NCBI GenBank assembly: GCA_902778285.1
Contig: CACYXC010000010.1
Span: 9,323-73,322 of the forward strand
Direction: 5' to 3'
Origin: Oscillospiraceae bacterium
GTDB lineage: Bacteria > Bacillota > Clostridia > Oscillospirales > Oscillospiraceae
Length of the DNA stretch: 64,000 bases
In this document: piece by piece, positions 1 through 64,000 of the stretch
Layout: the number at the start of each line of letters is the position of its first letter
Numbering within the stretch: the first letter of the stretch is position 1
Notes under the pieces: generated by a model
What the model saw: the letters and a program-made list of their open reading frames with translations, nothing else
What the model was told of the DNA's origin: nothing
The model's database searches: none
Translations under genes and position numbers: made by a program

Positions 1-1
1 C

Positions 2-1126
2 GTGGATGATGGAGTCGTTGACGCCGAGAGCGCGGACTTGGGCAAGACTCATGTTTTCAAAGCCCTCGACCGTATCGGCAAAGCCCATGCCCAGCGCCAG
101 ATGGCAGGCGGCGTTTTCGTCAAAGAGCGTGTTGTAAAACAGCAGCCCGCTCTTGCTGATCGGGGAGTCGTAGGGAACCAGGGCGCACTCGCCGAGATAG
201 GCGCTGCCCTCGTCCATGGTGATGATCTTGCCGAGAAGGCCCTCGTTCTTTTCCGCGTGCCATTTGACGGCCTTGCCCTCATGGAAGCGGATCCAGAAGT
301 TTTCCACAAGCTGTCCGTTCCAGCACAGCGGCTTGGTGCCGTAGACGATGCCCTCGGCCTGCCCCTTCATGGGGGAGATGAAGCACTCCTCGGTCGGCAG
401 ATTCGGGTTGAACTCCACGCCGGAGAGCGTCGTATCGGAGCCGCCGCGAAAGCGCCCCTGCGGGATCATGCCGACGGTAAAGTCAGTGCCGTTCGAGGCG
501 GTATAGTGGAGCTTCTCGATGCCGAGACTGTTGAGGCGCGCGCAGTGTTCGCGCATATCCCGGTTGTGCTTGTCCCACTCGGCCGTCGGATCGTCCCAGA
601 CACGGCAGGTATCGAGGATCGCTTCCCAGAGCTTTTCAACGGCCTGACCGGCGCGCAGTTCGGGGAAGAGACGCTTGGCCCAGGCCTTGCCGGGCACGGC
701 GGCGATGCACCACTGGTGTTTGTTCTCCATGGCCTCGCGGTAGGGCTTGATGATGGGGCCGAGCTTCTGCTGCGCCTTGCCCAGCTTCTCCTGATTGATG
801 CCTTTGAGACCGTCGGGATCGTCGCTGTCGAGGAAGATGCGGCAGGCGAGCACCTCCGCCTTGTGCTTCCAGCGGGCTTCGGCGTAATCGGGAAGGGTGG
901 AGAGCGTCTTGAGGCTTTCGTAGCGGTAGCGGACCTTGGTCAGCGGCTGATAATACCACTCGACGACGACGGTTTTCGCCTTGCACTTGTAACACTCCTC
1001 CACGACCATCTGGACAAATTCCGGCTGGTCGAGGCCGGCGGAAATGAAGACCTCCTGCCCCGGCTGGACGTTGGCGCCCTTTTGGGCGATGAGGCGCGCA
1101 TAGGCGCGCAGCTTGGTTTTGTTCAT
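2..1126 (-). CDS. M29-family aminopeptidase (PepS/AmpS-like); C-terminus cut by the left window edge
   Basis: Absent from the ORF track because it has no stop inside the window. My own translation starts at ATG 1126..1124, 7 nt behind AAAGGAGA: MNKTKLRAYARLIAQKGANVQPGQEVFISAGLDQPEFVQMVV... An in-frame FDENAACHLALG lies at ~135..100, typical of M29 thermophilic metalloproteases. The listed + ORF 2..1144 is its antisense shadow. Confidence 0.8.
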   Translation of the reverse strand, partial: MNKTKLRAYARLIAQKGANVQPGQEVFISAGLDQPEFVQMVVEECYKCKAKTVVVEWYYQPLTKVRYRYESLKTLSTLPDYAEARWKHKAEVLACRIFLDSDDPDGLKGINQEKLGKAQQKLGPIIKPYREAMENKHQWCIAAVPGKAWAKRLFPELRAGQAVEKLWEAILDTCRVWDDPTAEWDKHNRDMREHCARLNSLGIEKLHYTASNGTDFTVGMIPQGRFRGGSDTTLSGVEFNPNLPTEECFISPMKGQAEGIVYGTKPLCWNGQLVENFWIRFHEGKAVKWHAEKNEGLLGKIITMDEGSAYLGECALVPYDSPISKSGLLFYNTLFDENAACHLALGMGFADTVEGFENMSLAQVRALGVNDSIIH

Positions 1127-1159
1127 GGCGATTCTCCTTTGTAGGGTGATTCTGAGAGG

Positions 1160-1188
1160 ATTATACCGGGTATCCCGGGGAAAAGCAA
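1160..1188 (-). promoter_or_regulatory. Sigma-A-type promoter for the aminopeptidase gene
   Basis: On the minus strand: TTGCTT (1188..1183), 17-nt spacer, TATAAT (1165..1160), about 30 nt upstream of the RBS. Confidence 0.5.
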
Positions 1189-1204
1189 GATCGATCGTCA
1201 TTAG

Positions 1205-1412
1205 GATGGGCATCGCCCGTCCGCGGACTCGGTACAGGGCCGAACAGGCGGACGACCGATGGTCGTCCCTGCGAGGCAGAAAGCCCCAAAATGGTCTTGA
1301 GCGTGACCCGCCGTTTGGGTCACGCTCAAGTGAATGTACGAATCCCTTCGACGCCGCCCGTAGGCGTATCCGGGGCAAGGCCCCGGCATCGGACGGTGTC
1401 ACCATCGAAGTT
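1205..1412. other. Hairpin-dense GC-rich intergenic segment (candidate structured RNA or small TIR element; class unknown)
   Basis: Four local hairpins: GACGACC/GGTCGTC, the 14-bp CTTGAGCGTGACCC/GGGTCACGCTCAAG, ACGCC/GGCGT and CCGGGGC/GCCCCGG. They are enclosed by long-range complementarity GATGG..CGTCCG (1205-1223) with CGGACG..CCATC (1393-1412). No convincing ORF. Confidence 0.25.
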
Positions 1413-1494
1413 CATTTATCTTTCTTGTTAACATAATACTATCACAGATTGCTCAAAGATTGCTGAAAAAACAGTGAACGGATTGTTAAATCTT

Positions 1495-1536
1495 TGTAAA
1501 ATAGAGCTTAGGAGAGACGCGTCTCTCCTAAGCTCT
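1495..1536 (-). terminator. Intrinsic terminator downstream of the CofE-like gene
   Basis: Perfect 16-bp-arm palindrome AGAGCTTAGGAGAGAC-GC-GTCTCTCCTAAGCTCT (1503..1536), followed on the minus strand by ATTTTAC. Confidence 0.6.
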
Positions 1537-1556
1537 AAAACCTCAGTTCTATAAAA

Positions 1557-2750
1557 TCATTCCGCCGTGTAGTTGTCGAAGTAGCCCTGGATGAAGACGA
1601 TGGGCGTGCCCTTGTCGCCGGAGCCGGAGGTCAGGTCGCACAGGGAGCCGATCAGGTCGGTAAGACGACGGGGCGTGGTGCCCTCGGAGACCATCTGGCC
1701 CACAAGGTCGCTGTCCTTCTTCTGGATCTCGCCCTTGATCGCCTCGCGCAGCGCCTCGCCGGAGAGCGCGGCAAAGTCGTTGTCGGCCAGATATTTGAGC
1801 TTGAGCTCGTTGGGGGTCCCTTCGAGGCCGACAGTGTAGGCGGGGGAAACGACGGGGTCCGCCAGCTCCCAAATCTTGCCGACAGGGTCCTTGAACGCGC
1901 CGTCACCGTAGACCATGACCTCAACGCGCTTGCCGGTTTTCTCGAGCAGCTCCTGCTGGATGGCGACCACGAGCGGCTGGCAGTCGCGCGGGAAGAGCTT
2001 GACCTTGTCCTCGGTGGCCTTGTTGGAGCCCAGCAGACCGTACTTTTCGTTGTATCCGCTGCCGTTTACGGGAGCGGTCATGATCTCGTCCAGACCGAAA
2101 ACTTTTTCGCCGCCGGCGGCCTTCAGGATGCGGCTCGTCCGGACGCGGGTGTGGATATCGCAGTGGATGACGTTTTTGGTGTGGTGGAGGATCTCGCGCG
2201 GATCGTTGGCGAAGATGACCTCGACCTCGGCGCCGGACTCGCGAATGAGCTCGGAGTAGTACGCGACATAGTCCACGCCGGTAAAGCGGTGCTTGTTGAA
2301 GCCGAAGAGCTCCCGGTAGCGCTCAAGGCTGAGCACGTCGCGGTAGGGGTCGACGCCCCTGCTGTCAAGGGAATCCCAGTCGATCAAATGGTTGCCGACC
2401 TCGTCCGAGGGGTAGGAGAGCATCAAAACGACCTTCTCCGCACCCTTGGCGATGCCGCGCAGGCAGATGGCGAAGCGGTTGCGGCTGAGGATGGGGAAGA
2501 TGACGCCCACGGTCCCGCCGCCGAGCTTGGCTTTGACGTCCGCGGCGATATCGTCCACAGTCGCGTAGTTGCCCTGCGCGCGGGCGACGATCGCCTCGGT
2601 CATGGCGACAATGTCACGGTCATGGATGGTGAAACCGTCCTGACGGGAGGCTTCCAGCAGCGACTCGGTCACGATCTTCTGCAGATCGTCGCCCTCGCGG
2701 ATGATCGGCGCGCGGATGCCCCGGGAAACAGTACCTACCTTACGGCTCAT
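1557..2750 (-). CDS. CofE-like (F420-0:gamma-glutamyl ligase family) protein
   Basis: 397-aa ORF, MSRKVGTVSRGIRAPIIREGDDL...GVIFPILSRNRF... The family assignment comes from remembered sequence patterns of CofE-like proteins in Clostridia and has not been searched. Confidence 0.6.
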   Translation of the reverse strand: MSRKVGTVSRGIRAPIIREGDDLQKIVTESLLEASRQDGFTIHDRDIVAMTEAIVARAQGNYATVDDIAADVKAKLGGGTVGVIFPILSRNRFAICLRGIAKGAEKVVLMLSYPSDEVGNHLIDWDSLDSRGVDPYRDVLSLERYRELFGFNKHRFTGVDYVAYYSELIRESGAEVEVIFANDPREILHHTKNVIHCDIHTRVRTSRILKAAGGEKVFGLDEIMTAPVNGSGYNEKYGLLGSNKATEDKVKLFPRDCQPLVVAIQQELLEKTGKRVEVMVYGDGAFKDPVGKIWELADPVVSPAYTVGLEGTPNELKLKYLADNDFAALSGEALREAIKGEIQKKDSDLVGQMVSEGTTPRRLTDLIGSLCDLTSGSGDKGTPIVFIQGYFDNYTAE

Positions 2751-2918
2751 GGTTCAACACCTCTATGTATAGTTTTTTTACCTTCATACTATACTACATC
2801 TTCGACTGATTGTAAAACGGAAAATAGATAGGCGAATGATAAAGATTGGGCCGAAGCAATGGGAAAAGATTGGGAATAATAGACAAGACGTCCGCTCCCG
2901 AGATACAGGAGCGGACGT

Positions 2919-3046
2919 CAGACTGTAAGACAAACCCTTTGCGGCGGGCCTGGATACGCATGGGGAGAGCGCGAGAGGGGATTGGTGATTCCCTCTCGCA
3001 GTTCAATTTCGCCTTTCAAGCTGTCGACACGGCGTCGACAGCTTGA
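2919..3046 (+). mobile_element. MITE-like structured repeat, copy A (short form, lacks the A/T hairpin module)
   Basis: Contains CAGACTGTAAGACAAACC...GCATGGGGAGAGCGCGAGAGGGGATTGGTGATTCCCTCTCGC...CAAGCTGTCGACACGGCGTCGACAGCTTGA. It is flanked by two related but diverged hairpins, 2887..2919 and 3046..3076, which share CCGCTCCCG. Confidence 0.75.
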
Positions 3047-3088
3047 AGGCCGCCCCCGCAGCACGGGAGCGGCCTTCCGGCGAATCGA

Positions 3089-4030
3089 TCAGGCGATCTT
3101 TTTCATTTTGTCGTTGAGCCACTTGAGGATATCGCGATAGACGTCCTCGCGGTTGATCTCGTTAAGCATCTCGTGCCGTCCCCCGGGATAGAGGCGGATC
3201 ATCACGTCCTTGATACCGGCGTCGCAGAAGGACCTGTAGGCCTTCTCAACGCCCGCGCCGTAATCGCCGACCGGGTCCTCCTCGCCGGACATGAAGTAGA
3301 TCGGAGCGTCCTTGTTCATCTTGTCCACGTTCTTCTGACTGCCGATGAAGCGGATGCCGGCCATCATGTCACGGTAGAGGCTGACCTTCGCCACGAAGCC
3401 GCAGAAAGGATCGGCGATGTATTTGTCCACATTGGCCTCGTCCCGGCTCAGCCAGTCGAAAGGCGTGCGGGGATTTGGGATCTTCTTGCAGTAGGAGCCG
3501 AAGGCCATGTCGTTGAGCTTCTGCCCGTCGCCGCGAGGCCCGCTTTTTTTGACGAGGAGATTGGCCGCGGTATAGCCCGCGAAGACCAGCGCCCTGCCCT
3601 GCTGACCGGTGCCGCTGATGATGGCGGCGTCGTATTTGTCCGGGTGCTCGATCAGGTAGGTGCGGGTCAAAAAGCTGCCCATGCTGTGTCCGAAGAAGAT
3701 ATAGGGCAGATCGGGGTATTCTGCGTGCATAAGGTCGCGCAGTTTGTCCATGTCCCTGATGACGTGGTCCCAGCCATCGCTCTCGGCGAAAAAGCCCAGA
3801 TCGGCCGGGTCGGTGACGGTCTGGCCATGGCCCAGATGATCGTCGCCCACGGCGACAAAGCCGTTTTCGGCGAGGAAGGAGGCAAAATCGTCATAGCGGT
3901 TGATGTGCTCGGCGATGCCGTGCTCGATCTGGATCACGGCGCGCGGCGCGCCGTCGGGCAGACATTTGCGCGCGTGGATACGGTTTTTTCCGGTGCTGGA
4001 GTCAAAATAAAAATCCTCAAAACTGGGCAT
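3089..4030 (-). CDS. Alpha/beta hydrolase (lysophospholipase / monoacylglycerol-lipase-like)
   Basis: Track ORF is 3089..4048. It carries a GHSMGS nucleophile elbow and an HG oxyanion region. I moved the start to ATG 4030 (MPSFEDF...) because GGGGGAAG lies 6-8 nt upstream, whereas ATG 4048 has no RBS. Confidence 0.75.
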   Translation of the reverse strand: MPSFEDFYFDSSTGKNRIHARKCLPDGAPRAVIQIEHGIAEHINRYDDFASFLAENGFVAVGDDHLGHGQTVTDPADLGFFAESDGWDHVIRDMDKLRDLMHAEYPDLPYIFFGHSMGSFLTRTYLIEHPDKYDAAIISGTGQQGRALVFAGYTAANLLVKKSGPRGDGQKLNDMAFGSYCKKIPNPRTPFDWLSRDEANVDKYIADPFCGFVAKVSLYRDMMAGIRFIGSQKNVDKMNKDAPIYFMSGEEDPVGDYGAGVEKAYRSFCDAGIKDVMIRLYPGGRHEMLNEINREDVYRDILKWLNDKMKKIA

Positions 4031-4116
4031 GGAAACTTCCCCCTTCATGTGTTATACTGTCAGCAGGCTTTGCTGTAATTTTACTCTTTTGTGTTTTGTT
4101 CGTCAAGGAGAAGCCG

Positions 4117-4545
4117 ATGAAGGTCTATATCAAATATTTCGATAAAGAGATCACGCCGGTGCAGAAGATCGAAAAAGGGGACTGGATCGATCTGCGCGCG
4201 GCGGAAACCGTGGAGATGAAGGCGGGGGACTGGGGCTTTATCCGCCTCGGCATAGGCATGATCCTGCCCGAGGGATATGAGGCGCATGTGGCCCCGCGCA
4301 GCAGCACGTTCAAGAATTTCGGCATCCTCGTGTCCAACAGCTTCGGCATCATCGACAACTCCTTCTCCGGCGAGGAGGATGAGTGGCGCCTGCCCGTATA
4401 CGCCGCGCGCGATACCGTAATTCACAAAAACGACAGGATCTGTCAGTTCCGCATTGTGGAGAAGCAGCCGGATTTCGAGCTGGAGACCGTCGAGCACCTG
4501 CGGGACGTCAGCCGCGGAGGCTTCGGCTCGACCGGGAAGGATTGA
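4117..4545 (+). CDS. dut: dUTP diphosphatase
   Basis: MKVYIKYF... with GIIDNSFSGEEDEW (motif 3-like) and a C-terminal GGFGSTG. AAGGAGA lies upstream of ATG 4117. The track start at 4096 is an upstream alternative. Confidence 0.8.
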   Translation: MKVYIKYFDKEITPVQKIEKGDWIDLRAAETVEMKAGDWGFIRLGIGMILPEGYEAHVAPRSSTFKNFGILVSNSFGIIDNSFSGEEDEWRLPVYAARDTVIHKNDRICQFRIVEKQPDFELETVEHLRDVSRGGFGSTGKD

Positions 4546-4575
4546 ATCCATTGTACGAGCTTCTGAGCCCGTGCT

Positions 4576-4736
4576 GGGACTGCAGACAAAGCTATGCGGA
4601 CAGGCTTGGATCCGCATGGGGAGAGCGCGAGAGGGGATTGGGTATTCCCTCTCGCGTTTGATATTCTCAAGAATGAGAACTTTTTCGGAAGTTTTCATTT
4701 TTGATTCGCAAGGTGTCGACATTTTTTGACACCTTG
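4576..4736 (+). mobile_element. MITE-like structured repeat, copy B (long form, slightly decayed ends)
   Basis: The 5' end is degenerate (GGGACTGCAGACAAAGC). The core GCATGGGGAGAGCGCGAGAGGGGATTGGGTATTCCCTCTCGCG is intact. The A/T hairpin module AAGAATGAGAACTTTTTCGGAAGTTTTCATTTTT is present, and the 3' palindrome is CAAGGTGTCGACATTTTTTGACACCTTG. Confidence 0.7.
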
Positions 4737-4738
4737 CG

Positions 4739-4772
4739 CCCGGGCCAAGTGGCCCGGGGTTCGTTATTTCTT
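4739..4772 (+). terminator. dut terminator (right flank of copy B)
   Basis: CCCGGGCC-AAGT-GGCCCGGG followed by the T-rich GTTCGTTATTTCTT. Confidence 0.6.
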
Positions 4773-4818
4773 CCAAGTCCATCCGCGGACGGTCTTGAAA
4801 AACCTGCAGGATGCACCA

Positions 4819-4847
4819 TTGACAGAAAGCAGATCATCGGTTATAAT
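4819..4847 (+). promoter_or_regulatory. Sigma-A promoter of the yerC-his operon
   Basis: TTGACA (4819..4824), 17 nt, TATAAT (4842..4847). Confidence 0.7.
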
Positions 4848-4898
4848 TTGCCTTACTAACGGATTAGTATAGTAAAGCGATAAAGCGAGGCGGAACAG

Positions 4899-5195
4899 AT
4901 GGCCAACTGGTATACGGATGAGGTAAAAACGCTGTTTGAGGCGATCCTGACGCTGCAGAGCGTAGACGAGTGCCGCAGCTTTTTCGAGGACGTCTGCACG
5001 GTCAAGGAGATGCGCGAGATCTCGCAGCGCCTGCAGGTCGCGCAGATGCTGCGCACGGGCACCAGCTACGCGGCGATCAACGCCCAGACCGGCGTCAGCA
5101 CCGCGACGATCAGCCGCGTAAGCCGCTGTCTGGAATACGGCTCCGGCGGCTACGACCTGGTCCTCTCGCGTCTGCCGGAGGGGGAAGAGCCGTGA
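4899..5195 (+). CDS. yerC: TrpR-like YerC/YecD family protein
   Basis: 98 aa, ...MREISQRLQVAQMLRTGTSYAAINAQTGVSTATISRVSRCLEYGSGGY... This is the typical first gene of clostridial his operons. Confidence 0.75.
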   Translation: MANWYTDEVKTLFEAILTLQSVDECRSFFEDVCTVKEMREISQRLQVAQMLRTGTSYAAINAQTGVSTATISRVSRCLEYGSGGYDLVLSRLPEGEEP

Positions 5196-6289
5196 ACGAC
5201 GAAAGCCTGATGAGGCCGGAGGAGCGCGCGGCCCTCGCGCTCCAGGCGCTTTATCGCAAGTACGGCTACCTGCCGTTCCGGATGAGCCGCTTCGAGGAAT
5301 ATGATTTCTACGCGCGCAATAAAGATTTTCTTGTCAGCGACCGGATCATCACCTTCACCGACAGCCGCGGCCGTCTGCTCGCCCTGAAGCCGGATGTAAC
5401 GCTATCCATTATCAAGAGCGGCAGCGACCGGCCCGGCTGCAAACAGAAGCTCTGTTACAGCGAAAAGGTCTTCCGCGCCGCCGGGAGCATGGGCGAGTTC
5501 AAGGAGATCACGCAGGCGGGGCTGGAGTGTATCGGCGACCTCGACGTCTATGACTGCTTCGAGGTTACGGCGCTCGCGGTCAGGAGTTTGTCGCTCCTCG
5601 GCGGGGATTATGTGCTGAATCTCTCGCACCTTGGTCTGCTCAACGCGCTTTTTTCCCCATTTGATCCGGACAGCGCCCTCGCGCGCGGCGCGGCGCGCTG
5701 CATCGCCGGGCGAAATGTCCACGAGCTGGAGGCACTCTGCCGTGAAGCGGAGCTCCCCGAGGAGACGGTGAGGGAGTTCTGCTTCTTTGCCGGTCTCCAC
5801 GCGCCGCTCGCGGAGGCCGTCGAACAGCTCGCGCCCTGCTGCGTCAGCGAGACGGCCCTTGCGGCGCTCTCGGAGCTTCGGAATCTCAGCGGCCTGCTGG
5901 ACGGGGCGGGGCTTGCCGACAGGGTCTATTTTGATTTTTCCGTGGTGAACAACCGCAAGTACTATAACGGGCTGGTCTTTCAGGGCTTTCTGGACGGCGT
6001 GCCCGAGAGCGTGCTGGCCGGCGGTCAGTATGACTGGCTGATGGCGCGCATGGGGCGCAGGGCCTCGGGCCTCGGCTTCGCGGTCTACCTGGACCGCCTG
6101 CCTTCCGGCACGGAGGCGGCCGGCTTCGATGTCGACGTACTGCTGCTCTACTCCGATCCGGCGGCCGTGCCCGCTGCGGTCTCGCGGCTGCAGGCGCAGG
6201 GGAAGAGCGTCAGCGCGCAGCGGGAGATCCCCGACAAGCTTCGTTACCGGGAGCTCGCCGATCTGCGGGGAGGAGCGGAGAATGCTTAA
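5192..6289 (+). CDS. hisZ: ATP phosphoribosyltransferase regulatory subunit
   Basis: HisRS-like paralog, ...ALQALYRKYGYLPFRMSRFEEYDFY...LKPDVTLSIIK... The GTG at 5192 lies behind GGAGGGGGA and overlaps the yerC stop; ATG 5210 is an alternative. It is followed by a short-form hisG. Confidence 0.8.
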   Translation: MNDESLMRPEERAALALQALYRKYGYLPFRMSRFEEYDFYARNKDFLVSDRIITFTDSRGRLLALKPDVTLSIIKSGSDRPGCKQKLCYSEKVFRAAGSMGEFKEITQAGLECIGDLDVYDCFEVTALAVRSLSLLGGDYVLNLSHLGLLNALFSPFDPDSALARGAARCIAGRNVHELEALCREAELPEETVREFCFFAGLHAPLAEAVEQLAPCCVSETALAALSELRNLSGLLDGAGLADRVYFDFSVVNNRKYYNGLVFQGFLDGVPESVLAGGQYDWLMARMGRRASGLGFAVYLDRLPSGTEAAGFDVDVLLLYSDPAAVPAAVSRLQAQGKSVSAQREIPDKLRYRELADLRGGAENA

Positions 6290-6905
6290 TATCGCGCTTC
6301 CCAAGGGACGGCTCGGCGAGAAGGTCTATGCGCTGTTTGAAAAGGCGGGCTACGCATGCCCGGAGCTTTTGCAGGACAGTCGCCGCCTGATTTTTGAAAA
6401 CGCCGGGGCGGGCGTGCGTTACTTCTGGGTCAAGCCCTCGGACGTGGCGATCTATGTGGAGCGCGGCGCGGCGGATCTGGGCGTCGCGGGAAAGGACATC
6501 CTGCTCGAGTATGAGCCGGAGGTCTACGAGCTGCTGGACCTCGGCCTCGGAAAATGCCGCATGGCCGTGGCCGGACCGAAGGATTTTTACGACAGCGGCC
6601 TGCGCGCCCTGAAGGTCGCCACCAAGTTTGCCGGCATCGCCTCCGCGTACTATGAGCGGAAAGGACGGGAGATCGACATCATCCGGCTCAACGGCTCCAT
6701 CGAGCTTGCGCCGGTGCTGGGACTGTCGGACGTGATCGTGGACATCGTCGAGACCGGCAAGACCCTGCGCGAGAACGATCTGGTCGTGCTGGAGGAAGTG
6801 ATGCCGATCAGCGCGCGGCTGATCGCGAACAAGGCGGCCTATCAGTTCAAGACCGCCGAAGTCGAGAAGCTGAAAGAGAATGTGAAAGGGATGATCGATG
6901 CATGA
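6282..6905 (+). CDS. hisG: ATP phosphoribosyltransferase (short form)
   Basis: MLNIALPKGRLGEKVYALFEKAGY...VKPSDVAIYVERGAADLGVAGKDIL... ATG 6282 overlaps the hisZ stop. Confidence 0.9.
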   Translation: MLNIALPKGRLGEKVYALFEKAGYACPELLQDSRRLIFENAGAGVRYFWVKPSDVAIYVERGAADLGVAGKDILLEYEPEVYELLDLGLGKCRMAVAGPKDFYDSGLRALKVATKFAGIASAYYERKGREIDIIRLNGSIELAPVLGLSDVIVDIVETGKTLRENDLVVLEEVMPISARLIANKAAYQFKTAEVEKLKENVKGMIDA

Positions 6906-8176
6906 TCCGCATCTGCCGATACGGGGAGATACCGAATGAAGAGCTGTTCGCGCGCAGAGACGCGGCCTTCCATGTGGAGCAGCGCGTGCGGGAGATCATC
7001 GATGAGGTCGTGAGACGCGGCGACGAAGCCCTGCTGGACCTGACCGAGCGCTATGACGGCGTGCGGCCCGACCCGATCGAAGTCACACAGCAGGAGTTCG
7101 ACGAGGCGCTCAACGCCGTCGAACCGGCATTTCTTAACGTGCTGAAGGAGGCGGCGGAAAATATCGCCGCCTATCACAGCCGCCAGAAGCGCGAGAGCTT
7201 CATCATGCAGGGGAAGGACGGCGTGCTGCTCGGTCAGAAGATCACGCCGATCGAAAAGGTCGGCCTCTACGTCCCGAACGGGACCGCGCCCTATCCCTCC
7301 ACCGTGCTGATGGATGCGATCCCCGCCAAAATCGCGGGCTGCCCGGAACTTGTCATGGTGACGCCGCCCTCGCGAAACGGAAAGGTGGACCCCGGCATCC
7401 TCGCCGCGGCGAAGGTCGCGGGCATCGACCGCGTGTTCAAGGTCGGCGGCGCCCAGGCGATCGCCGCGCTGGCATACGGGACCGAGAGCGTCCCCGCGGT
7501 GTACAAGATCGTCGGCCCCGGCAACGCCTATGTGGCCGAGGCCAAGCGTCAGGTCTTCGGCAAGGTCGCCATCGACGTGGTAGCCGGCCCCAGCGAGGTC
7601 CTGCTGGTGTCGGACGCGGGCTCAGATGCCGGGATCGTCGCGGCGGATATGCTGGCACAGGCCGAGCACGACAGGCTTTCCACCGCCGTTCTCGTGACGG
7701 ACAGCATGGAGCTTGCCCTCGCCGTTCAGACAGAGATCGAACGGCAGCTCCGTGTATTGCCGCGGGAGGAGATCGCGCGCGCTTCCATTGAGAACAACGG
7801 ACGCATCATCGTGGCTGAGGACCTGGACACGGCGATCGACATCGCAAACGAGATCGCGCCGGAGCATCTGGGCCTGTGCGTGGACGAGCCCTTCTCCTGG
7901 CTCGACCGGGTCAAAAACGCGGGCTCGATCTTCCTCGGCCGCTGCGCGCCGGAGGCGCTCGGCGACTATCTGGCAGGGCCGAACCACACGCTGCCGACCG
8001 GCGGCATCGCCAAGTTCGCCTCGCCCCTGTCGGTGGACGATTTCATTAAAAAATCGCAGTTTACCTATTATACGAAGGACGCGCTGCGCGGGGTGTCGGA
8101 ACAGATCGCTCTCTTCGCGCGCAAGGAGGAGCTGGAGGGCCACGCCCGCAGCGTACTAAAGAGGTTTGAGCAATGA
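6902..8176 (+). CDS. hisD: Histidinol dehydrogenase
   Basis: 424 aa; the ...[17 protein letters not shown]...AQAEHD...[14 protein letters not shown]... motifs are typical of HisD. Confidence 0.9.
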
Positions 8177-9234
8177 GCCGCTATTTCAGTGAACGCTTTG
8201 CGACGCTCCGGCCCTATGTGCCGGGCGAGCAGCCGCAGGATCAGCAGTATGTCAAGCTCAACACCAACGAGTCGCCCTTTCCGCCGCCGCAGGCGGTCCT
8301 GGATGCGGTGAACGCCGAGAGCGGGCGGCTGCAGCTCTATTCCGACCCGGACGGGCGGCTTCTTCGCCGGAAGCTGGCGGAACGCTGCGGGGTGGGGGAG
8401 GAGCAGATCCTGCTTGGAAACGGCTCCGACGAGGTGCTGTATCTGGCCTTCATGGCCTTTTGCGACAACGGGATCGCCTTCCCGGACATCAGCTACGGCT
8501 TTTACCCTGTGCTCGCGTCGCTCCTGAATCTCGAGGCGCTGCGCATCCCGCTGCGTGAGGATTTCCGCATCGTGCCGGAGGACTATTTTGGCCTCGGCAG
8601 ACCGATCGTGATCGCAAACCCCAACGCGCCGACCGGCATGTGCCTCAGCGTCGGAGAAATCGAGAGCATCGCGGCCGCGAACGCCGGTCACGTCGTGATC
8701 GTGGACGAGGCCTATGTGGACTTCGGCGCGGAGAGCGCGATGCCGCTGATCGGGAAGTATGACAATCTGCTCGTGGTGCAGACCTTTTCCAAATCCCGCT
8801 CGCTCGCCGGCGCACGCCTCGGCTTCGCCGCGGGCAGTGCGGAGCTGATCGCGGACCTCAACACGCTGCGCTGCTCGATCAATCCCTACAACGTCAACCG
8901 CATGACGCTCGCGGCGGGCCATGCCTCTCTCGAGAACGACGAATATAACCGGGCCAACTGTAAAATCGTGGCAGACAATCGTGCCTGGACGGCGGAGGAA
9001 CTGAAAAAGCGAGGCTTCACGGTCCTGGATTCGCGCGCTAACTTCGTATTTGCCGGCTGCGGCTGGATCGGGGGCGGCGAGCTGTACCGGGAGCTGAAAG
9101 CGCGCGGCGTGCTCGTGCGCCACTTTACACAGGAGCGGATCGAAAACTTTGTGCGCATCACCATCGGCTCTTGCACGCAGATGGAGATCCTGCTCAAGAC
9201 GATCGACGCGATCAGAGAGGAGCTAAGTCAATGA
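8173..9234 (+). CDS. hisC: Histidinol-phosphate aminotransferase
   Basis: 353 aa with a class-II aminotransferase pattern (...NPNAPTG...VIVDEAYVDF...TFSKSRSLAGARLGF...). It sits in the his operon. Confidence 0.9.
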   Translation: MSRYFSERFATLRPYVPGEQPQDQQYVKLNTNESPFPPPQAVLDAVNAESGRLQLYSDPDGRLLRRKLAERCGVGEEQILLGNGSDEVLYLAFMAFCDNGIAFPDISYGFYPVLASLLNLEALRIPLREDFRIVPEDYFGLGRPIVIANPNAPTGMCLSVGEIESIAAANAGHVVIVDEAYVDFGAESAMPLIGKYDNLLVVQTFSKSRSLAGARLGFAAGSAELIADLNTLRCSINPYNVNRMTLAAGHASLENDEYNRANCKIVADNRAWTAEELKKRGFTVLDSRANFVFAGCGWIGGGELYRELKARGVLVRHFTQERIENFVRITIGSCTQMEILLKTIDAIREELSQ

Positions 9235-9821
9235 GGACGGCACAGATCGAACGCAAAACGGCGGAGACGGACATCAGCCTGCGCCTGAATCTGGACGGCT
9301 GCGGCGAGTGCAGCGTGAGCAGCGGCGTGGGCTTTCTCGACCACATGCTGACGCTCTTTGCCCGCCACAGCGGCTTTGATCTGACGCTCAGCTGCGTGGG
9401 CGACACAGAGGTCGACGATCATCACAGTGTCGAGGATATCGGCATCTGCCTCGGCCGCGCGCTGGCCGAGGCGCTGGACGAGAAGCGCGGCGTGGCCCGC
9501 TACGGCGATATCACGCTGCCGATGGACGAGGCGCTGATCCTTGCGGCGGTCGACCTGTCCGGCCGCGGCGCCTTCTTCAGCGAGCTCTCGATCCCGACGC
9601 AGAAGGTCGGCAGCTTCGACACGGAGCTGGTGGAGGAGTTTTTCATCGCTCTCTGCCGCGAGGCCGGCATCACGCTGCACCTGCGGCAGCTCTCGGGACG
9701 CAACAGCCACCACATCATCGAGGGCTGCTTCAAGGCCTTCGCGCGCGCGCTGGCCAAGGCGGCGGCGATCGACGGGAAGAACCTGGGCCGCGTGCCCTCG
9801 ACCAAGGGGATGCTGGTATGA
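9231..9821 (+). CDS. hisB: Imidazoleglycerol-phosphate dehydratase
   Basis: MRTAQIERKTAETDISLRLNLDG...GFLDHML...DDHHSVEDIGI...NSHHIIEG... Confidence 0.9.
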   Translation: MRTAQIERKTAETDISLRLNLDGCGECSVSSGVGFLDHMLTLFARHSGFDLTLSCVGDTEVDDHHSVEDIGICLGRALAEALDEKRGVARYGDITLPMDEALILAAVDLSGRGAFFSELSIPTQKVGSFDTELVEEFFIALCREAGITLHLRQLSGRNSHHIIEGCFKAFARALAKAAAIDGKNLGRVPSTKGMLV

Positions 9822-10432
9822 TCGCGGTCGTGGATTACGGCGTGGGCAATCTCTTCTCGCTCTGCTCCTCGCTCCGCGCCATTGGGGCGGAGGCGGTCGT
9901 AACGAACGAGAAAAGCGTTCTCCGCAGCGCCGACAAGATCATCCTGCCCGGCGTCGGCGCTTTTGGCGACGCGGCTGAAAAGCTGCGGGAGCAGGGGATT
10001 GATTCGCTGCTGACCGAACAGGCCGCGCAGGGCAGGGAGATCCTCGGCATCTGCCTCGGCATGCAGCTTCTCTTTGAGAGCAGCGAGGAATATGGCTTTC
10101 ATCGCGGTCTCGGCCTGCTCAAGGGCCGCGTCGTTGCGATGGAGGGAAGGCTCCCGCCTGAGCTGAAGATCCCGCACATCGGCTGGAACGCGCTGCGTTT
10201 CCGGCGTGACCACAGGCTTCTGCGTTATATCCACGACGGAGACTGCGTGTACTTTGTGCACTCTTTCTATGCGGAGGACTGCAGCGACAGCCTCGTTGCC
10301 GCGGCGGAGTACGGCCGGGAAATCACGGCGATCGTCGGAAGCGGCAATGTGATGGGCTGCCAGTTCCACCCGGAGAAGAGCGGCGGCGTGGGTCTGAACA
10401 TTTTGAGAGCATTCTGTGAGGAGACGGCATGA
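9818..10432 (+). CDS. hisH: Imidazole glycerol phosphate synthase, glutaminase subunit
   Basis: MIAVVDYGVGNLFS...ILPGVGAFG...GICLGMQLL...PHIGWN...FVHSF... Confidence 0.9.
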   Translation: MIAVVDYGVGNLFSLCSSLRAIGAEAVVTNEKSVLRSADKIILPGVGAFGDAAEKLREQGIDSLLTEQAAQGREILGICLGMQLLFESSEEYGFHRGLGLLKGRVVAMEGRLPPELKIPHIGWNALRFRRDHRLLRYIHDGDCVYFVHSFYAEDCSDSLVAAAEYGREITAIVGSGNVMGCQFHPEKSGGVGLNILRAFCEETA

Positions 10433-11142
10433 TCCTTCTGCCAGCAATCGATCTCTACGAGCAAAAAGCCGTGAGGCTGTATAAGGGCGACTACGCGCGG
10501 ATGACCGTCTACAGCGAACAGCCCCTTGACGTCGCGCGGAACTTCGCCGCGGCCGGCGCCGGGTGGGTCCACATGGTGGATCTCGAGGGCGCGAGGGACG
10601 GGGACACGCCGAATCTCGACATCGTATCGGAGATCGTGCACGAGACCGCGCTGAAGGCCGAGATCGGCGGCGGCATCCGGAAGATGGAGACCGCGCAGCG
10701 CTATCTCGACGCAGGGGTCAAACGCGTGATCCTCGGCACGGCGGCGATCACGGACGAGGGCTTTCTGCGCGAAGCGCTTTTGGCCTTCGGCGCAGCCGTC
10801 GCTGTCGGCGCCGATGTGAAGGACGGCTGTATTGCCATCCGCGGCTGGCGGGAGCAGTCCGCTCAGACGCTGGAAGCCTTTCTCGGGCGCATGGAGGAGC
10901 TTGGCGTCCGGACCGTGATTTGCACCGATATCTCCCGCGACGGCGCGATGCGCGGTATGAACTTGGCGCTCTACCGCGAGCTCTCGCAGCGCTTTTCGAT
11001 GGATCTGATCGCCTCCGGCGGCGTGAGCAGTCTGGAGGATATCCGCGCGCTGCGCGGGCAGGGCCTGTACGGCGCGATCCTCGGCAAGGCGTATTACACG
11101 GGCGCGGTCGATCTGCGCGAGGCACTGGAGGCGGCAAGATGA
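10429..11142 (+). CDS. hisA: ProFAR isomerase
   Basis: MILLPAIDLYEQKAVRLYKGDY...VHMVDLEGA...TDISRDG... Confidence 0.9.
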   Translation: MILLPAIDLYEQKAVRLYKGDYARMTVYSEQPLDVARNFAAAGAGWVHMVDLEGARDGDTPNLDIVSEIVHETALKAEIGGGIRKMETAQRYLDAGVKRVILGTAAITDEGFLREALLAFGAAVAVGADVKDGCIAIRGWREQSAQTLEAFLGRMEELGVRTVICTDISRDGAMRGMNLALYRELSQRFSMDLIASGGVSSLEDIRALRGQGLYGAILGKAYYTGAVDLREALEAAR

Positions 11143-11897
11143 TCACAAAACGAATCATTCCCTGTCTGGACGTGAGAAACGGCCGGGTGGTCAAGGGCGT
11201 CAATTTTCAGGGTCTGCAGGATGTGGATTCACCGGTGGCGCTGGGGAAGTACTACTCCGACAGCGGCGCGGACGAATTGGTGTTCTACGACATCACGGCC
11301 TCCTATGAGGACCGCGCGCTGTTCACCGACATCCTGACCGAGGTCGCCCGCACGATCTTTATTCCATTGACCGTGGGCGGCGGCATCAATACCGTGGACG
11401 ATTTTGACCGCGTGCTCAAATGCGGCGCGGACAAGGTCAGCGTCAACTCCGGCGCGATCCGCGACCCCTCGCTGGTGCGCGAGGCGGCGCTGAAATACGG
11501 CGACCAGTGCGTGGTGCTCTCGGCGGATATCAAGCGCGTGGACGGCTTTTTCTGCGTCTTCGCCAGGGGCGGGCGCGAGAACACGGGAATGGAGGCCATC
11601 GACTGGATCAAGCGCTGTGTCGCAAACGGCGCGGGAGAGGTCGTTGTCAACTCCATCGACACCGACGGTGTAAAGGGCGGCTTCGATCTCGAGATGCTGC
11701 AGGCCGTGTGCGACGCCGTGAAGGTGCCGGTGATCGCCTCCGGCGGCGCGGGCTCGCAGGCGGATTTCGTGGAGCTGTTTCGGAAGGTCCCCGCGGTGGA
11801 CGCGGGGCTTGCGGCCTCGGTCTTCCACTTCGGCCAGATCGCGATCCCGGAGCTCAAGCGCTGCCTGCGCGACAACAACATCAATGTGAGGCTTTGA
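11139..11897 (+). CDS. hisF: Imidazole glycerol phosphate synthase, cyclase subunit
   Basis: [24 protein letters not shown]...LVFYDITAS...TVGGGI...VNSIDTDG... ATG 11139 overlaps the hisA stop. Confidence 0.9.
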
Positions 11898-11898
11898 C

Positions 11899-12546
11899 AT
11901 GATCGATATCAGCGAACTGAAATTCGACGAGCGCGGGCTGATCCCCGCGATCGTTGCGGACGCGGAGAGCAAAAAAGTGCTGACCCTCGCCTATATGAAC
12001 CGGGAGAGCCTGACGATCTCGATGGAAAAGGGGCTTACCTGCTTCTGGAGCCGCTCGCGGCAGGAGCTGTGGCTGAAAGGGGAGACGAGCGGGAACTATC
12101 AGCATATCGTCTCCATCACGGCCGACTGCGATAAAGACGCGCTGCTGGTGCTTGTGGAAAAAGACGGGCCGGCCTGCCATCTCGGCACGGACTCCTGTTT
12201 TACGAATCCCCTCTGGCAGAGTCCGGAGCGCTCCGCTTTTTCTCTCGACGGCCTCTATGCGCTGCTCGAGGACAGAAAGGCCGAGCGTCCCGAGGGCTCC
12301 TATACCAGCTATCTCTTTGACAAGGGCCTCGACAAGATCCTCAAAAAGGTGGGGGAGGAGTGCACCGAGGTCATCATCGCCGGCAAGGCCGAAGATCGTC
12401 GGGAGACCGTATACGAGATCGCAGACCTTTGCTATCATGTCATGGTCCTGATGGTGCAGATGGGCATCCCTCCTGCTGAGATTGAGAAGGAGCTGGCCTC
12501 GCGGCATATCATCGATCACAAGGTCAAGCAGGAGAAGATGGTATGA
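11899..12546 (+). CDS. hisIE: Bifunctional phosphoribosyl-AMP cyclohydrolase / phosphoribosyl-ATP diphosphatase
   Basis: ...AYMNRESL...[18 protein letters not shown]...CDKDALL...CH.G..SCF, followed by a HisE-like C-terminal half. Confidence 0.9.
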
Positions 12547-13316
12547 GCCTCAACAACTATCACACTCACAGCAGGTACTGCGACGGCAGGGACCGCCCCA
12601 AGGCCATGATCCGGCGTGCGATCGCTCTGGGCTGTGAGGAGCTGGGCTTTTCCGGGCACGCCTATGTCGACTTCGACGACTGCTGCATGACGCCGGAGGG
12701 CACGGAGGCCTACAAGCGCGAGATCCGCAGGCTGAAAGAGAAGTATGCCGACAAGATCCGTATCCTCCTCGGCGTGGAGCAGGATTACTACTCACCGCTC
12801 CCCACGGACGACTACGAGTATGTGATCGGTTCCGTGCACTATCTCCAGAAAGACGGCAAATATCTGACCGTCGACCACACGAGGGAAAAGCAGATCCGCA
12901 TCGTGCGCGAGTATTACGGCGGGGACTACTACGCCTTCATCGAGCAGTACTATGCCATGGTCGGAGAGATCTACGAGAGAACGCACTGCGATATCGTCGG
13001 CCATTTTGATCTCGTCACAAAGTTCAACGAGGACGGCAGTCTCTTCGACACCTCCCATCCCCGTTACCGCGCGGCGGCGCTTGCGGCGCTCGACAGGCTC
13101 TGCGCCTGTCCCGTGATCTTCGAGGTCAATACCGGCGCCATCGCCCGCGGCTATCGGAAGACGCCTTACCCAGAAAACTGGCTCCTTGACGAGCTGCGCC
13201 GGCGAAAAATGCCTCTGCTGCTGTGCTCCGACTGCCATGACCGGCGCTTTTTGCTGTGCGGAATGGATGAGCTGAAACAGAAGATCCCGGAAGCCAGGGA
13301 GAAACTATTTGGTTAA
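12543..13316 (+). CDS. hisJ: PHP-family histidinol-phosphatase
   Basis: [15 protein letters not shown]...GFSGHA... with PHP-domain His clusters. Last gene of the his operon. Confidence 0.8.
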
Positions 13317-13331
13317 AACGCTAAATTGTTG

Positions 13332-13360
13332 TTGCATTTTGTTGTGCAGTATGCTATGAT
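13332..13360 (+). promoter_or_regulatory. Promoter upstream of the glycine riboswitch
   Basis: TTGCAT (13332..13337), 17 nt, extended -10 TGCTATGAT (13352..13360). Confidence 0.55.
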
Positions 13361-13409
13361 GCATGCGTAACAAGTTCATATCCCTTGAAGCTCTCCGAAT
13401 ACGTTGTAG

Positions 13410-13555
13410 ACAGAGGGCGGAGGAACTCTGGAGAATCTCATGCTGCATGAGTGCCGAAGGTGCAAGGCCGGAAACGGCCGAATCTCTCAGGCCAAAGGAC
13501 AGAGCACACAGTCGGCGGCCTTGCGTGTATTGTCCAGGCCGCCGACTGTCATTAT
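13410..13555 (+). promoter_or_regulatory. Glycine riboswitch (single recognisable aptamer) with terminator-like expression platform
   Basis: CTCTGGAGAA-[P2 hairpin]-GCCGAAGGTGCAA-[GGCCGGAAACGGCC]-GAATCTCTCAGGCCAAAGGACAGAG matches the glycine aptamer core (CUCUGGAGAG...GCCGAAGGrGCAA...CUCUCAGGCAAAAGGAC). It is followed by the 13-bp-arm hairpin ACAGTCGGCGGCC/GGCCGCCGACTGT (13508..13549). The downstream gene is an alanine/glycine:cation symporter. Confidence 0.75.
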
Positions 13556-13628
13556 TCGCAATTGCTTTGAAAGAAGGAGCTCCTTCTTTGCGCGCAGGAG
13601 AGGAAACTAACGGAAAGGACAAGAGAGA

Positions 13629-15029
13629 ATGGATACTTTTATTTCCAAAGTGGAAGCCGTCAACGGCGCAGTAAACAGCTTCGCGTGGGGGCCGCTGATG
13701 CTCCTGCTGCTGGTCGGCACCGGCGTCTATCTGACCGTTCGCGTCAAGTGGCTGCAGGTCACGCATTTCGGCCGCATCCTGAAAAATACGATCGGTACCC
13801 TGTTTCGGAAAAAGTCCGCGAAGGAGCACGGCGCGAACATCTCCGCCTTCGAGGCTGTCAGTACCGCCCTCGCGGGCACGGTGGGCACCGGCAATATCGC
13901 GGGCGTGACCGGCGCGATCTTCACCGGCGGCGCGGGCGCGGTGTTCTGGATGTGGGTCGCGGCCTTCTTTGGCATGGTTACCAAATACGCCGAGATCGTG
14001 CTGGCCATGAAGTACCGCGTCAAGGACGAAAACGGCGTCTACCACGGCGGGCCGATGTACTATATCGAAAACGGCATCGGCAGGGGCTGGAAATGGCTGG
14101 CCGTGATCTTCAGTCTGCTGGGCGGCCTCGCCACCTTCGGCATCGGCAACATCGCCCAGAGCAGTGAGATCGCGGGCGCTCTCGGCGACCTGTTCCATAT
14201 CTCCCCGCTGGTCTCCGGCATTTTGATCGCGGTCGTCGTCGCGCTGGTGACGCTGGGCGGCATCAAGCGCATCGGCAAGGTCACTTCTCTTCTGGTCCCC
14301 TTCATGTCCGCTTTCTACATCCTCGCGGGCCTTGCCGTCATCATCCTGCGTATCACGCAGATCCCCGCGGTGCTCGGGCAGATCTTCGCCGGGGCCTTCT
14401 CCTTCAAGAGCGTCGGCGGCGGCCTCTTCGGCTATACCATCATGATGGCCATGAAGCAGGGCTTCGCCCGCGGCGTCTTCTCCAATGAGGCCGGTCTCGG
14501 CTCCGCGCCGATTGCCCATGCCGCCTCCTCCACCGAGGAGCCCTGCGAGCAGGCGATCTGGGGCGTGTTCGAGGTCTTTATCGACACCATTGTGATCTGC
14601 AGCATCACCGCCTTCGCCGTGCTGCTCTCCGGCATCCTGAATGTCGACGGCGGGCTTTCCGCCTACGCCTCCAAGGGCGCGGCGGCCGCGGCGGCTTTCA
14701 ACACGATTCTGCCCGGCACGCTCGGCGGCAAGATCATCGAGCTGAGCCTGCTGTTCTTCGCTCTGTCCACGATCCTCTCCTGGGGCTACTACGGCGAGAA
14801 TTTCTGGGGCTATCTGACCGGCAACAACAAGATCGTTGTGCTGATCTACAAGATCGTTTTCGCGCTGGTCTGCATTGTCGGCGCCGTCGGCTCCGGCACG
14901 CTGATGTGGGATATCGCCGACACGCTCAACGGTCTGATGGCGATCCCCAACCTGATCGCGCTGCTGCTGCTCTCCGGCGTCGTGACCAGGCTCACGAAGG
15001 ACTATTTCTCGAAGAATATGAAGAAATAA
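13629..15029 (+). CDS. Alanine/glycine:cation symporter (AGCS family)
   Basis: 466 aa, polytopic; ...ISAFEAVSTALAGTVGTGNIAGVTGAI..GGAGAVFWMW... is typical of AGCS transporters. The minus ORF 13305..14519 is an antisense shadow. Confidence 0.85.
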   Translation: MDTFISKVEAVNGAVNSFAWGPLMLLLLVGTGVYLTVRVKWLQVTHFGRILKNTIGTLFRKKSAKEHGANISAFEAVSTALAGTVGTGNIAGVTGAIFTGGAGAVFWMWVAAFFGMVTKYAEIVLAMKYRVKDENGVYHGGPMYYIENGIGRGWKWLAVIFSLLGGLATFGIGNIAQSSEIAGALGDLFHISPLVSGILIAVVVALVTLGGIKRIGKVTSLLVPFMSAFYILAGLAVIILRITQIPAVLGQIFAGAFSFKSVGGGLFGYTIMMAMKQGFARGVFSNEAGLGSAPIAHAASSTEEPCEQAIWGVFEVFIDTIVICSITAFAVLLSGILNVDGGLSAYASKGAAAAAAFNTILPGTLGGKIIELSLLFFALSTILSWGYYGENFWGYLTGNNKIVVLIYKIVFALVCIVGAVGSGTLMWDIADTLNGLMAIPNLIALLLLSGVVTRLTKDYFSKNMKK

Positions 15030-15093
15030 GCAAGCGCAAAGAGCGAGCGAAATGAATGGAAAACAAAAAGAACCGCACCTCGTGAGGTGCGGT

Positions 15094-15256
15094 CAAGCTG
15101 TCGACAAAGTGTCGACAGCTTGAAAGGCAAAAACAGAAACATTCGAAAATGTTCCTGTTTTTGCTGACATTGAAATGCGAGAGGGAAAAACCAATCCCCT
15201 CTCGCGCTCTCCCCATGCGCGTCCATCCTGGTCGCGTTGGGTTTGTCTACAGTCTG
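15094..15256 (-). mobile_element. MITE-like structured repeat, copy C (long form, variant A/T hairpin)
   Basis: Full element in reverse orientation. It is flanked by identical 22-bp direct copies of the hairpin ACCGCACCTCGTGAGGTGCGGT (15072..15093 and 15257..15278). The outer A-run and T-run (AAAAAGA / TCTTTTT) show that one bidirectional terminator between the symporter and secG was split and duplicated. Confidence 0.85.
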
Positions 15257-15299
15257 ACCGCACCTCGTGAGGTGCGGTTCTTTTTGCTATCAATTTATC

Positions 15300-15542
15300 T
15301 TACAGCAGGCTCAGGTTCAGGATCAGCGTCAGAACGACGAAGCCCAGCGCGAACCACTTGGTGGCCTTGGCAAGCTTTGCGTCCCAGGTCTTGGCCTTAC
15401 CCTTGGACATAAAGGTCTCGGCGCCGCCGGAGATGGCGCCGGAGAGGCCGGCGCTCTTGCCGCTCTGCATCAGCACGATCACGGTCACAGCCAGTCCGGA
15501 GAGGACCTGAAGCACGGTGAAGATAATGGTAACAGCATTCAT
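15300..15542 (-). CDS. secG: Preprotein translocase subunit SecG
   Basis: 80 aa, MNAVTIIFTVLQVLSGLAVTVIVLMQSGKSAGLSGAISGGAETF... A typical SecG with two TM segments. Confidence 0.85.
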   Translation of the reverse strand: MNAVTIIFTVLQVLSGLAVTVIVLMQSGKSAGLSGAISGGAETFMSKGKAKTWDAKLAKATKWFALGFVVLTLILNLSLL

Positions 15543-15708
15543 GTATTTTCAACCCTTTCGATAGTATACCGCTTACAAGCTTTCTGAGTATAACATAAGA
15601 GATTTGTTAATTCAAGTGTTTTTTTTCGCTCCCGGCCTGAAAAATCGGGCACTGTGCTTCGAATTGGCAAAGTACGATCTTTTTTGTCAAAAACTCTGCA
15701 AATAGCCC

Positions 15709-15769
15709 TTTACCAAATTGACTGGTATATGATATAATAGCAAAAAAGTTTAGACATTTTCATGAAAAT
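15709..15769 (+). promoter_or_regulatory. Promoter and palindromic operator candidate upstream of the TetR gene
   Basis: TTTACC (15709..15714), 18 nt, extended -10 TGATATAAT (15730..15738). A perfect 14-bp palindrome ATTTTCATGAAAAT (15756..15769) lies between the -10 and the RBS. Confidence 0.45.
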
Positions 15770-15793
15770 ATCTGAACGATCGGAGGTATAATC

Positions 15794-16351
15794 ATGTCCA
15801 GCAGTACGAAAGAGTCCCTGGCGGCCGCGCTGAAGCAGATGATGGCGGTCAAGCCCATCGACAAGATCACGGTGAAGGATCTGGTAGAGATCTGCGGCGT
15901 CAACCGGCAGACCTTTTACTATCATTTTGACGACGTGTACGACCTTCTCGAATGGGTTTTCGAGGAGGACGCCAACCGCGTGCTCCCGCATGAGGTCGTG
16001 TTTGACCACTGGCGGGAAGACGTGCTGATGTATATGCGCTATCTGCAGGAGAACAGCGTCTTCACGCTCAATGTCTACAACTCCAACAGCAGGCTCTACA
16101 TGCTGCGCTATCTGGAGGGCAAGATGGCGGAGTGTATCCGAAGCTTCGCGGTGATCGTCTCGGAGGGGATGAACATCGACCGACAGGACTTCGAGTTCAC
16201 AGTGAAGTTTTATGCCAAGATCGCGATCGGCTTCATTGCGCACTGGATGGACCTGGGCATGCAGATGCCCAAAGAGATCACCGAGGAGCGTATCCTGCGC
16301 GTGATGGAAAACAGCGTTGAAAGCATTCTGGCGCGTTTCCAGATCAAATAG
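15794..16351 (+). CDS. TetR/AcrR-family transcriptional regulator (DhaS-like subgroup)
   Basis: 185 aa with an N-terminal HTH, ...ITVKDLVEICGVNRQTFYYHFDDVYDLLEW... Confidence 0.8.
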   Translation: MSSSTKESLAAALKQMMAVKPIDKITVKDLVEICGVNRQTFYYHFDDVYDLLEWVFEEDANRVLPHEVVFDHWREDVLMYMRYLQENSVFTLNVYNSNSRLYMLRYLEGKMAECIRSFAVIVSEGMNIDRQDFEFTVKFYAKIAIGFIAHWMDLGMQMPKEITEERILRVMENSVESILARFQIK

Positions 16352-16399
16352 GTGCGACATTCACAAGAATAGATGCTCCCGGCTTCCGGCCGGGGGCAT

Positions 16400-16560
16400 C
16401 AGACTGTAGACAAACCCATTTAGAACAAGTCGGACTTGCATGGGGAGAGCGCGAGAGGGGATTGGTTATTCCCTCTCGCGCTTGATATCCTCAAAAATGA
16501 GAACTTTTTGAAAGTTCTCATTTTTGATTCTCAAGGTGTCGACACTATGTCGACACCTTG
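16400..16560 (+). mobile_element. MITE-like structured repeat, copy D (long form)
   Basis: Complete element. The left flank is the terminator hairpin GATGCTCCCGGCTTCCGGCCGGGGGCATC (16372..16400). On the right, only its first 13 nt (ATGCTCCCGGCTT, 16561..16573) are repeated. Confidence 0.85.
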
Positions 16561-16918
16561 ATGCTCCCGGCTTTAGGGCGCGCAGAATTGGGATACGACA
16601 GCGCAAAAAGGATCATTTCGCGCCTGACGTCGTTGAAAATGCTCGGGATACAGCTCAAGTATTCCTGCGTTTTTCGCCTTGTCCGACACAAAAAACACTT
16701 TTCTTGCGTGCAAAGCAGTTTTGAGCGAGGCATTTTGTTCAGACAATACAGAACAATCCGGGAATACAAGATGTATTTCCTGATTTTTCTGTGCAGTATG
16801 GGCGGAAAAGGGCCGCTCAAAACCTGTCGCCTTCCTGATCTGCGCGCCCTTTCGACCGGGGTCATTTTGCTGAAACAATTCATCATCGCGCCGTATCGTA
16901 TTCCCGACAGTCAAACTG

Positions 16919-16947
16919 TTGCATTTACCGGACTATTGTAGTATAAT
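16919..16947 (+). promoter_or_regulatory. Sigma-A promoter of rpe-recR
   Basis: TTGCAT (16919..16924), 17 nt, TATAAT (16942..16947). Confidence 0.65.
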
Positions 16948-16989
16948 ATCTTGCCATGTTTCAAAACCGATTGCCGGAGGTTCTTCGTT

Positions 16990-17643
16990 ATGCTTAAGAT
17001 CGCACCTTCCATTCTCGCCGCAGATTTTGCCCGTCTGGGCGAAGAGGTCGAAGACATCCGGCGCGGAGGCGCGGACTTTGTGCATGTCGACGTGATGGAC
17101 GGTTGTTTTGTGCCGAACATTTCCGTTGGGATCCCTGTCGTCGCCTCGCTGCGCAAAGCGACCGACATGTTTCTGGATGTGCATCTGATGATCGACCGGC
17201 CGGTGCGCTATGTTGAGCGCTTCTGCAGGGCAGGCGCCGATCTTGTCAATCTCCATGCGGAGGCTGACAGCCTTGAGAACAACTTGGAAGCCCTGCGCAT
17301 CATCCGTGCAAACGGCAAAAAATGCGGCGTGACGCTAAAACCCGCAACGCCTGCCGAGGCTTTGTCTCCCTATCTGGAGCTCGTGGATCTGGTACTGATC
17401 ATGACGGTGGAGCCCGGCTTCGGCGGGCAGAAGTTCATGGATGATATGATGGATAAGGTCCGTGCCGTTCGTCGGATGCTCGACCCCGTAAACCCCGGCT
17501 GCGACGTGGAGGTGGACGGCGGCGTGGACCCGCAGACCGCTCCGATCTGCAAAGCGGCAGGCGCCAATGTTCTGGTCGCCGGCAGCGCCGTTTTCGGAAA
17601 GGCTGACCGTGCGGCAGCTATCGAAGCGATCCGAAATTCTTGA
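16990..17643 (+). CDS. rpe: Ribulose-phosphate 3-epimerase
   Basis: MLKIAPSILAADFARLGEEV...HVDVMDG.FVPN...DVHLM...MTVEPGFGGQKF... ATG 16990 lies behind GGAGG. Confidence 0.9.
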   Translation: MLKIAPSILAADFARLGEEVEDIRRGGADFVHVDVMDGCFVPNISVGIPVVASLRKATDMFLDVHLMIDRPVRYVERFCRAGADLVNLHAEADSLENNLEALRIIRANGKKCGVTLKPATPAEALSPYLELVDLVLIMTVEPGFGGQKFMDDMMDKVRAVRRMLDPVNPGCDVEVDGGVDPQTAPICKAAGANVLVAGSAVFGKADRAAAIEAIRNS

Positions 17644-17656
17644 ACGGAGTAGAGTT

Positions 17657-18256
17657 ATGGCTTTCTTTCCCGCCTCTCTGGAAAACCTGATCGACAAGTT
17701 TGCCTCCCTGCCCGGCGTCGGCCGCAAGAGCGCGCAGCGCTTAGCGTTTCATGTACTGGCCCTCTCCGACGAGGAAGCGCTCTCCTTTGCCTCTGCCATC
17801 ACAGATGCCAAGCGCAGCGTCCACCGCTGCCGCATCTGCCAGAACCTGACCGAGGGCGAGACCTGTGCCATCTGCCAGAGCGACCGGCGGGACAAGAGCA
17901 CCATCTGCGTGGTGTCCGAGCCCCGTGATGTGCTGAGCATCGAACGCGGGCACGAGTATAACGGGACCTATCATGTGCTGCACGGCGTCCTCTCACCCAT
18001 GCGCCATATCGGACCCGACGATATCCGCATCAAGGAGCTGCTTCAGCGCGTCGCAGCCGACGATGTGGAGGAGGTCATCATGGCCACGAACCCCGACACG
18101 GAGGGCGAGGCCACGGCCATGTATGTCTCCCGGCTGCTCAAGCCCTTCAACATTCGCGTCACTCGGCTTGCCTACGGGATCCCCGTGGGCTCCAATCTGG
18201 AGTTTGCGGACGACGCGACGCTCAACCGCGCCATCGAAGGGCGCACCGAGATGTGA
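17657..18256 (+). CDS. recR: Recombination protein RecR
   Basis: ...LIDKFASLPGVGRKSAQRLAFHVL..., a C4 zinc finger CRICQNLTEGETCAIC, and the Toprim motif ATNPDTEGEATA. Confidence 0.9.
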   Translation: MAFFPASLENLIDKFASLPGVGRKSAQRLAFHVLALSDEEALSFASAITDAKRSVHRCRICQNLTEGETCAICQSDRRDKSTICVVSEPRDVLSIERGHEYNGTYHVLHGVLSPMRHIGPDDIRIKELLQRVAADDVEEVIMATNPDTEGEATAMYVSRLLKPFNIRVTRLAYGIPVGSNLEFADDATLNRAIEGRTEM

Positions 18257-18396
18257 TCCTTTCCCCTGCGCAGACAGGTGCATCTCACATCAACAGGCGA
18301 ATATTCCGCGCGCAATGTGGTTATGTTTTATTATCGTTTCGTCTGACCGGCGCGCTTACGCCTGATACATAGTATTTTCTGGAAATGGAGTAATCA

Positions 18397-20052
18397 ATGA
18401 TTTCAAAACTTAGAATCATCCCTCTTGGCGGTCTCGGCGAGATCGGCAAGAATATGACGGCCTTTGAGTACGGGAATGATATCATTGTCGTGGACTGCGG
18501 CATGGGCTTCCCGGATGAGGATATGTACGGGGTGGACGTCGTTCTGCCCGATATCACCTATCTGCGCAATAACGCCGCCCGTGTCCGCGGCCTGATCCTG
18601 ACCCACGGACATGAAGACCATATCGGCGCCGTTCCCTATGTGCTCAAGGAACTGGACATCCCTATCTACACCACGCCGCTGACGGCGGCTCTGGTGGAGC
18701 TGAAGCTCGAGGAGCACGATCTGCTGTACAACACGCAGATCTTCACCAAGAAGGCGGGCTCCGTCTTCCGTCTCGGCAATTTTACCATCGAGTTTATTCA
18801 CGTCAACCACTCGATCCCCGATTCGGTCGCGCTGGCGATCACGACCCCGCTGGGCACGGTGATCCACACCGGAGACTTCAAGATCGACGTAACGCCGATC
18901 TCTGGCGGCATGATGGATCTTGTGCGTCTGGGTGAGCTCGGCAATCAGGGCGTTTTGGCCCTGCTCAGCGATTCCACGAACGTGGAGCGTCCGGGTCACT
19001 CCGAGTCCGAGAGAAAGGTCGGCGTTGGTTTCGATCAGCTCTTCCTCGGCTGCGACAAGCGCATCATCATCACCACCTTCGCCTCCAACGTCCACCGCCT
19101 GCAGCAGATCATCAACGTGGCGGCCAAGTACGGGCGCAAGGTGGCCGTCACCGGCCGCAGCATGGAAAACGTGCTGCGCGTATCCATGGTGCTCGGCTAC
19201 ATGAACATTCCCGAGGGTGTGCTGACGGATCTCGATCACATCAACAAGCTCCCGCGCAACAAGGTGGTCATCCTCTCCACCGGCAGCCAGGGCGAGGCCA
19301 TGTCCGCGCTTTACCGCATGGCCTTTTCCGAGCATAAGCAGATCCAGATCAATTCCGAAGATCGTATCATCATTTCCGCCTCCGCGATCCCCGGCAATGA
19401 GAACATGATCAGCCGTGTGATCGACGAGCTTTTCCACAAGGGTGCCGAGGTCATCTATGATCGCCATACGGCCCTGCACGTCTCCGGACATGCCTGCCAG
19501 GAGGAGCAGAAGATGCTGCTTGCGCTGGTCAAGCCCAAGTATTTCATCCCTGTCCACGGCGAATACCGCATGCTCATGAAGCATGCGGAGCTCGGCCGTA
19601 TGATGGGCGTACAGCCTAAGAACATCGTTATCCCCGAGAACGGGCGCGTCATCGAGATCACCAGGAAGAGCATCAACGCCGAGGACAGTGTGACTGCTGG
19701 CGCCGTTCTCGTGGACGGCGGGCTGGGCGAGATCGGCAGCGTGGTCATGCGCGATCGGCATAAACTGGCTGAAGACGGCATGGTGGTCGTGGTGCTCCCG
19801 TACTCTTCGTATGATCATACGCTCGTCGGCACGCCCGAGATCGTGACCAGAGGCTTCATCTATGTCAAGGAGGCCGAGGCGCTGATGGAGGAACTCAAGC
19901 GCGTGACAATGGAGACCGTCGAAGCCTGTGAAGCACAGCATATCAGAGATTGGACCGCCATCAAGAGCAAGATCAAGAACAACCTCTCCGGCTACCTGTT
20001 CAAGACCACCCGCCGCAGCCCCATGATCCTGCCAGTCATTTCGGAGATTTGA
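18397..20052 (+). CDS. rnj: Ribonuclease J
   Basis: 551 aa, ...IIPLGGLGEIGKNM...THGHEDHIGAVPY... (beta-CASP metallo-beta-lactamase). Confidence 0.9.
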   Translation: MISKLRIIPLGGLGEIGKNMTAFEYGNDIIVVDCGMGFPDEDMYGVDVVLPDITYLRNNAARVRGLILTHGHEDHIGAVPYVLKELDIPIYTTPLTAALVELKLEEHDLLYNTQIFTKKAGSVFRLGNFTIEFIHVNHSIPDSVALAITTPLGTVIHTGDFKIDVTPISGGMMDLVRLGELGNQGVLALLSDSTNVERPGHSESERKVGVGFDQLFLGCDKRIIITTFASNVHRLQQIINVAAKYGRKVAVTGRSMENVLRVSMVLGYMNIPEGVLTDLDHINKLPRNKVVILSTGSQGEAMSALYRMAFSEHKQIQINSEDRIIISASAIPGNENMISRVIDELFHKGAEVIYDRHTALHVSGHACQEEQKMLLALVKPKYFIPVHGEYRMLMKHAELGRMMGVQPKNIVIPENGRVIEITRKSINAEDSVTAGAVLVDGGLGEIGSVVMRDRHKLAEDGMVVVVLPYSSYDHTLVGTPEIVTRGFIYVKEAEALMEELKRVTMETVEACEAQHIRDWTAIKSKIKNNLSGYLFKTTRRSPMILPVISEI

Positions 20053-20075
20053 TACAACAGACGAGGTGACGAGGT

Positions 20076-21083
20076 TTGAAACAATACACGGTACGCGCGC
20101 TTGCGCTTCTGCTCGCCCTCCTTTTGCTCTGCGCTGGCGGGGTGGGAGCCTGGGCCGAGAAGTCGGAGACGCCCGACTATTCGCAGAAAGAAAACTGGGC
20201 CTACTTCGCTGTCGGTGAAGACAAGGCCACCGATCTGTTTCTGGTCTGTCCGACGGTGGATATGAACGAAGAGTTCAACATGTCCATGGAGGATCAGGAG
20301 ACGAAGGCCGCCTTCCTCGGCGCGCTGAACATGGAGCGCGGCATCTATGAGGACAGCGCGCGGATGTTCGCGCCCTACTACCGTCAGATGGCCATGATGG
20401 CCTATGAGCTGGACGGCGAAGAGCGTGAGAGCTGCAGAGAGCTCGCCTACGGCGATGTGGCCGACGCGTTTTCCTGGTATCTGGAGCATGAGAATCAGGG
20501 CAGGCCGATCATCCTCGCGGGCTTTTCCCAGGGCGCGGACCTCTGCTACAGCCTGCTTGCCGACTTTTTCGGCGACGAGGAGCTGTATGAGCGTCTGGTC
20601 GCGGTCTATGCCATCGGCTGGCCCTGCACGAGCGAGCTGACCGAGCGCTTTCCGCAGATCAAACCCGCGCAGTCCGCCGACGACTGCGGCGTTGTTATCA
20701 GCTTTGAATGCGAGGCGCCCGCGCTTTCGGAAACCTTTATCCTCCCGGAGGGAGTGAAGAGCCTCTCCATCAATCCGCTCAACTGGAGAACGGACGATAC
20801 GCCGGCGGACAGATCCGAGAATCTCGGCGCCTGTTTTACCAGCTACAGCGGCGCTATTGAGCGTGAGGAGGCCGGTCTTTGCGGCTGTTATCTCGACACG
20901 GAGCGCGGGGTCGTCAAGGTCACTGATATCGAGCCTGCCGATTACCCGCCCATCATCTACCTGCTGCCCGAAGGCTCCTATCACATCTACGATTATCAGT
21001 TCTTCTACCGGAACCTGCAGCAGAACGTGCAGCTCCGGCTGGAGAGCTATCTGGCGGCTGCCGAGCTGGAGAGCGCGGCCTGA
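20076..21083 (+). CDS. DUF3089-like secreted protein or lipoprotein (alpha/beta-hydrolase fold)
   Basis: Signal peptide with LLLCAGG, then ...FAPYYRQMAM...ILAGFSQGA... TTG start behind GAGGTGA. Confidence 0.6.
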   Translation: MKQYTVRALALLLALLLLCAGGVGAWAEKSETPDYSQKENWAYFAVGEDKATDLFLVCPTVDMNEEFNMSMEDQETKAAFLGALNMERGIYEDSARMFAPYYRQMAMMAYELDGEERESCRELAYGDVADAFSWYLEHENQGRPIILAGFSQGADLCYSLLADFFGDEELYERLVAVYAIGWPCTSELTERFPQIKPAQSADDCGVVISFECEAPALSETFILPEGVKSLSINPLNWRTDDTPADRSENLGACFTSYSGAIEREEAGLCGCYLDTERGVVKVTDIEPADYPPIIYLLPEGSYHIYDYQFFYRNLQQNVQLRLESYLAAAELESAA

Positions 21084-21109
21084 GCGGGTCTTGTCCGGAG
21101 GAAGAGAAC

Positions 21110-21442
21110 ATGAACATCCAGATTTTCGGCAAATCCAAGTGCTTTGACACCAGAAAGGCAGAGCGCTGGTTCAAGGAGCGCCGGATCAAATACCAGTACA
21201 TCGACATCGTCAAATTCGGCATGAGCAGGGGAGAGCTGCAGAGCGTGAAGAACGCCGTAGGGCTCGACAACCTTGCCGACCCGAAGGATCAGGACTACGC
21301 CCTGTTCCAGTATCTGGCCGGCAGCGACGCCAAGCTCGAGAAGCTCTTTGAGGTGCCGGAGATGATCCGCACGCCCATCGTGCGAAACGGGAAGAAGGCC
21401 ACCGTCGGATACTGCCCGGAGATCTGGAAGGATTGGGAGTAA
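21110..21442 (+). CDS. ArsC/Spx/YffB-family small redox protein
   Basis: 110 aa, MNIQIFGKSKCFDTRKAERWFKERRIKYQYIDI...RTPIVRNGKKATVGY... Confidence 0.7.
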   Translation: MNIQIFGKSKCFDTRKAERWFKERRIKYQYIDIVKFGMSRGELQSVKNAVGLDNLADPKDQDYALFQYLAGSDAKLEKLFEVPEMIRTPIVRNGKKATVGYCPEIWKDWE

Positions 21443-21444
21443 AA

Positions 21445-21468
21445 TAGTTTTCAGTTTTCAGATTTCAG
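21445..21468 (+). repeat. Short tandem heptamer TTTTCAG x3 directly after the stop codon
   Basis: TAGTTTTCAGTTTTCAGATTTCAG. The first 12 nt of AATAGTTTTCAG (21443..21454) are identical to 58771..58782. Confidence 0.5.
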
Positions 21469-21502
21469 AAAGCAACAGCCCCGCTCTTTCGAGCAGGGCT
21501 GT

Positions 21503-21666
21503 CAAGCTGTCGACAAAGTGTCGACAGCTTGAAAATCAAAAATGAGAGCTCCCCAAAAAGTTCTCATTTTTGAGTATATCAATCGCGAGAGGGAATAACC
21601 AATCCCCTCTCGCGCTCTCCCCATGCGTGTCAAACTTCGGCAGCATGTGGGTTTGTCTACAGTCTG
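21503..21666 (-). mobile_element. MITE-like structured repeat, copy E (long form)
   Basis: Complete element in reverse orientation, flanked by identical 28-bp direct copies of the hairpin ACAGCCCCGCTCTTTCGAGCAGGGCTGT (21475..21502 and 21667..21694). Confidence 0.85.
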
Positions 21667-21711
21667 ACAGCCCCGCTCTTTCGAGCAGGGCTGTCAGTTT
21701 TGTTATAGGGA

Positions 21712-23666
21712 TCAGATGCGCATGCAGACGTCCCAGGCACGCCAGATGACGGTACGCAGGTTGCCGATGGCAACGCAGTCGCCGACGCGGTGGACATGGG
21801 GAGCCTTCTCGCCGACAGGGGCGGGCACGAAGCCGATGCCGTTGATGACGGCGTCGCACTCCTGCTTGAAGGTGCCGTCGGGGGTCTTGATCATGCAGTA
21901 GCCGTCGCCGATCTCGGTGATGGTGCTGTGCAGATAGACGGGAACCTTGTGGTACTCCATGGCGTCACGCAGGAAGGAGGTGTTGGCAAGGCAGGTAGCC
22001 TGCGCCGCGACCAGATCCTTGCCGTACTCGACGATGATCGGGTGCTTGCCGGCCAGGACCAGATCGTAAGCGGCCTCGCAGGAGGACTGGCCGCCGCCCA
22101 GGAAGACGATCTTGTCGCCGAAGTCCTTGTGCTCGCGCAGGAGCTCACGGAAGGTGTGGGTCTTGTCAAAGCCCTTGATCTGCGGCATGGTTCTGGGAAC
22201 AGAGCCGGTGCAGACGATGATTTCGTCAAAGCCGCGCTTGATGGTGCCCAGATCGTTGACCTCGGTGTTGAAGCGGATCTCGATGCCGGCCTTGGCGATC
22301 TGATCCTTGTACCAGCGGATGAGCTCCTTGTCGTTCTCCTTGAAGGTCATGGCGGAAGCGGTCAGGAACAGGCCGCCCAGCTGATCTTCCTTCTCGAAGA
22401 TGACGGGAGTATGACCGCGCTGCTTGAGGACCAGAGCGCACTCCATACCGCCGACGCCGCCGCCGATGATGGCGACCTTCTTCGGGTTCTTGGTGGGAAC
22501 GATCTTGTAGCGATTGTGCTGCATGGTGGGCGGGTTGAGCGCGCAGCGGCCCAGATGCAGGGAGTCGCCCAGGGACTGCAGGTTCTCGGTGCCCTCGAAC
22601 TTGGAGAAGTTGAAGCAGCCGTTGTGGCAGCGGATGCAGGGACGGATCTCGTCCCCGGATCCATGCGGCCGGCGCAGGCGACGGGGGAGTTGGTGAACTT
22701 CTTGATATGCTCCACATCTGCCAGGTTGCAGTTGTCGGGCATGTACTGAGGCGGATGCGCCCAGTACCAGGCGTCGTAAGTACCGTTGTCACAGTTGAAG
22801 AAGTCGTAGCCGGCCTCCTCCAGGATCTTGACGGCCTTCTCGGACTCGGCCATGTCGCGGCCGAACTCCTCAAACTCCTCGTAAGGCATGGCGCCCTTGC
22901 GCCAGCCCTTGGTCTTGGAGACGACGGAGTAACGCAGGGAGACGGGGAAGTCGGACCCGGCCTGCTTCTTGATCTCCTGCGCGATCTCGCACGCGAAACG
23001 CAGACGGTTCTCCAGGGAGCCGCCGTACTGGTCGGTGCGGAAGTTCATGTTCGCGATGGCGAACTGGTCAAGGTTGTAGCCCTCGTGCACGGCGTGGATC
23101 TCAACGCCGTCGACGCCGGCCTCGCGCAGCTTCTTGGCGGTCGCGCCGAAGTGCCACACCATCTCCTGGATCTCTTCGATGGTGAAGGGACGGGAGGTCA
23201 GGTTATCGGCCCAGCGGTTGGGCGTGGCGGAGGCGGAGGCGCAGGCATACTGCACGTCGACAATGGGGCTGGCGAGCTTGTTGAGGAAGTCGTTTCTGCC
23301 CAGAGCGGCCATCCAGGGGGTGACGGCCATGGAGCGGCCGAAGCCGCCGGCAAGCTGGATGAAGAGCTTGCCGCCGGTCTTGTGGTACTCGTCCATATAG
23401 GGCTTGAGCTGCTTGTACATGCTGCGGTTGGAGTCCAGCCACTTTTTGCCCATGGTGTCGCGCACGGTCTGCATGCCGGGGAGGACCAGGCCGACGCCGT
23501 CCTTCGCTCTCTTGAGCAGGAAGTCGGCAGCCTCGGTGTCAAAATGGGAAGGCTCCAGCCAGCCGAAGAGGGAGGTGCCGCCCATGGAGCACTGCACGAT
23601 GCGGTTCGGAATCTCTACTTCCCCGATTTTGAACGGGGTAAACAGAGCTTCATACTTTTTGTTCAT
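21712..23666 (-). pseudogene. Enoate-reductase / 2,4-dienoyl-CoA-reductase-like flavoenzyme (OYE TIM barrel plus FAD/NAD(P) domain), frameshifted
   Basis: The N-terminal OYE-like part is in ORF 22362..23666 and makes sense up to ...VACAGRMDPG (~22655). The C-terminal part continues in another frame as DEIRPCIRCHNGCFNF...KKVAIIGGGVGGME... (ORF 21712..22524 and its upstream extension). The frames switch at CCGGGGAC, 22652..22660. Confidence 0.6.
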
Positions 23667-23725
23667 AGTCTGACCCTTTCTTTTTCAAATTTCGCCGGAG
23701 TATTGAACGGTATCCGAATCTGCGC

Positions 23726-23932
23726 TTAGGGGAGCAGCGCCTTCACAAAGTGGACAGGCCACATGACCAGATCGGCCAGCAGACGGACGGTGGAGTCCAG
23801 AGCAAGATACTTGTCCTCACCGAGAACCTCAAAGAGCTTGTCGCGGACGCTGTCTTTCTGCAGCAGCTTGCCGATGCCGACGCTGATGCAGCCGAGGCAC
23901 ACGAGAGCAAAGAATCTCTTTGCCTTCTTCAT
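23726..23932 (-). CDS. Hypothetical small membrane protein (68 aa)
   Basis: AGGAGGG lies 7 nt upstream of the ATG. N-terminal hydrophobic segment FFALVCLGCISVGI. No family recognised. Confidence 0.45.
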   Translation of the reverse strand: MKKAKRFFALVCLGCISVGIGKLLQKDSVRDKLFEVLGEDKYLALDSTVRLLADLVMWPVHFVKALLP

Positions 23933-24174
23933 GGATTATTCCCTCCTGTTTTGATAATTGTTTCATGTTGCGGGCGCGGGATCTGCCATCTGCGAACTCC
24001 GCACCCAATTAGCCCATGATATGGATATTATAAATTCTTCCCTGAACAGTGTCAAGCGCGGAATCGTGCAATTTAGACAAATGAGAGTGAATTGTATAAG
24101 GGCTTTTGCCGCAAGATTGTGCACATTTCTTCCAACTTGCAGCGTGTTATGACGTGCATCTGTACGGCCGACAA

Positions 24175-24208
24175 CAGAAAAGCCCGGAGAACAGAGCGTT
24201 CTCCGGGC
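24175..24208 (-). terminator. glnS terminator
   Basis: On the minus strand: CCCGGAGAAC-GCTCT-GTTCTCCGGG followed by CTTTTCTGTT. Confidence 0.75.
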
Positions 24209-24234
24209 GGGAGCTGCATGATGACCGGCGCGTA

Positions 24235-25923
24235 TCAGCGGCGGAAGCTGTCCTTCAGGGCGACGGCGCGGTTGAAGACGAGATGGCCGGGCGCGGCGTC
24301 CTTGTTGTCGAGCACGAAATAACCCTGACGCATGAACTGATAGCCCTTGGAGTCCTTTCCGCTTTCGGGCATGGGCGCGTCGCGCAGGGCGGCCTCGACC
24401 TTGCAGCCGGTCAGGACGGTCAGGCTGTCGGGATTGAGACAGTCGAGGAAGTTCTTGTCCGGCCCGTCAGGCTCGGCATCGGCGAAGAGATAGTCGTAGA
24501 CGCGGACCTCGGCGTCGGCGCAGCTGACGGCGTCCACCCAGTGGATCGTAGCGCCTTTGACCTTGCGGCCGTCGGCCGGGTCTCCGCCGCGGCTCATGGG
24601 ATCGTACTCGCAGAGAATCTCGGTCACATTCCCGTTTTCATCCTTGACGCAGCCGGTGCAGGTGACGAGATAGGCGCCCTTGAGACGGACCTCGAAGCCG
24701 GGATGAAGGCGCTTGTACTTGGGCGCGGGGACCTCCATGAAATCGTCTTCCTCGATCCAGAGATGGCGGGAGAAGCTGACTTCCCGGGTGCCGTCCTCGG
24801 GATGGAGGGGATTGTTCTCCACCTCCAGCAGTTCGCTCTGACCCTCGGGATAATTGGTGACGGTGAGCTTTACCGGATGAAGAACCGCCATGACGCGCTG
24901 TGCGCTGTCGTTCAGATCATCGCGCAGGCAGCTCTCCAGCAGCGCCCAGTCCACGGTGGAGTCGACCTTGCTCACGCCGATGCGCTCGCAGAAGTTCCGG
25001 ATGGAACGGGCGGTGTAGCCGCGGCGGCGCAGACCGCAGAGGGTGGGCATACGCGGGTCGTCCCAGCCGGAGACGAGACCGTCTTCGACCAGCTTGCGGA
25101 GTTTCCGCTTGGACATGACGGTGTAGTTGATGCCCAGGCGGGCAAACTCGATCTGACGCGGCTTGATGCCGGGGATGGAAACGTTGGAGACCACCCAGTC
25201 GTACAGCGGGCGGTGGGCCTCATACTCGAGCGAGCAGAGGGAGTGCGTGATGCCCTCCAGCGCGTCCTGGATCGGGTGGGCGAAGTCATACATCGGGAAG
25301 ATGCACCATTTTGTTCCCTGACGGTGGTGCTCGATATAGCGGATACGGTAAAGGACCGGGTCGCGCATGTTGAAGTTGCCGGAGGCGAGGTCGATCTTCG
25401 CGCGCAGGGTATAGCGGCCTTCCTCAAACTCACCGTTTCTCATGCGCTGGAAGAGGTCGAGGTTTTCCTCGATGGGACGGTCGCGCCAGGGGCTGATCGC
25501 GGGGCGCGTCGTGTCGCCGCGGTATTCGCGAAACTGCTCCGGCGTCAGCTCGCAGACGTAGGCGAGGCCCTTTTTGATCAGCTCAATGGCGTATTCGTAG
25601 GTCTTCTCGAAATAGTCAGAGCCGTAGTACAGCCTGTCGCCCCAGTCGAAGCCCAGCCAGTGGATGTCCTGCTGGATCGCCTCGACGTATTCGGTGTCCT
25701 CCTTGGCGGGGTTGGTGTCGTCGAAGCGGAGGTTGCACAGGCCGCCGAAATGCTCGGCCGTGCTGAAGTCTATGGTCAGCGCTTTGCAGTGTCCGATGTG
25801 GAGATAGCCGTTGGGCTCCGGCGGGAAGCGGGTGTGCACCTGCATGCCGTAGCAGCGCTGTCCCTCCGAAAGATCCTCCTGTACAAAGGCCTCAATAAAG
25901 TTTCTGGCAGTGATTTCTTCCAT
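24235..25923 (-). CDS. glnS: Glutamine--tRNA ligase
   Basis: 562 aa with a HIGH motif (PEPNGYLHIGH) and a KMSKS-like VMSKR. The + ORF 24106..26007 is an antisense shadow. Confidence 0.9.
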   Translation of the reverse strand: MEEITARNFIEAFVQEDLSEGQRCYGMQVHTRFPPEPNGYLHIGHCKALTIDFSTAEHFGGLCNLRFDDTNPAKEDTEYVEAIQQDIHWLGFDWGDRLYYGSDYFEKTYEYAIELIKKGLAYVCELTPEQFREYRGDTTRPAISPWRDRPIEENLDLFQRMRNGEFEEGRYTLRAKIDLASGNFNMRDPVLYRIRYIEHHRQGTKWCIFPMYDFAHPIQDALEGITHSLCSLEYEAHRPLYDWVVSNVSIPGIKPRQIEFARLGINYTVMSKRKLRKLVEDGLVSGWDDPRMPTLCGLRRRGYTARSIRNFCERIGVSKVDSTVDWALLESCLRDDLNDSAQRVMAVLHPVKLTVTNYPEGQSELLEVENNPLHPEDGTREVSFSRHLWIEEDDFMEVPAPKYKRLHPGFEVRLKGAYLVTCTGCVKDENGNVTEILCEYDPMSRGGDPADGRKVKGATIHWVDAVSCADAEVRVYDYLFADAEPDGPDKNFLDCLNPDSLTVLTGCKVEAALRDAPMPESGKDSKGYQFMRQGYFVLDNKDAAPGHLVFNRAVALKDSFRR

Positions 25924-25956
25924 CTCTCTGTCACTCCTGTGAAAAAATACTTTGTT

Positions 25957-25985
25957 ATTATAAACGATAGCGGGAGAAAATACAA
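25957..25985 (-). promoter_or_regulatory. Sigma-A promoter of glnS
   Basis: Minus strand: TTGTAT (25985..25980), 17 nt, TATAAT (25962..25957). The leader is short and has no T-box. Confidence 0.6.
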
Positions 25986-26104
25986 GAAAAAGAAGCGAGT
26001 GAAATAAAGTCCTTTTCCGTTGTTTTATCGTGCAAGCATGCGATTGCGAACTGAAACAGGATGTGATAGAATGGCATCAGAATAAACGAAAAGGAGAGAC
26101 AGAT

Positions 26105-26923
26105 ATGGATCAAATATACGATGTGATCATTATTGGCGGCGGCGCGGCGGCCGCTTCCGCTGTATTGACGCTGAAAAACCGCGGAAAGACGATGGCCGTC
26201 GTCACCAACAAAGCGGAGACAAGCAGCCTGTACAAGGCCGAAATGATCACCAACTATCCCGGACTTCCGCCGATGACCGGCGGAGAGATGACTGAGCTGT
26301 TCCGCCGTCAGATCGAGGAAGCCGGCGCCGTGATGATCCACGGCAGGGCGATCTCCGTCATGCCGATGGAGGATCTTTTCGGCGTTGCCGTAGGCAGCGA
26401 TTATTATATGGCGAAGGCGCTCATTCTCGCCGCCGGCATCACGCGCGAGAAGCTCTATCCCGGCGAGGCGGAGTATCTTGGCCGCGGCGTCAGCTACTGC
26501 GCCACCTGCGACGGCATGCTCTATCGCGGAAAGACGGTGGCGGTCGTCGGCGGCGGGGAAGAGGCGCGCCATGACGCGGACTTTCTGGAGGGCATCGGCT
26601 GCACGGTGCTTCGCTTTGAAAAGAACGGACGCTATGAGATCCGCGGCGGCCTGAAGGCCGACACGCTCGTATTCGGCGGCGAAGAGTACAAGACCGACTG
26701 CGTTTTTATCATCAAGGACACGGTTTCGGTGACTAAACTCGTTCCGGGTCTGGTGTATGAAAACGGCGCGATCGTCGTGGACCGGAAGATGCAGACCACG
26801 GTGCCCGGCGTGTTCGCGGCCGGAGACTGCACAGGCAAGCCCTATCAGCTGGCCAAGGCCGTAGGTGAGGGGAATGTCGCGGCGCTCTCCGCCTGCGATT
26901 GGCTGGCCGATAAGCGGCTTTGA
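26105..26923 (+). CDS. Thioredoxin-reductase-like FAD-dependent oxidoreductase
   Basis: MDQIYDVIIIGGGAAAAS..., redox motif YCATCDG, and a second dinucleotide fold VAVVGGGEEA. ATG 26105 lies behind AAAGGAGAGA. Confidence 0.75.
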   Translation: MDQIYDVIIIGGGAAAASAVLTLKNRGKTMAVVTNKAETSSLYKAEMITNYPGLPPMTGGEMTELFRRQIEEAGAVMIHGRAISVMPMEDLFGVAVGSDYYMAKALILAAGITREKLYPGEAEYLGRGVSYCATCDGMLYRGKTVAVVGGGEEARHDADFLEGIGCTVLRFEKNGRYEIRGGLKADTLVFGGEEYKTDCVFIIKDTVSVTKLVPGLVYENGAIVVDRKMQTTVPGVFAAGDCTGKPYQLAKAVGEGNVAALSACDWLADKRL

Positions 26924-26998
26924 GACCCGTGTTTCGCGTTTTGGGAAAATTGCCGGAGGTAATCCGTGTTATTCCTGCTGAAAAACGCCGGAATCTGC

Positions 26999-27028
26999 TT
27001 GACAAAGTGACATGATCGGCGCTATAAT
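26999..27028 (+). promoter_or_regulatory. Promoter of the valS T-box leader
   Basis: TTGACA (26999..27004), 18 nt, TATAAT (27023..27028). Confidence 0.7.
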
Positions 27029-27035
27029 CCAACTG

Positions 27036-27354
27036 TTTTCAGCGCAATGACGAACAGGAGTAGATCTGTCGGCGGATCACAGAGAGGGGACGGTCGGTGC
27101 AAGTCCCTGTGAAGCGGGGTCGAAGGTCGGTTCCGAGCGCCCGGGGGGAAGGGGAGACCTGCGTAGTCCCGGCGTGTGGTCCGCGTTAAGGACCGCAAGA
27201 GTGCCGCGTTTGCGTCATTCTGAGCGAAGCGAAGAATCTCATGAGATCCTTCGTCGCTTTGCTCCTCAGGATGACAGGCAAGGCGGAATTCAGGTGGTAC
27301 CGCGGTATGTTTATCGCCCTGAGACGGAAACGTCTCAGGGCGTTTCTGATTTTT
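27036..27354 (+). promoter_or_regulatory. T-box leader (valine-type by context)
   Basis: Stem I elements are present (AGTA, AGAGA, GGTGCAA). GTC occurs twice in the specifier region (~27128..27145). The T-box sequence AATTCAGGTGGTACCGCGG is at 27287..27305. The terminator CGCCCTGAGACG-GAAA-CGTCTCAGGGCG plus TTTCTGATTTTT is at 27315..27354. Confidence 0.85.
27214..27275 (+). repeat. 62-nt imperfect palindrome occupying the Stem III position of the T-box leader
   Basis: GTCATTCTGAGCGAAGCGAAGAATCTCAT / ATGAGATCCTTCGTCGCTTTGCTCCTCAGGATGAC. Confidence 0.6.
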
Positions 27355-27372
27355 CAATCAGGAGGGAAGAAC

Positions 27373-29991
27373 ATGAAAGAGCTTCCGAAAGTGTACGAAC
27401 CGAAAAAGGTCGAAAAGAAGATCTATGACTTCTGGATGGAAGGCGGCTGGTTCAAGGGCGAGATCGACCCCGCGAAAAAGCCCTTCTCTATCGTCATGCC
27501 GCCCCCGAACGTTACGGGGCAGCTGCACATGGGCCACGCGCTGGACGCGACGCTGCAGGACATCCTTACGCGCTACAAGCGCATGCAGGGCTACGCGGCC
27601 CTGTGGCTGCCCGGACAGGACCACGCCGGCATCGCCACGCAGATCCGCGTCGAGCAGGAGCTGCGGGAAAAGGAGGGCCTCACCCGCTACGATCTCGGCC
27701 GCGAAAAGTTCCTCGAGCGCGTCTGGGACTGGAAAAACCAGTACGGCAATCGCATCATCGAGCAGCAGAAGAGCATGGGCGTGTCCTGCGACTGGGACCG
27801 CAACCGCTTCACCATGGACGAAGTCTGTGCCAGGGCGGTCCGCGAGACCTTCTGCGACCTCTATGAGAAGGGCCTGATCTACAAGGGCAGCCGCATCATC
27901 AACTGGTGCCCCCACTGCCGCACGGCCCTGTCCGACGCTGAGGTCGAGTATAAGGATATGCCCGGTCACTTCTGGCACATCCGCTATCCGATCGAGGATT
28001 CCGACGAGGAATTCATCATCGCCACCACCCGTCCGGAGACCATGCTGGGCGATACCGGCGTGGCCGTCCATCCGGACGACGAGCGCTATCAGCACCTCGT
28101 GGGCAAAAACGCGATCCTGCCGCTGGTGGGCAGGAAGCTCCCCATTGTGGCCGACGAATACGTGGAGCTGGGCTTCGGCACCGGCGCCGTGAAAATGACG
28201 CCCTGCCACGACCCCAACGACTATGAGGTCGGTCTGCGCCACAATCTGGAGCAGGTGCAGTGCATCGACGAGGACGCGCGCATCATCAACGGCGGAAAAT
28301 ATAACGGTATGGACCGCTACGAGGCCCGCAAGGCGATCGTGGCCGATCTGGAGGAGCAGGGCTACCTCGTGAAGGTGGAGCCCTACAGCCACAATGTCGG
28401 CTGCTGCTACCGCTGCGGCTCCGTGGTCGAGCCTTTGATCAGCCCCCAGTGGTTCGTGAAGATGAAGCCGCTGGCGAAAAAGGCCATCGACGTGGTCAAG
28501 GACGGCCGCATCAAGTTCGTGCCTGAGCGCTTTACCAAGACCTATCTGAACTGGATGGAGAACGTGCATGACTGGTGCATCTCCCGTCAGCTCTGGTGGG
28601 GTCACCAGATCCCCGCGTGGTACTGCGAGGACTGCGGTCATATCACCGTCTCCCGCACGGACGCCTGCGAGTGCGAGGCCTGCCGAAGCAGGCGCATCAA
28701 GCGCGAGGAAGATGTGCTGGACACATGGTTTTCCTCCGCGCTCTGGCCCTTCTCCACGATGGGCTGGCCCGAGAGCACGCCGGAGATCAACTACTGGTAC
28801 CCGACGACCGTGATGGTCACGGGCTATGACATCATCTTCTTCTGGGTGGCCCGCATGATCTTCTCCGGCATGGAGCAGATGGACAAGGAGCCCTTTGAGA
28901 CCGTGTTCATCCACGGCCTGGTGCGCGACAGCCTCGGCCGCAAGATGTCCAAATCCCTCGGCAACGGCATCGACCCGCTGGACATGGTCGAGCAGTACGG
29001 CGCGGACGCGCTGCGCTTCAACCTCATCACCGGCAACTCGCCCGGCAACGACATGCGCTTTTACGTGGAGAAGTGCGAGGCCATGCGCAACTTCTGCAAC
29101 AAGCTCTGGAACGCGAGCCGCTTCGTGATGATGAACCTCACGATCGACAAAAACGAGCTGCCCGAACAGCTTGAGATCGAGGACAAGTGGATCCTCTCCA
29201 AGCTCAACGACACGGTCAAAGAGGTCTGTGAGAACATGGACGCCTTTGAGCTCGGCGTCGCCGCGGGTAAGATCTACGACTTCATCTGGGACAGCTACTG
29301 CGACTGGTATATCGAGCTGACCAAGCCCCGCCTCAACGGCGAGGATGAGGCGTCGAAGCTCTCTGCCCAGAAGGTGCTGCTTTACGTGCTGACCGAGATC
29401 CTCAAGCTCGTGCACCCCTTTATGCCCTTCATCTCCGAGGAGATCTGGCAGGCCCTGCCGCATGACGGCGACGCGCTGATGGCCGCGAGATACCCCGCCT
29501 TCGATGAGAAGCTCAGCTTCCCCGAGGACGAGCAGAGCTTTGAGATGGTCATGAGCGCCATCAAGGCTGTCCGCGCCCGCCGCAGCGACATGAACGTGCC
29601 GCCCTCCCGCAAGGCGCACCTCATCATCGCGACCGACAGGAAGGACGCCTTCGAGGCCGGCAGGAGCTATATCAGCAAGCTCGCCTACGCCTCTGAGGCC
29701 TCTGTCGTCGATGCCGCGCCGGAGGATACCTCCGGCATGGTCTCCGTCGTCACCGACAACGCGCGCCTGTTCATGCCCATGGCGGAGCTGGTCGATCTCG
29801 AGAAGGAGAAGGCCCGCATCACCAAAGAACTTGCCAACGCCGAAAAGCAGCTGCAGGCGCAGATCGGCAAGCTCTCCAATCAGAACTTTGTCACCCGCGC
29901 GCCGGAGGCGGTCGTCAACGTCGAGCGCGAGAAGAAGACCAAGCTGGAGGCGCTGATCGAAAACCTGAAACTGAGCCTTGCCCAGTTCTGA
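27373..29991 (+). CDS. valS: Valine--tRNA ligase
   Basis: [21 protein letters not shown]..., HIGH ([15 protein letters not shown]), KMSKSLGN, and a C-terminal coiled coil. ATG 27373 lies behind GGAGGGAAG. Confidence 0.95.
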
Positions 29992-30025
29992 GCTTTCGAC
30001 CGAATCTGCAAGCAAATATCTATAT

Positions 30026-30063
30026 AATCGGGACTGTGAGTGATCACAGTCCCGATTCTTTTT
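30026..30063 (+). terminator. valS terminator
   Basis: AATCGGGACTGTGA-GTGA-TCACAGTCCCGATT followed by CTTTTT. Confidence 0.8.
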
Positions 30064-30079
30064 GACAGGAGCAAAGAGC

Positions 30080-30397
30080 ATGAGCATTTCGTTCACATAT
30101 TTATCAGGCAGACTGACGGTCTATCTCTCCGGCGAGCTGGATCACCACGCCGCCCGTGAGACCATGCAGAAGATCACGGAGCTGCTCGACGAGTATCTGC
30201 CGCGACGCTGCGTCCTCGACCTGTCGGGCCTGCGCTTTATGGACTCCTCGGGGGTCGCGCTGATCGTGCGTCTGAGCCGCCGCATGCGGGAGCTGGGCGG
30301 CACCCTGTGTGTCGAAAACCCCGTCGGACAGGCCCGGCGTGTGCTAAGCTGCGCCGGCGTAGACAAGCTGGTACATTTCGCTACGATTGGAGGATAA
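30080..30397 (+). CDS. spoIIAA: Anti-sigma-F factor antagonist
   Basis: STAS domain, ...LDLSGLRFMDSSGVALIV... First gene of the spoIIA operon. Confidence 0.85.
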   Translation: MSISFTYLSGRLTVYLSGELDHHAARETMQKITELLDEYLPRRCVLDLSGLRFMDSSGVALIVRLSRRMRELGGTLCVENPVGQARRVLSCAGVDKLVHFATIGG

Positions 30398-30398
30398 T

Positions 30399-30839
30399 AT
30401 GAACATCAGAAATTACATAAGCATCGACTTTCCGAGCTGCAGCGCAAACGAAGCCTTTGCCCGCGCCGCCGCTGCCGCCTTTGCCTCACAGCTCGATCCC
30501 ACCATGGAGGAGCTGGGAGATATCAGGACGGCGGTGAGCGAGGCTGTGACGAACTGCATCGTTCACGCCTATCCCCGGGAGCTCGGCAGAATCCGTATGC
30601 GCCTGCGCATCCTGGACGAGGATACGCTCGACATCGCGGTACGGGACTGGGGCGTCGGGATGGAGAACGTACAGAAGGCCATGGAGCCGCTGTATACGAC
30701 CGGGGGAGAGGAGCGCAGCGGCATGGGCTTTACGATCATGCAGAGCTTTACCGACAGCCTGCATGTGCGCTCGCAACCGGGGAAGGGTACGACCGTATCC
30801 ATGCGCAGGCGTATCTTTCGCAGGAATCGGATCGGATGA
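30399..30839 (+). CDS. spoIIAB: Anti-sigma-F factor (serine protein kinase)
   Basis: HATPase_c motifs: ...AVSEAVTNCIVHAY...DWGVGM...ERSGMGFTIM... ATG 30399 lies behind GGAGG. Confidence 0.85.
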   Translation: MNIRNYISIDFPSCSANEAFARAAAAAFASQLDPTMEELGDIRTAVSEAVTNCIVHAYPRELGRIRMRLRILDEDTLDIAVRDWGVGMENVQKAMEPLYTTGGEERSGMGFTIMQSFTDSLHVRSQPGKGTTVSMRRRIFRRNRIG

Positions 30840-31546
30840 ACGAAAACATGCTGTCCGATCTCCGGGCGGCCAGGAACGGAGATAAGGAGGTCGCGGGACG
30901 GCTTCTGGAAGAGAACAGCGGGCTTATATGGAGCGTGGCGCGGCGCTATTTCGGCCGCGGTACGGACCCGGAGGACCTGTACCAGCTCGGCTGTCTGGGT
31001 TTTCTGAAGGCGCTGGAGGGCTTCGACCCGGAGTTCGGCACGCAGTTTTCCACCTACGCGGTGCCGAAGATCGCGGGGGAGATCCGCCGCTTCCTGCGCG
31101 ACGACGGCGCCGTGAAGGTCAGCCGCGGCCTCAAGGAGCGGGCTGCGAAGATCTTTGCCGCGCGCCAGGTACTCGAGCAGCGCCTCGGCCGCGAACCGCA
31201 CGTGTCCGAGCTCGCGGCGGAAACCGGGCTCGACCCGGAGGAGATCGCCGTTGCGGAGGCGGCAAACGGCCCGACCGAGAGCCTGCAGCGGGAGAGCGGG
31301 GAGGACGGCTTCACGCTCGAGCTGGTGCTGGGCGATTACGGCGCCGAGGAGCGGATGCTCGAGCAGGTGAATCTTCGCAGCCTGATCGAAGAGCTGCCGG
31401 AGCGCGAGAGAAAGGTCATCGCCCTGCGCTATTATCACGGCCTGACGCAGCAAAACTGCGCCAAGGTCCTGCACGTTTCGCAGGTTCAGATTTCGCGCCT
31501 GGAGAAGCGGGCGGTCGAGCGCCTCCGCGAGCGTTTTGATTTGTGA
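30836..31546 (+). CDS. sigF: Sporulation sigma factor SigF
   Basis: Sigma-70 regions 2-4: ...DLYQLGCLGFLKALEGFDP..FSTYAVPKIAGEIRRFLRDD...RERKVIALRYYHGLTQQNCAKVLHVSQVQISRLEKRA... Confidence 0.9.
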   Translation: MNENMLSDLRAARNGDKEVAGRLLEENSGLIWSVARRYFGRGTDPEDLYQLGCLGFLKALEGFDPEFGTQFSTYAVPKIAGEIRRFLRDDGAVKVSRGLKERAAKIFAARQVLEQRLGREPHVSELAAETGLDPEEIAVAEAANGPTESLQRESGEDGFTLELVLGDYGAEERMLEQVNLRSLIEELPERERKVIALRYYHGLTQQNCAKVLHVSQVQISRLEKRAVERLRERFDL

Positions 31547-31596
31547 TTTTGCCAAAATTGCTCATGTCGGATTTGGTGAGAATACCAAATTTCTTC

Positions 31597-31625
31597 TTGA
31601 CAGCAATTTGATAAAGCGATATAGT
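31597..31625 (+). promoter_or_regulatory. Sigma-A promoter of the tyrA-pheA leader
   Basis: TTGACA (31597..31602), 17 nt, TATAGT (31620..31625). Confidence 0.65.
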
Positions 31626-31657
31626 GTGTCCAGACTTCCAGAAAGGAATCGGGACAC

Positions 31658-31711
31658 ATGAAGGCTTATGCTTATGCCGCATCTTATCCCTTTGCCGACC
31701 GCGTTCGGTAA
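31658..31711 (+). promoter_or_regulatory. Candidate 17-codon leader peptide ORF (MKAYAYAASYPFADRVR)
   Basis: My own translation; it is below the track size cut-off. AAAGGA lies 10 nt upstream. It has three TAT (Tyr) codons and one TTT (Phe) codon. Segment TGCCGCA (31675..31681) is inside the ORF. Confidence 0.4.
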
Positions 31712-31753
31712 GGATGATTTGTGGTGCAGGCAAGCCGTTTCTTCTGCTTTCTG

Positions 31754-31782
31754 CCGCACAGGTTATCCTGTGCGGTTTTCGT
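31754..31782 (+). terminator. Attenuator terminator upstream of tyrA
   Basis: CCGCACAGG-TTAT-CCTGTGCGG followed by TTTTCGTATTATT, 30 nt before the tyrA RBS. Confidence 0.7.
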
Positions 31783-31810
31783 ATTATTGAATAGACAGAG
31801 GAGAAATGCC

Positions 31811-32716
31811 ATGAGCGAAGAATCCGTCAGAAGCGGGATCGAATCCTCCGAAAACTGCAGCGAAGAAGTAAAAACGACTAAATACACCGTCGGCATCGTC
31901 GGCCTTGGGCTGATCGGCGGCTCCTTCGCCAAGGCGTATCATGAGGCGGGGCATTCTGTTCTCGCGTGGAACCGCAGCCGCAGCGTGCTGGAGGAAGCCA
32001 TGGCGTCGGGCGATGCGGACGGCGAACTGAAAATAGAAACGATACCAGAATGCGATCTTATACTCCTGTGCGTCTATCCGCAGGCCGCCATCGACTGGCT
32101 GACGGAGATGGCGCCGTATGTGGGGAAAAAGCCCCTGGTCGTCGACTGCTGCGGCACCAAGCGCGTTGTCTGCACGGCCTGCTTTCCGCTGGCGGAGCGT
32201 TACGGCTTCCGCTATCTGGGCGGGCACCCGATGGCCGGCACCCAGTATTCCGGCCTCAAATACGCGCGCGGCAATCTCTATCGCGGCGCGCCTATGGTCA
32301 TCGTGCCGCCGTCGTATGACGATCTCAAACTGCTCGATCGCGTAAAAACGCTTCTCTCGCCGGCGGGCTTCGGCAGTTATTCCGTCACGACCGCCGAGAA
32401 ACATGACGAGATGATCGCCTTTACCTCGCAGATGGCCCATGTGGTCTCCAACGCGTATATCAAGAGTCCGACGGCCGCAGCGCATAAGGGCTTTTCCGCC
32501 GGCAGCTACAAGGACCTGACCCGCGTGGCCTGGCTGAACCCCCAGATGTGGTCGGAGCTGTTCCTGGAGAACAAGGACTATCTGCTCGCCGAGCTGAACA
32601 CTCTGATCGAGAACCTGACGGCTTACAGGATCGCCTTGGAAAACGACGATCCCGCAGAGCTGACGCGCCTGTTGGACGAGGGCAGACGCCGCAAGGAAGC
32701 AGTCGACGGCCGGTAG
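31811..32716 (+). CDS. tyrA: Prephenate dehydrogenase
   Basis: ...VGIVGLGLIGGSFAKA...GGHPMAGTQYSG... ATG 31811 lies behind AGAGGAGA. Confidence 0.85.
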   Translation: MSEESVRSGIESSENCSEEVKTTKYTVGIVGLGLIGGSFAKAYHEAGHSVLAWNRSRSVLEEAMASGDADGELKIETIPECDLILLCVYPQAAIDWLTEMAPYVGKKPLVVDCCGTKRVVCTACFPLAERYGFRYLGGHPMAGTQYSGLKYARGNLYRGAPMVIVPPSYDDLKLLDRVKTLLSPAGFGSYSVTTAEKHDEMIAFTSQMAHVVSNAYIKSPTAAAHKGFSAGSYKDLTRVAWLNPQMWSELFLENKDYLLAELNTLIENLTAYRIALENDDPAELTRLLDEGRRRKEAVDGR

Positions 32717-32760
32717 AGGCGCCCCGCTTGACACATGCGCGCAGAGAAAGGAGAGAGGAT

Positions 32761-33900
32761 ATGGAGCTTCAGGATTTCCGCAGAGAGCTTGACGGGATCG
32801 ACAGTCAGCTTTTGCAGCTTTTTTACCGCCGTATGGAGATCACGGCGCAGATCGGGGAGTACAAGAAGGAAAACAATCTGCCGGTCTGCGACCCGGCGCG
32901 GGAGCGGGAGGTACTGCTGAGGATCGCGGATGAGAGCCCGGAGGGCCTCGGCGACTACGCGGTCACGCTGTATTCCCTGATTTTTGAACTCTCCCGGGCA
33001 AGACAGAACCGCCTGAGAGATGAAAAGACGGCGCTCGCCGCTCAGATCATGAATGCGATCGCCAATACGCCATCGATCTTCCCCGAGAGCGCAACGGTAG
33101 CCTGCCAGGGCGTGGAGGGTGCTTATTCCCAGCTCGCTTGCAGCAAGCTGTTCCGGCTCCCCGATATCCGCTATTGCGCAAGCTTTGAGGGCGTGTTCTC
33201 CGCGATCGATCAGGGGCTGTGCCGCTACGGCGTGATCCCGGTGGAGAACAGCACGGCGGGCTCTGTCAACGCGGTCTACGACCTGATGATGAAGCACAAG
33301 TTTCGCATCGTGCGCAGCGTGCGTCTGCAGATTGAGCACAATCTGCTCGTCAAGCCGGGAAGCAGGCTTTCGGATATCCGCGAGATCTATTCGCACCAGC
33401 AGGCGATCACCCAGTGCGCGCGCTTTCTGCACGGACTGTCCGATGTAAAGATCATTCCCTGTGAGAATACCGCCGTCGCGGCCAAGCTTGCCGCCGCTTC
33501 CGACGGGAGCGTAGCTGCGATTTCATCCCGCGCCTGCAGCAGGCTTTACGGGCTGGACTGCCTCATCCCCTCGGTGCAGGATCGGGCCAACAATAGCACG
33601 CGCTTTATCTGCATTGCCAAGGATCTGGAGATCTATCCGGGCGCCGACCGCACAAGCCTGATGATGATCCTGCCGCATACGCCCGGCAGCCTGTACAAGG
33701 TGCTTGCCCGCTTCAATGTACTGGGGCTGAATCTCAACAAGCTGGAGAGCCGCCCGCTTCCGAACCGGAACTTTGAGTTCATGTTCTATTTTGATCTGGA
33801 TACGCCGGTCTACTCGCCCGGCTTTCTGCAGCTCATGAGCGAGATGGAGTCGATCTGCGAGGAGTTTCATTACCTCGGCAGCTACAGCGAAATCATCTGA
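32761..33900 (+). CDS. pheA: Bifunctional chorismate mutase / prephenate dehydratase
   Basis: An N-terminal CM_2 domain (LRRELDGIDSQLLQLFYRRMEI), then PDT (ACQGVEGAYS...ENSTAGSV...NSTRFI) and an ACT domain (LESRPL). Confidence 0.9.
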   Translation: MELQDFRRELDGIDSQLLQLFYRRMEITAQIGEYKKENNLPVCDPAREREVLLRIADESPEGLGDYAVTLYSLIFELSRARQNRLRDEKTALAAQIMNAIANTPSIFPESATVACQGVEGAYSQLACSKLFRLPDIRYCASFEGVFSAIDQGLCRYGVIPVENSTAGSVNAVYDLMMKHKFRIVRSVRLQIEHNLLVKPGSRLSDIREIYSHQQAITQCARFLHGLSDVKIIPCENTAVAAKLAAASDGSVAAISSRACSRLYGLDCLIPSVQDRANNSTRFICIAKDLEIYPGADRTSLMMILPHTPGSLYKVLARFNVLGLNLNKLESRPLPNRNFEFMFYFDLDTPVYSPGFLQLMSEMESICEEFHYLGSYSEII

Positions 33901-33926
33901 GTCCGCCGTGAAAAGGGGATAGATAT

Positions 33927-34640
33927 ATGATTGCGGTATTTGTCAATATGGCGACGGTCCTGGCGGGGAGCCTGCTGGGCATCCTGCTGCGAAACCGCCT
34001 GAAAGTCAGCCTGCAGGACGCGCTGATGAAAGCGCTGGCGCTCTGCACCATGCTGATCGGCGTCTCCAGCGCCATCGGCACCGCCGACGTGCTGTGCGTG
34101 ATCGTCTGCATGGTGCTCGGCACCGCACTGGGCGAGTGGATCCGGATCGACGACGGCATCGAGCACGCGGGCGACTGGATCAAGGGAAAGCTGTTCAAAA
34201 ACGGCGGGGGAGAGAGCCGCTTTACTGAGGGCTTCGTCTCCGCCTGCATCCTGTTCTGCATCGGCTCGATGACGATCGTGGGCTCGCTCGAGGCGGGCAT
34301 CAATCACAATTACAGCATTATCTTCGCCAAGAGCACGCTGGACTTCGTCTCCTCCATGGCCTTCGGCGCGGCGATGGGCTTCGGCGTGACCTGCTCGATC
34401 CTGTTTATTCTGATCTTTCAGGGCGGGCTTACGCTGCTGTCCGGTATGCTCGCCCCGGTCCTGAGCACGGCGACGGTCACGGAGATGTCCGCCGTGGGCG
34501 GCGTCATCCTGATGGGCATGGCGATCAACATGCTCGGCCTCGGCAAAGAGCGGATTCGCGTCGCCAACATGCTCCCGGCGATCTTCCTGCCGATCGCGTA
34601 TTTCCCGTTCGTACAGCTGCTGAAAGGATTGTTTTCCTAA
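33927..34640 (+). CDS. DUF554-family membrane protein
   Basis: 237 aa, polytopic, MIAVFVNMATVLAGSLLGILL...CIGSMTIVGSLEAG... Confidence 0.7.
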   Translation: MIAVFVNMATVLAGSLLGILLRNRLKVSLQDALMKALALCTMLIGVSSAIGTADVLCVIVCMVLGTALGEWIRIDDGIEHAGDWIKGKLFKNGGGESRFTEGFVSACILFCIGSMTIVGSLEAGINHNYSIIFAKSTLDFVSSMAFGAAMGFGVTCSILFILIFQGGLTLLSGMLAPVLSTATVTEMSAVGGVILMGMAINMLGLGKERIRVANMLPAIFLPIAYFPFVQLLKGLFS

Positions 34641-34678
34641 TAGAATAAGCGAGAGGCTTTCCTACGCGGAAAGCCTCT

Positions 34679-34797
34679 CAGACTGTAGACAAACCTATAC
34701 AGAGCAAGTCGGACTTGCATGGGGAGAGCGCGAGAGGGGATTGGGTATTCCCTCTCGCGTTTGATATTCTCAAAATCGACACTTTGTCGACACCCTG
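34679..34797 (+). mobile_element. MITE-like structured repeat, copy F (short form, partly deleted 3' palindrome)
   Basis: Flanked by 28-29-bp direct copies of the hairpin GAGAGGCTTTCCTACGCGGAAAGCCTCTC (34651..34679 and 34797..34825). The T-run follows only the right copy. Confidence 0.8.
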
Positions 34798-34828
34798 AGA
34801 GGCTTTCCTACGCGGAAAGCCTCTCGTT

Positions 34829-35713
34829 TTACTTTTTGAATTGAAACCCTGTCTCGGACAGAAGCACCGAGAAAAAGATCAGCGCAAAGCCGATCAGGAG
34901 CTTTGCCGTCAGCTGCTCGTGGTAGAAGATTACCGAGGTCAGCGTACCGAAGACGGATTCCAGCGTGAGGAGCACCGCCGCGGTGGAGGAGGGCGTGTAT
35001 TTCATGCCCCAGGCCTCGAGAAAGAAGCAGAGACCGGTGCAGACGAAGCCCATATACGCGATGTTCAGCCATGCGCCGACCGGCACGCCGACGGGTACCG
35101 GCTCCAGCGGAAGAGCGCCCGCCCAGCAGACGAGAGCGGCAACGGCAAACTGGACGGCCGAGAGACTGAGCGCGTCGCCGTCCTCCCCGCCGTAATGCTC
35201 GACGATGACGATCTGCAGCGCGTAAAAGATGCCGCAGAAGAGGGTGAGCAGATCGCCCCTGTTGAGCCCGCTCTCAAGATCGCTGAGCGAGACGAAGCCG
35301 ATCCCGACAAGGCACAGCAGCGCTGCCAGCACGTGCCGCAGCATGGGCTTGCGCCGATAGACGCCCCAGGCGAGAAAGGGGACCAGCACACAGTATACCG
35401 CCGTCAGGAAGGCGTTTTTCCCGGGCGTGGTGTATTTTAATCCGTAGGTCTGCGTGATATAGGCCGCCGCGAGACAGAGCCCGAGCAGCACGCCGCCCTT
35501 CCGCTCGCGGCGGCTGAGCCGGGCCAGCCTTTTCCCCGCGAAAAAGCCGAGCAGCAGCGCCGCGAGCGTGAAGCGGACCGCAAGGATCCACAGCGTGCCC
35601 ACGCTCTCGAGCGTGTTCTTCAGAATGACGAAGGAGGTGCCCCAGAGCAGAGCGGCGGCAAGGAGCGCAAAGCGCCCTGCGGCGCGGCGGTCGGTCGTTT
35701 CCCTGTGAATCAT
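34829..35713 (-). CDS. DMT-superfamily (EamA-like) transporter
   Basis: 294 aa with ten predicted TM segments and two EamA-type halves. Confidence 0.75.
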   Translation of the reverse strand: MIHRETTDRRAAGRFALLAAALLWGTSFVILKNTLESVGTLWILAVRFTLAALLLGFFAGKRLARLSRRERKGGVLLGLCLAAAYITQTYGLKYTTPGKNAFLTAVYCVLVPFLAWGVYRRKPMLRHVLAALLCLVGIGFVSLSDLESGLNRGDLLTLFCGIFYALQIVIVEHYGGEDGDALSLSAVQFAVAALVCWAGALPLEPVPVGVPVGAWLNIAYMGFVCTGLCFFLEAWGMKYTPSSTAAVLLTLESVFGTLTSVIFYHEQLTAKLLIGFALIFFSVLLSETGFQFKK

Positions 35714-38103
35714 AGTTTGGTCATGTTGATGGCTGCGGCGCGCAGCATCAGCTTCTTCGGCCCGAGCTGGTCAAAATCGATCTCGATCAGATAATCGCCG
35801 CCCATGGGGATCTTCTTGACAAGTCTGCCGGGCCCGAAGGCTTTGTGCTTTACGCGGTCGCCAACCTCAAAGCCGGCGGACGGAGCGGACTGCTTCGCAC
35901 TGTTCGGCTTCGGCGGCGCGGGCGGGCGGATAGTGCCGGAGCGCTGCGTCTGCGTGCTCCGGTGAGTATCGTAGCCGTATGTTTTCTGCTCGCGGCTCTT
36001 TTCCTGATAGCCGTAACCTTTGGGGACGTTCTTTTTGATATCTCCCTCAGGGATCTCGTCCACAAAGCGGGAGACGCGATTGGCCGTGGTGCGGCCGAAG
36101 AGCATGCGCTGCCGCGCGCAGCTGAGATAGAGATGCCGTTTGGCTCGCGTGATCGCGACATAGCACAGCCTGCGCTCCTCCTCCATCTCGTCGGGCTCTC
36201 CGATGGCGCGGATGCCGGGGAAGATGCTCTCCTCCGCGCCGACGATGAACACGGTGGGAAATTCCAGTCCCTTCGCGCTGTGCATGGTCATCATGACCAC
36301 GCTGTCGGCGTCTTTGTCGTAGTTGTCCAGATCCGTATACAGCGCGACGTTTGCGAGATACCCTTCCAGCGTCAGATCGCCGCTCTCCTTCATATACTGG
36401 AGGATGGAGCTCTTGAGTTCCTTGATGTTTTCGGCGCGGGCCTGATCCCTGTCGTCTTCGGAGCGCTCCAGAGCCAGCAGATAGCCGGTCTTCTCCAGCA
36501 GCTCGTCATAGACCGCGTCGGGCGAATTGAGCTCTGCGAACGCGCGCAGGCCCTCGATCATCTGCGCGAACTGCCGCAGCTTGACAGCCGGGCGGGAGAG
36601 TTCCGGCCAGCGGTCGGCCGTGCGGAGGATCTCAAACATGCTCGTGCCGTTGTCCGCCGCAAGCTGCCGCACGGTCTCGATGCTGCGCTCGCCGATGCCG
36701 CGGGGTGGGCTGTTGATGATGCGCGACAGACGCAGATCGTCGGCCGGCGTGCAGATCACGTTCAAATAGGCCAGCATGTCCTTGACCTCGGTATGGTCAA
36801 AAAAACGCGTACCGCCGAAGATGCGGTAAGGGATCCCGTTTCGCTTGAAGGCAAATTCCAGCTGACTCGACTGGGCGTTCATGCGGTACAGCACCGCGTG
36901 GTCGCGCCAGTTGGCGCCGGAGCCGTAGTTTGCCAGGATCTTCGAGGCGACGAACTGCGCCTCCTCATGCTCGTTGTCTGCGCAGTACAGTTCGATCAGA
37001 TCGCCGGAACCGGCGTTTGTCCAAAGCTCCTTCCCCTTGCGGCCGAAGTTGTTGCGGATTACGGCGTTGGCAGCGTCCAGGATATGCCCGGTGCTGCGGT
37101 AGTTCTGCTCAAGGCGGATCGTGCGGCAGTTCGGGTACTGGCTCTCAAAGGAGAGGATATTCTCTATGGTCGCGCCGCGGAACTTGTAGATGCTCTGGTC
37201 GTCGTCGCCCACCACGCAGATGTTGCCGGTCCCGCCGGCGAGCATGGAGGCCAGAAGATACTGCAGGTGGTTGGTGTCCTGGTATTCGTCGATCAGCACG
37301 TACCGGAACCTGCGCTGCCAGTAGGCGCGGCATTCCTCGTCCTCCTGCAGAAGTTTGACCGTAAAGGCGATGAGATCGTCAAAGTCCATGGCGTTTGCCG
37401 CAAAAAGGCGGCGCATGTATTCCTGATAGACCTGCCCCACCTTGACGCGCCTTGCGTCGCTGCCAGCGCGGGCCTGCTCGATGTATTCCGCAGGGCCGAT
37501 GCAGGCGTCCTTCGCGCGGCTGATCTCAGCCAGCAGCGAGCGCGGAGGAAAGCTCTTTTCATCGAGGTCCATGTCCTTGAGGATGCGCTTCATCAGGCTC
37601 TGGCTGTCGGCAGTATCATAAATCGAAAAACCGGAGCTGAAGCCAAGGCGTTCCGCGTCCCGGCGCAGGATGCGCACACAGGCGGAGTGGAAGGTGCAGG
37701 CCCAGATGTCGTTGGCGTTCTCTCCCAGCATCCGCTCCAGACGCTCCTTCAGCTCGCCCGCGGCTTTGTTGGTAAAGGTGATTGCCAGGATCCGCCACGG
37801 GTCGACGGGATCGAGCGCCGCGAGCTTCTGCGCCTCCGGTCCGCCGCGCCGCAGGATCTGAAGCTTCTCCTCGTCCGCGTCCGCGGGAAGCTCGTCGGAA
37901 TCGCCGGCCCGGCCGTATTTGAGGAGATTTGCTATGCGGTTGATGAGAACGGTGGTCTTCCCGCTCCCGGCGCCTGCCAGAATCAGCAGGGGACCTTCGG
38001 TTGCCATGACGGCCTCGAGCTGCCGGTCGTTGAGATCGGCGAATTCAGCGCGCACGACGGCCTTTCGTGCGGCGATATAGCGTTTTTCAAAGTCATTCAT
38101 CAT
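35710..38103 (-). CDS. pcrA: ATP-dependent DNA helicase PcrA/UvrD family
   Basis: ...LILAGAGSGKTTVL... (Walker A), a DEYQDTN box, and the C-terminal motif GDRVKHKAFGPG. I placed the start at ATG 38103 (MMNDFEK), because the track TTG start (38139) coincides with a -35 hexamer. Confidence 0.85.
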   Translation of the reverse strand: MMNDFEKRYIAARKAVVRAEFADLNDRQLEAVMATEGPLLILAGAGSGKTTVLINRIANLLKYGRAGDSDELPADADEEKLQILRRGGPEAQKLAALDPVDPWRILAITFTNKAAGELKERLERMLGENANDIWACTFHSACVRILRRDAERLGFSSGFSIYDTADSQSLMKRILKDMDLDEKSFPPRSLLAEISRAKDACIGPAEYIEQARAGSDARRVKVGQVYQEYMRRLFAANAMDFDDLIAFTVKLLQEDEECRAYWQRRFRYVLIDEYQDTNHLQYLLASMLAGGTGNICVVGDDDQSIYKFRGATIENILSFESQYPNCRTIRLEQNYRSTGHILDAANAVIRNNFGRKGKELWTNAGSGDLIELYCADNEHEEAQFVASKILANYGSGANWRDHAVLYRMNAQSSQLEFAFKRNGIPYRIFGGTRFFDHTEVKDMLAYLNVICTPADDLRLSRIINSPPRGIGERSIETVRQLAADNGTSMFEILRTADRWPELSRPAVKLRQFAQMIEGLRAFAELNSPDAVYDELLEKTGYLLALERSEDDRDQARAENIKELKSSILQYMKESGDLTLEGYLANVALYTDLDNYDKDADSVVMMTMHSAKGLEFPTVFIVGAEESIFPGIRAIGEPDEMEEERRLCYVAITRAKRHLYLSCARQRMLFGRTTANRVSRFVDEIPEGDIKKNVPKGYGYQEKSREQKTYGYDTHRSTQTQRSGTIRPPAPPKPNSAKQSAPSAGFEVGDRVKHKAFGPGRLVKKIPMGGDYLIEIDFDQLGPKKLMLRAAAINMTKL

Positions 38104-38110
38104 GTCGCAG

Positions 38111-38139
38111 ATTGTACCACATTTCTCCGGCGCATACAA
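38111..38139 (-). promoter_or_regulatory. Strong sigma-A promoter abutting the pcrA start codon
   Basis: Minus strand: TTGTAT (38139..38134), 17 nt, extended -10 TGGTACAAT (38119..38111), then only 7 nt before ATGATG. Confidence 0.55.
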
Positions 38140-38230
38140 GCCTTAAGAATTGTTAAGCCCCGTCTGTCTTGCCATTTTTATCCCTATCGTGTATAATGAC
38201 TTCCAAGTATGCGGAAAGGAGAAGGATGTC

Positions 38231-38947
38231 ATGGACGAGCAGATCCTTCAGTTGAAAAACTGGGTCGCGGAGAGCGACAACATCGTGTTCTTCGGCGGCG
38301 CAGGCGTCAGCACGGAGAGCGGCATCCCCGATTTTCGCAGCGTCGACGGCCTGTACAATCAAAAGTGGCGCTTTCCGCCCGAGACGATCCTGAGCCACAG
38401 CTTTTTTGAGAGAGATCCCGAGGAGTATTATCGCTTCCACAGGGAAAAGCTCGTGATCGACGGCGTCAGGCCGAATCGCGCCCATCTGCGTCTGGCCGAG
38501 CTGGAGCGGGAGGGAAAGCTGCGCGCCGTCGTGACGCAGAATATCGACGGGCTCCATCAGGCCGCCGGGAGCAAAAAAGTGCTCGAGCTGCACGGCAGCA
38601 TCCTGCGAGCCTATTGCTCCCGCTGCCGCCGCCCCTATCCGGCCGAGCGCATGAACCACGGGACGGGCGTGCCCCGCTGCAGCTGCGGCGGCGTCATCCG
38701 GCCGGACATCGTGCTGTATGAGGAGCCGCTGGATCAGGACGTCATGCGCGAGGCCGTTGACTACATCCGCAAGGCGGATGTGCTCATCGTCGGCGGGACC
38801 TCGCTCGCCGTCTATCCCGCGGCGGGTCTTATCAACTATTACCGGGGAAATAAACTGGCGCTGGTCAACAGGGGCAGAACGCCCTATGACAGCTATGCCG
38901 ATCTGGTCATCCACAAGAACATCGGTGACGTATTCAGCCAGATATAA
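38231..38947 (+). CDS. cobB: NAD-dependent protein deacylase (Sir2 family)
   Basis: GAGVSTESGIPDFRS, QNIDGLH, and Zn ribbon CSRC...CSCGG. ATG 38231 lies behind AAAGGAGAAGG. Confidence 0.85.
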   Translation: MDEQILQLKNWVAESDNIVFFGGAGVSTESGIPDFRSVDGLYNQKWRFPPETILSHSFFERDPEEYYRFHREKLVIDGVRPNRAHLRLAELEREGKLRAVVTQNIDGLHQAAGSKKVLELHGSILRAYCSRCRRPYPAERMNHGTGVPRCSCGGVIRPDIVLYEEPLDQDVMREAVDYIRKADVLIVGGTSLAVYPAAGLINYYRGNKLALVNRGRTPYDSYADLVIHKNIGDVFSQI

Positions 38948-38956
38948 GGAGTACAT

Positions 38957-39631
38957 ATGGCCAAGGGAAAGCTGATCGTGCTCGAGGGGATCGACGGCAG
39001 CGGAAAGTCTGCCCAGTATCGCCGCCTCTGCGCACGAATGGAAAAGGACGGAATCGAGTATACTCATATTGTCTTTCCGCGCTACGACAAGGAGAGCAGC
39101 GCGCTGATCCGCATGTATCTGGGCGGCGCTTTCGGCAGCAGCCCCTCCGACGTGAACGCCTATACTGCCTCGACCTTCTTTGCGGTGGACCGTTTCGCGG
39201 CCTATAAGACCGAATGGGGCAGGATCTATGAAGAGGGCGGCCTGATCCTTTCGGACCGCTACACCACCTCCAATGCCGTACATCAGGGTTCCAAGCTCCC
39301 GGAAGAGGAGCTTCCGGCCTTCTTTTCCTGGCTCTCCGATTTGGAGTACGGAAAGATGGGCCTCCCCAGGCCGGATCTGGTGATCTACCTCGATGTGGAT
39401 TTGCAGACATCCCTGGCCCGCCTGCGCCGCAGGCAGGAGAAGAATCATACCAGCGCCGACATCCATGAGCAGGACATCGCCTATCTGCGCCGCTGCCTGA
39501 ACACGGCCGATATGGCCGCCCGGCATTATGGCTGGACAAGGATCGCGTGCCGCAGGGATGGCAAAGAGCGTGAGCTGGAAGAGAAGAACGACGAGATCTA
39601 CCGCATCCTGCTCGACAGCATCGGAAAATAA
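38957..39631 (+). CDS. tmk: Thymidylate-kinase-family protein
   Basis: P-loop LEGIDGSGKSAQ and ...DRYTTSN..HQG... It is longer than canonical Tmk, so the exact substrate is uncertain. Confidence 0.6.
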   Translation: MAKGKLIVLEGIDGSGKSAQYRRLCARMEKDGIEYTHIVFPRYDKESSALIRMYLGGAFGSSPSDVNAYTASTFFAVDRFAAYKTEWGRIYEEGGLILSDRYTTSNAVHQGSKLPEEELPAFFSWLSDLEYGKMGLPRPDLVIYLDVDLQTSLARLRRRQEKNHTSADIHEQDIAYLRRCLNTADMAARHYGWTRIACRRDGKERELEEKNDEIYRILLDSIGK

Positions 39632-39632
39632 T

Positions 39633-39658
39633 GGAAAAGGGGCTTCCTGAGAAGCCCC
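39633..39658 (-). terminator. Terminator of the Cys-rich sORF (hairpin shared with the tmk 3' end)
   Basis: GGGGCTTC-CTGA-GAAGCCCC (39639..39658), with a TTTT run only on the minus strand. Confidence 0.55.
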
Positions 39659-39670
39659 CGAAAAAGAGAT

Positions 39671-39835
39671 TCAGTTGCAGCCGCAGCCGCAGTTGTTGTC
39701 GCAGCCGCAGCCGCAGTTGTTGTCGCAGCCGCAGCCGTTGTTGCAGCCGCATCCGAAGCCGTTGTTGCCCCAGCCGAAGAGGATAATCAGAAGGATGATG
39801 ATCCAGAGGCTGTTGTTACAGCTGTTGCAGAACAT
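39671..39835 (-). CDS. 54-aa Cys/Asn/Gly-rich tiny membrane protein (YjcZ-like, by recollection)
   Basis: Absent from the track (<60 aa). My own translation: MFCNSCNNSLWIIILLIILFGWGNNGFGCGCNNGCGCDNNCGCGCDNNCGCGCN*. GGAGAAAGGG lies 7 nt upstream of ATG 39835, and a terminator follows the stop. Confidence 0.65.
   Translation of the reverse strand: MFCNSCNNSLWIIILLIILFGWGNNGFGCGCNNGCGCDNNCGCGCDNNCGCGCN
39677..39745 (-). repeat. Tandem 24-bp repeat inside the sORF (encodes the CGCGCDNN units)
   Basis: GCAGCCGCAGCCGCAGTTGTTGTC occurs twice (39677..39700 and 39701..39724), followed by a partial third unit. Confidence 0.8.
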
Positions 39836-39990
39836 GTTTTGCCCTTTCTCCGCGTTCGGTTTTCACTCTCTGCGCGCCCCGCGGACAGGCCGGCAGCGCT
39901 TTCGCGGTAAAGTGCAGGTTTTGCCCTGCTCACACCATCATATGATTCTCATTCTCTTCCCGTTACAGTCATCAGACAAGGAGTTCCTGT

Positions 39991-41331
39991 ATGGCAGAAA
40001 AGCAAGATATCGTCGAAGAAGTTTTCAGCGCCGAGGCGGAGCGCAGCCCCGGCCGGCATGCCGCGCGTCCCGAGAGCGCGGCAGCCAGGCAAAAGCCTGC
40101 CCGGGAGAAGGGCCCTTCCCTCAGCAGCGTTGACAAGCTCCTGATCGACGAGACCGGCGAGGAAGCCTATAATTACACGGGGGACGAGGCGTCGGAGCGG
40201 GATTACCGCCCGATCCGCCAGAGCCATGAGTACCGCTCCGGCTGTCTGGGCGGGATCATGTACTTCGCGTTCATCCTCTGCCTCGGCGTTGTGCTTGCCT
40301 GCCTCGCCTGGATGGCAGCCAGCGATATGCTGGCCCTGAACAAGACGCCGTTTACCACGACGCTTACGCTCCCGTCGAGCATCTTTACGTCCGAGACCGT
40401 CGATACCTTCGATGAAGCCGGCGTGAAGACCGGCACCAAGCGCGTCACGCACGCGGACATGGACTACGTGGCGGAGATGCTCAAGGATGCCGGCCTGATC
40501 GAGAACAAGTGGCTTTTCAAGCTCTTCGCGCAGTTTTCGCACGCTGACACCAAGCTCAAGCCCGGTGAATATGAGCTGCACTCCACATACGACTACCGCG
40601 CGCTGGTGCAGAACATGCGTCCCGGCTCCGGCGCCGCCGTCACCGTTTCCGTGACCTTCCCGGAGGGCTACAGCCTGCGGCAGACCTTTCTGCTGCTGGA
40701 GGACAAGGGCGTTGCCAATTACGATGATCTGATGAGCGCCGCGGCGAGCTATAAATTCAACTACGACTTCCTCGATGATCTCGACTCCGAGCAGGCAAAC
40801 CGCCTGGAAGGCTTCCTCTTCCCGGACACCTACGAGTTTTATGTCGGGATGCAGCCCTCCAGCGCCATCAATAAATTCCTCGAGAATTTCCATTACCGCA
40901 TGACGGCAGAGCTTCTGCAGCGCATGGAGGAGCGCGGGCAAAACATCCACGACGTCATCACCATCGCCTCCATGATCGAGAAGGAGGCCGCCAACGACAA
41001 TGAGCGCGCCACCATCGCCTCGGTCATCTACAACCGACTGCGCACCGGTATGCCGCTCGGCATCGACGCGACCACCCTCTATCTCTATCCCGACCACGAG
41101 GGGGCCCCGACAGCGAGCATGCTTGAGGAGGACACCCCTTACAATACCCGCCTGTATACCGGCCTCACGCCTACGCCGATCTGCAATCCCGGCCTGACCT
41201 CGATCCGCGCGGCGCTCTATCCGGAGAACACCAATTTCTATTATTATGCGCTCGACTCCGAGACCGGTCTGCATAAGTTCTTCACCAATGCCTATGAATT
41301 CAACAATTTTGTCGCGACCCAGAATTACTGA
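39991..41331 (+). CDS. mltG: Endolytic murein transglycosylase MltG (YceG-like)
   Basis: A disordered N-terminus and one TM segment, then ...PEGYSLRQ...LEGFLFPDTYEF...ASMIEKEA...ASVIYNRL...YNTR...GLTPTPICNPG... Confidence 0.85.
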   Translation: MAEKQDIVEEVFSAEAERSPGRHAARPESAAARQKPAREKGPSLSSVDKLLIDETGEEAYNYTGDEASERDYRPIRQSHEYRSGCLGGIMYFAFILCLGVVLACLAWMAASDMLALNKTPFTTTLTLPSSIFTSETVDTFDEAGVKTGTKRVTHADMDYVAEMLKDAGLIENKWLFKLFAQFSHADTKLKPGEYELHSTYDYRALVQNMRPGSGAAVTVSVTFPEGYSLRQTFLLLEDKGVANYDDLMSAAASYKFNYDFLDDLDSEQANRLEGFLFPDTYEFYVGMQPSSAINKFLENFHYRMTAELLQRMEERGQNIHDVITIASMIEKEAANDNERATIASVIYNRLRTGMPLGIDATTLYLYPDHEGAPTASMLEEDTPYNTRLYTGLTPTPICNPGLTSIRAALYPENTNFYYYALDSETGLHKFFTNAYEFNNFVATQNY

Positions 41332-42544
41332 GCCGCTTGAGCTCCTGTCCCCGGCAGGGGACATGGAGCGGCTGAAAATGGCCGTCTTATACGGGGCGGA
41401 CGCCGTGTATCTGGCAGGGCGGCGCTTCGGCATGCGTACGGCGGAGGTGAGCTTTTCCGACGAGGAGCTCGGCGAGGCCGTCCGCTTTGCCCACAGCCGG
41501 GGCGTGAAGGTCTATGTGACCTGCAACACGCTCCCTCGGGAGGAGGAGCTGCGCGAGCTGCCGGGCTATCTCGAATACCTGCAGGAGATCGGCGTCGATG
41601 CGCTGATCATTGCGGATCTCGGCGTGATGGCGCTGGCCAAGCGTCACGCGCCGAAGATCAGCCGCCATGTCAGTACGCAGTTCGGCGTACTCAACAGCGC
41701 GGCGGCAAATGCCCTCTTTGATCTCGGAGCGGATACCGTAGTCCTGGCTCGCGAGACGCCGCTGGCGGATATCCGCCGCATCCGGGAGCATACGCCGAAG
41801 GAGCTTCGGCTGGAGGCCTTTGTGCACGGCGCCATGTGCGTCTCGTTCTCCGGGCGTTGCCTGCTGTCCAACTACATGACCGGGCGCGACGCCAACCGCG
41901 GCCAGTGCGCACAGCCCTGCCGCTGGAAGTATTATCTGGTGGAAGAGACGAGGCCCGGCCAGTTCTTCGAGATCAGTGAGGACGGCGGGACCCACATCAT
42001 GAATTCAAAAGATCTGTGCATGATTGAGCACCTGCCGGAGCTGATCGACGCGGGCATCAGCAGCTTCAAGATCGAAGGGCGCACGAAATCCGCGTACTAT
42101 ACCGCCGTTGTGACCAATGCCTACCGCCACGCGCTGGACGCCGCGAGAGCGGGGGAGAGCCTGGATCCCGCCTGGGTGGAGGAGACCGAGATGCTCAGCC
42201 ACCGCCCGTATACGACAGGCTTTTTCTACGGTGAGCCCGGCCAGCATTATCAGGAGGGCATGTTCCTGCGCAAGGCGGACGTGGTCGCCGTCGTGGAGGA
42301 GTGCGCGCAGGACGGCGCCGCACTGCTGACGCAGCGCAACAAGTTTTCCTCCGGCGACACGCTCGAGCTGCTTTGTCCGGGTCAGAAACCCGTTTCCTTT
42401 ACCGCCGGTGACATGACCGACGGAGAAGGACTTCCGATCACCGACACGCATCGGGCCATGATGCCTTTTCATATGCGGCTGCCCTTTCAGGCACCTCCTT
42501 TCTCCATCGTGCGCAAACGCAGAGAATCGGCAGATAATCCTTGA
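41294..42544 (+). CDS. Peptidase U32 family protein
   Basis: ...PLELLSPAGDMERLKMAVLYGADAVYL...VYVTCNT...GRDANRGQCAQPCRWKY... The start is uncertain (ATG 41294 or TTG 41309). Confidence 0.8.
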   Translation: MNSTILSRPRITEPLELLSPAGDMERLKMAVLYGADAVYLAGRRFGMRTAEVSFSDEELGEAVRFAHSRGVKVYVTCNTLPREEELRELPGYLEYLQEIGVDALIIADLGVMALAKRHAPKISRHVSTQFGVLNSAAANALFDLGADTVVLARETPLADIRRIREHTPKELRLEAFVHGAMCVSFSGRCLLSNYMTGRDANRGQCAQPCRWKYYLVEETRPGQFFEISEDGGTHIMNSKDLCMIEHLPELIDAGISSFKIEGRTKSAYYTAVVTNAYRHALDAARAGESLDPAWVEETEMLSHRPYTTGFFYGEPGQHYQEGMFLRKADVVAVVEECAQDGAALLTQRNKFSSGDTLELLCPGQKPVSFTAGDMTDGEGLPITDTHRAMMPFHMRLPFQAPPFSIVRKRRESADNP

Positions 42545-42568
42545 CAAATGGACGGTCTGTGGTAAAAT
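42541..42568 (+). promoter_or_regulatory. Promoter of the alaS T-box leader
   Basis: TTGACA (42541..42546), 16 nt, extended -10 TGGTAAAAT (42560..42568). Confidence 0.65.
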
Positions 42569-42574
42569 TACATA

Positions 42575-42795
42575 GGCTTTGACGAAAAGAGCCGGAATGA
42601 GAGCGCTTCAGAGAGGGATCGGCTGCTGTGAGATCCTGTGCTTCGCCCGGCGGCCGCTTCCGAGCCTCCCCGCGACGAGTGGGGCGTATGCCTGCGTTAT
42701 GGGCGCTGAGAGGTCGCTTTTGCGGCGAATCAGGGTGGTACCGCGAATAATCATTCGCCCCTGTTCCTTTTGGGACAGGGGTATCTTTTTTTCTG
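42575..42795 (+). promoter_or_regulatory. T-box leader (alanine-type by context)
   Basis: An AGAGA bulge, the T-box sequence AATCAGGGTGGTACCGCG (42728..42745), and the terminator GCCCCTGTTCC-TTTT-GGGACAGGGGT followed by TCTTTTTTT. Confidence 0.85.
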
Positions 42796-42805
42796 GGAGG
42801 ACATT

Positions 42806-45436
<2,631 letters not shown>

Positions 45437-45453
45437 AACAAGGAGGACTTCAC

Positions 45454-45801
45454 ATGAAAGACGAAAACTGCCTGTTCTGCAGGATCATCGCCGGAGAGAT
45501 CCCCAGCGCGAAGGTCTACGAGGATGACGACGTGTTTGCCTTCCGGGATATCAATCCTCAGGCACCGGTGCACATTCTTGTCGTCCCCAAGAAGCACATC
45601 TGCTGCGCCCGCTGCATCAATGCGGACAACTCCTCTGCTGTCGCCAAATGCTTCGAGGCGATCGCCAAGATCGCAAAAGCAGAGGGCCTGGATAACGGCT
45701 ACCGTGTGATCAACAACTGCGGGGAAGACGGCGGACAGTCCGTCATGCACCTGCATTTCCACCTGCTCGGCGGCGTTAAGCTGGGCGAGAAGATCCTTTG
45801 A
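45454..45801 (+). CDS. HIT-family (histidine triad) nucleotide hydrolase
   Basis: MKDENCLFCRIIAGEIPS... and the HLHFHLLGG triad. Confidence 0.85.
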   Translation: MKDENCLFCRIIAGEIPSAKVYEDDDVFAFRDINPQAPVHILVVPKKHICCARCINADNSSAVAKCFEAIAKIAKAEGLDNGYRVINNCGEDGGQSVMHLHFHLLGGVKLGEKIL

Positions 45802-45807
45802 TCCTAT

Positions 45808-45846
45808 AAAAGGCATCCGCAGAGTTATCTCTGCGGGTGCCTTTCA
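45808..45846 (+). terminator. Terminator after the HIT gene
   Basis: AAAGGCATCCGCAGAG-TTAT-CTCTGCGGGTGCCTTT. Confidence 0.7.
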
Positions 45847-45868
45847 CGTTTATGGAAGGAGGGGGACA

Positions 45869-48157
45869 ATGCGCGTCCTGGCCGTCATCTGCTTTTCGTT
45901 TTCTGCGGCCGTATTTGCCGCGGCTTTCCTCCTGCCTTTTTCGTTTCTTTTTCCTTTTGCCGGTGCTTTTCTGCTCTTTGGCGTCCTCGTCGTTTTGACG
46001 CGCAGAAAATGGCTCAGGCCGCTCGCGCTCTTCCTGCTTGCTGCGGCCTGCGGTTTTGCGTGGTTTGCATCGCACGATCTTTTCACTGTGGCCCGTGCGC
46101 GCGAGCTGCACGGGACCACGCGGCTCATCCATGCGACGGTTCTGGATTACCCGCTGGAGTCCTCCCATTACTGCCGCGTGACCGTATCGGCCGAGCTTGA
46201 AAACGGCAGAACGCTCGATGCGCTCGTCTATGACAATACAATGTCGCTGGCCAAAGCAAAACCCGGGGACCGCGTCTGCTTTGAGGCAAAGATTTCCTCA
46301 TCAGACATGCGTTACGGGGAGCCGTACGATGTATATATCGCGCGCGATATCTATCTGAAGCTCAACACCCGTTCCGAGGCGGTTTGGGAGCACCATGCGG
46401 GCGGATGGGCAAAGCTTCCCGTCAGGATCCAGCACGCGCTGATCGAGCGGATCCACGCAGTCTTTCCGGAGGACTGCACCGCGTTCATGAAATCGCTGAT
46501 GCTCGGCGACAAGAGCGATCTGTATCGCGACGAGGAGCTGTATTATTCCCTCAGCCGTGCCGGGAACATGCACGCGCTGGCGGTATCGGGCCTGCATATC
46601 GCGTTTCTCGTCGGCATGATCCAGCTCCTTTTCGGGAGAAGCCCCTTCGGATCGATCCTGTGTATTGTACTTGTATGGTGCTTTGTCCTGATCACCGGAG
46701 CCAGCCCCTCCGCTGTGCGCGCCGCCGTGATGCAGACGCTGCTGCTTCTGGCGCCGGTGCTCAGAAGAGAAAACGATCCGCCTACGACGATCTCCTTCGC
46801 ACTGGCCCTGATCCTTCTGCAGAACCCGCGCGCCGCCGCCAGCGTCAGTCTGCAGCTTTCCTTTGCTGCCATGGCCGGTATCCTCTGTTTTGGAAAAAAG
46901 CTGTACGGCCTGTTTATGGAACCCTTCCGCAAGGGTCTTGCAGGGAAGCTTCTGGCGGTCCCGGTCTCCGCTGCCGCAAGCTCGCTTGCGGTGCTGCCGT
47001 TCACGGTGCCGCTCATGGCGCTTCACTTCGGCTATATCCCGCTGCTTGCCCCGGTCACTTCGGTTTTGTGCTGTATTGCGATCTCCCTTTGCTTCTGCGG
47101 GGGATATCTGTCCTGTATCCTGTCTCTTTTGTCTTTCCCGCTCGGCTCTGCCCTGGCCTGGCCGACCGCCTGGCTTTCACGCTATATCGTCTGGATCTCC
47201 GGCGTGATCAAAGATGTTCCGTACTCGGTGCTGTATATCGATCTTCCATGGTGCGGCGTCTGGCTTTTCTGCGTATATCTGTTGTTCATCCTGTTTCGCT
47301 TCCTGCCGGTCAGGCGGGGAGCAAAGCCGCTCCTTCCGGCGGCGGCGGCGATCCTCTCGATGCTGCTGCTGTTGAATCTGACGCGCCTGCGTTATGAGAA
47401 GGCAGACGGCTGGTTCACCGCGCTGGACGTGGGGCAGGGACAATGCCTCTGCGCCATGTCCGGCGAGCAGACCGTGCTGATCGACTGCGGCAGTCAGTCC
47501 TCGCTTGACAATGTCGGCGAGCTTGCCGGGCGATATCTCATCGCCCGCGGCAGAGAGCAGATAGACGCGCTGATCCTGACTCATACGGACACCGATCACG
47601 TCAACGGTGTAAGCATGCTGATGGAGATGCTGCCGATCGAAAGGATCGTCGTCCCGCTCGGCGCGAAAGAATCGAACGGATACCTGCCTGCGATCCGCGA
47701 AAAGGCGGAACAGAAAGGGATCGACTTCGTGACGCTGGATCATGACATACAGCTTGTTTATGATGTGTTAACGCTCAATCTCTATGCGCCGCTGAATACG
47801 GGCGAACTCAAGGATACCGAGCTCTTTGCGGCGATCCATTTCGGTGACTACGACGTGCTCGTTACCGGAGACGCTTCCGCTCAGCTGGAGAGGCGATTTC
47901 TGAAACACGCAGAGCCTGAGGATTATGAGCTCCTGATCGTGGGCCATCACGGCTCGAAAAACTCCTCCAGTACGGAACTGCTCGAGTCCTGCGGCGCAGA
48001 TACCGCGATCATCAGCGTGGGCTACAATACCTACGGGCATCCCTCGCAGGAAACGCTTGAACGTTTGGCCGACTGCGGCTATAATGTGTATCGTACCGAT
48101 GAAGACGCGGACATTGAGATCCGCATAGAGGACGGCCATGGCGAAAAAGAACGCTAA
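45869..48157 (+). CDS. comEC: DNA internalization competence protein ComEC/Rec2
   Basis: 762 aa with polytopic competence-domain motifs (SLMLGDKS...SRAGNMHALAVSGLHIAFL) and a C-terminal metallo-beta-lactamase domain (THTDTDHVNG). Confidence 0.85.
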   Translation: MRVLAVICFSFSAAVFAAAFLLPFSFLFPFAGAFLLFGVLVVLTRRKWLRPLALFLLAAACGFAWFASHDLFTVARARELHGTTRLIHATVLDYPLESSHYCRVTVSAELENGRTLDALVYDNTMSLAKAKPGDRVCFEAKISSSDMRYGEPYDVYIARDIYLKLNTRSEAVWEHHAGGWAKLPVRIQHALIERIHAVFPEDCTAFMKSLMLGDKSDLYRDEELYYSLSRAGNMHALAVSGLHIAFLVGMIQLLFGRSPFGSILCIVLVWCFVLITGASPSAVRAAVMQTLLLLAPVLRRENDPPTTISFALALILLQNPRAAASVSLQLSFAAMAGILCFGKKLYGLFMEPFRKGLAGKLLAVPVSAAASSLAVLPFTVPLMALHFGYIPLLAPVTSVLCCIAISLCFCGGYLSCILSLLSFPLGSALAWPTAWLSRYIVWISGVIKDVPYSVLYIDLPWCGVWLFCVYLLFILFRFLPVRRGAKPLLPAAAAILSMLLLLNLTRLRYEKADGWFTALDVGQGQCLCAMSGEQTVLIDCGSQSSLDNVGELAGRYLIARGREQIDALILTHTDTDHVNGVSMLMEMLPIERIVVPLGAKESNGYLPAIREKAEQKGIDFVTLDHDIQLVYDVLTLNLYAPLNTGELKDTELFAAIHFGDYDVLVTGDASAQLERRFLKHAEPEDYELLIVGHHGSKNSSSTELLESCGADTAIISVGYNTYGHPSQETLERLADCGYNVYRTDEDADIEIRIEDGHGEKER

Positions 48158-49187
48158 AGAGGAAACAAAACTGAATTACAGCGCAGAGGTCCGCAGCCTG
48201 AAAGAGCGCGGGCCGGAGTCGCTGTATCTTCTCTGGGGGCCCGAGGACTATCTGCGCGAGCAGTTTCTGAATGAGCTGAAGAAAGCATGCCTGCCGGAAG
48301 GGGAGGACAGCTTCAGCTTCAAGCGTCTCAACGGTCCGGAGCTGGACGCACAGGAGCTGCAGGCGGCGATCGATTCCGTGCCCTTTCTCACGGAGCGCAG
48401 CTTTGTCGAGATCCGGGATGCGGATCTCAACCGCCTGAAAGAGCCGGAAAGAGTCCTCAAAGCTTTGCAGGATATTCCGGACTACTGCACGGTTGCCTTC
48501 GTCCAGAACGCACAGTACGAACCGGACGGACGGATAAAACTGATCAAAGGGATCCGCTCCAACGGCCGGGACATGAAGTTTACGCAGGCTCCGCAGGGCC
48601 AGCTGATCGACTGGGTGAGGCGCCGCTTCGCCGCGCATGGGAAAGGAATCGAACTCGAGACCGTCCAGCGCCTGATCCTGATCAGCGGCGACCTGATGAA
48701 CAGGCTGATCCCGGAGATCGACAAGATCTCTGCCTACGCGAAGGGCGACAGGGTCACCGTCGAGGATGTGGAGGCGGTGGCGAGCCATGTCCCTGAGGCC
48801 GACATTTTTGAAATGACAGACTGCATCGCACAGCACAGGACAAACGCTGCACTCTCTGTCTTATCCGAGCTGCTCGCGGACAGGAACAACGAACCTATCC
48901 CCATTCTGGCCATGCTCTCTGTTCAGATGCGCAGGCTGTATATCGCCCGCCTTGCTGCCGAGCGCGGGCTCGGCGCCAAATATGTTACGGAAGCCTGCGG
49001 TCTGAAATATGATTTCATCGCGTCAAAGCTCCTGAAATCCGCCAGAGGCTTTACGCTCCCGCAGCTGAAATCGGCAGTTGAGATCTGCGCGGATGCGGAC
49101 TATAAAATCAAAAGCAGTTCCCTGGATGACAGGGAACTGCTGATCGAGACGGTGCTGCGGATCGCGGCGGGGGAAGAACATGCGTAA
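48138..49187 (+). CDS. holA: DNA polymerase III subunit delta
   Basis: 349 aa, ...LYLLWGPEDYL... Conserved position after comEC. Confidence 0.8.
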   Translation: MAKKNAKEETKLNYSAEVRSLKERGPESLYLLWGPEDYLREQFLNELKKACLPEGEDSFSFKRLNGPELDAQELQAAIDSVPFLTERSFVEIRDADLNRLKEPERVLKALQDIPDYCTVAFVQNAQYEPDGRIKLIKGIRSNGRDMKFTQAPQGQLIDWVRRRFAAHGKGIELETVQRLILISGDLMNRLIPEIDKISAYAKGDRVTVEDVEAVASHVPEADIFEMTDCIAQHRTNAALSVLSELLADRNNEPIPILAMLSVQMRRLYIARLAAERGLGAKYVTEACGLKYDFIASKLLKSARGFTLPQLKSAVEICADADYKIKSSSLDDRELLIETVLRIAAGEEHA

Positions 49188-49791
49188 GCTCCGTGAAGTC
49201 GTCGTGGTCGAGGGCCGTTATGACAAGAATGCGCTCAGTCAGGTCGTGGACGCGGTGATCCTCGAGACCGCAGGCTTCGGCGTCTTCAACGACAGGCAGA
49301 AGCAGGCGCTCCTGCGGACCATGGCAGAAAAGCGCGGCCTGATCGTACTGACCGATCCCGACGGCGCAGGTTTTGTCATCCGCAATTTCATACGCTCCTG
49401 CGTGCCCGCGGCGCAGGTCAAGCACGCCTATATCCCGGACCGCAGCGGCAAAGAGCGGCGCAAGAAGAAGGCGTCAAAGGAAGGAAAGCTCGGCGTGGAG
49501 GGCATGCGCCCGGAGACCCTGCTGGATGCGCTCGTCCGCGCGGGAGCCACGTTTGAAGTTGAGGCCCCCGGCGGAGATGCCGCAGAACCGATCACGAAAA
49601 CGGATCTTTTTGCAAAAGGCCTCAGCGGGGGAGAGCACAGCAGGGAAAAGCGGCTGGCGCTGATCCGCCTGCTCGACCTTCCGGAGCACCTTTCGGCAAA
49701 CGCCCTGCTGGACGTACTCAACGCGCTGATGAGCCGTGAGGAGTTTATCGCGCTCGACCTGCCATATCCTCCACGCAGGGGGGAAGAATGA
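49180..49791 (+). CDS. Toprim-domain protein (RNase M5 / DUF4093-like)
   Basis: MRKLREVVVVEGRYDKNAL...LTDPDGAGFVIRNF... Confidence 0.7.
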   Translation: MRKLREVVVVEGRYDKNALSQVVDAVILETAGFGVFNDRQKQALLRTMAEKRGLIVLTDPDGAGFVIRNFIRSCVPAAQVKHAYIPDRSGKERRKKKASKEGKLGVEGMRPETLLDALVRAGATFEVEAPGGDAAEPITKTDLFAKGLSGGEHSREKRLALIRLLDLPEHLSANALLDVLNALMSREEFIALDLPYPPRRGEE

Positions 49792-50002
49792 CGGCGCCGA
49801 GCAGCGAAAGCTGCGCCATCTCCTGCAGCGCTGCAGACAGCTGAAAGAAGCGAAAGTTTTTTATGTAGTCGCCGTCCCAGGCGATCAGCAGCAGCGCGGC
49901 GCATACGAGCAGAAAACAACTCATCTGCAGACAGCGGAGAAAAATCCGCCAGGCTGCCGGACACATCTGTAGCATTCTGCGGACAGGCGCGGGGGTCTTC
50001 AT
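49745..50002 (-). CDS. Hypothetical small membrane protein (85 aa), low confidence
   Basis: ATG 50002 lies 6 nt behind GAGGTG. One TM segment (MSCFLLVCAALLLIAW). It overlaps the 3' end of the convergent Toprim gene by 47 nt. No family recognised. Confidence 0.3.
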   Translation of the reverse strand: MKTPAPVRRMLQMCPAAWRIFLRCLQMSCFLLVCAALLLIAWDGDYIKNFRFFQLSAALQEMAQLSLLGAVILPPCVEDMAGRAR

Positions 50003-50089
50003 GGGCGTCACCTCATGACGATTCTAATGCGTCAAATCACGGAATGCAAGCGGTATATCCTGCCATTATCGATTGCGTTCTATTCATTA

Positions 50090-50118
50090 TTGACATTTTA
50101 AGTGTGCTGGACTATAAT
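50090..50118 (+). promoter_or_regulatory. Sigma-A promoter of the ABC importer operon
   Basis: TTGACA (50090..50095), 17 nt, TATAAT (50113..50118). Confidence 0.7.
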
Positions 50119-50208
50119 ATTTTTTGTTAAAAACGTTGAAGCTTGTTCAGCGTTTTTATCATGTATTTCACGGCCGAAGGCCGTCGAAAAAAACAAGGAG
50201 GAAACAAA

Positions 50209-51384
50209 ATGAAAAAGCTCATTGCTCTGCTTCTGGCGATGATCATGGTGTTCGCGCTTGCCGCCTGCGGCAAGACCGCCGCCCCTGCTCCCACCGAAGC
50301 GCCCGCTGCGGAGGCTCCTGCTGAGGAAGCGGCTCCCGCCGAAGAACCCGCCGAGCTCGACCCGATGGCCGCACTCGTCGAAGCCGCAAAGGCTGACGGA
50401 GAACTGGTCGTCTACGGCTCCTGCGAGGAAGAGTACCTCGCCGCTGCCTGCGAGAACTTTGAAAAGCTCTACGGCATCAAGACTACCTATCAGCGTCTGT
50501 CTACCGGTGAAGTCCCCGCCAAGATTGAGGAGGAGAACGGCAATCCCTCTGCCGACGTCTGGTTCGGCGGCACGAATAACCCCTATGACGGCCTGGCCGC
50601 CAAAGGCTTCCTGGACAACTCCTATGTCCCCATGAATGCCGAGCACCTCACCAAGGACATCTACAAGGATCCCAACGGCTACTGGTACGGCATCTACACC
50701 GGCCTGCTCGGCTTTATGGTCAATACCGACGAGCTGGGCCGCCTTGGCCTCGAGGCTCCCAAGAGCTGGGATGACCTGCTCAAGGAAGAGTACAAGGGTC
50801 TGATCTGGCTGTCCAACTACAAGACTGCCGGCACGCCGAAACTGGTCGCCAACCTCATGATCCAGCTCAAGGGCCATGACGAGGGCATCCAGTACCTGGT
50901 AGACCTTGACAAGAACGTTCAGGTTTACACCAAATCCGGCTCCGGCCCGTCCAAGAACGTCGGCACCGGCGAGTGTGTCATCGGTATCGGCTTCCTGCAT
51001 GACGGCATCACCCAGATCCTCGACAACGGCTACGAGAACGTCGCGCTGGTCGTTCCCTCTGACGGCACCGCCTGCGAGGTCGGCCCTGTCGCGATCTTCA
51101 AGGGCGCCAAGCACATGAACGCCGCGAAGCTCTTCATGGAGTATGCACTGAGTCCCGACTGTGTTGAGCTTGCCGCCCAGCACGGCTCCTATCAGTTCCT
51201 GGTCATCGACAATGCCAAGCAGCCCGAGGCTGCCGCGCAGTTCGGCCTCGATCCCAGCCTCGTGTGGGATGGCTATGACTTTGCCAAAGCCGCTTCCGAC
51301 ACCGAGCAGAATGTGACCGACGTCATGGATGCGATCGCCGCCTCCGGCGCTGACACCGGCGCGGATCGTTTCAAGACCGAGTAA
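50209..51384 (+). CDS. ABC transporter substrate-binding lipoprotein (Fe3+/FbpA-AfuA-like family)
   Basis: MKKLIALLLAMIMVFALAACGK (lipobox LAAC), an Ala/Pro/Glu-rich linker, then a family-1 solute-binding fold. The substrate is an inference. Confidence 0.75.
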   Translation: MKKLIALLLAMIMVFALAACGKTAAPAPTEAPAAEAPAEEAAPAEEPAELDPMAALVEAAKADGELVVYGSCEEEYLAAACENFEKLYGIKTTYQRLSTGEVPAKIEEENGNPSADVWFGGTNNPYDGLAAKGFLDNSYVPMNAEHLTKDIYKDPNGYWYGIYTGLLGFMVNTDELGRLGLEAPKSWDDLLKEEYKGLIWLSNYKTAGTPKLVANLMIQLKGHDEGIQYLVDLDKNVQVYTKSGSGPSKNVGTGECVIGIGFLHDGITQILDNGYENVALVVPSDGTACEVGPVAIFKGAKHMNAAKLFMEYALSPDCVELAAQHGSYQFLVIDNAKQPEAAAQFGLDPSLVWDGYDFAKAASDTEQNVTDVMDAIAASGADTGADRFKTE

Positions 51385-51400
51385 TTCAGCTGGTCCACCG

Positions 51401-51434
51401 CAAGGATGGCGGGTCTCCCGCCATCCTTGTTTTA
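51401..51434 (+). terminator. Intra-operon terminator or attenuating hairpin after the binding-protein gene
   Basis: CAAGGATGGCGGG-TCT-CCCGCCATCCTTG followed by TTTT. Confidence 0.65.
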
Positions 51435-51463
51435 TCAATACCCGGACGAAAGGAGCAGTTTTT

Positions 51464-53173
51464 ATGGCAAGAAGCCAGGGCGCGGCGCTGGACAGAAAAA
51501 AATTGATGGCTGACCCCATCATGGTCACTACTATCGTCGTGCTGATCACATTTTTGACCCTGTTTATCCTGTATCCTTTGGCGATCCTGCTGGTGGACAG
51601 CTTTGTGGGGGACGGGAGCTTTGGCTTCAGTATCTTCAAGCGCATCTTCGCGATGCCCTCCTTTACCCGCGCCATCACGAACACGCTGAAGGTCGGTTTC
51701 GTCGTCGGCATCTTCTCCACTTTTATTGGCCTGCTATTCGCCTATGTGGAGGTCTATGTCCGCCTGAACCGCTTCGTCGGCGGCCTGTTCAAGGTCGTCT
51801 CGATGCTGCCGGTCGTGTCTCCGCCTTTCGTGCTGTCCTTGTCGATGATCATGCTCTTCGGCAAGGCTGGCATCATCACGCGCTTCCTGCTGCATATCTA
51901 CGACAACAGCGTGTACGGCTACTGGGGCATTGTGATCGTGCAGACGCTGACCTTCTTCCCGGTCTGCTACATGATGCTCAAGGGCCTTTTGAAGAATATT
52001 GACCCTTCGCTCGAGGAGGCGGCCCGCGATATGGGGGCCGGCCGATGGAAAGTGTTCATGGACGTGACGCTGCCGCTGATGCTGCCCGGTCTCGGCAACG
52101 CTTTTCTCGTGACCTTTATCGAGTCCATCGCCGACTTTGCCAACCCCATGATCATCGGCGGATCGTACGACACGCTGGCAACGACGATCTATCTGCAGAT
52201 CACCGGCGCCTATGACAAGGCCGGCGCCGCGGCGATGGCCGTGGTGCTGCTGTGCATCACGCTGTTCATGTTTGCGGTGCAGAAGTATTATCTCGAAGCC
52301 AAGACCGCAGCAACGCTCACAGGCAAAGCTTCCCGTGCACGCATGCTGATCGAGGACAAGAGCGTGAAGATCCCGCTCACGATCCTCTGCTCCCTCGGCG
52401 CCCTGTTTGTCATCATGATGTACATCTGCGTGCCGATCGGCGCCTGTTTCCCGACCTGGGGCTACAAGTTCTTCCCCCTCACAGGCAAGTGGTTCAGCCA
52501 GGTATTTACGCGCTACCACGGCTTTAAGGCCTTTAAGGATTCCTTTGTGCTCTCTCTGATCGCCGCTCCCGTCACGGCCCTGCTGAGCATGATCATCTCT
52601 TATCTGGTCGTCAAGCGCAAGTTCAGGGCCAAGGGCTTTATCGAAGCTGTCTCCATGCTGGCCATGGCCGTGCCCGGCACGGTCCTCGGCGTCGGCTACA
52701 TCCGCGGCTTCTCCGGCGGCCTGTTCCACACCGGTATCCTGCAGGGTATCTACGGCACGGGCCTGATCCTGATCATCGTCTTCGTGGTCCGCTCGCTGCC
52801 CACCGGTACGCGCAGCGGCATCTCGGCGCTGCGGCAGATCGACAAGTCCATCGAGGAATCCGCCTACGACATGGGCGCGGACAGCTTCAAGGTCTTTATG
52901 ACGGTGACGCTGCCGCTGATCAAGGATTCCTTCCTCTCCGGTCTTGTGACCGCCTTTGTGCGCAGCATCACCGCTATCTCCGCCATCATCCTACTGGTGA
53001 CGCCGTCCTATCTGCTCATCACCGTTCAGATCAACGAGTTTGCAGAGAAGGGCGCGTTCAGCCTGGCCTGCGCGTTTGCCACGATCCTGATCATCATTAC
53101 CTACGGCGCCGTGCTGCTGATGAACCTGTTTATCAAATACTTTGGTACCAGCAGAAAAATAAAGGAGGAATAA
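51464..53173 (+). CDS. ABC transporter permease, duplicated (FbpB-like) type
   Basis: 569 aa with two tandem permease halves, each carrying an EAA-like loop (LEEAARDMGAG / IEESAYDMGAD). Confidence 0.8.
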   Translation: MARSQGAALDRKKLMADPIMVTTIVVLITFLTLFILYPLAILLVDSFVGDGSFGFSIFKRIFAMPSFTRAITNTLKVGFVVGIFSTFIGLLFAYVEVYVRLNRFVGGLFKVVSMLPVVSPPFVLSLSMIMLFGKAGIITRFLLHIYDNSVYGYWGIVIVQTLTFFPVCYMMLKGLLKNIDPSLEEAARDMGAGRWKVFMDVTLPLMLPGLGNAFLVTFIESIADFANPMIIGGSYDTLATTIYLQITGAYDKAGAAAMAVVLLCITLFMFAVQKYYLEAKTAATLTGKASRARMLIEDKSVKIPLTILCSLGALFVIMMYICVPIGACFPTWGYKFFPLTGKWFSQVFTRYHGFKAFKDSFVLSLIAAPVTALLSMIISYLVVKRKFRAKGFIEAVSMLAMAVPGTVLGVGYIRGFSGGLFHTGILQGIYGTGLILIIVFVVRSLPTGTRSGISALRQIDKSIEESAYDMGADSFKVFMTVTLPLIKDSFLSGLVTAFVRSITAISAIILLVTPSYLLITVQINEFAEKGAFSLACAFATILIIITYGAVLLMNLFIKYFGTSRKIKEE

Positions 53174-53176
53174 GCC

Positions 53177-54253
53177 ATGGAAAAAGTGAAAAAAGGCGTC
53201 CGCCTGGAGCATATTTCCAAGATCTATCAGGACCCGAAAACCGGGAAGGATTTCTACGCCGTCAAGGATACCTCGCTGACCATTGAGCCCGGCTCCTTTG
53301 TGACGCTGCTGGGTCCTTCCGGCTGCGGCAAGACCACGACGCTGCGCATGATTGCCGGCTTTGAAAGCCCGGACGAGGGGGAGATCTACCTCGGCGACGA
53401 ACCGATCAATGAGCTGACGCCGAACAAGCGCGATACTGCCATGGTCTTCCAGAGCTATGCGCTGCTGCCGCACTACAATGTATACGACAACGTTGCCTAT
53501 GGTCTGAAGCTGCGCAAGGTGCCCAAGGAAGAGATCAGAGAGCGCGTCATGCGCATCCTGAAGCTTGTCGAGCTGGAGGGCATGGAGGCTCGCATGACGA
53601 ATCAGCTCTCCGGCGGCCAGCAGCAGCGCGTCGCGTTGGCCCGTGCGCTGGTGATCGAGCCTTCGGTCCTGCTTTTTGACGAGCCGCTTTCAAATTTGGA
53701 CGCAAAGCTGCGCGTATCCATGCGTACTGAGATCCGTCGAATCCAACAGGAGGTCGGCATTACCGCGATCTATGTCACGCATGACCAGTCCGAGGCCATG
53801 GCGCTGTCCGACAAGATCATCATCATGAACAAGGGTTTTGTCGCCCAGATGGGTACGCCGCAGGAGATCTACTATCACCCGGTGGACGAGTTCGTGGCCG
53901 ACTTCATCGGCGAGGCCAATTTCCTGCGCGGCGAGATGCTGGGCAGAAGCGGCGATACTGTCAGGCTGAACGTCGAAGGCAACGAATTGCTCGTTCCCGG
54001 CAGAGGCGATATGGAGGCGGGGAAAGAGTATACCGTCGTCCTGCGTCCTGAAGCGGCAACGCTTGCCGACGAGGGCGGCCTGCCCTGTCGGGTTGTCCTG
54101 TCCTGCTTTATGGGCTCCTACCAGAATTATCACGTTATGGTCGGCGATACGCTTGTCAAGCTGGAAGAACATAACCCGAAGAACAAGCACATCTATCAGG
54201 TCGGCGACGAATGCTCTCTGGTATTCGCGGCTGAGTCGGTGCATGTTCTGTAG
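53177..54253 (+). CDS. ABC transporter ATP-binding protein (FbpC/PotA-like)
   Basis: Walker A GPSGCGKTT, signature LSGGQQQRVALARAL, Walker B LLFDEPLSNLD, and a C-terminal TOBE-like domain. Confidence 0.9.
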   Translation: MEKVKKGVRLEHISKIYQDPKTGKDFYAVKDTSLTIEPGSFVTLLGPSGCGKTTTLRMIAGFESPDEGEIYLGDEPINELTPNKRDTAMVFQSYALLPHYNVYDNVAYGLKLRKVPKEEIRERVMRILKLVELEGMEARMTNQLSGGQQQRVALARALVIEPSVLLFDEPLSNLDAKLRVSMRTEIRRIQQEVGITAIYVTHDQSEAMALSDKIIIMNKGFVAQMGTPQEIYYHPVDEFVADFIGEANFLRGEMLGRSGDTVRLNVEGNELLVPGRGDMEAGKEYTVVLRPEAATLADEGGLPCRVVLSCFMGSYQNYHVMVGDTLVKLEEHNPKNKHIYQVGDECSLVFAAESVHVL

Positions 54254-54284
54254 CAGATTGGAAAGACAACTGGGGAGGCACGTT

Positions 54285-54381
54285 TTCGCAGATATTGTAA
54301 CGCGAGAGGGGATAACCAATCCCCTCTCGCACTCTCCTCATGCACATCCAGGCCTGTCTCACGGGCTTCATTTACATTCTG
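54285..54381 (-). mobile_element. MITE-like structured repeat, copy G (degenerate, truncated)
   Basis: CGCGAGAGGGGATAACCAATCCCCTCTCGCACTCTCCTCATGCACATCCAGGCC...TTCATTTACATTCTG aligns to the core and the 5' end of the family. The 3' palindrome and the flanking hairpin duplication are missing. Confidence 0.55.
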
Positions 54382-54485
54382 GAGAGGATACATGCTTGTG
54401 AGTCCCCATTGAGATCGTTGAATTTTGAAACGAGAAAGCGTAAACTATATTTCATAAAAGGACGTACAGCTCGGAGGACAACGGA

Positions 54486-55379
54486 ATGCATTTCGTGGAT
54501 GCAAAACATTTGCTGACCGGCAGCGGGGGACATTACGGGATGAATATCTACCGCGGTTGTACGCATGGCTGCATCTATTGTGACAGCAGGAGCCGCTGCT
54601 ATCAGTTCACACATCTGTTCGAGGACGTCGAGGTGAAGCGTAACGCACCGCAGCTGTTGGACAGTGAACTTCGCTCTAAGAGAAAACGCTGCATGATCGG
54701 GACCGGCTCCATGTCTGACCCCTACATGCACTGTGAGGAACAGCTCAGGCTGACCAGACAGTGCCTGGAGATCATCTTGAAGCATGGATTCGGAGCCGCA
54801 GTTCAGACAAAATCGGATCGTATCCTGCAGGATATCGACCTTCTGGAGGAAATCAACAAAAGTTCGCGCTGCGTCGTGCAGATGACGCTCACCACATACG
54901 ACGATGAGCTTTGCGGGATCGTCGAGCCGAATGTATGCAGCACGCGCCAGCGTATCCAGGTCCTGGAGAAGATGCGGGAAAGAGGCATCCCGACCGTCGT
55001 TTGGCTGACGCCCATTCTCCCGTTCATCAACGACACCGAGAGCAATATCATGCCCATTCTGCGGGAATGCGCACGTGTCGGGGTAAGGGGGATCATCTGC
55101 TTCGACATGGGCCTTACGCTGCGCGAGGGAGACAGAGAATACTATTATGCGGCGCTGGACAGGCATTTCCCCGGCCTCAAACAGCAATATATCGAGCGAT
55201 ACGGAAATGCGTACGAGGTTCTGAGCCCGAACGCGGAAGCTCTGATGCGGCTGTTCAGAAGCTTCTGTCAGAAAAACGGGATTCTTTCTTTGCCCGATGA
55301 GTGTTTTGCCTTTCTGCATGCGTTTCCAGACAAATACGAGCAGATCGATCTGTTTTCAGCAGATGCGGGCAAGAACTGA
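54486..55379 (+). CDS. Radical SAM protein (SplB/COG1533-like)
   Basis: A CTHGCIYC (CxxxCxxC) cluster near the N-terminus, in a 297-aa protein. Confidence 0.75.
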   Translation: MHFVDAKHLLTGSGGHYGMNIYRGCTHGCIYCDSRSRCYQFTHLFEDVEVKRNAPQLLDSELRSKRKRCMIGTGSMSDPYMHCEEQLRLTRQCLEIILKHGFGAAVQTKSDRILQDIDLLEEINKSSRCVVQMTLTTYDDELCGIVEPNVCSTRQRIQVLEKMRERGIPTVVWLTPILPFINDTESNIMPILRECARVGVRGIICFDMGLTLREGDREYYYAALDRHFPGLKQQYIERYGNAYEVLSPNAEALMRLFRSFCQKNGILSLPDECFAFLHAFPDKYEQIDLFSADAGKN

Positions 55380-55395
55380 GTATACTGGAATGAAA

Positions 55396-55432
55396 GCGCC
55401 GGCGGCTGCAGACCGCCGGCGTTTTCATTTTT
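55396..55432 (+). terminator. Terminator after the radical SAM gene
   Basis: GCGCCGGCGG-CTGCAGA-CCGCCGGCG followed by TTTTCATTTTT. Confidence 0.8.
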
Positions 55433-55580
55433 AAGACAGGCATGAAATATTCACAGCCTGTCTATCATTTGCTTGATGGCTGTGGTATAATCAACAAACG
55501 ATCATCTGCTCGTGCGCACGCTGATTCGATGCAGCGCGAGGATTCGCATGGATTTGACAATCTTTGCAAAAAGCCGCCGC

Positions 55581-55622
55581 AAAAAAACAAAATCGGAGCC
55601 CAGCGAAGCGGGTCCGATTTTT
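55581..55622 (-). terminator. Terminator downstream of tRNA-Arg
   Basis: Minus strand: AAAATCGGACCCGCTTCGCTGGGCTCCGATTTT followed by GTTTTTTT. Confidence 0.7.
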
Positions 55623-55710
55623 AAGAAGGAAGAAGGAGACTGCGGATATAGAGCTTTCGCGGCACTTACGGGAACCGCGGAAGCGGAATGGAGCAGGCTT
55701 CTTCTGACAT

Positions 55711-55787
55711 TGGCACCCACGAGAGGATTCGAACCTCCGACCTGCCGCTTAGGAGGCGGCCGCTCTATCCTGCTGAGCTACGTGGGC
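55711..55787 (-). tRNA. tRNA-Arg (anticodon CCU), CCA encoded
   Basis: Reverse complement: GCCCACGTAGCTCAGCAGGATAGAGCGGCCGCCTCCTAAGCGGCAGGTCGGAGGTTCGAATCCTCTCGTGGGTGCCA. I folded the cloverleaf by hand: 7-bp acceptor stem, GCTC/GAGC D stem, GCCGC/GCGGC anticodon stem with loop CTCCTAA, and GGAGG-TTCGAAT-CCTCT T arm. Confidence 0.9.
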
Positions 55788-55805
55788 GTATTCACGAGCT
55801 TAGCC

Positions 55806-55834
55806 ATTGTACTCCAGAATTTCCTTCATGTCAA
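55806..55834 (-). promoter_or_regulatory. Sigma-A promoter of tRNA-Arg
   Basis: Minus strand: TTGACA (55834..55829), 17 nt, TACAAT (55811..55806), about 18 nt upstream of the tRNA 5' end. Confidence 0.7.
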
Positions 55835-55859
55835 CCAATACTCCTCGGAAGGACCCGTT

Positions 55860-58775
55860 ATGCTGAAACTCAAGGACATCAAAAAAGACTATACCGCAGG
55901 CGATTCCGTTGTGCATGCGCTCAAGGGGATCGATCTTTCTTTTCGTGAGAACGAGTTTGTCGCCATCCTCGGTCATTCCGGCTGCGGCAAGACCACGCTG
56001 CTGAACATCATCGGCGGTCTGGATCAGTACAGCTCCGGCGATCTGGTGATCAACGGCAGATCCACGAAGAACTTCAACGACGGAGACTGGGACGCCTACC
56101 GCAACCACTCGATCGGTTTTGTTTTTCAGTCCTACAACCTGATCCCTCACCAGACGGTGCTGTCCAATGTGGAGCTCGCGCTGACGCTCTCGGGCGTAGC
56201 CCCGGCGGAGCGCCGTGCCAGGGCAAAGGAGGCACTGGAAAAGGTCGGCCTCGGCGATCAGATCTACAAAAAGCCCAATCAGATGTCCGGCGGCCAGATG
56301 CAGCGCGTCGCGATCGCCCGTGCACTGGTGAACAACCCCGATATCCTCCTGGCCGACGAGCCGACAGGCGCGCTGGACTCCGAGACTTCCCTGCAGATCA
56401 TGGACATCCTCAGGGAGATCGCGAAGGACAAGCTCATCATCATGGTCACGCACAACCCGGAGCTTGCCGAGGGCTATGCCAGCCGGATCATCCGCCTGAA
56501 GGACGGTCTGATCGTCGGCGACAGCGATCCCTTCGACGCCCCGGACGACATGAATTCCACCGCCCGGCTCAAAAAGACCTCGATGAGCTTCTTTACGGCG
56601 CTGGCGCTTTCGACGAATAACCTCATGACGAAGAAGGCCCGCACCTTGCTGACCGCTTTTGCCGGCAGCATCGGCATCATCGGCATCGCGCTCATCATGT
56701 CGCTCTCCAACGGCATACAAAACTATATCAACAAGGTCCAGGAGGACACGCTCTCGAGCTACCCGATCACGATCCAGGCGGAGAGCGTGGACATGACCAG
56801 CCTGATGACTTCCCTCATGGGCGTGCGCTCGAGCAATGACGGAGTCAGGCATGAAAAGGACGCGGTGTATTCCAGCTCCGTGCTCTATGATATGGTGAAT
56901 TCCATCGTCTCCGCTGATCTTGAGACCAACAATCTGAAAGCCTTCAAGGAATACATTGAGGACGAAAACAGCGAGATCAGCCAGTATATCAGCTCCGTTC
57001 AGTACTCCTACAATGTTGACATCATGCCCTACGCCGAGGATGAGAACGGCCATATCGGGAAGTCCGATACGACGGAAATCATGCAGGCGGCCATGTCTTC
57101 CTCCTTCGGCGGCGATTACTCCAGCTATTTCTCCACCTACGGCCAGATGTTCAATCAGCTAAACGTCTGGATCGAGATGCTCCCCGGCGAGAACGGAGAA
57201 CTGATCAATCCGCTGCTGAAAAAGCAGTACGACATGCTATACGGCAAGTGGCCAGAGCGTTATGACGAGGTCGTGCTTGTCGTTGACGAGAACAACGAGA
57301 TCTCCGACCTGGTGCTCTATTCGCTGGGCCTGAAGGCCAACGATGAGATCTCCAGCAATATGGAGCTTCTGATGTCGCAGGAGACGATGGAGACGGCGGA
57401 GGAGCGCTGGACCTATGAAGAGATCTGTCAGATGAGCTTCCGCTATATCTTCCCGGCCGACAAGTATCAGCTCGATGAGGAGACGGGGGAGTACATCGAC
57501 CTCAGCGCCGAAGAACTTGGGCTTCGTACGCTTTACAACAACGGGCTGGAGCTGAAGATCGTCGGTATCGTGAGGCAGAACAGCGACGCGCTCTCCGGTA
57601 TGCTCTCCGGCGCTGTCGGCTACACCCACGAGCTGGTCGAGCATATCATGGCGGAGGCGGAGACCAAGGATCTTGTCAGGCGCCAGCTCGAAGACCCGGA
57701 CCACGAGGTTTTCAACGGACTTCTTTTCCTCGACAAAGAGGATGAGACGAACAGTAAGAAACGCAAGATCGACGCGGCCAGGGACTACATCGCCGCAGCC
57801 GACGAGGAAACGATAGCAGAGCTCTATGTCGATTTCATGTGTGAGCCGGAGGATTCCTATGTGCAGGAATTGATCGACGAGCAGATGGAGGGAACCACGC
57901 GCGAGGATATCGAGGCGCTGGTCACGCAGTACTATCCGGAGTATTCCTCCATGCTCAGTCAGATGGACGACGCGACGCTGGATTCCTACATGCGGCAGAT
58001 GATCGCCGAGCAGGTCAAGGAGCAGTACGCGATCCAGATGCGCGCGCTCTACGAAAAGCTGCCGAGGAAGGAGCTTGTCGACAACTTCTCCATGCTGGTG
58101 CTCGATGACGACGACTACCTCTGGATCTACAGCAACGCCATGCCGCCGGTGTATTCCACGTCAACGCTGAAGGACACGCTCAAAAAGCTGGGTTATGTGG
58201 ATCTGGAAGTCCCCAGCACCATCAATATCTACGCCTCGACCTTCGAGAACAAGGACGCGATCGCCGATGCGATCCAGGCCTATAACGACTCCGTGGCCGA
58301 GGAAGACCAGATCAGCTATACCGACATGGTGGCGCTGCTGATGAGCTCCATCACCTCGATCATCAACGTCATCAGCTATGTGCTGATCGCCTTTGTCGCG
58401 ATCTCCCTGGTGGTCTCGTCGATCATGATCGGCATTATCACGTATATCAGCGTGCTCGAGCGCACCAAGGAAATCGGCATACTGCGTGCGATCGGCGCGT
58501 CCAAGCGCGACGTCTCCCGCGTCTTCAACGCCGAGACCTTTATCATCGGCTTTTCCGCCGGTGCGATCGGCATCATCATGACGCTGCTGCTCAATATCCC
58601 AATCAACATCATCGTGCACGATCTGACGGGCATCATGGCTCTGAATTCGACGCTGCCCTGGATGGGTGCGGCAGGACTTGTTCTGATCAGCGTTGTGCTG
58701 ACCTTTATCGCGGGACTCATTCCCTCGGGCCTTGCGGCGAAGAAGGACCCGGTCGAAGCGCTCAGGACAGAATAG
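55860..58775 (+). CDS. Fused ABC ATPase / FtsX-type permease (MacB-like exporter)
   Basis: MLKLKDIKKDY..., Walker A GHSGCGKTT, signature MSGGQMQRVAIARAL, Walker B ILLADEPTGALD, then a large extracytoplasmic domain and a C-terminal FtsX 4-TM bundle. The track ORF start at 55512 reads through the antisense of the tRNA and I rejected it. Confidence 0.85.
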   Translation: MLKLKDIKKDYTAGDSVVHALKGIDLSFRENEFVAILGHSGCGKTTLLNIIGGLDQYSSGDLVINGRSTKNFNDGDWDAYRNHSIGFVFQSYNLIPHQTVLSNVELALTLSGVAPAERRARAKEALEKVGLGDQIYKKPNQMSGGQMQRVAIARALVNNPDILLADEPTGALDSETSLQIMDILREIAKDKLIIMVTHNPELAEGYASRIIRLKDGLIVGDSDPFDAPDDMNSTARLKKTSMSFFTALALSTNNLMTKKARTLLTAFAGSIGIIGIALIMSLSNGIQNYINKVQEDTLSSYPITIQAESVDMTSLMTSLMGVRSSNDGVRHEKDAVYSSSVLYDMVNSIVSADLETNNLKAFKEYIEDENSEISQYISSVQYSYNVDIMPYAEDENGHIGKSDTTEIMQAAMSSSFGGDYSSYFSTYGQMFNQLNVWIEMLPGENGELINPLLKKQYDMLYGKWPERYDEVVLVVDENNEISDLVLYSLGLKANDEISSNMELLMSQETMETAEERWTYEEICQMSFRYIFPADKYQLDEETGEYIDLSAEELGLRTLYNNGLELKIVGIVRQNSDALSGMLSGAVGYTHELVEHIMAEAETKDLVRRQLEDPDHEVFNGLLFLDKEDETNSKKRKIDAARDYIAAADEETIAELYVDFMCEPEDSYVQELIDEQMEGTTREDIEALVTQYYPEYSSMLSQMDDATLDSYMRQMIAEQVKEQYAIQMRALYEKLPRKELVDNFSMLVLDDDDYLWIYSNAMPPVYSTSTLKDTLKKLGYVDLEVPSTINIYASTFENKDAIADAIQAYNDSVAEEDQISYTDMVALLMSSITSIINVISYVLIAFVAISLVVSSIMIGIITYISVLERTKEIGILRAIGASKRDVSRVFNAETFIIGFSAGAIGIIMTLLLNIPINIIVHDLTGIMALNSTLPWMGAAGLVLISVVLTFIAGLIPSGLAAKKDPVEALRTE

Positions 58776-58900
58776 TTTTCAGGATACAGTTTTCAGAGAT
58801 CGCCTTGTTGCTTTGGCTTCCGCCGGGAAACTATATGTGAATGTAAGGGATTGTGCCGATCTCGTATGGACTTCTCTCTGAAAACTCAATACTGAAAACT
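58774..58900. repeat. 127-bp segment bounded by 25-nt imperfect inverted repeats rich in TTTTCAG
   Basis: AGTTTTCAGGATACAGTTTTCAGAG (58774..58798) against CTCTGAAAACTCAATACTGAAAACT (58876..58900); 19 of 25 positions are complementary. Confidence 0.45.
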
Positions 58901-58945
58901 GAGGACTAAAAACGGGCTATGAAAGACTTATCTTTCATACCGTTC

Positions 58946-59070
58946 CAGACTGTAGACAAACCCATACAGAGCAAGTCGGACTCGCATGGGGAGAGCGCGA
59001 GAGGGGACGGTAATCCCCTTTCGCGGTACAATCTGTGCAAAAATCTGTCGACACTTTGTCGACAGCTTGA
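58946..59070 (+). mobile_element. MITE-like structured repeat, copy H (short form)
   Basis: Flanked by 34-36-bp direct copies of the hairpin AACGGGCTATGAAAGACTTATCTTTCATAGCCCGTT (58911..58944, with a 2-nt loss, and 59071..59106). The core hairpin carries a compensated variant, GAGAGGGGACGGTAATCCCCTTTC. Confidence 0.8.
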
Positions 59071-59109
59071 AACGGGCTATGAAAGACTTATCTTTCATAG
59101 CCCGTTCTG

Positions 59110-59454
59110 CTACATGGCTTCGATCTCTTTGATGTTGTACTCGTTGCCCGTGACCAGAAAGGTGTTCCCGCTCTGGCAATAGGGGCAGATCTTTTTGTAC
59201 TTCATCGTGGAATAGGTTTTTCCGCAGTCCTGACAGTAGGTGACTGCCTCGAGCTTTTCGATCTTCAGCTCGGTCTTCTGGAAATGCGCGGTCTTGGATC
59301 GGGCGTATTCCCAGAAATCCTGCAGATATTCGGGGATAATGCCGCTGACCTCGCCGACCTCCAGCGTGATGGAGCCGACCTCCTTGAGGTCGTTTTCGAC
59401 CATCAGCTTTTCGACTGCGTCGATCACATAGTAAATGGTTCCGAGCTCGTGCAT
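59110..59454 (-). CDS. hypA: HypA/HybF-like nickel metallochaperone
   Basis: MHELGTIYYVIDAV... and Zn ribbon CQDCG...CPYCQ. The start lies 2 nt after the upstream flavoprotein stop. Confidence 0.75.
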   Translation of the reverse strand: MHELGTIYYVIDAVEKLMVENDLKEVGSITLEVGEVSGIIPEYLQDFWEYARSKTAHFQKTELKIEKLEAVTYCQDCGKTYSTMKYKKICPYCQSGNTFLVTGNEYNIKEIEAM

Positions 59455-59456
59455 GC

Positions 59457-62162
59457 TTACCCCTTGCGAATGATCTTGACGGCCTGCCTGCCCGCGTGCT
59501 TGAGCATCGGGAGGACCTTATCCTCACAGCGGACCAGGTTGGAAGCCTCGGGAACGTCGCGCTCGAGATGGATGGCGTCGAACATGCAGCGGGTGGTGCA
59601 CAGACCGCAGCCGATGCAGCGGTTCCGGTCCACAACGCTCACGCCGCAGCCAAGGCAGCGGGAGGCCTCGGCCTTGACCTGCTCTTCGGTGAAGGTGAGC
59701 TGATCGTGCTCGAAGGATCTGGCCTTCGCGGGATCGTGCGCGATCTGCTGGCGGGCGGGACGGTCAAAGCTGTCGACGCCCAGAACGATGTTGCCCTTAT
59801 CCAGCTCGTAGAACTCGCGGAGGTTGCGCCCGATCGTCAGGCTCTGACCGTCCTGCACAAAACGGTGCAGAGACTCGGCACCCTCGCGGCCGGCGGCGAT
59901 CGCGTCGATGGCGAACTTGGGCCCGGTGTAGACGTCGCCGCCGACAAAGATGTCGTCCTGCTCGGTCTGATAGGTGACGGGATCGGCAATGGCGTTGCCC
60001 TTCTTGCCGGTCTTGAGCGCGCCGACGTCCAGACCGCCCCAGTCGATGCTCTGACCCACGGCAGCCAGCACGGAATCGACCTCGATGGTCTCAAATTTGC
60101 CGGTGCCTACGGGAGCCCTGCGGCCCTTCTCATCGGGCTCGCCCAGCTCCATGAGCTCGACCTTCAGCGCCTTGACCTTGCCGTCCTCACCGAGGATCTC
60201 CACAGGCGCGTTGAGGAAGCAGAACTTCACGCCCTCTGCCCTGGCTTCGGCGACCTCTTCCTTGTCGGCGGGCATCTCATCCTCGCTGCGGCGGTAGATC
60301 ACATAGGTCTCCGCGCCGAGGCGTACCGCCGTGCGGCAGACATCCATAGCCACGTTGCCACCGCCGATGACCGCGCACTTCTTGCCGATCTCAGGCATGT
60401 TCCCGAGGTTGACCTCACGCAGGAAGTCGACGCCGCCGAACACGCCCTGCAGCTCCTCGCCGGGGATGTTGAGCCTGGCACTCTTCTGCGCGCCGATGGC
60501 GACATAGAAGCCCTTGTAGCCCTGCTCGCGCAGCTGCTCGATCGTGACGTCCTTGCCGACCTCGGTATTCATCCGGAAGTGGACGCCCATCTTCTCGAGG
60601 ACCTCGATCTCGCCCTTGAGGGCGCTGCGGTCCAGACGGTAGCTGGGGATGCCCATGACGAGCATGCCGCCCGGCTCCTTGTTGCGGTCGAAGACGGTGA
60701 CGTTGGTGTAGCCCATGCGCGCCAGATAGTAGGCGCAGCTCATGCCCGCGGGGCCGGCGCCGATGATGGCGACCTTCTCCTCATAGGGCTTGTCGATGGG
60801 GCGGCGGTACAGGGGAGCGGGGACATAGCGCTCTTCGCTCTTGAGATCCTGCTCGGCGATGAACTTTTTGATCTCGTCGATAGCCAGCGCCTTGTCGACA
60901 GCGCCGCGGGTGCAGGCGTCCTCGCAGCGGCGGTTGCAGACATAGCCGCAGACGGAGGGGAAGGGGTTGTCCTGCTTGATGAGCTTGAGCGCGTCGAGAT
61001 AACGGCCTTCCTTGGCGAGCTTGATGTAGCCCTGGATCGCGATGTGCGCGGGGCAGGCGGTCTTGCAGGGGGCGGTACCGCTCTCGTGGCAGTTCTTGCG
61101 GTTGTCGTACACGTAGTTGGGGTTCCACTTGTCCTTGCCCCACTTGAGGCCGGAGGGCAGCTCCTGTTTGGGATACTGTACCTCGCCCTGCTTGGTGCAG
61201 AGCTTCTGGCCGAGCTTTACGGCACCGGCCGGGCAGACCTCGACGCACTTGCCGCAGGCCACGCAGTTTTCCTTGTTGACATGGGCGCGGTAGGCGGAGG
61301 CGGAGAGGTTCGGGGTGTTGAAGTACTGGCTGGTGCGCAGGGCGAAGCATACGCCCAGATCGCAGTTGCACAGGCCGAAGATCTTATCCGTGCCGTCGAT
61401 GTTCGTGGTCTGGTGGACGTAGCCGTTTTCCTCAGCGCGCTGGCAGATGGCGAGAGCCTCTTCCTTGGTGATGGGGCGGCCCTTGCCGGTTTCGATCAGG
61501 TATTCGGCGAAATCGCCGAGACCGATGCAGCAGTCGTCCTGGATCTCGCCGGAGCCCTGACCGTACAGGCGGCGGGCGTTGCGGCAGGAGCAGTAGCCGA
61601 CAGAGAGCTTACCGTCGTATTTGTCCAGCCAGTGGGAGATATGCTCGATGGAGACGGACTTGTTCTCGTGCTCGATCGCCTTCTCCACGGGGATGACGTG
61701 CATGCCGATGCCGTCGCCGCCGGGAGGGATCAGGTGGGTCTTACCCTCGAGAGGCAGGAAGGTCATCTTGTCAAAAGCATCCGCAAGCTCGGGATACTTC
61801 TCCACCTGCCAGAGGACCATGTTCGTCATCTCGGCGATGCCGGGGACGAAGAGCTGGACATACCACTGCTTCTCATGCTGAGGATTCTCGTGGTGATACT
61901 CGACGATGCCGTGCATGGCGGCGTCGGTGAGCAGCTCCTCGATTTTCGCTTCGCTCTTGCCGGTGAGCTTTGCGATCTCCGCGGTGGTCTTGGGCTTGCG
62001 CAGCCCCATCTTGAGCATGACCTCCGCGATCTCATCGCTGGAGCATGCGCGGTCGAGAATGATGTACTCCGGGTCGGTCTCGGTCAGACGCTTGAGGCCG
62101 AACTTGTAGGGGATACGGTCAGTGATCATTTTGCCAAGGTCAAACAGAATCTCTCTGGCCAT
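59457..62162 (-). CDS. Multidomain Fe-S flavoprotein (GltD-like NAD(P)H/FAD oxidoreductase with 4Fe-4S ferredoxin motifs and a Cys-rich N-terminal domain)
   Basis: 901 aa with CVACGKCVEVCP and CIGCGLCTTRC ferredoxin motifs, GAGPAGMSCAYYL (FAD) and VIGGGNVAMD (NAD(P)H). The + ORF 59496..62312 is an antisense shadow. Confidence 0.8.
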   Translation of the reverse strand: MAREILFDLGKMITDRIPYKFGLKRLTETDPEYIILDRACSSDEIAEVMLKMGLRKPKTTAEIAKLTGKSEAKIEELLTDAAMHGIVEYHHENPQHEKQWYVQLFVPGIAEMTNMVLWQVEKYPELADAFDKMTFLPLEGKTHLIPPGGDGIGMHVIPVEKAIEHENKSVSIEHISHWLDKYDGKLSVGYCSCRNARRLYGQGSGEIQDDCCIGLGDFAEYLIETGKGRPITKEEALAICQRAEENGYVHQTTNIDGTDKIFGLCNCDLGVCFALRTSQYFNTPNLSASAYRAHVNKENCVACGKCVEVCPAGAVKLGQKLCTKQGEVQYPKQELPSGLKWGKDKWNPNYVYDNRKNCHESGTAPCKTACPAHIAIQGYIKLAKEGRYLDALKLIKQDNPFPSVCGYVCNRRCEDACTRGAVDKALAIDEIKKFIAEQDLKSEERYVPAPLYRRPIDKPYEEKVAIIGAGPAGMSCAYYLARMGYTNVTVFDRNKEPGGMLVMGIPSYRLDRSALKGEIEVLEKMGVHFRMNTEVGKDVTIEQLREQGYKGFYVAIGAQKSARLNIPGEELQGVFGGVDFLREVNLGNMPEIGKKCAVIGGGNVAMDVCRTAVRLGAETYVIYRRSEDEMPADKEEVAEARAEGVKFCFLNAPVEILGEDGKVKALKVELMELGEPDEKGRRAPVGTGKFETIEVDSVLAAVGQSIDWGGLDVGALKTGKKGNAIADPVTYQTEQDDIFVGGDVYTGPKFAIDAIAAGREGAESLHRFVQDGQSLTIGRNLREFYELDKGNIVLGVDSFDRPARQQIAHDPAKARSFEHDQLTFTEEQVKAEASRCLGCGVSVVDRNRCIGCGLCTTRCMFDAIHLERDVPEASNLVRCEDKVLPMLKHAGRQAVKIIRKG

Positions 62163-62319
62163 AGGTTTTTCTCCTTTCGATATCGAAATATGAATCGGTC
62201 CCTTAATTTGAATTCATATTTTTACAGAATAAGAGTATCATACAAGTCCGAAAAAGTCACTATACAATCTGGCGGAATCTGCCGAATTTTTGTGCGCTTT
62301 GCCGCATTTTGATCCCGGC

Positions 62320-62348
62320 TTGACCGCGGGCGTTGAAAGGATTATAGT
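62320..62348 (+). promoter_or_regulatory. Sigma-A promoter of the dipeptidase gene
   Basis: TTGACC (62320..62325), 17 nt, TATAGT (62343..62348). Confidence 0.6.
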
Positions 62349-62439
62349 AAATATCGGCCACCAAATCCGATAACTGCTAAAAAAATAAAATAAGAAATCC
62401 AGCTTGCTCAGGCAGGCTTCGGAAGCAAGGAGAAGCACT

Positions 62440-63903
62440 ATGTCCTGTACCACCGTTCTTGTCGGCAGGCTTGCCAGCAATGACCGTTCCACAATGATCG
62501 CCCGCACGGACGACGGGCATTTCGACGTCAAAAAGCTCATCGTCATGGAACCGAAGGATCAGCCCCGCAGATACAAGTCCGTGATCTCACACGCGGAGGT
62601 CGCGCTGCCGGAGGAGCCGATGCGCTATACCGCCTGCCCCAGTGTCGATACGCAGCACGGCGTCTGGGCCGCCACCGGCATCAACGCCGCAAACGTCGGC
62701 ATGACCGCCACCGAGACGATCACCTCCAACCCCCGCGTACTTGCGGCCGACCCGCTCGTTGTCTATCAGAAGGCTAAGAACAGACGCGAAAAGGACGTGC
62801 CCGGCGGACTGGGGGAGGAGGACTTCGTGGTCCTCGTCCTGCCCTATATCCACACGGCGCGCGAGGGCGTGGAGCGTCTGGCTTCTCTGCTCGAGCAGTA
62901 CGGCACCTATGAGTCCAACGGCATCGCCTTCAACGACGAGAATGAGATCTGGTGGATGGAGACGATCGGCGGTCATCACTGGATCGCGCGGCGCGTGCCT
63001 GACGAGGTCTGCGTCATCAACCCGAACCAGTTCGGGATGGACGGCTTTGACTTTGACGACGCTTTCGGCAAGCAGGAAGAGAATATGTGTTCGAAGGATC
63101 TGCGGGAGTTTATCGCAGAGAATCATCTGGACCTCAATCAGGACGGCGTGTTCAACCCCCGCGCCGTGTTCGGCTCACGCCGCGATATGGACCATATCTA
63201 CAACACGCCGCGCGCCTGGTTCATGGGCCGCTATCTCGCGCCGACCCGTTACCGCTGGGACGGGGAGAAGGCCGATTTTACCCCCGAGAGCGACAACATT
63301 CCCTGGTCTCTGGTCCCGGAGCGCAGGCTTGCGGTGGAGGACGTCAAGTATATGCTCTCCTCGCACTATCAGGGTACGCCCTATAATCCTTACACGAACC
63401 AGAACACCGGCAAGCGGGGCATGTACCGCTCCATCGGTATCAACCGCACCGGCGTGACTTCGGTCTGCCAGATCCGCAGCGACGCGCCGGAGAAGCTCAA
63501 GGGGCTCGAGTGGATCTGCTTCGGCTCCACCACCTTTGCCGCGCTTTTGCCGGTCTACCCCTGCGTGCCGAAGATGCCGCGCTATCTGAGCGACGTCAAG
63601 CTCGACGTGAGCACCGAAAACTTCTACTGGGCGAGCAGGCTCATCGGTGCGCTGGCCGATGCAAACTACGCCGCCTGCATCCAGAACATCGAGCGTTATC
63701 AGCTGGCCGTCATGACCAGAGGCCGTCAGATCGTTGCCGAGTATGACCGGCGCTATGCAGAGAGTGGAAGGGATTCTCTCCTGATCGAGGCGAACGAAAA
63801 ACTCTGCCAAATGGCGAAAGAAGAGTCCACAAATACGCTCAGCAAGGTGCTGCTGACAGCCAGCGAGCGTATGAAAAACGGCTACAACCTCGCCGATAAC
63901 TGA
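62440..63903 (+). CDS. C69-family dipeptidase
   Basis: MSCTTVLVGRLASNDRSTMIARTDD... (N-terminal Cys nucleophile) and ...NGIAFNDENEIWWMETIGGHHW... ATG 62440 lies behind AAGGAGAAG. Confidence 0.85.
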   Translation: MSCTTVLVGRLASNDRSTMIARTDDGHFDVKKLIVMEPKDQPRRYKSVISHAEVALPEEPMRYTACPSVDTQHGVWAATGINAANVGMTATETITSNPRVLAADPLVVYQKAKNRREKDVPGGLGEEDFVVLVLPYIHTAREGVERLASLLEQYGTYESNGIAFNDENEIWWMETIGGHHWIARRVPDEVCVINPNQFGMDGFDFDDAFGKQEENMCSKDLREFIAENHLDLNQDGVFNPRAVFGSRRDMDHIYNTPRAWFMGRYLAPTRYRWDGEKADFTPESDNIPWSLVPERRLAVEDVKYMLSSHYQGTPYNPYTNQNTGKRGMYRSIGINRTGVTSVCQIRSDAPEKLKGLEWICFGSTTFAALLPVYPCVPKMPRYLSDVKLDVSTENFYWASRLIGALADANYAACIQNIERYQLAVMTRGRQIVAEYDRRYAESGRDSLLIEANEKLCQMAKEESTNTLSKVLLTASERMKNGYNLADN

Positions 63904-63919
63904 ACGGATACATAAGTTA

Positions 63920-63966
63920 CCCGCCCGTACAGCGGCTCCTTTTCGCTGTGCGGGCGGGATGTTTTA
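63920..63966 (+). terminator. Terminator after the dipeptidase gene
   Basis: CCCGCCCGTACAGCG-GCTCCTTTT-CGCTGTGCGGGCGGG followed by ATGTTTTA. Confidence 0.75.
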
Positions 63967-64000
63967 CGTTCGGCATTGCATGCCGGTGTTGTCGATATAG

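Follow-up and report, generated by a model that had tools for sequence, protein, structure and literature searches.

[quoted passage not shown] Two elements of this family from staphylococci, IS1272 and TnSha1, use terminator hairpins as targets irrespective of their sequence (PMC4923244, PMC5678879). The targeted hairpins vary in size and sequence, are read as structures and lie just downstream of genes, and insertion removes them wholly or partly without generating a duplication. Duplication of a whole hairpin is part of the published model only as a hypothetical pathway b (PMC5678879), and none of the publications retrieved by the literature searches, i.e., those on IS1272/TnSha1 and MITEPye1 and general reviews, reports it as an observed outcome. 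IS1272 and TnSha1 represent the closest described behaviour for a family of small repeats that was analyzed in a 64,000-nt stretch of DNA from an Oscillospiraceae bacterium, in the following called the window. The putative transposase family, the proposed reading of variable hairpins as structures and the location just downstream of genes are common to both. The repeat in the window, however, is not an insertion sequence but a non-autonomous derivative of 162 bp, and the whole hairpin is duplicated instead of being removed. The deletion of the hairpin without duplication, which is characteristic of stem-loop replacement, was not found, but instead, a hairpin is present on both sides of the element and the empty alleles contain a single one.

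The EFAR repeats of Enterococcus faecalis also sit at terminators. Further small repeats, i.e., SPRITE, BOX, and RUP (pneumococcus), bcr1 (Bacillus), Correia, and REP/REPIN, resemble the window element in being short, structured, extragenic, present in multiple copies and often co-transcribed, and SPRITE in addition has a terminator-like appearance (PMC3184786, PMC10969869). However, the duplications reported for small intergenic repeats are short and of fixed length, e.g., 5 bp for bcr1 (PMC3184786), and the two reviews (PMC3184786, PMC10969869) contain no case of host-terminator duplication by SPRITE, BOX, RUP, bcr1, Correia, or REP. MITEPye1 of Paracoccus yeei is likewise an intergenic MITE with stem-loops and with terminal repeats resembling those of IS1182, but it is flanked by 4-bp direct repeats, has neither a hairpin target nor a hairpin duplication, is present in low copy number and belongs to an alphaproteobacterium (PMC11578231).

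A search of the window with the 28-nt core GCATGGGGAGAGCGCGAGAGGGGATTGG yielded eight matches, of which six were exact, one had two and one had three mismatches; the chance expectation derived from shuffled sequences was 0. The eight copies with a nearly invariant core that a preliminary description had reported were thus recovered, at the same positions and on the same strands, and only copies 1 and 8 turned out to be 1 nt shorter than described (2919-3045 and 58946-59069). The terminal-repeat consensus for the clade, CARNNTGTMGAVAAA, matched 12 times, compared with an expectation of 0.5, and all 12 matches were inside the eight copies. Full-length elements have about 162 bp, internally deleted forms have 119–127 bp, and the sizes in the window range from 119 to 164 bp; the density of about one copy per 8 kb agrees with the earlier figure. 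According to a gene map based on GC3, all eight copies are intergenic, each of them at the 3′-end of one gene or more, and four of them (at 15094, 21503, 34679, and 58946) are located between convergent genes, as had been proposed. ORFs overlapping the copies lack a coding-type GC3, and the elements encode nothing. The mechanically predicted ORF at 15710-16360 (-) is not the real gene. The absence of a transposase from the window was confirmed for the IS1182 type by tblastn. The copies had no match in Rfam 15 at the gathering score, and scans by E-value yielded only sub-threshold chance matches to hairpins; an already described RNA family, which the preliminary description had considered, was therefore not found. 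A BLAST search of plasmids with the MITE gave no match.

The alignment of the copies recovered all four parts that had been recognised before, i.e., a 5′-end CAGACTGTAGACAAACC, a core hairpin, an A/T-rich hairpin, and a 3′-palindrome. The left terminal repeat comprises 16 nt, CAGACTGTAGACAAAC, and is followed by a short helix, the invariant, GC-rich core hairpin of 13 bp and the A/T-rich hairpin. The latter had been called optional, but its absence reflects an internal deletion, and one related contig (L171) carries the full-length form at the site of the short copy at 34679. The palindrome has the form CAAG(G/C)TGTCGACA-CTT-TGTCGACA(C/G)CTTG, and in it the terminal repeat of the right end, TGTCGACA[C/G]CTTG, pairs with its own inverted copy. 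The two ends are imperfect inverted repeats, in line with the earlier claim: CAGACTGTAGACAAAC matches the reverse complement of the right end, CAAG(G/C)TGTCGACAAAG, at 11–12 of 16 positions, and the inner motif TGT(A/C)GACAAA is nearly perfect.

One aspect was absent from the preliminary description, namely that the hairpins flanking the copies are direct duplications of each other. A complete terminator hairpin is directly repeated on the two sides of each intact copy as the target-site duplication, and in the window this applies to copies 3, 5, 6, and 8. Copy 3 (15094..15256, - strand, full length) is flanked by a duplication of 22 bp (15072..15093 and 15257..15278); its left copy, ACCGCACCTCGTGAGGTGCGGT, is one half of a split bidirectional terminator. 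Copy 5 (21503..21666, - strand, full length) lies between two 28-bp hairpins (21475..21502 and 21667..21694; ACAGCCCCGCTCTTTCGAGCAGGGCTGT). Copy 6 (34679..34797, + strand), the internal-deletion variant mentioned above, is preceded by a hairpin of 27–29 bp, (G)AGAGGCTTTCCTACGCGGAAAGCCTCT(C), at 34652..34678 and followed by its duplicate at 34798..34824 and a T-rich tail, GTTTTACTTTTT. Copy 8 (58946..59069, + strand) is a short variant with three mismatches in the core; its left hairpin (58910..58945; AAACGGGCTATGAAAGACTTATCTTTCATA--CCGTTC) has a 2-nt deletion in comparison with the right hairpin of 38 bp (59070..59107).

Of the other four copies, copy 1 (2919..3045, + strand) is a short variant without the A/T hairpin, and its flanking hairpins (2887-2918 and 3046-3076) have diverged, with 19 matches over 23 aligned positions. 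Because two compensatory pair changes are visible by eye in these hairpins, copy 1 is suggested to be an old insertion. Copy 2 (4576..4736, + strand) has full length, but with a degenerate left end (GGGACTGCAGACAAAGC) and a decayed duplication, and beside it there is a terminator-like hairpin (4739-4758). Copy 4 (16400..16560, + strand) is also of full length, has a left hairpin at 16372-16399, and the duplicate is reduced to the first 14 nt (16560-16573). Copy 7 (54285..54381, - strand) is a degenerate remnant with two mismatches in the core, decayed ends and no recognisable duplication.

The analysis was extended to 50 core-bearing copies, i.e., those of the window together with 39 loci from rumen MAGs. 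The same hairpin abuts both sides in 29 of these 50 copies, and 18 of the 29 duplications are perfect. The median length of the duplications around the small element is 30 bp (range, 18–38 bp), and each site has a hairpin of its own. The orientation of the element relative to the T tract shows a mild bias (17 against 8 of 29), which therefore says little about the mechanism and was left out as evidence.

Orthologous sites were compared on rumen metagenome contigs of the same species that encode identical neighbouring proteins, and exact empty alleles were found for three window copies. The empty alleles contain exactly one hairpin at the sites of copy 3 (L279), copy 5 (L178, L179, L182, and L184), and copy 6 (L169 and L170). 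One contig contains the element at the site of copy 5 but lacks it at that of copy 6. The copies are thus neither confined to the window nor fixed in the relatives, two possibilities that the preliminary description had raised; they occur elsewhere and are polymorphic. That the copies are immobile, as relics of segmental duplications or beside tandem hairpins that were double terminators before the repeat arrived, is scarcely credible, although the copies at 4576, 16400, and 54285 lack an intact duplication and the intergenic spacing at copy 4 is equal in all related contigs inspected, as for three copies there are empty alleles in which the flanks are the same apart from a hairpin that is present exactly once, the duplicated hairpins differ from site to site, and one and the same contig is filled at one site and empty at another.

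A longer autonomous element with the same termini and a transposase gene had been suggested as a target of further searches, and such elements exist outside the window. The left end of the MITE agrees at 15 of 15 positions with the terminal inverted repeats carried by insertion sequences of 1603–1672 bp, and at 16 of 16 positions with the right end of one subfamily (elements of the L160 and L164 types). Their single ORF encodes an IS1182-family DDE transposase (NCBIfam NF033551, 467.8 bits versus a cutoff of 270) with the Pfam domains DUF772, DDE_Tnp_1, and DDE_Tnp_1_6. The consensus of the autonomous terminal repeat is CA(A/G)NNTGT(A/C)GA(C/A)AAAG. The elements are carried by human-gut and viral contigs (L160-L167, L198-L277), by Acetoanaerobium noterae (L288), and by rumen contigs (L284, L289-L302). 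The small repeat, which had not been assigned to any family before, can now be placed with the IS1182 family.

The autonomous elements share with the MITE the duplication of the whole hairpin, in their case of 19–40 bp. Hairpin duplications of 19–36 bp were found for 16 of 69 distinct flank pairs; a duplication of 26 bp is present in the finished genome record of A. noterae, and duplications of 25, 31, and 40 bp are present in rumen contigs, one of which has a size of 2.56 Mb. All 20 IS duplications that were analyzed are symmetric about the dyad of the hairpin, and the numbers of unpaired bases at the two ends were 0/0 in 15 cases, 1/1 in three cases, and 2/2 in two cases. For 53 of the 69 metagenomic flank pairs the hairpins on the two sides were unlike. 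We attribute this to short-read assemblies in which a multicopy repeat led to false joins between flanks, as one and the same left flank was found combined with many right flanks, but recombination or another mode of insertion could also be responsible.

The autonomous elements differ from the MITE in that they contain a gene for a transposase of about 490 aa, have unrelated interiors and lack the self-paired double repeat at the right end. As none of the IS compared has an interior related to that of the MITE, the MITE is not a simple deletion derivative. Only 11–12 of 16 positions of its right end (reverse complement CAAG[G/C]TGTCGACAAAG) agree with the gut-type repeat. An IS with both ends matching the MITE exactly was not found, also not in the rumen data, and a scan of viral contigs for an IS with the right-end repeat CAAGGTGTCGACAAAG yielded only one further MITE copy and chance matches. 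A 1339-bp insert within the MITE copy of one contig (L022) was considered as an autonomous partner, but its ends are unlike those of the MITE; it contains an ORF with an HNH motif and a small zinc-finger-like ORF, and its start, GTGCG, had prompted the idea of a group II intron.

The species of the window itself also harbours an IS1182 element. A contig that is 99.6% identical to positions 17084-21490 of the window (L284) carries it (NF033551, 411 bits) at the very terminator that holds copy 5 in the window. On another contig (L300), the same resident element directly adjoins a hairpin whose sequence is that of the copy 8 duplication, although the flanking context differs, and on two others (L301 and L302) its immediate neighbour is the palindrome at the right end of a MITE copy. 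The ends of the MITE match the left end of the resident element at 12–13 of 16 positions, as counted from the sequences, which is on par with the match between the two ends of the resident element (12 of 16). The MITE and the autonomous elements thus also share the kind of target site.

Taken together, the repeat has spread by transposition, because it is polymorphic for presence and absence within the species, shares terminal repeats with insertion sequences and is flanked by target duplications. The earlier reading of the repeat as a MITE is thus supported by the filled and empty alleles at 15094, 21503, and 34679 and by the ends in common with autonomous elements.

Several observations would nevertheless fit a structured RNA or DNA module that the host maintains for its function, e.g., as a 3′-UTR stabiliser, as a small RNA or as a binding site for a protein, and for which the transposon-like features are secondary. 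Compensatory changes on both sides preserve the hairpins, at 9 of 14 pairs of the A/T hairpin and 7 of 13 pairs of the right-end palindrome, and 96% of the cells are paired, which was reached by none of 500 shuffles. The core is unbroken in copies with decayed ends (4576 and 54285), in other MAGs (L013 and L023) it is combined with different termini, and no IS has a related interior. However, DNA palindromes can gain compensatory changes without selection at the RNA level, and the invariance of the core is in part an ascertainment effect, because the copies were collected by searching for the core. In addition, no Rfam family was found at either threshold, and the polymorphism, the IS-type repeats and the target duplications speak for spread by transposition. 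We therefore regard a primarily functional module as improbable, but a role at the level of the host could exist in addition to mobility.

The abundance of hairpins in the element, the terminal palindrome and the extragenic location beside other palindromes are also reminiscent of mobilisation via single-stranded DNA by an HUH tyrosine transposase, in the manner of REP/REPIN with RAYT or of a palindrome-associated element of the IS200/IS605 type. REPs rely on an HUH transposase, and HUH enzymes recognise hairpins. But REP/REPIN and IS200/IS605-type systems are not known to duplicate their target or to have terminal inverted repeats, whereas the MITE has long duplications, terminal repeats identical to those of IS1182 elements that behave alike, and partners encoding a DDE enzyme. 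An HUH gene was not noticed beside any copy in an unsystematic look, and altogether this route is very improbable.

In CRISPR spacer integration, a staggered attack at both borders of an often palindromic, approximately 30-bp unit leads to the duplication of the whole unit. The duplications at the MITE are similarly repeat-sized and centred on a palindrome, and by this analogy Cas1 or another non-DDE integrase might be envisaged. Casposon integration is linked to spacer integration in the title of one report (PMC5137440). The likeness extends to the staggered attack at two borders and the duplication of a whole unit, but the CRISPR and casposon systems use Cas1 instead of a DDE transposase, have a fixed duplication length and a sequence-specific target. 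Furthermore, the full-length elements with the same ends and duplications encode only the IS1182 DDE transposase, and no cas1 gene was noticed near the copies or the insertion sequences. An integrase of this type would thus be an even less probable explanation than an HUH enzyme.

It is therefore highly probable that the repeats are non-autonomous MITEs that are mobilised by IS1182 elements and that target and duplicate whole terminator hairpins. A DDE transposase of the IS1182 family would move the MITE in trans. We hypothesize that it would read a DNA structure without any target sequence, i.e., the palindrome of an intrinsic terminator, which would probably be extruded as a cruciform or hairpin. 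On each strand, one 3′-end of the transposon would be linked to the hairpin at its 5′-foot; this polarity and the recognition of a cruciform are suggested by the geometry of the duplications and the published model. The stagger would comprise the whole palindrome, and therefore, the entire hairpin would be duplicated by gap repair. The product would have the order gene, hairpin, element, hairpin, T tract, and as the distal hairpin would retain the T tract, a complete terminator would survive. In the case of bidirectional terminators, each outer copy of the hairpin would keep one of the tails. Because a terminator would be rebuilt at each insertion, the element would be tolerated and could accumulate harmlessly at gene ends, which would account for a high density with no genes being disrupted.

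Insertion is predicted to extend the 3′-UTR by about 190 nt, and at convergent gene pairs overlapping antisense tails and possibly an effect on gene expression would be expected. The element is useful as a marker for annotation and strain typing in MAGs of rumen Clostridia, and the repeats account for assembly breaks and chimeric joins at their sites. A paper from 2025 states that little is known about elements of the IS1182 family (PMC12056078). In the literature searched, the targeting of terminator hairpins by this family was known, and the whole-hairpin duplication as an observed outcome is new. The dozens of independent insertions, together with the empty sites that correspond to them, represent a natural data set on the recognition of structure over sequence by IS1182-family transposases. 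As the length of the duplication equals that of the palindrome and is centred on the dyad, specific predictions about the recognition of cruciforms or junctions can be tested in vitro. Tentatively, and with the balance somewhat against it, the whole-hairpin duplication may represent a distinct, uncharacterised mode of integration, in which a DDE transposase would attack both 5′-feet of an extruded terminator cruciform, the stagger of 18–40 bp would be set by the secondary structure of the target and not by the enzyme, and an intact terminator would be restored at every insertion. If true, this would be a structure-guided "safe-harbour" transposition that is very abundant in Firmicutes of the gut and rumen, and it would be the mirror image of the hairpin deletion by IS1272.

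The 28-nt near-invariant core of the MITE was found at eight positions in the window, at six of them exactly, whereas shuffles lead to an expectation of zero. The terminal-repeat consensus of the clade, CARNNTGTMGAVAAA, yielded 12 matches against 0.5 expected, all within the eight copies. Alignment of the eight regions and exact string positions bore out the coordinates, the strands and the four-part anatomy (left end, core hairpin, A/T-rich hairpin, right-end palindrome) that the preliminary description had assigned to the copies, except that copies 1 and 8 each end 1 nt earlier than described. Copies 1 to 8 thus occupy 2919-3045(+), 4576-4736(+), 15094-15256(-), 16400-16560(+), 21503-21666(-), 34679-34797(+), 54285-54381(-) and 58946-59069(+). 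The proposed placement at gene ends was likewise in agreement with a GC3-based gene map: all eight copies are intergenic, each is located at the 3' end of at least one gene, and convergent gene pairs flank four of the eight. The G+C content of the window is about 59%. An Rfam scan of the window revealed no family matching at the repeats, and no promoter-like sites were detected inside the five copies covered by a scan of positions 2800-22000. A T-box leader (27038-27324), a glycine riboswitch aptamer (13418-13512) and a tRNA (55714-55787) reached Rfam gathering scores and are unconnected with the MITE.

A feature overlooked in the preliminary description is the duplication of hairpins around the element. 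When the copies were printed with their flanks, almost every intact one turned out to be bracketed by two direct copies of a GC-rich hairpin, the sequence of which differs from site to site. A hairpin duplication abutting both ends was present in 29 of 50 core-bearing copies (18 perfect; 18-38 bp, median 30). In the window, it comprises 22 bp at copy 3, 28 bp at copy 5, 27-29 bp at copy 6 and 36/38 bp at copy 8. Copy 1 is flanked by two diverged, still foldable hairpins (2887-2918 and 3046-3076) that are identical at 19 of 23 aligned positions. Inspection by eye revealed two compensatory pair changes between them, and therefore each hairpin seems to have been kept foldable after the duplication. 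At copy 4, 14 nt of the second hairpin survive, and copies 2 and 7 are decayed. Comparable compensatory differences between two hairpin copies were also seen at loci L039 and L034.

The duplicated unit is a complete palindrome. The perfect duplications have a median stem of 12 bp and at most 1-3 unpaired end bases, which are explained by microhomology with the terminal ...CTTG(A) of the element; the boundaries of the duplications are ambiguous by 1-3 nt. A T-rich tail follows the distal hairpin copy only. At the bidirectional terminator of copy 3, there is one tail per outer hairpin copy, and on its own strand each copy received a terminator-like score. Between the stop codon and the terminator hairpin, some MITE insertion sites have short tandem tracts of a heptamer, (TTTTCAG)n (positions 21448-21468 and 58878-58905 of the window; L002, L017 and L037), with 6 matches against 0.18 expected. 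Because the empty alleles have them too, these tracts are part of the host sequence rather than of the element.

Filled and empty alleles were compared in bovine and rumen metagenome contigs, retrieved by look-ups of two neighbouring proteins, whose encoded proteins and gene order are identical. The copy 6 site is empty in L169 and L170, where one hairpin is directly followed by GTTTTAC, and filled in L171-L173. A single hairpin is present at the copy 5 site in L178, L179, L182 and L184, and at the copy 3 site in L279. In contig k141_490099, the copy 5 site is filled and the copy 6 site is empty. As L171 holds a full-length MITE at the copy 6 site, the short copy 6 of the window represents an internal deletion, which also explains why the A/T hairpin had seemed optional. 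The repeat is real, and its reading as a MITE was right.

In 25 distinct full-length copies, the four helices are 96% paired, and 17 pairs have changed on both sides, a number reached by none of 500 shuffles. In the A/T hairpin, such changes were seen at 9 of 14 pairs, and in the right-end palindrome at 7 of 13. The core helix is invariant; however, since the copies were detected by means of the core, its apparent conservation is biased. When one genome per species was scanned for a 24-nt core stretch, 39 loci were obtained, all in MAGs of uncultured Clostridia, Oscillospiraceae or Ruminococcaceae from rumen or gut, about 30 of them from a single MAG. The copy spacing of the window was reproduced at none of the 39.

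Locus L023 (UBA3758, 2476-2842) harbors two tandem core-bearing units with different termini, the right-end hairpin being CGCGGCGCAGCCGCG in one and GCCCGCCGCAGGCGGGC in the other. Between the units are terminator hairpins of near-identical sequence (AAAAAGGAGAGAATCC..GGATTCTCTCCTTTTT), and a tRNA adjoins at 2390-2473. At L013, the core is joined to other ends too. Because of these combinations, the core may be a module common to several subfamilies. Another MITE family, about 160 bp long and without the GCATGGGGAGAG core, was seen at L015 (235-454). It has ends of the same type (CAGAATGTAGACAAAGC ... GCTTTGTACACATTG) and a whole-hairpin duplication of 30 bp, and its left 32 nt agree by eye at about 28 positions with the L160-type insertion sequence. 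At L022 (CAMOXI010000007.1, 1728-3333), a 1339-bp insert splits a MITE copy. The insert contains two ORFs, one zinc-finger-like (76 aa) and one with an HNH motif. It does not resemble the MITE at its ends, and a 52-bp direct duplication of MITE sequence, from the core-hairpin loop to the A/T-hairpin loop, flanks it; the insert is apparently a separate mobile element that has a long duplication of its own.

When viral contigs were scanned with the left-end 14-mer of the MITE, one locus proved to contain the motif twice, in inverted orientation and 1.65 kb apart. This locus is an insertion sequence bounded by perfect repeats CAGACTGTAGACAAAG; its single ORF is an IS1182-family transposase (NF033551, 467.8 bits versus a cutoff of 270) with the Pfam domains DUF772, DDE_Tnp_1_6 and DDE_Tnp_1. 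Viral and metagenome contigs contained more copies, in subfamilies of 1603-1672 bp with identical repeats throughout. Whole-hairpin duplications of 19-36 bp were found in 16 of 69 distinct flank pairs. Nearly all remaining pairs have a hairpin at each end, yet the two hairpins are unlike. A single left flank was found joined to about ten different right flanks, and the unlike pairs were therefore read as products of short-read assembly, in which flanks become connected across a multicopy repeat; assembly distorts the metagenome-derived statistics. The duplication behaviour was confirmed where assembly joining should not apply, in a finished record of Acetoanaerobium noterae (26 bp) and in a 2.56-Mb contig (31 bp). 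Rumen relatives have duplications of 25 and 40 bp, and dyad symmetry was present in 20 of 20 insertion-sequence duplications. The MITE has the termini alone in common with any insertion sequence, and it belongs with the IS1182 family. Reuse of hairpin targets was seen as element-hairpin-element arrays at L198, L200, L264, L300 and the right flank of the insertion sequence in L223; in L198 and L300, one hairpin is common to two insertion sequences. L223 also contains a 50-bp "nano-element" in which a small hairpin is enclosed by two terminal repeats and nothing else (CAGACTGTAGACAAAGCTCCTTCCTGTGAGGGAGCTTTGTCTACAGTCTG).

A tblastn search with the transposase against the analysed DNA from MITE-bearing organisms gave a single match, in contig L284, whose identity to positions 17084-21490 of the window is 99.6%. 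At the copy 5 terminator (L284 4396-6200), this contig has an element of the IS1182 family (NF033551, 411 bits) with the ends CAGTCTGTCGAAAAAG and, as reverse complement, CAGCTTGTCGAGAAAC, and an IS3-family element (HTH_Tnp_1 and rve ORFs) lies in the loop region of the terminator hairpin. Insertions of three different elements make this terminator a hot spot. The IS3-family element was also seen there in L279, L181 and L183. In L301 and L302, an identical transposase directly abuts the right-end palindrome of a MITE copy. In L300, it adjoins a hairpin identical in sequence to the copy 8 duplication, in surroundings unlike those of copy 8, with a second IS1182-type element across the hairpin. 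Relatives of this transposase number more than 6,600 at E <= 1e-100, and the majority are on contigs of 1.6-2 kb, as collapsed repeats would give. The MITE ends match the left end of the resident element at 12-13 of 16 positions, which equals the agreement of the element's own two ends. The resident element is a candidate partner of the MITE.

The variable length of the duplications, their dyad symmetry, their exact coincidence with the base-paired region and the absence of any common sequence among the target sites support the view that the target would be recognised by its structure, not its sequence. A pathway fitting these data has been drawn only as hypothetical pathway b (PMC5678879, Fig. 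13), which insertion would follow in individual steps that we infer. IS1272 and TnSha1 of the IS1182 family select targets of this type as well, but remove them (PMC4923244, PMC5678879), and MITEPye1 has 4-bp repeats (PMC11578231) in contrast to the whole-hairpin duplication described here. Palindromic long direct repeats in the IS1182 family may already be familiar to curators. Taken together, the notable property of the MITE is the structure-defined duplication of a whole terminator, which it has in common with its autonomous relatives.

Follow-up and report, generated by a model that had tools for sequence, protein, structure and literature searches.

A repeated element flanked by hairpins in a 64-kb window

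The window (the whole 64-kb stretch of DNA analyzed here) has a G+C content of 59% and contains, besides genes that are typical of Clostridia, a T-box leader and a glycine riboswitch. By repeat finding and alignment we identified one short repeat element of ∼162 bp that is present in eight copies, designated A to H (Table 1). Read in the orientation of copy C, the left end of the element is a perfect terminal palindrome, CAAGCTGTCGACA-AAG-TGTCGACAGCTTG, and next comes a hairpin with A/T flanks, similar to a bidirectional terminator. Then follow a strongly conserved core, consisting of GCGAGAGGG-loop-CCCTCTCGC and the adjoining GCTCTCCCCATGC, a variable hairpin, and the right end, GGGTTTGTCTACAGTCTG. 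The two tips, CAAGCTGTCGACAAAG and CAGACTGTAGACAAAC, are inverted repeats of each other with 13 of 16 positions identical.

The element is a MITE. Its copies measure 119-164 bp, under the ∼300 bp that serves as the upper limit for this class, and they are numerous: the window has eight, a single MAG has about 30, and metagenomes gave at least 120 matches. The ends are inverted repeats, the target is duplicated, and both empty and filled alleles exist at four sites. An alignment of 23 diverse copies shows compensatory changes in 19 of 32 base pairs, with three hairpins kept; we saw no conserved ORF among the copies, whose conserved parts vary by compensatory changes within hairpins. We considered and rejected a structured RNA as the identity of the element: no Rfam family matched it when the window was searched at the gathering level, and an E-value search of Rfam with a cargo-bearing copy (in locus L022) gave no match.

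A preliminary description of this DNA had proposed that the apparent target-site duplication at copies C, E, F and H is an entire terminator hairpin, with lengths of 22, 28, 29 and ∼36 bp. All four hairpin duplications are indeed there. The lengths given for copies C (22 bp) and E (28 bp) are exact. The repeat of copy F is 27 bp, or 29 bp if an ambiguous G and C are counted, and the hairpins of copy H are 35 and 37 nt, one of them having lost 2 nt, so that this duplication is near-perfect, not perfect. At copy C, AAAAAGA is found on the left side only and TCTTTTT on the right side only, just as had been noted. The remaining copies (A, B, D and G) are older or damaged. The two hairpins of copy A have diverged and differ by compensatory stem changes, the left hairpin of copy D is reduced to 13 nt, which correspond to the last 13 nt of the full hairpin on its other side, and copy G has no flanking hairpins.

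Table 1. Positions of the eight MITE copies and their flanking hairpins in the window.
Feature	Position	Strand	Description
Copy A	2888..3076	-	MITE 2919-3045, without the A/T hairpin; hairpins 2888-2918 and 3046-3076
Copy B	4576..4737	-	MITE with decayed ends; hairpin on left side only, right flank degraded
Copy C, left hairpin	15072..15093	+	22 bp, ACCGCACCTCGTGAGGTGCGGT; identical to 15257-15278; AAAAAGA just upstream
Copy C, MITE	15094..15256	+	163 bp; hairpin repeats abut both ends
Copy C, terminal palindrome	15094..15122		
Copy C, A/T-flanked hairpin	15127..15164		
Copy C, core hairpin	15177..15205		followed by GCTCTCCCCATGC
Copy C, right inverted repeat	15241..15256		
Copy C, right hairpin	15257..15278	+	22 bp, ACCGCACCTCGTGAGGTGCGGT; TCTTTTT just downstream
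Copy D	16373..16573	-	MITE 16400-16560; full hairpin 16373-16399; partial hairpin 16561-16573
Copy E	21475..21694	+	28-bp ACAGCCCCGCTCTTTCGAGCAGGGCTGT at 21475-21502 and 21667-21694; MITE 21503-21666
Copy F	34652..34824	-	repeats 34652-34678 and 34798-34824; internally deleted MITE 34679-34797
Copy G	54282..54381	+	5'-truncated remnant; core 54302-54330; degenerate right end 54363-54381
Copy H	58911..59107	-	hairpins 58911-58945 and 59071-59107; internally deleted MITE 58946-59069

Empty alleles contain a single hairpin

We sought empty alleles of these sites by way of contigs that encode exactly identical neighboring proteins. At site C, four contigs (L045, L048, L049 and L051) read AAAAAGA-ACCGCACCTCGTGAGGTGCGGT-TCTTTTT once, while two others (L046 and L047) are occupied as in the window, and the difference in length between the two states is 163 + 22 bp. 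Empty alleles with one hairpin each were also found for site E (L261, L262 and L267, all with an identical hairpin), site F (L243 and L244) and site H (L270, L271, L272 and L279). Site F is occupied in three further contigs, L245, L246 and L250, which end inside the MITE and have its A/T hairpin intact. At all four sites the hairpin of the empty allele is identical in sequence to both copies in the occupied allele. Because a single hairpin in the empty state corresponds to two in the occupied state, these are true target-site duplications; no tandem pair was present in any of the empty alleles on these related metagenome contigs, as the preliminary description had anticipated.

Site C was used twice. 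In L053 it is occupied by another variant of the MITE, inserted in the opposite orientation and bordered by the identical 22-bp duplication: this insertion is an independent event at exactly the same two phosphodiester positions. The cuts of the two insertions are identical although the palindrome is longer than the duplication, since eight extra complementary pairs lie beyond it (AAAAAGA/TCTTTTT plus one more, by script count).

Flanking hairpins and cut points across 95 copies

A core-motif scan of genomes, one from each species, yielded 42 loci, most of them in one rumen MAG and the others in MAGs of Ruminococcaceae and Oscillospiraceae, and scanning metagenomes with the left palindrome yielded at least 120. 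Our census comprised 95 non-redundant MITE copies from other loci, each with both ends and 50-nt flanks. A perfect repeat of the flanking hairpin, 17-35 bp long, was observed in 33 of the 95 copies, and imperfect yet recognizably related hairpins were observed on both sides of 40 more. The 22 copies that have no matched pair comprise 11 with unlike hairpins on the two sides, eight with a hairpin on a single side and three with none; thus at least one side has a hairpin in 92/95. Decay, or recombination between copies as in L050, is a plausible source of these unmatched flanks. The census confirms that hairpin duplication is systematic and far beyond chance: with 33 perfect and 40 decayed pairs, the four cases in the window are not coincidental. 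Neither of the two results that the preliminary description had named as refuting its proposal, tandem hairpins at empty sites and a lack of systematic duplication, was observed.

The 33 perfect duplications are mutually unrelated palindromes with perfect stems of 6-16 bp. Their outermost bases pair in 27 cases; in the rest, one end or both ends overhang by 1 nt. The initial claim that the duplication coincides with the entire hairpin holds for 25/33, where palindrome and duplication end within 1 bp of each other; in the other eight, site C among them, the palindrome runs 2-8 bp past the duplication, mostly in A/T-rich sequence. The cuts are therefore not determined by the stem foot alone. The cut points themselves are biased: a purine precedes the duplication in 28 of 33 cases and a pyrimidine follows it in 32, and the first duplicated base is A, and the last T, in 26 cases each. 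The resulting consensus, R/A...T/Y (slashes mark the cuts), is weak and symmetric, and it is the only sequence similarity among the targets; in the left flanks we found no conserved short motif beyond the R/A bias.

These data bear on two further proposals of the preliminary description. The staggered cuts do lie symmetrically, at the stem feet or close to them, as the re-use of identical positions at site C in opposite orientations also illustrates. Recognition by structure and not by sequence is upheld by the unrelated palindromes but has to be tempered by the weak R/A...T/Y bias, and the proposed cruciform is a matter of interpretation, to which we return below.

Where paired hairpins differ in their loops, the differences are plain substitutions, except in a single full-length relative of the element (L238), where they are reverse-complementary. 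We considered loop inversion as a scar of the mechanism and rejected it, as it was seen in that locus only.

Relationship of the MITE to the IS1182 family

When we scanned viral contigs for CAGACTGTAGACAAAC, the 16-nt tip at the right end of the MITE, we found elements of ∼1.6 kb that start with this sequence, end with CTTTGTCTACAGTCTG, adjoin hairpins and contain a single ORF of 444-503 aa. The match between the MITE tip and the tips of five of these elements (L177, L183, L193, L195 and L205) extends over 16/16 bases; the first 15 nt also match ISEfa7 from Enterococcus faecium and plasmid copies, in which base 16 is G. The encoded transposase has the Pfam domains DUF772, DDE_Tnp_1 and DDE_Tnp_1_6. 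It scores 453.5 bits against NCBIfam model NF033551 (IS1182 family transposase), whose cutoff is 270, compared with only 25.6 bits against NF033559 (IS1634 family).

Three of these transposases, aligned and used as the query, gave 30 loci. Perfect whole-hairpin duplications of about 18-26 bp flank at least 12 full-length relatives, whose hosts range from 32 to 64% GC and whose proteins are 38-100% identical to the query; in a thirteenth, L238, the two hairpin copies differ by the inverted loop only. Plasmid copies from the cultured bacteria Listeria monocytogenes (pLIS32), Enterococcus casseliflavus and Staphylococcus arlettae also have whole-hairpin duplications, and with these included the full-length IS that duplicate a whole hairpin number at least 15. 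In pLIS32 the duplicated hairpin is AGACAGCCGCAATGGCTGTCT, with an A-run on the left only and a T-run on the right only. The preliminary description had named IS1182 as one of a few families with long, variable duplications, and this proved apt: the tip of the MITE is identical to IS1182-family tips, and the elements that bear those tips duplicate hairpins too.

The likeness is closest to the ISEfa7-like clade of IS1182 elements (∼1.5-1.7 kb; L205/L214, L224, L230, L234 and L236 in viral contigs, and the plasmid copies), which have the terminal sequence CAGACTGTAGACAAA in common with the MITE; L224 additionally has the CAGCTTGTCGACAAAG form of the other end. In this clade, as in the MITE, one end is a terminal palindrome followed by a T-run (it lies upstream of the transposase gene), sub-terminal hairpins are present, and whole hairpins of 18-26 bp are duplicated. 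Among the relatives, L224 is nearest in end structure: its 5' end, CAGCTTGTCGACAAAGTCGACAAGCT with a T-run, forms a terminal palindrome like the left end of the MITE, its 3' end is ...TTTTGTCTACAGTCTG, and the two ends make up the asymmetric pair known from the MITE. The MITE differs from the clade in its length (162 bp) and its lack of coding capacity. Its core hairpin (GCGAGAGGG...CCCTCTCGC, then GCTCTCCCCATGC) was not noticed at the termini of six full-length IS that we displayed, and its hosts are rumen Clostridia/Oscillospiraceae of ∼59% GC with tens of copies per genome.

The MITE thus has the ends of the IS1182 family, and it has palindromic targets with repeats of variable length, the duplications of 17-37 bp being hairpins. 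It has no ORF for a DDE transposase of its own, and so it can only be a non-autonomous IS1182 derivative. Comparison of the sequences identifies it as a derivative of this clade; as the basis for mobilization in trans is the shared ends alone, that step is one that we infer.

Search for an autonomous partner and rejected identities

The preliminary description had suggested identifying the cognate transposase. Its probable family is that of model NF033551; the exact autonomous partner of the MITE was not found in our searches. The 42 loci of the core-motif genome scan were all MITEs or unrelated repeats, all of the at least 120 matches listed in the left-palindrome metagenome scan were MITEs, and scanning viral contigs with the left tip gave chance matches only. 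The MITE had no blastn match in the plasmid collection, and tblastn detected no gene for an IS1182-family transposase, whether in the window or across ∼1 Mb of loci that carry the MITE. A scan of the ∼1 Mb of loci for palindromic direct repeats 0.3-5 kb apart likewise revealed no autonomous partner; what it matched were the cargo-bearing MITE in L022 and a phage terminator pair around a terminase gene. A search with the L224 transposase gave more than 7,900 relatives, and the amino-acid composition of the best 120 suggests low- or mid-GC hosts. The expected partner is an NF033551 gene flanked by CAAGSTGTCGACAAAG...GTTTGTCTACAGTCTG.

Several other identities were considered and set aside. In L022 a 1.34-kb insert with an HNH ORF sits inside the core hairpin between 52-bp repeats; we rejected it as the autonomous form because it has no ORF for a DDE transposase. 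An insert in L064/L112/L123, known from partial sequence only, was examined as a group II intron, which Rfam did not support. The MITE itself is not a group IIC intron, given its 162 bp, the lack of an Rfam match and the hairpin on both sides. Nor is it a palindrome-associated element derived from IS200/IS605, or a REP/REPIN, given its inverted-repeat ends and long duplications, since elements of that kind have neither and insert 3' of a fixed tetra- or pentanucleotide; the DDE enzyme encoded by its autonomous relatives further argues against the Y1/HUH class.

Proposed mechanism of hairpin duplication

The duplication is made on insertion, it is symmetric about the dyad, and its length tracks the size of the hairpin. 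In transposition by a DDE enzyme, two 3'-OH ends attack opposite strands of the target, and repair of the two gaps creates the duplication. Duplication of the whole palindrome requires that each strand be attacked at the 5' foot of its hairpin, and attack at the hairpin feet is well supported by the geometry of the outcome. The overall explanation that we regard as probable, with good confidence, is that an IS1182-derived MITE is moved in trans and duplicates whole hairpins by insertion at the feet of the stem.

The steps would be as follows. An IS1182-family DDE transposase would move the MITE in trans and select intergenic palindromes, mostly rho-independent terminators between genes. The palindrome would be extruded, or held by the enzyme, as a four-way junction, in which the points of attack lie close together whatever the length of the stem. 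The two 3' ends of the element would be joined to opposite strands at the outer stem feet, most likely by attack at the 5' foot of each strand's hairpin. Each flank would then retain the palindrome once, as a single strand, and both strands would be completed by gap repair. A whole hairpin would be left on each side, and larger hairpins would give longer duplications (17-37 bp). Where the palindrome is long, the R/A...T/Y preference would set the position of the cut; together with branch migration of the junction, it could explain the cuts inside longer, A/T-extended palindromes. Both neighboring genes would retain a terminator, and this may be why such insertions, which are probably neutral, are tolerated in large numbers.

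That the target is read as an extruded cruciform is a step that we infer. DNA between convergent genes is expected to be positively supercoiled, which would oppose the extrusion of a cruciform, and many MITE targets lie between convergent genes. Short stems of 9-16 bp also extrude poorly in vivo, and this lends some weight to an alternative in which the same element and transposase act on duplex DNA: a two-fold symmetric complex would read half-sites (R/A...T/Y plus a G+C-rich stem) with flexible spacing and with no extrusion at all. The symmetric base bias at the cuts and a duplication that is always symmetric about the dyad are in keeping with such a complex. We nevertheless consider it unlikely. 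A stagger of 17-37 bp corresponds to about 1.6-3.5 helical turns in varied phase, which a fixed active-site geometry would hardly accommodate, and two weakly preferred bases per side are too few to explain a palindrome in 92/95 copies.

Less probable still, to the point of being improbable, is a target in the form of a single-stranded DNA hairpin, on the lagging-strand template or in a transcription bubble, with the second copy arising when a fork or repair synthesis recopies the hairpin. In favor of such a target, hairpins fold readily on single-stranded DNA, and IS200/IS605, group IIC introns and integron attC recombination, which likewise seek hairpins, do use single strands. Against it, the inverted-repeat ends of the MITE are those of IS that encode DDE transposases. 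Among the elements that we examined, none was seen to have an HUH or Y1 gene, and group II intron RNA was not detected. Site C, moreover, was entered in both orientations with identical junctions, which is not suggestive of strand specificity. Both of these alternatives fit the data less well than attack on a four-way junction at the hairpin feet. The notion that the flanking hairpins pre-existed in tandem, or were carried by the element, has no support left after testing and is scarcely credible, because empty sites C, E, F and H hold exactly one hairpin of the same sequence and because hairpins that match each other at one site are unlike those at other sites.

Discussion

Long target duplications of variable length are a feature of the IS1634/IS1549 group (IS4-related), where they are not known to be bounded by hairpins. 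The relatives of the MITE resemble this group in their long, variable duplications but have a transposase of a different family. Group IIC introns and REP-targeting IS (IS1397, ISKpn1 and IS1111/IS110 members) have the same preference as the MITE for intergenic hairpins, terminators or palindromes; unlike the MITE, however, they insert beside or inside the hairpin with a duplication that is absent or short and fixed, and their enzymes are RNA/reverse-transcriptase, IS3-type or DEDD-type, not DDE. A geometry of outcome like that of the MITE is found in CRISPR spacer integration, where Cas1-Cas2 makes staggered attacks at both borders of a repeat of 28-37 bp, which is often palindromic, and gap filling then duplicates the whole repeat. 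This is an analogy only: the enzyme is unrelated, the repeat is set by sequence and leader, and the insert has no inverted-repeat ends.

For the IS1182 family, palindromic targets are said to be mentioned in a review (Siguier et al., 2015), and direct repeats of 0-60 bp are reportedly given in the ISfinder summary. Members of the family include IS1272 and TnSha1 of staphylococci, for which terminator and other hairpins are chosen by structure, with no consensus (PMC4923244, PMC5678879). IS1272 inserts at the base of the stem and re-uses the same hairpin in both orientations, but it removes all or part of the target hairpin with no duplication, a process termed "stem-loop replacing" (PMC4923244, PMC5678879). 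Where these two papers cite a review, they state that some IS1182 members target palindromic sequences, and one of them adds at that point that the statement was made "without detailed data" (PMC4923244, PMC5678879). The model of Wan et al. for IS1272 includes a pathway (b in their Fig. 13) by which the whole stem-loop is duplicated if the 3' ends join the 5' feet (PMC5678879). Stem-loop replacing of the IS1272 type can be rejected for the MITE, whose target hairpin is kept and doubled at four sites with empty alleles; where IS1272 deletes, the MITE doubles, and its insertions correspond to pathway b, which the IS1272 authors gave as a possible outcome.

In the literature that we searched, no paper documented whole-hairpin duplication for named IS1182 members or described the MITE, and none reported biochemistry on target choice by shape in the IS1182 family. 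The behavior that the preliminary description took to be unusual is less so than it thought: hairpin duplication is a clade-wide trait of a known family that has seemingly been noted only briefly in print, and the result will be no surprise to IS1182 specialists. The MITE of the window is a new, very abundant non-autonomous member of that family.

The question for IS1182 is how a DDE transposase chooses its target by shape, and the sole published model is based on an element, IS1272, whose target is destroyed. The MITE and the full-length elements related to it are the complement to this, because their target survives insertion and is doubled. Four empty sites, one site hit twice, a cut bias and many insertions supply the rules that an in vitro test should reproduce.

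A more far-reaching reading, which we put forward tentatively and hold to be possible rather than probable, is that this clade of IS1182 transposases constitutes a true structure-specific integrase with a terminator-preserving "safe harbor" strategy. If so, both neighboring genes would keep an intact terminator, the element would add terminator-like hairpins of its own, and the very large MITE populations of rumen Clostridia would be explained. One family would then encompass both outcomes, hairpin duplication and hairpin deletion, and the rules of target choice would be directly testable on several hundred natural insertion sites for which there are matched empty alleles.

Elements of this kind also have practical consequences. 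They create tandem terminators, break short-read assemblies and mediate rearrangements (as in L050). In Clostridia of the rumen and gut, they can also be misidentified as motifs of regulatory RNA.

Hairpin copies at the ends of insertions

In older insertions, the paired copies of the duplicated target hairpin show chiefly loop differences or compensatory changes in the stem (loci in the table), which suggests that both copies are either kept under selection as hairpins or homogenised within the palindrome. At the ends of the full-length IS1182-family IS in L238, the loop is the sole difference between the flanking hairpin copies and is reverse-complemented (TTT vs AAA), which amounts to an inversion of one copy. 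This is the only case of loop inversion that we found.

Repeated use of target hairpins

The 22-bp terminator hairpin of site C is the target of an independent insertion event in L053, where a different variant of the MITE (the ~162-bp non-coding IS1182-family derivative) lies in the opposite orientation with the same 22-bp duplication. In L050, we observed a MITE with site C as its right flank and another hairpin, adjoining priA, as its left flank; this arrangement looks like a rearrangement through recombination between two MITE copies. At site E, some strains carry an IS3-family element (domains HTH_Tnp_1 and rve) in the hairpin loop. Two unrelated IS families thus exploit the same terminator hairpin, each in its own way.

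The heptad (T)TTTCAG forms short runs adjoining several of the target hairpins. In its strict double-heptad form, the pattern matched 6 overlapping positions, all at window 21448-21470, compared with 0.25 expected from mononucleotide shuffles.

Insertions, minimal forms and a shared core motif

In L022, the core hairpin (the conserved internal hairpin) of a MITE bounded by a perfect 26-bp hairpin duplication is interrupted in its loop by a 1.34-kb insert; the insert is bracketed by 52-bp direct repeats, contains an HNH-like ORF and is without an Rfam match. A second foreign sequence, unlike this insert, also starts within the core hairpin (...CCCCCCTT|GTATTATTAAGTCGTAGTTAATATAGC...). A group II intron end was suspected, a reading that Rfam did not support: the partial sequence showed no match at the gathering threshold.

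Among minimal forms, the 29-bp terminal palindrome (the left end of the MITE) occurs solo in L120, flanked by two unrelated hairpins. Viral contigs contain "tip-loop-tip" mini-elements of 44-48 bp, with adjoining hairpins in L208 and L213 and without them in L182 and the L185 group.

A different repeat family, with other ends (…TTATCCGCTTCGCTCAAAT…), also contains the conserved core motif, GCGAGAGGG...CCCTCTCGC followed by GC(G/C)CTCTCCCCATGC; here too, terminator-like hairpins are present on both sides. The glycine riboswitch, T-box leader and tRNA gene of the window are ordinary.

Coordinates of features (window positions, or positions within loci of other genomes, metagenomes and viral contigs, L)
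Feature	Position	Remark
Hairpin-copy differences	window 2888-2918 vs 3046-3076; L003, L020, L028, L038; L052 vs L045	L045, empty site-C allele
Opposite MITE variant	L053 1747-2036	site, window 15072-15278
MITE with site C as right flank only	L050 3235-3490	
IS3-family element	L263, L264, L269 ~1580-2700	site, window 21475-21502
Heptad runs	window 21448-21470; window ~58870-58905; L004, L018, L041, L123	
MITE with 1.34-kb insert	L022 1754-3306	insert, 1852-3189
HNH-like ORF	L022 2205-2783	minus strand
Second foreign sequence	L064 1-210; L112 ~4290-4367; L123 ~9810-9940	
Solo terminal palindrome	L120 ~1100-1128	reverse strand
Second repeat family	L023 1000-1400; L025 2500-2950	
Glycine riboswitch	window 13418-13512	Rfam gathering-level match
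T-box leader	window 27038-27324	Rfam gathering-level match
tRNA gene	window 55714-55787	Rfam gathering-level match
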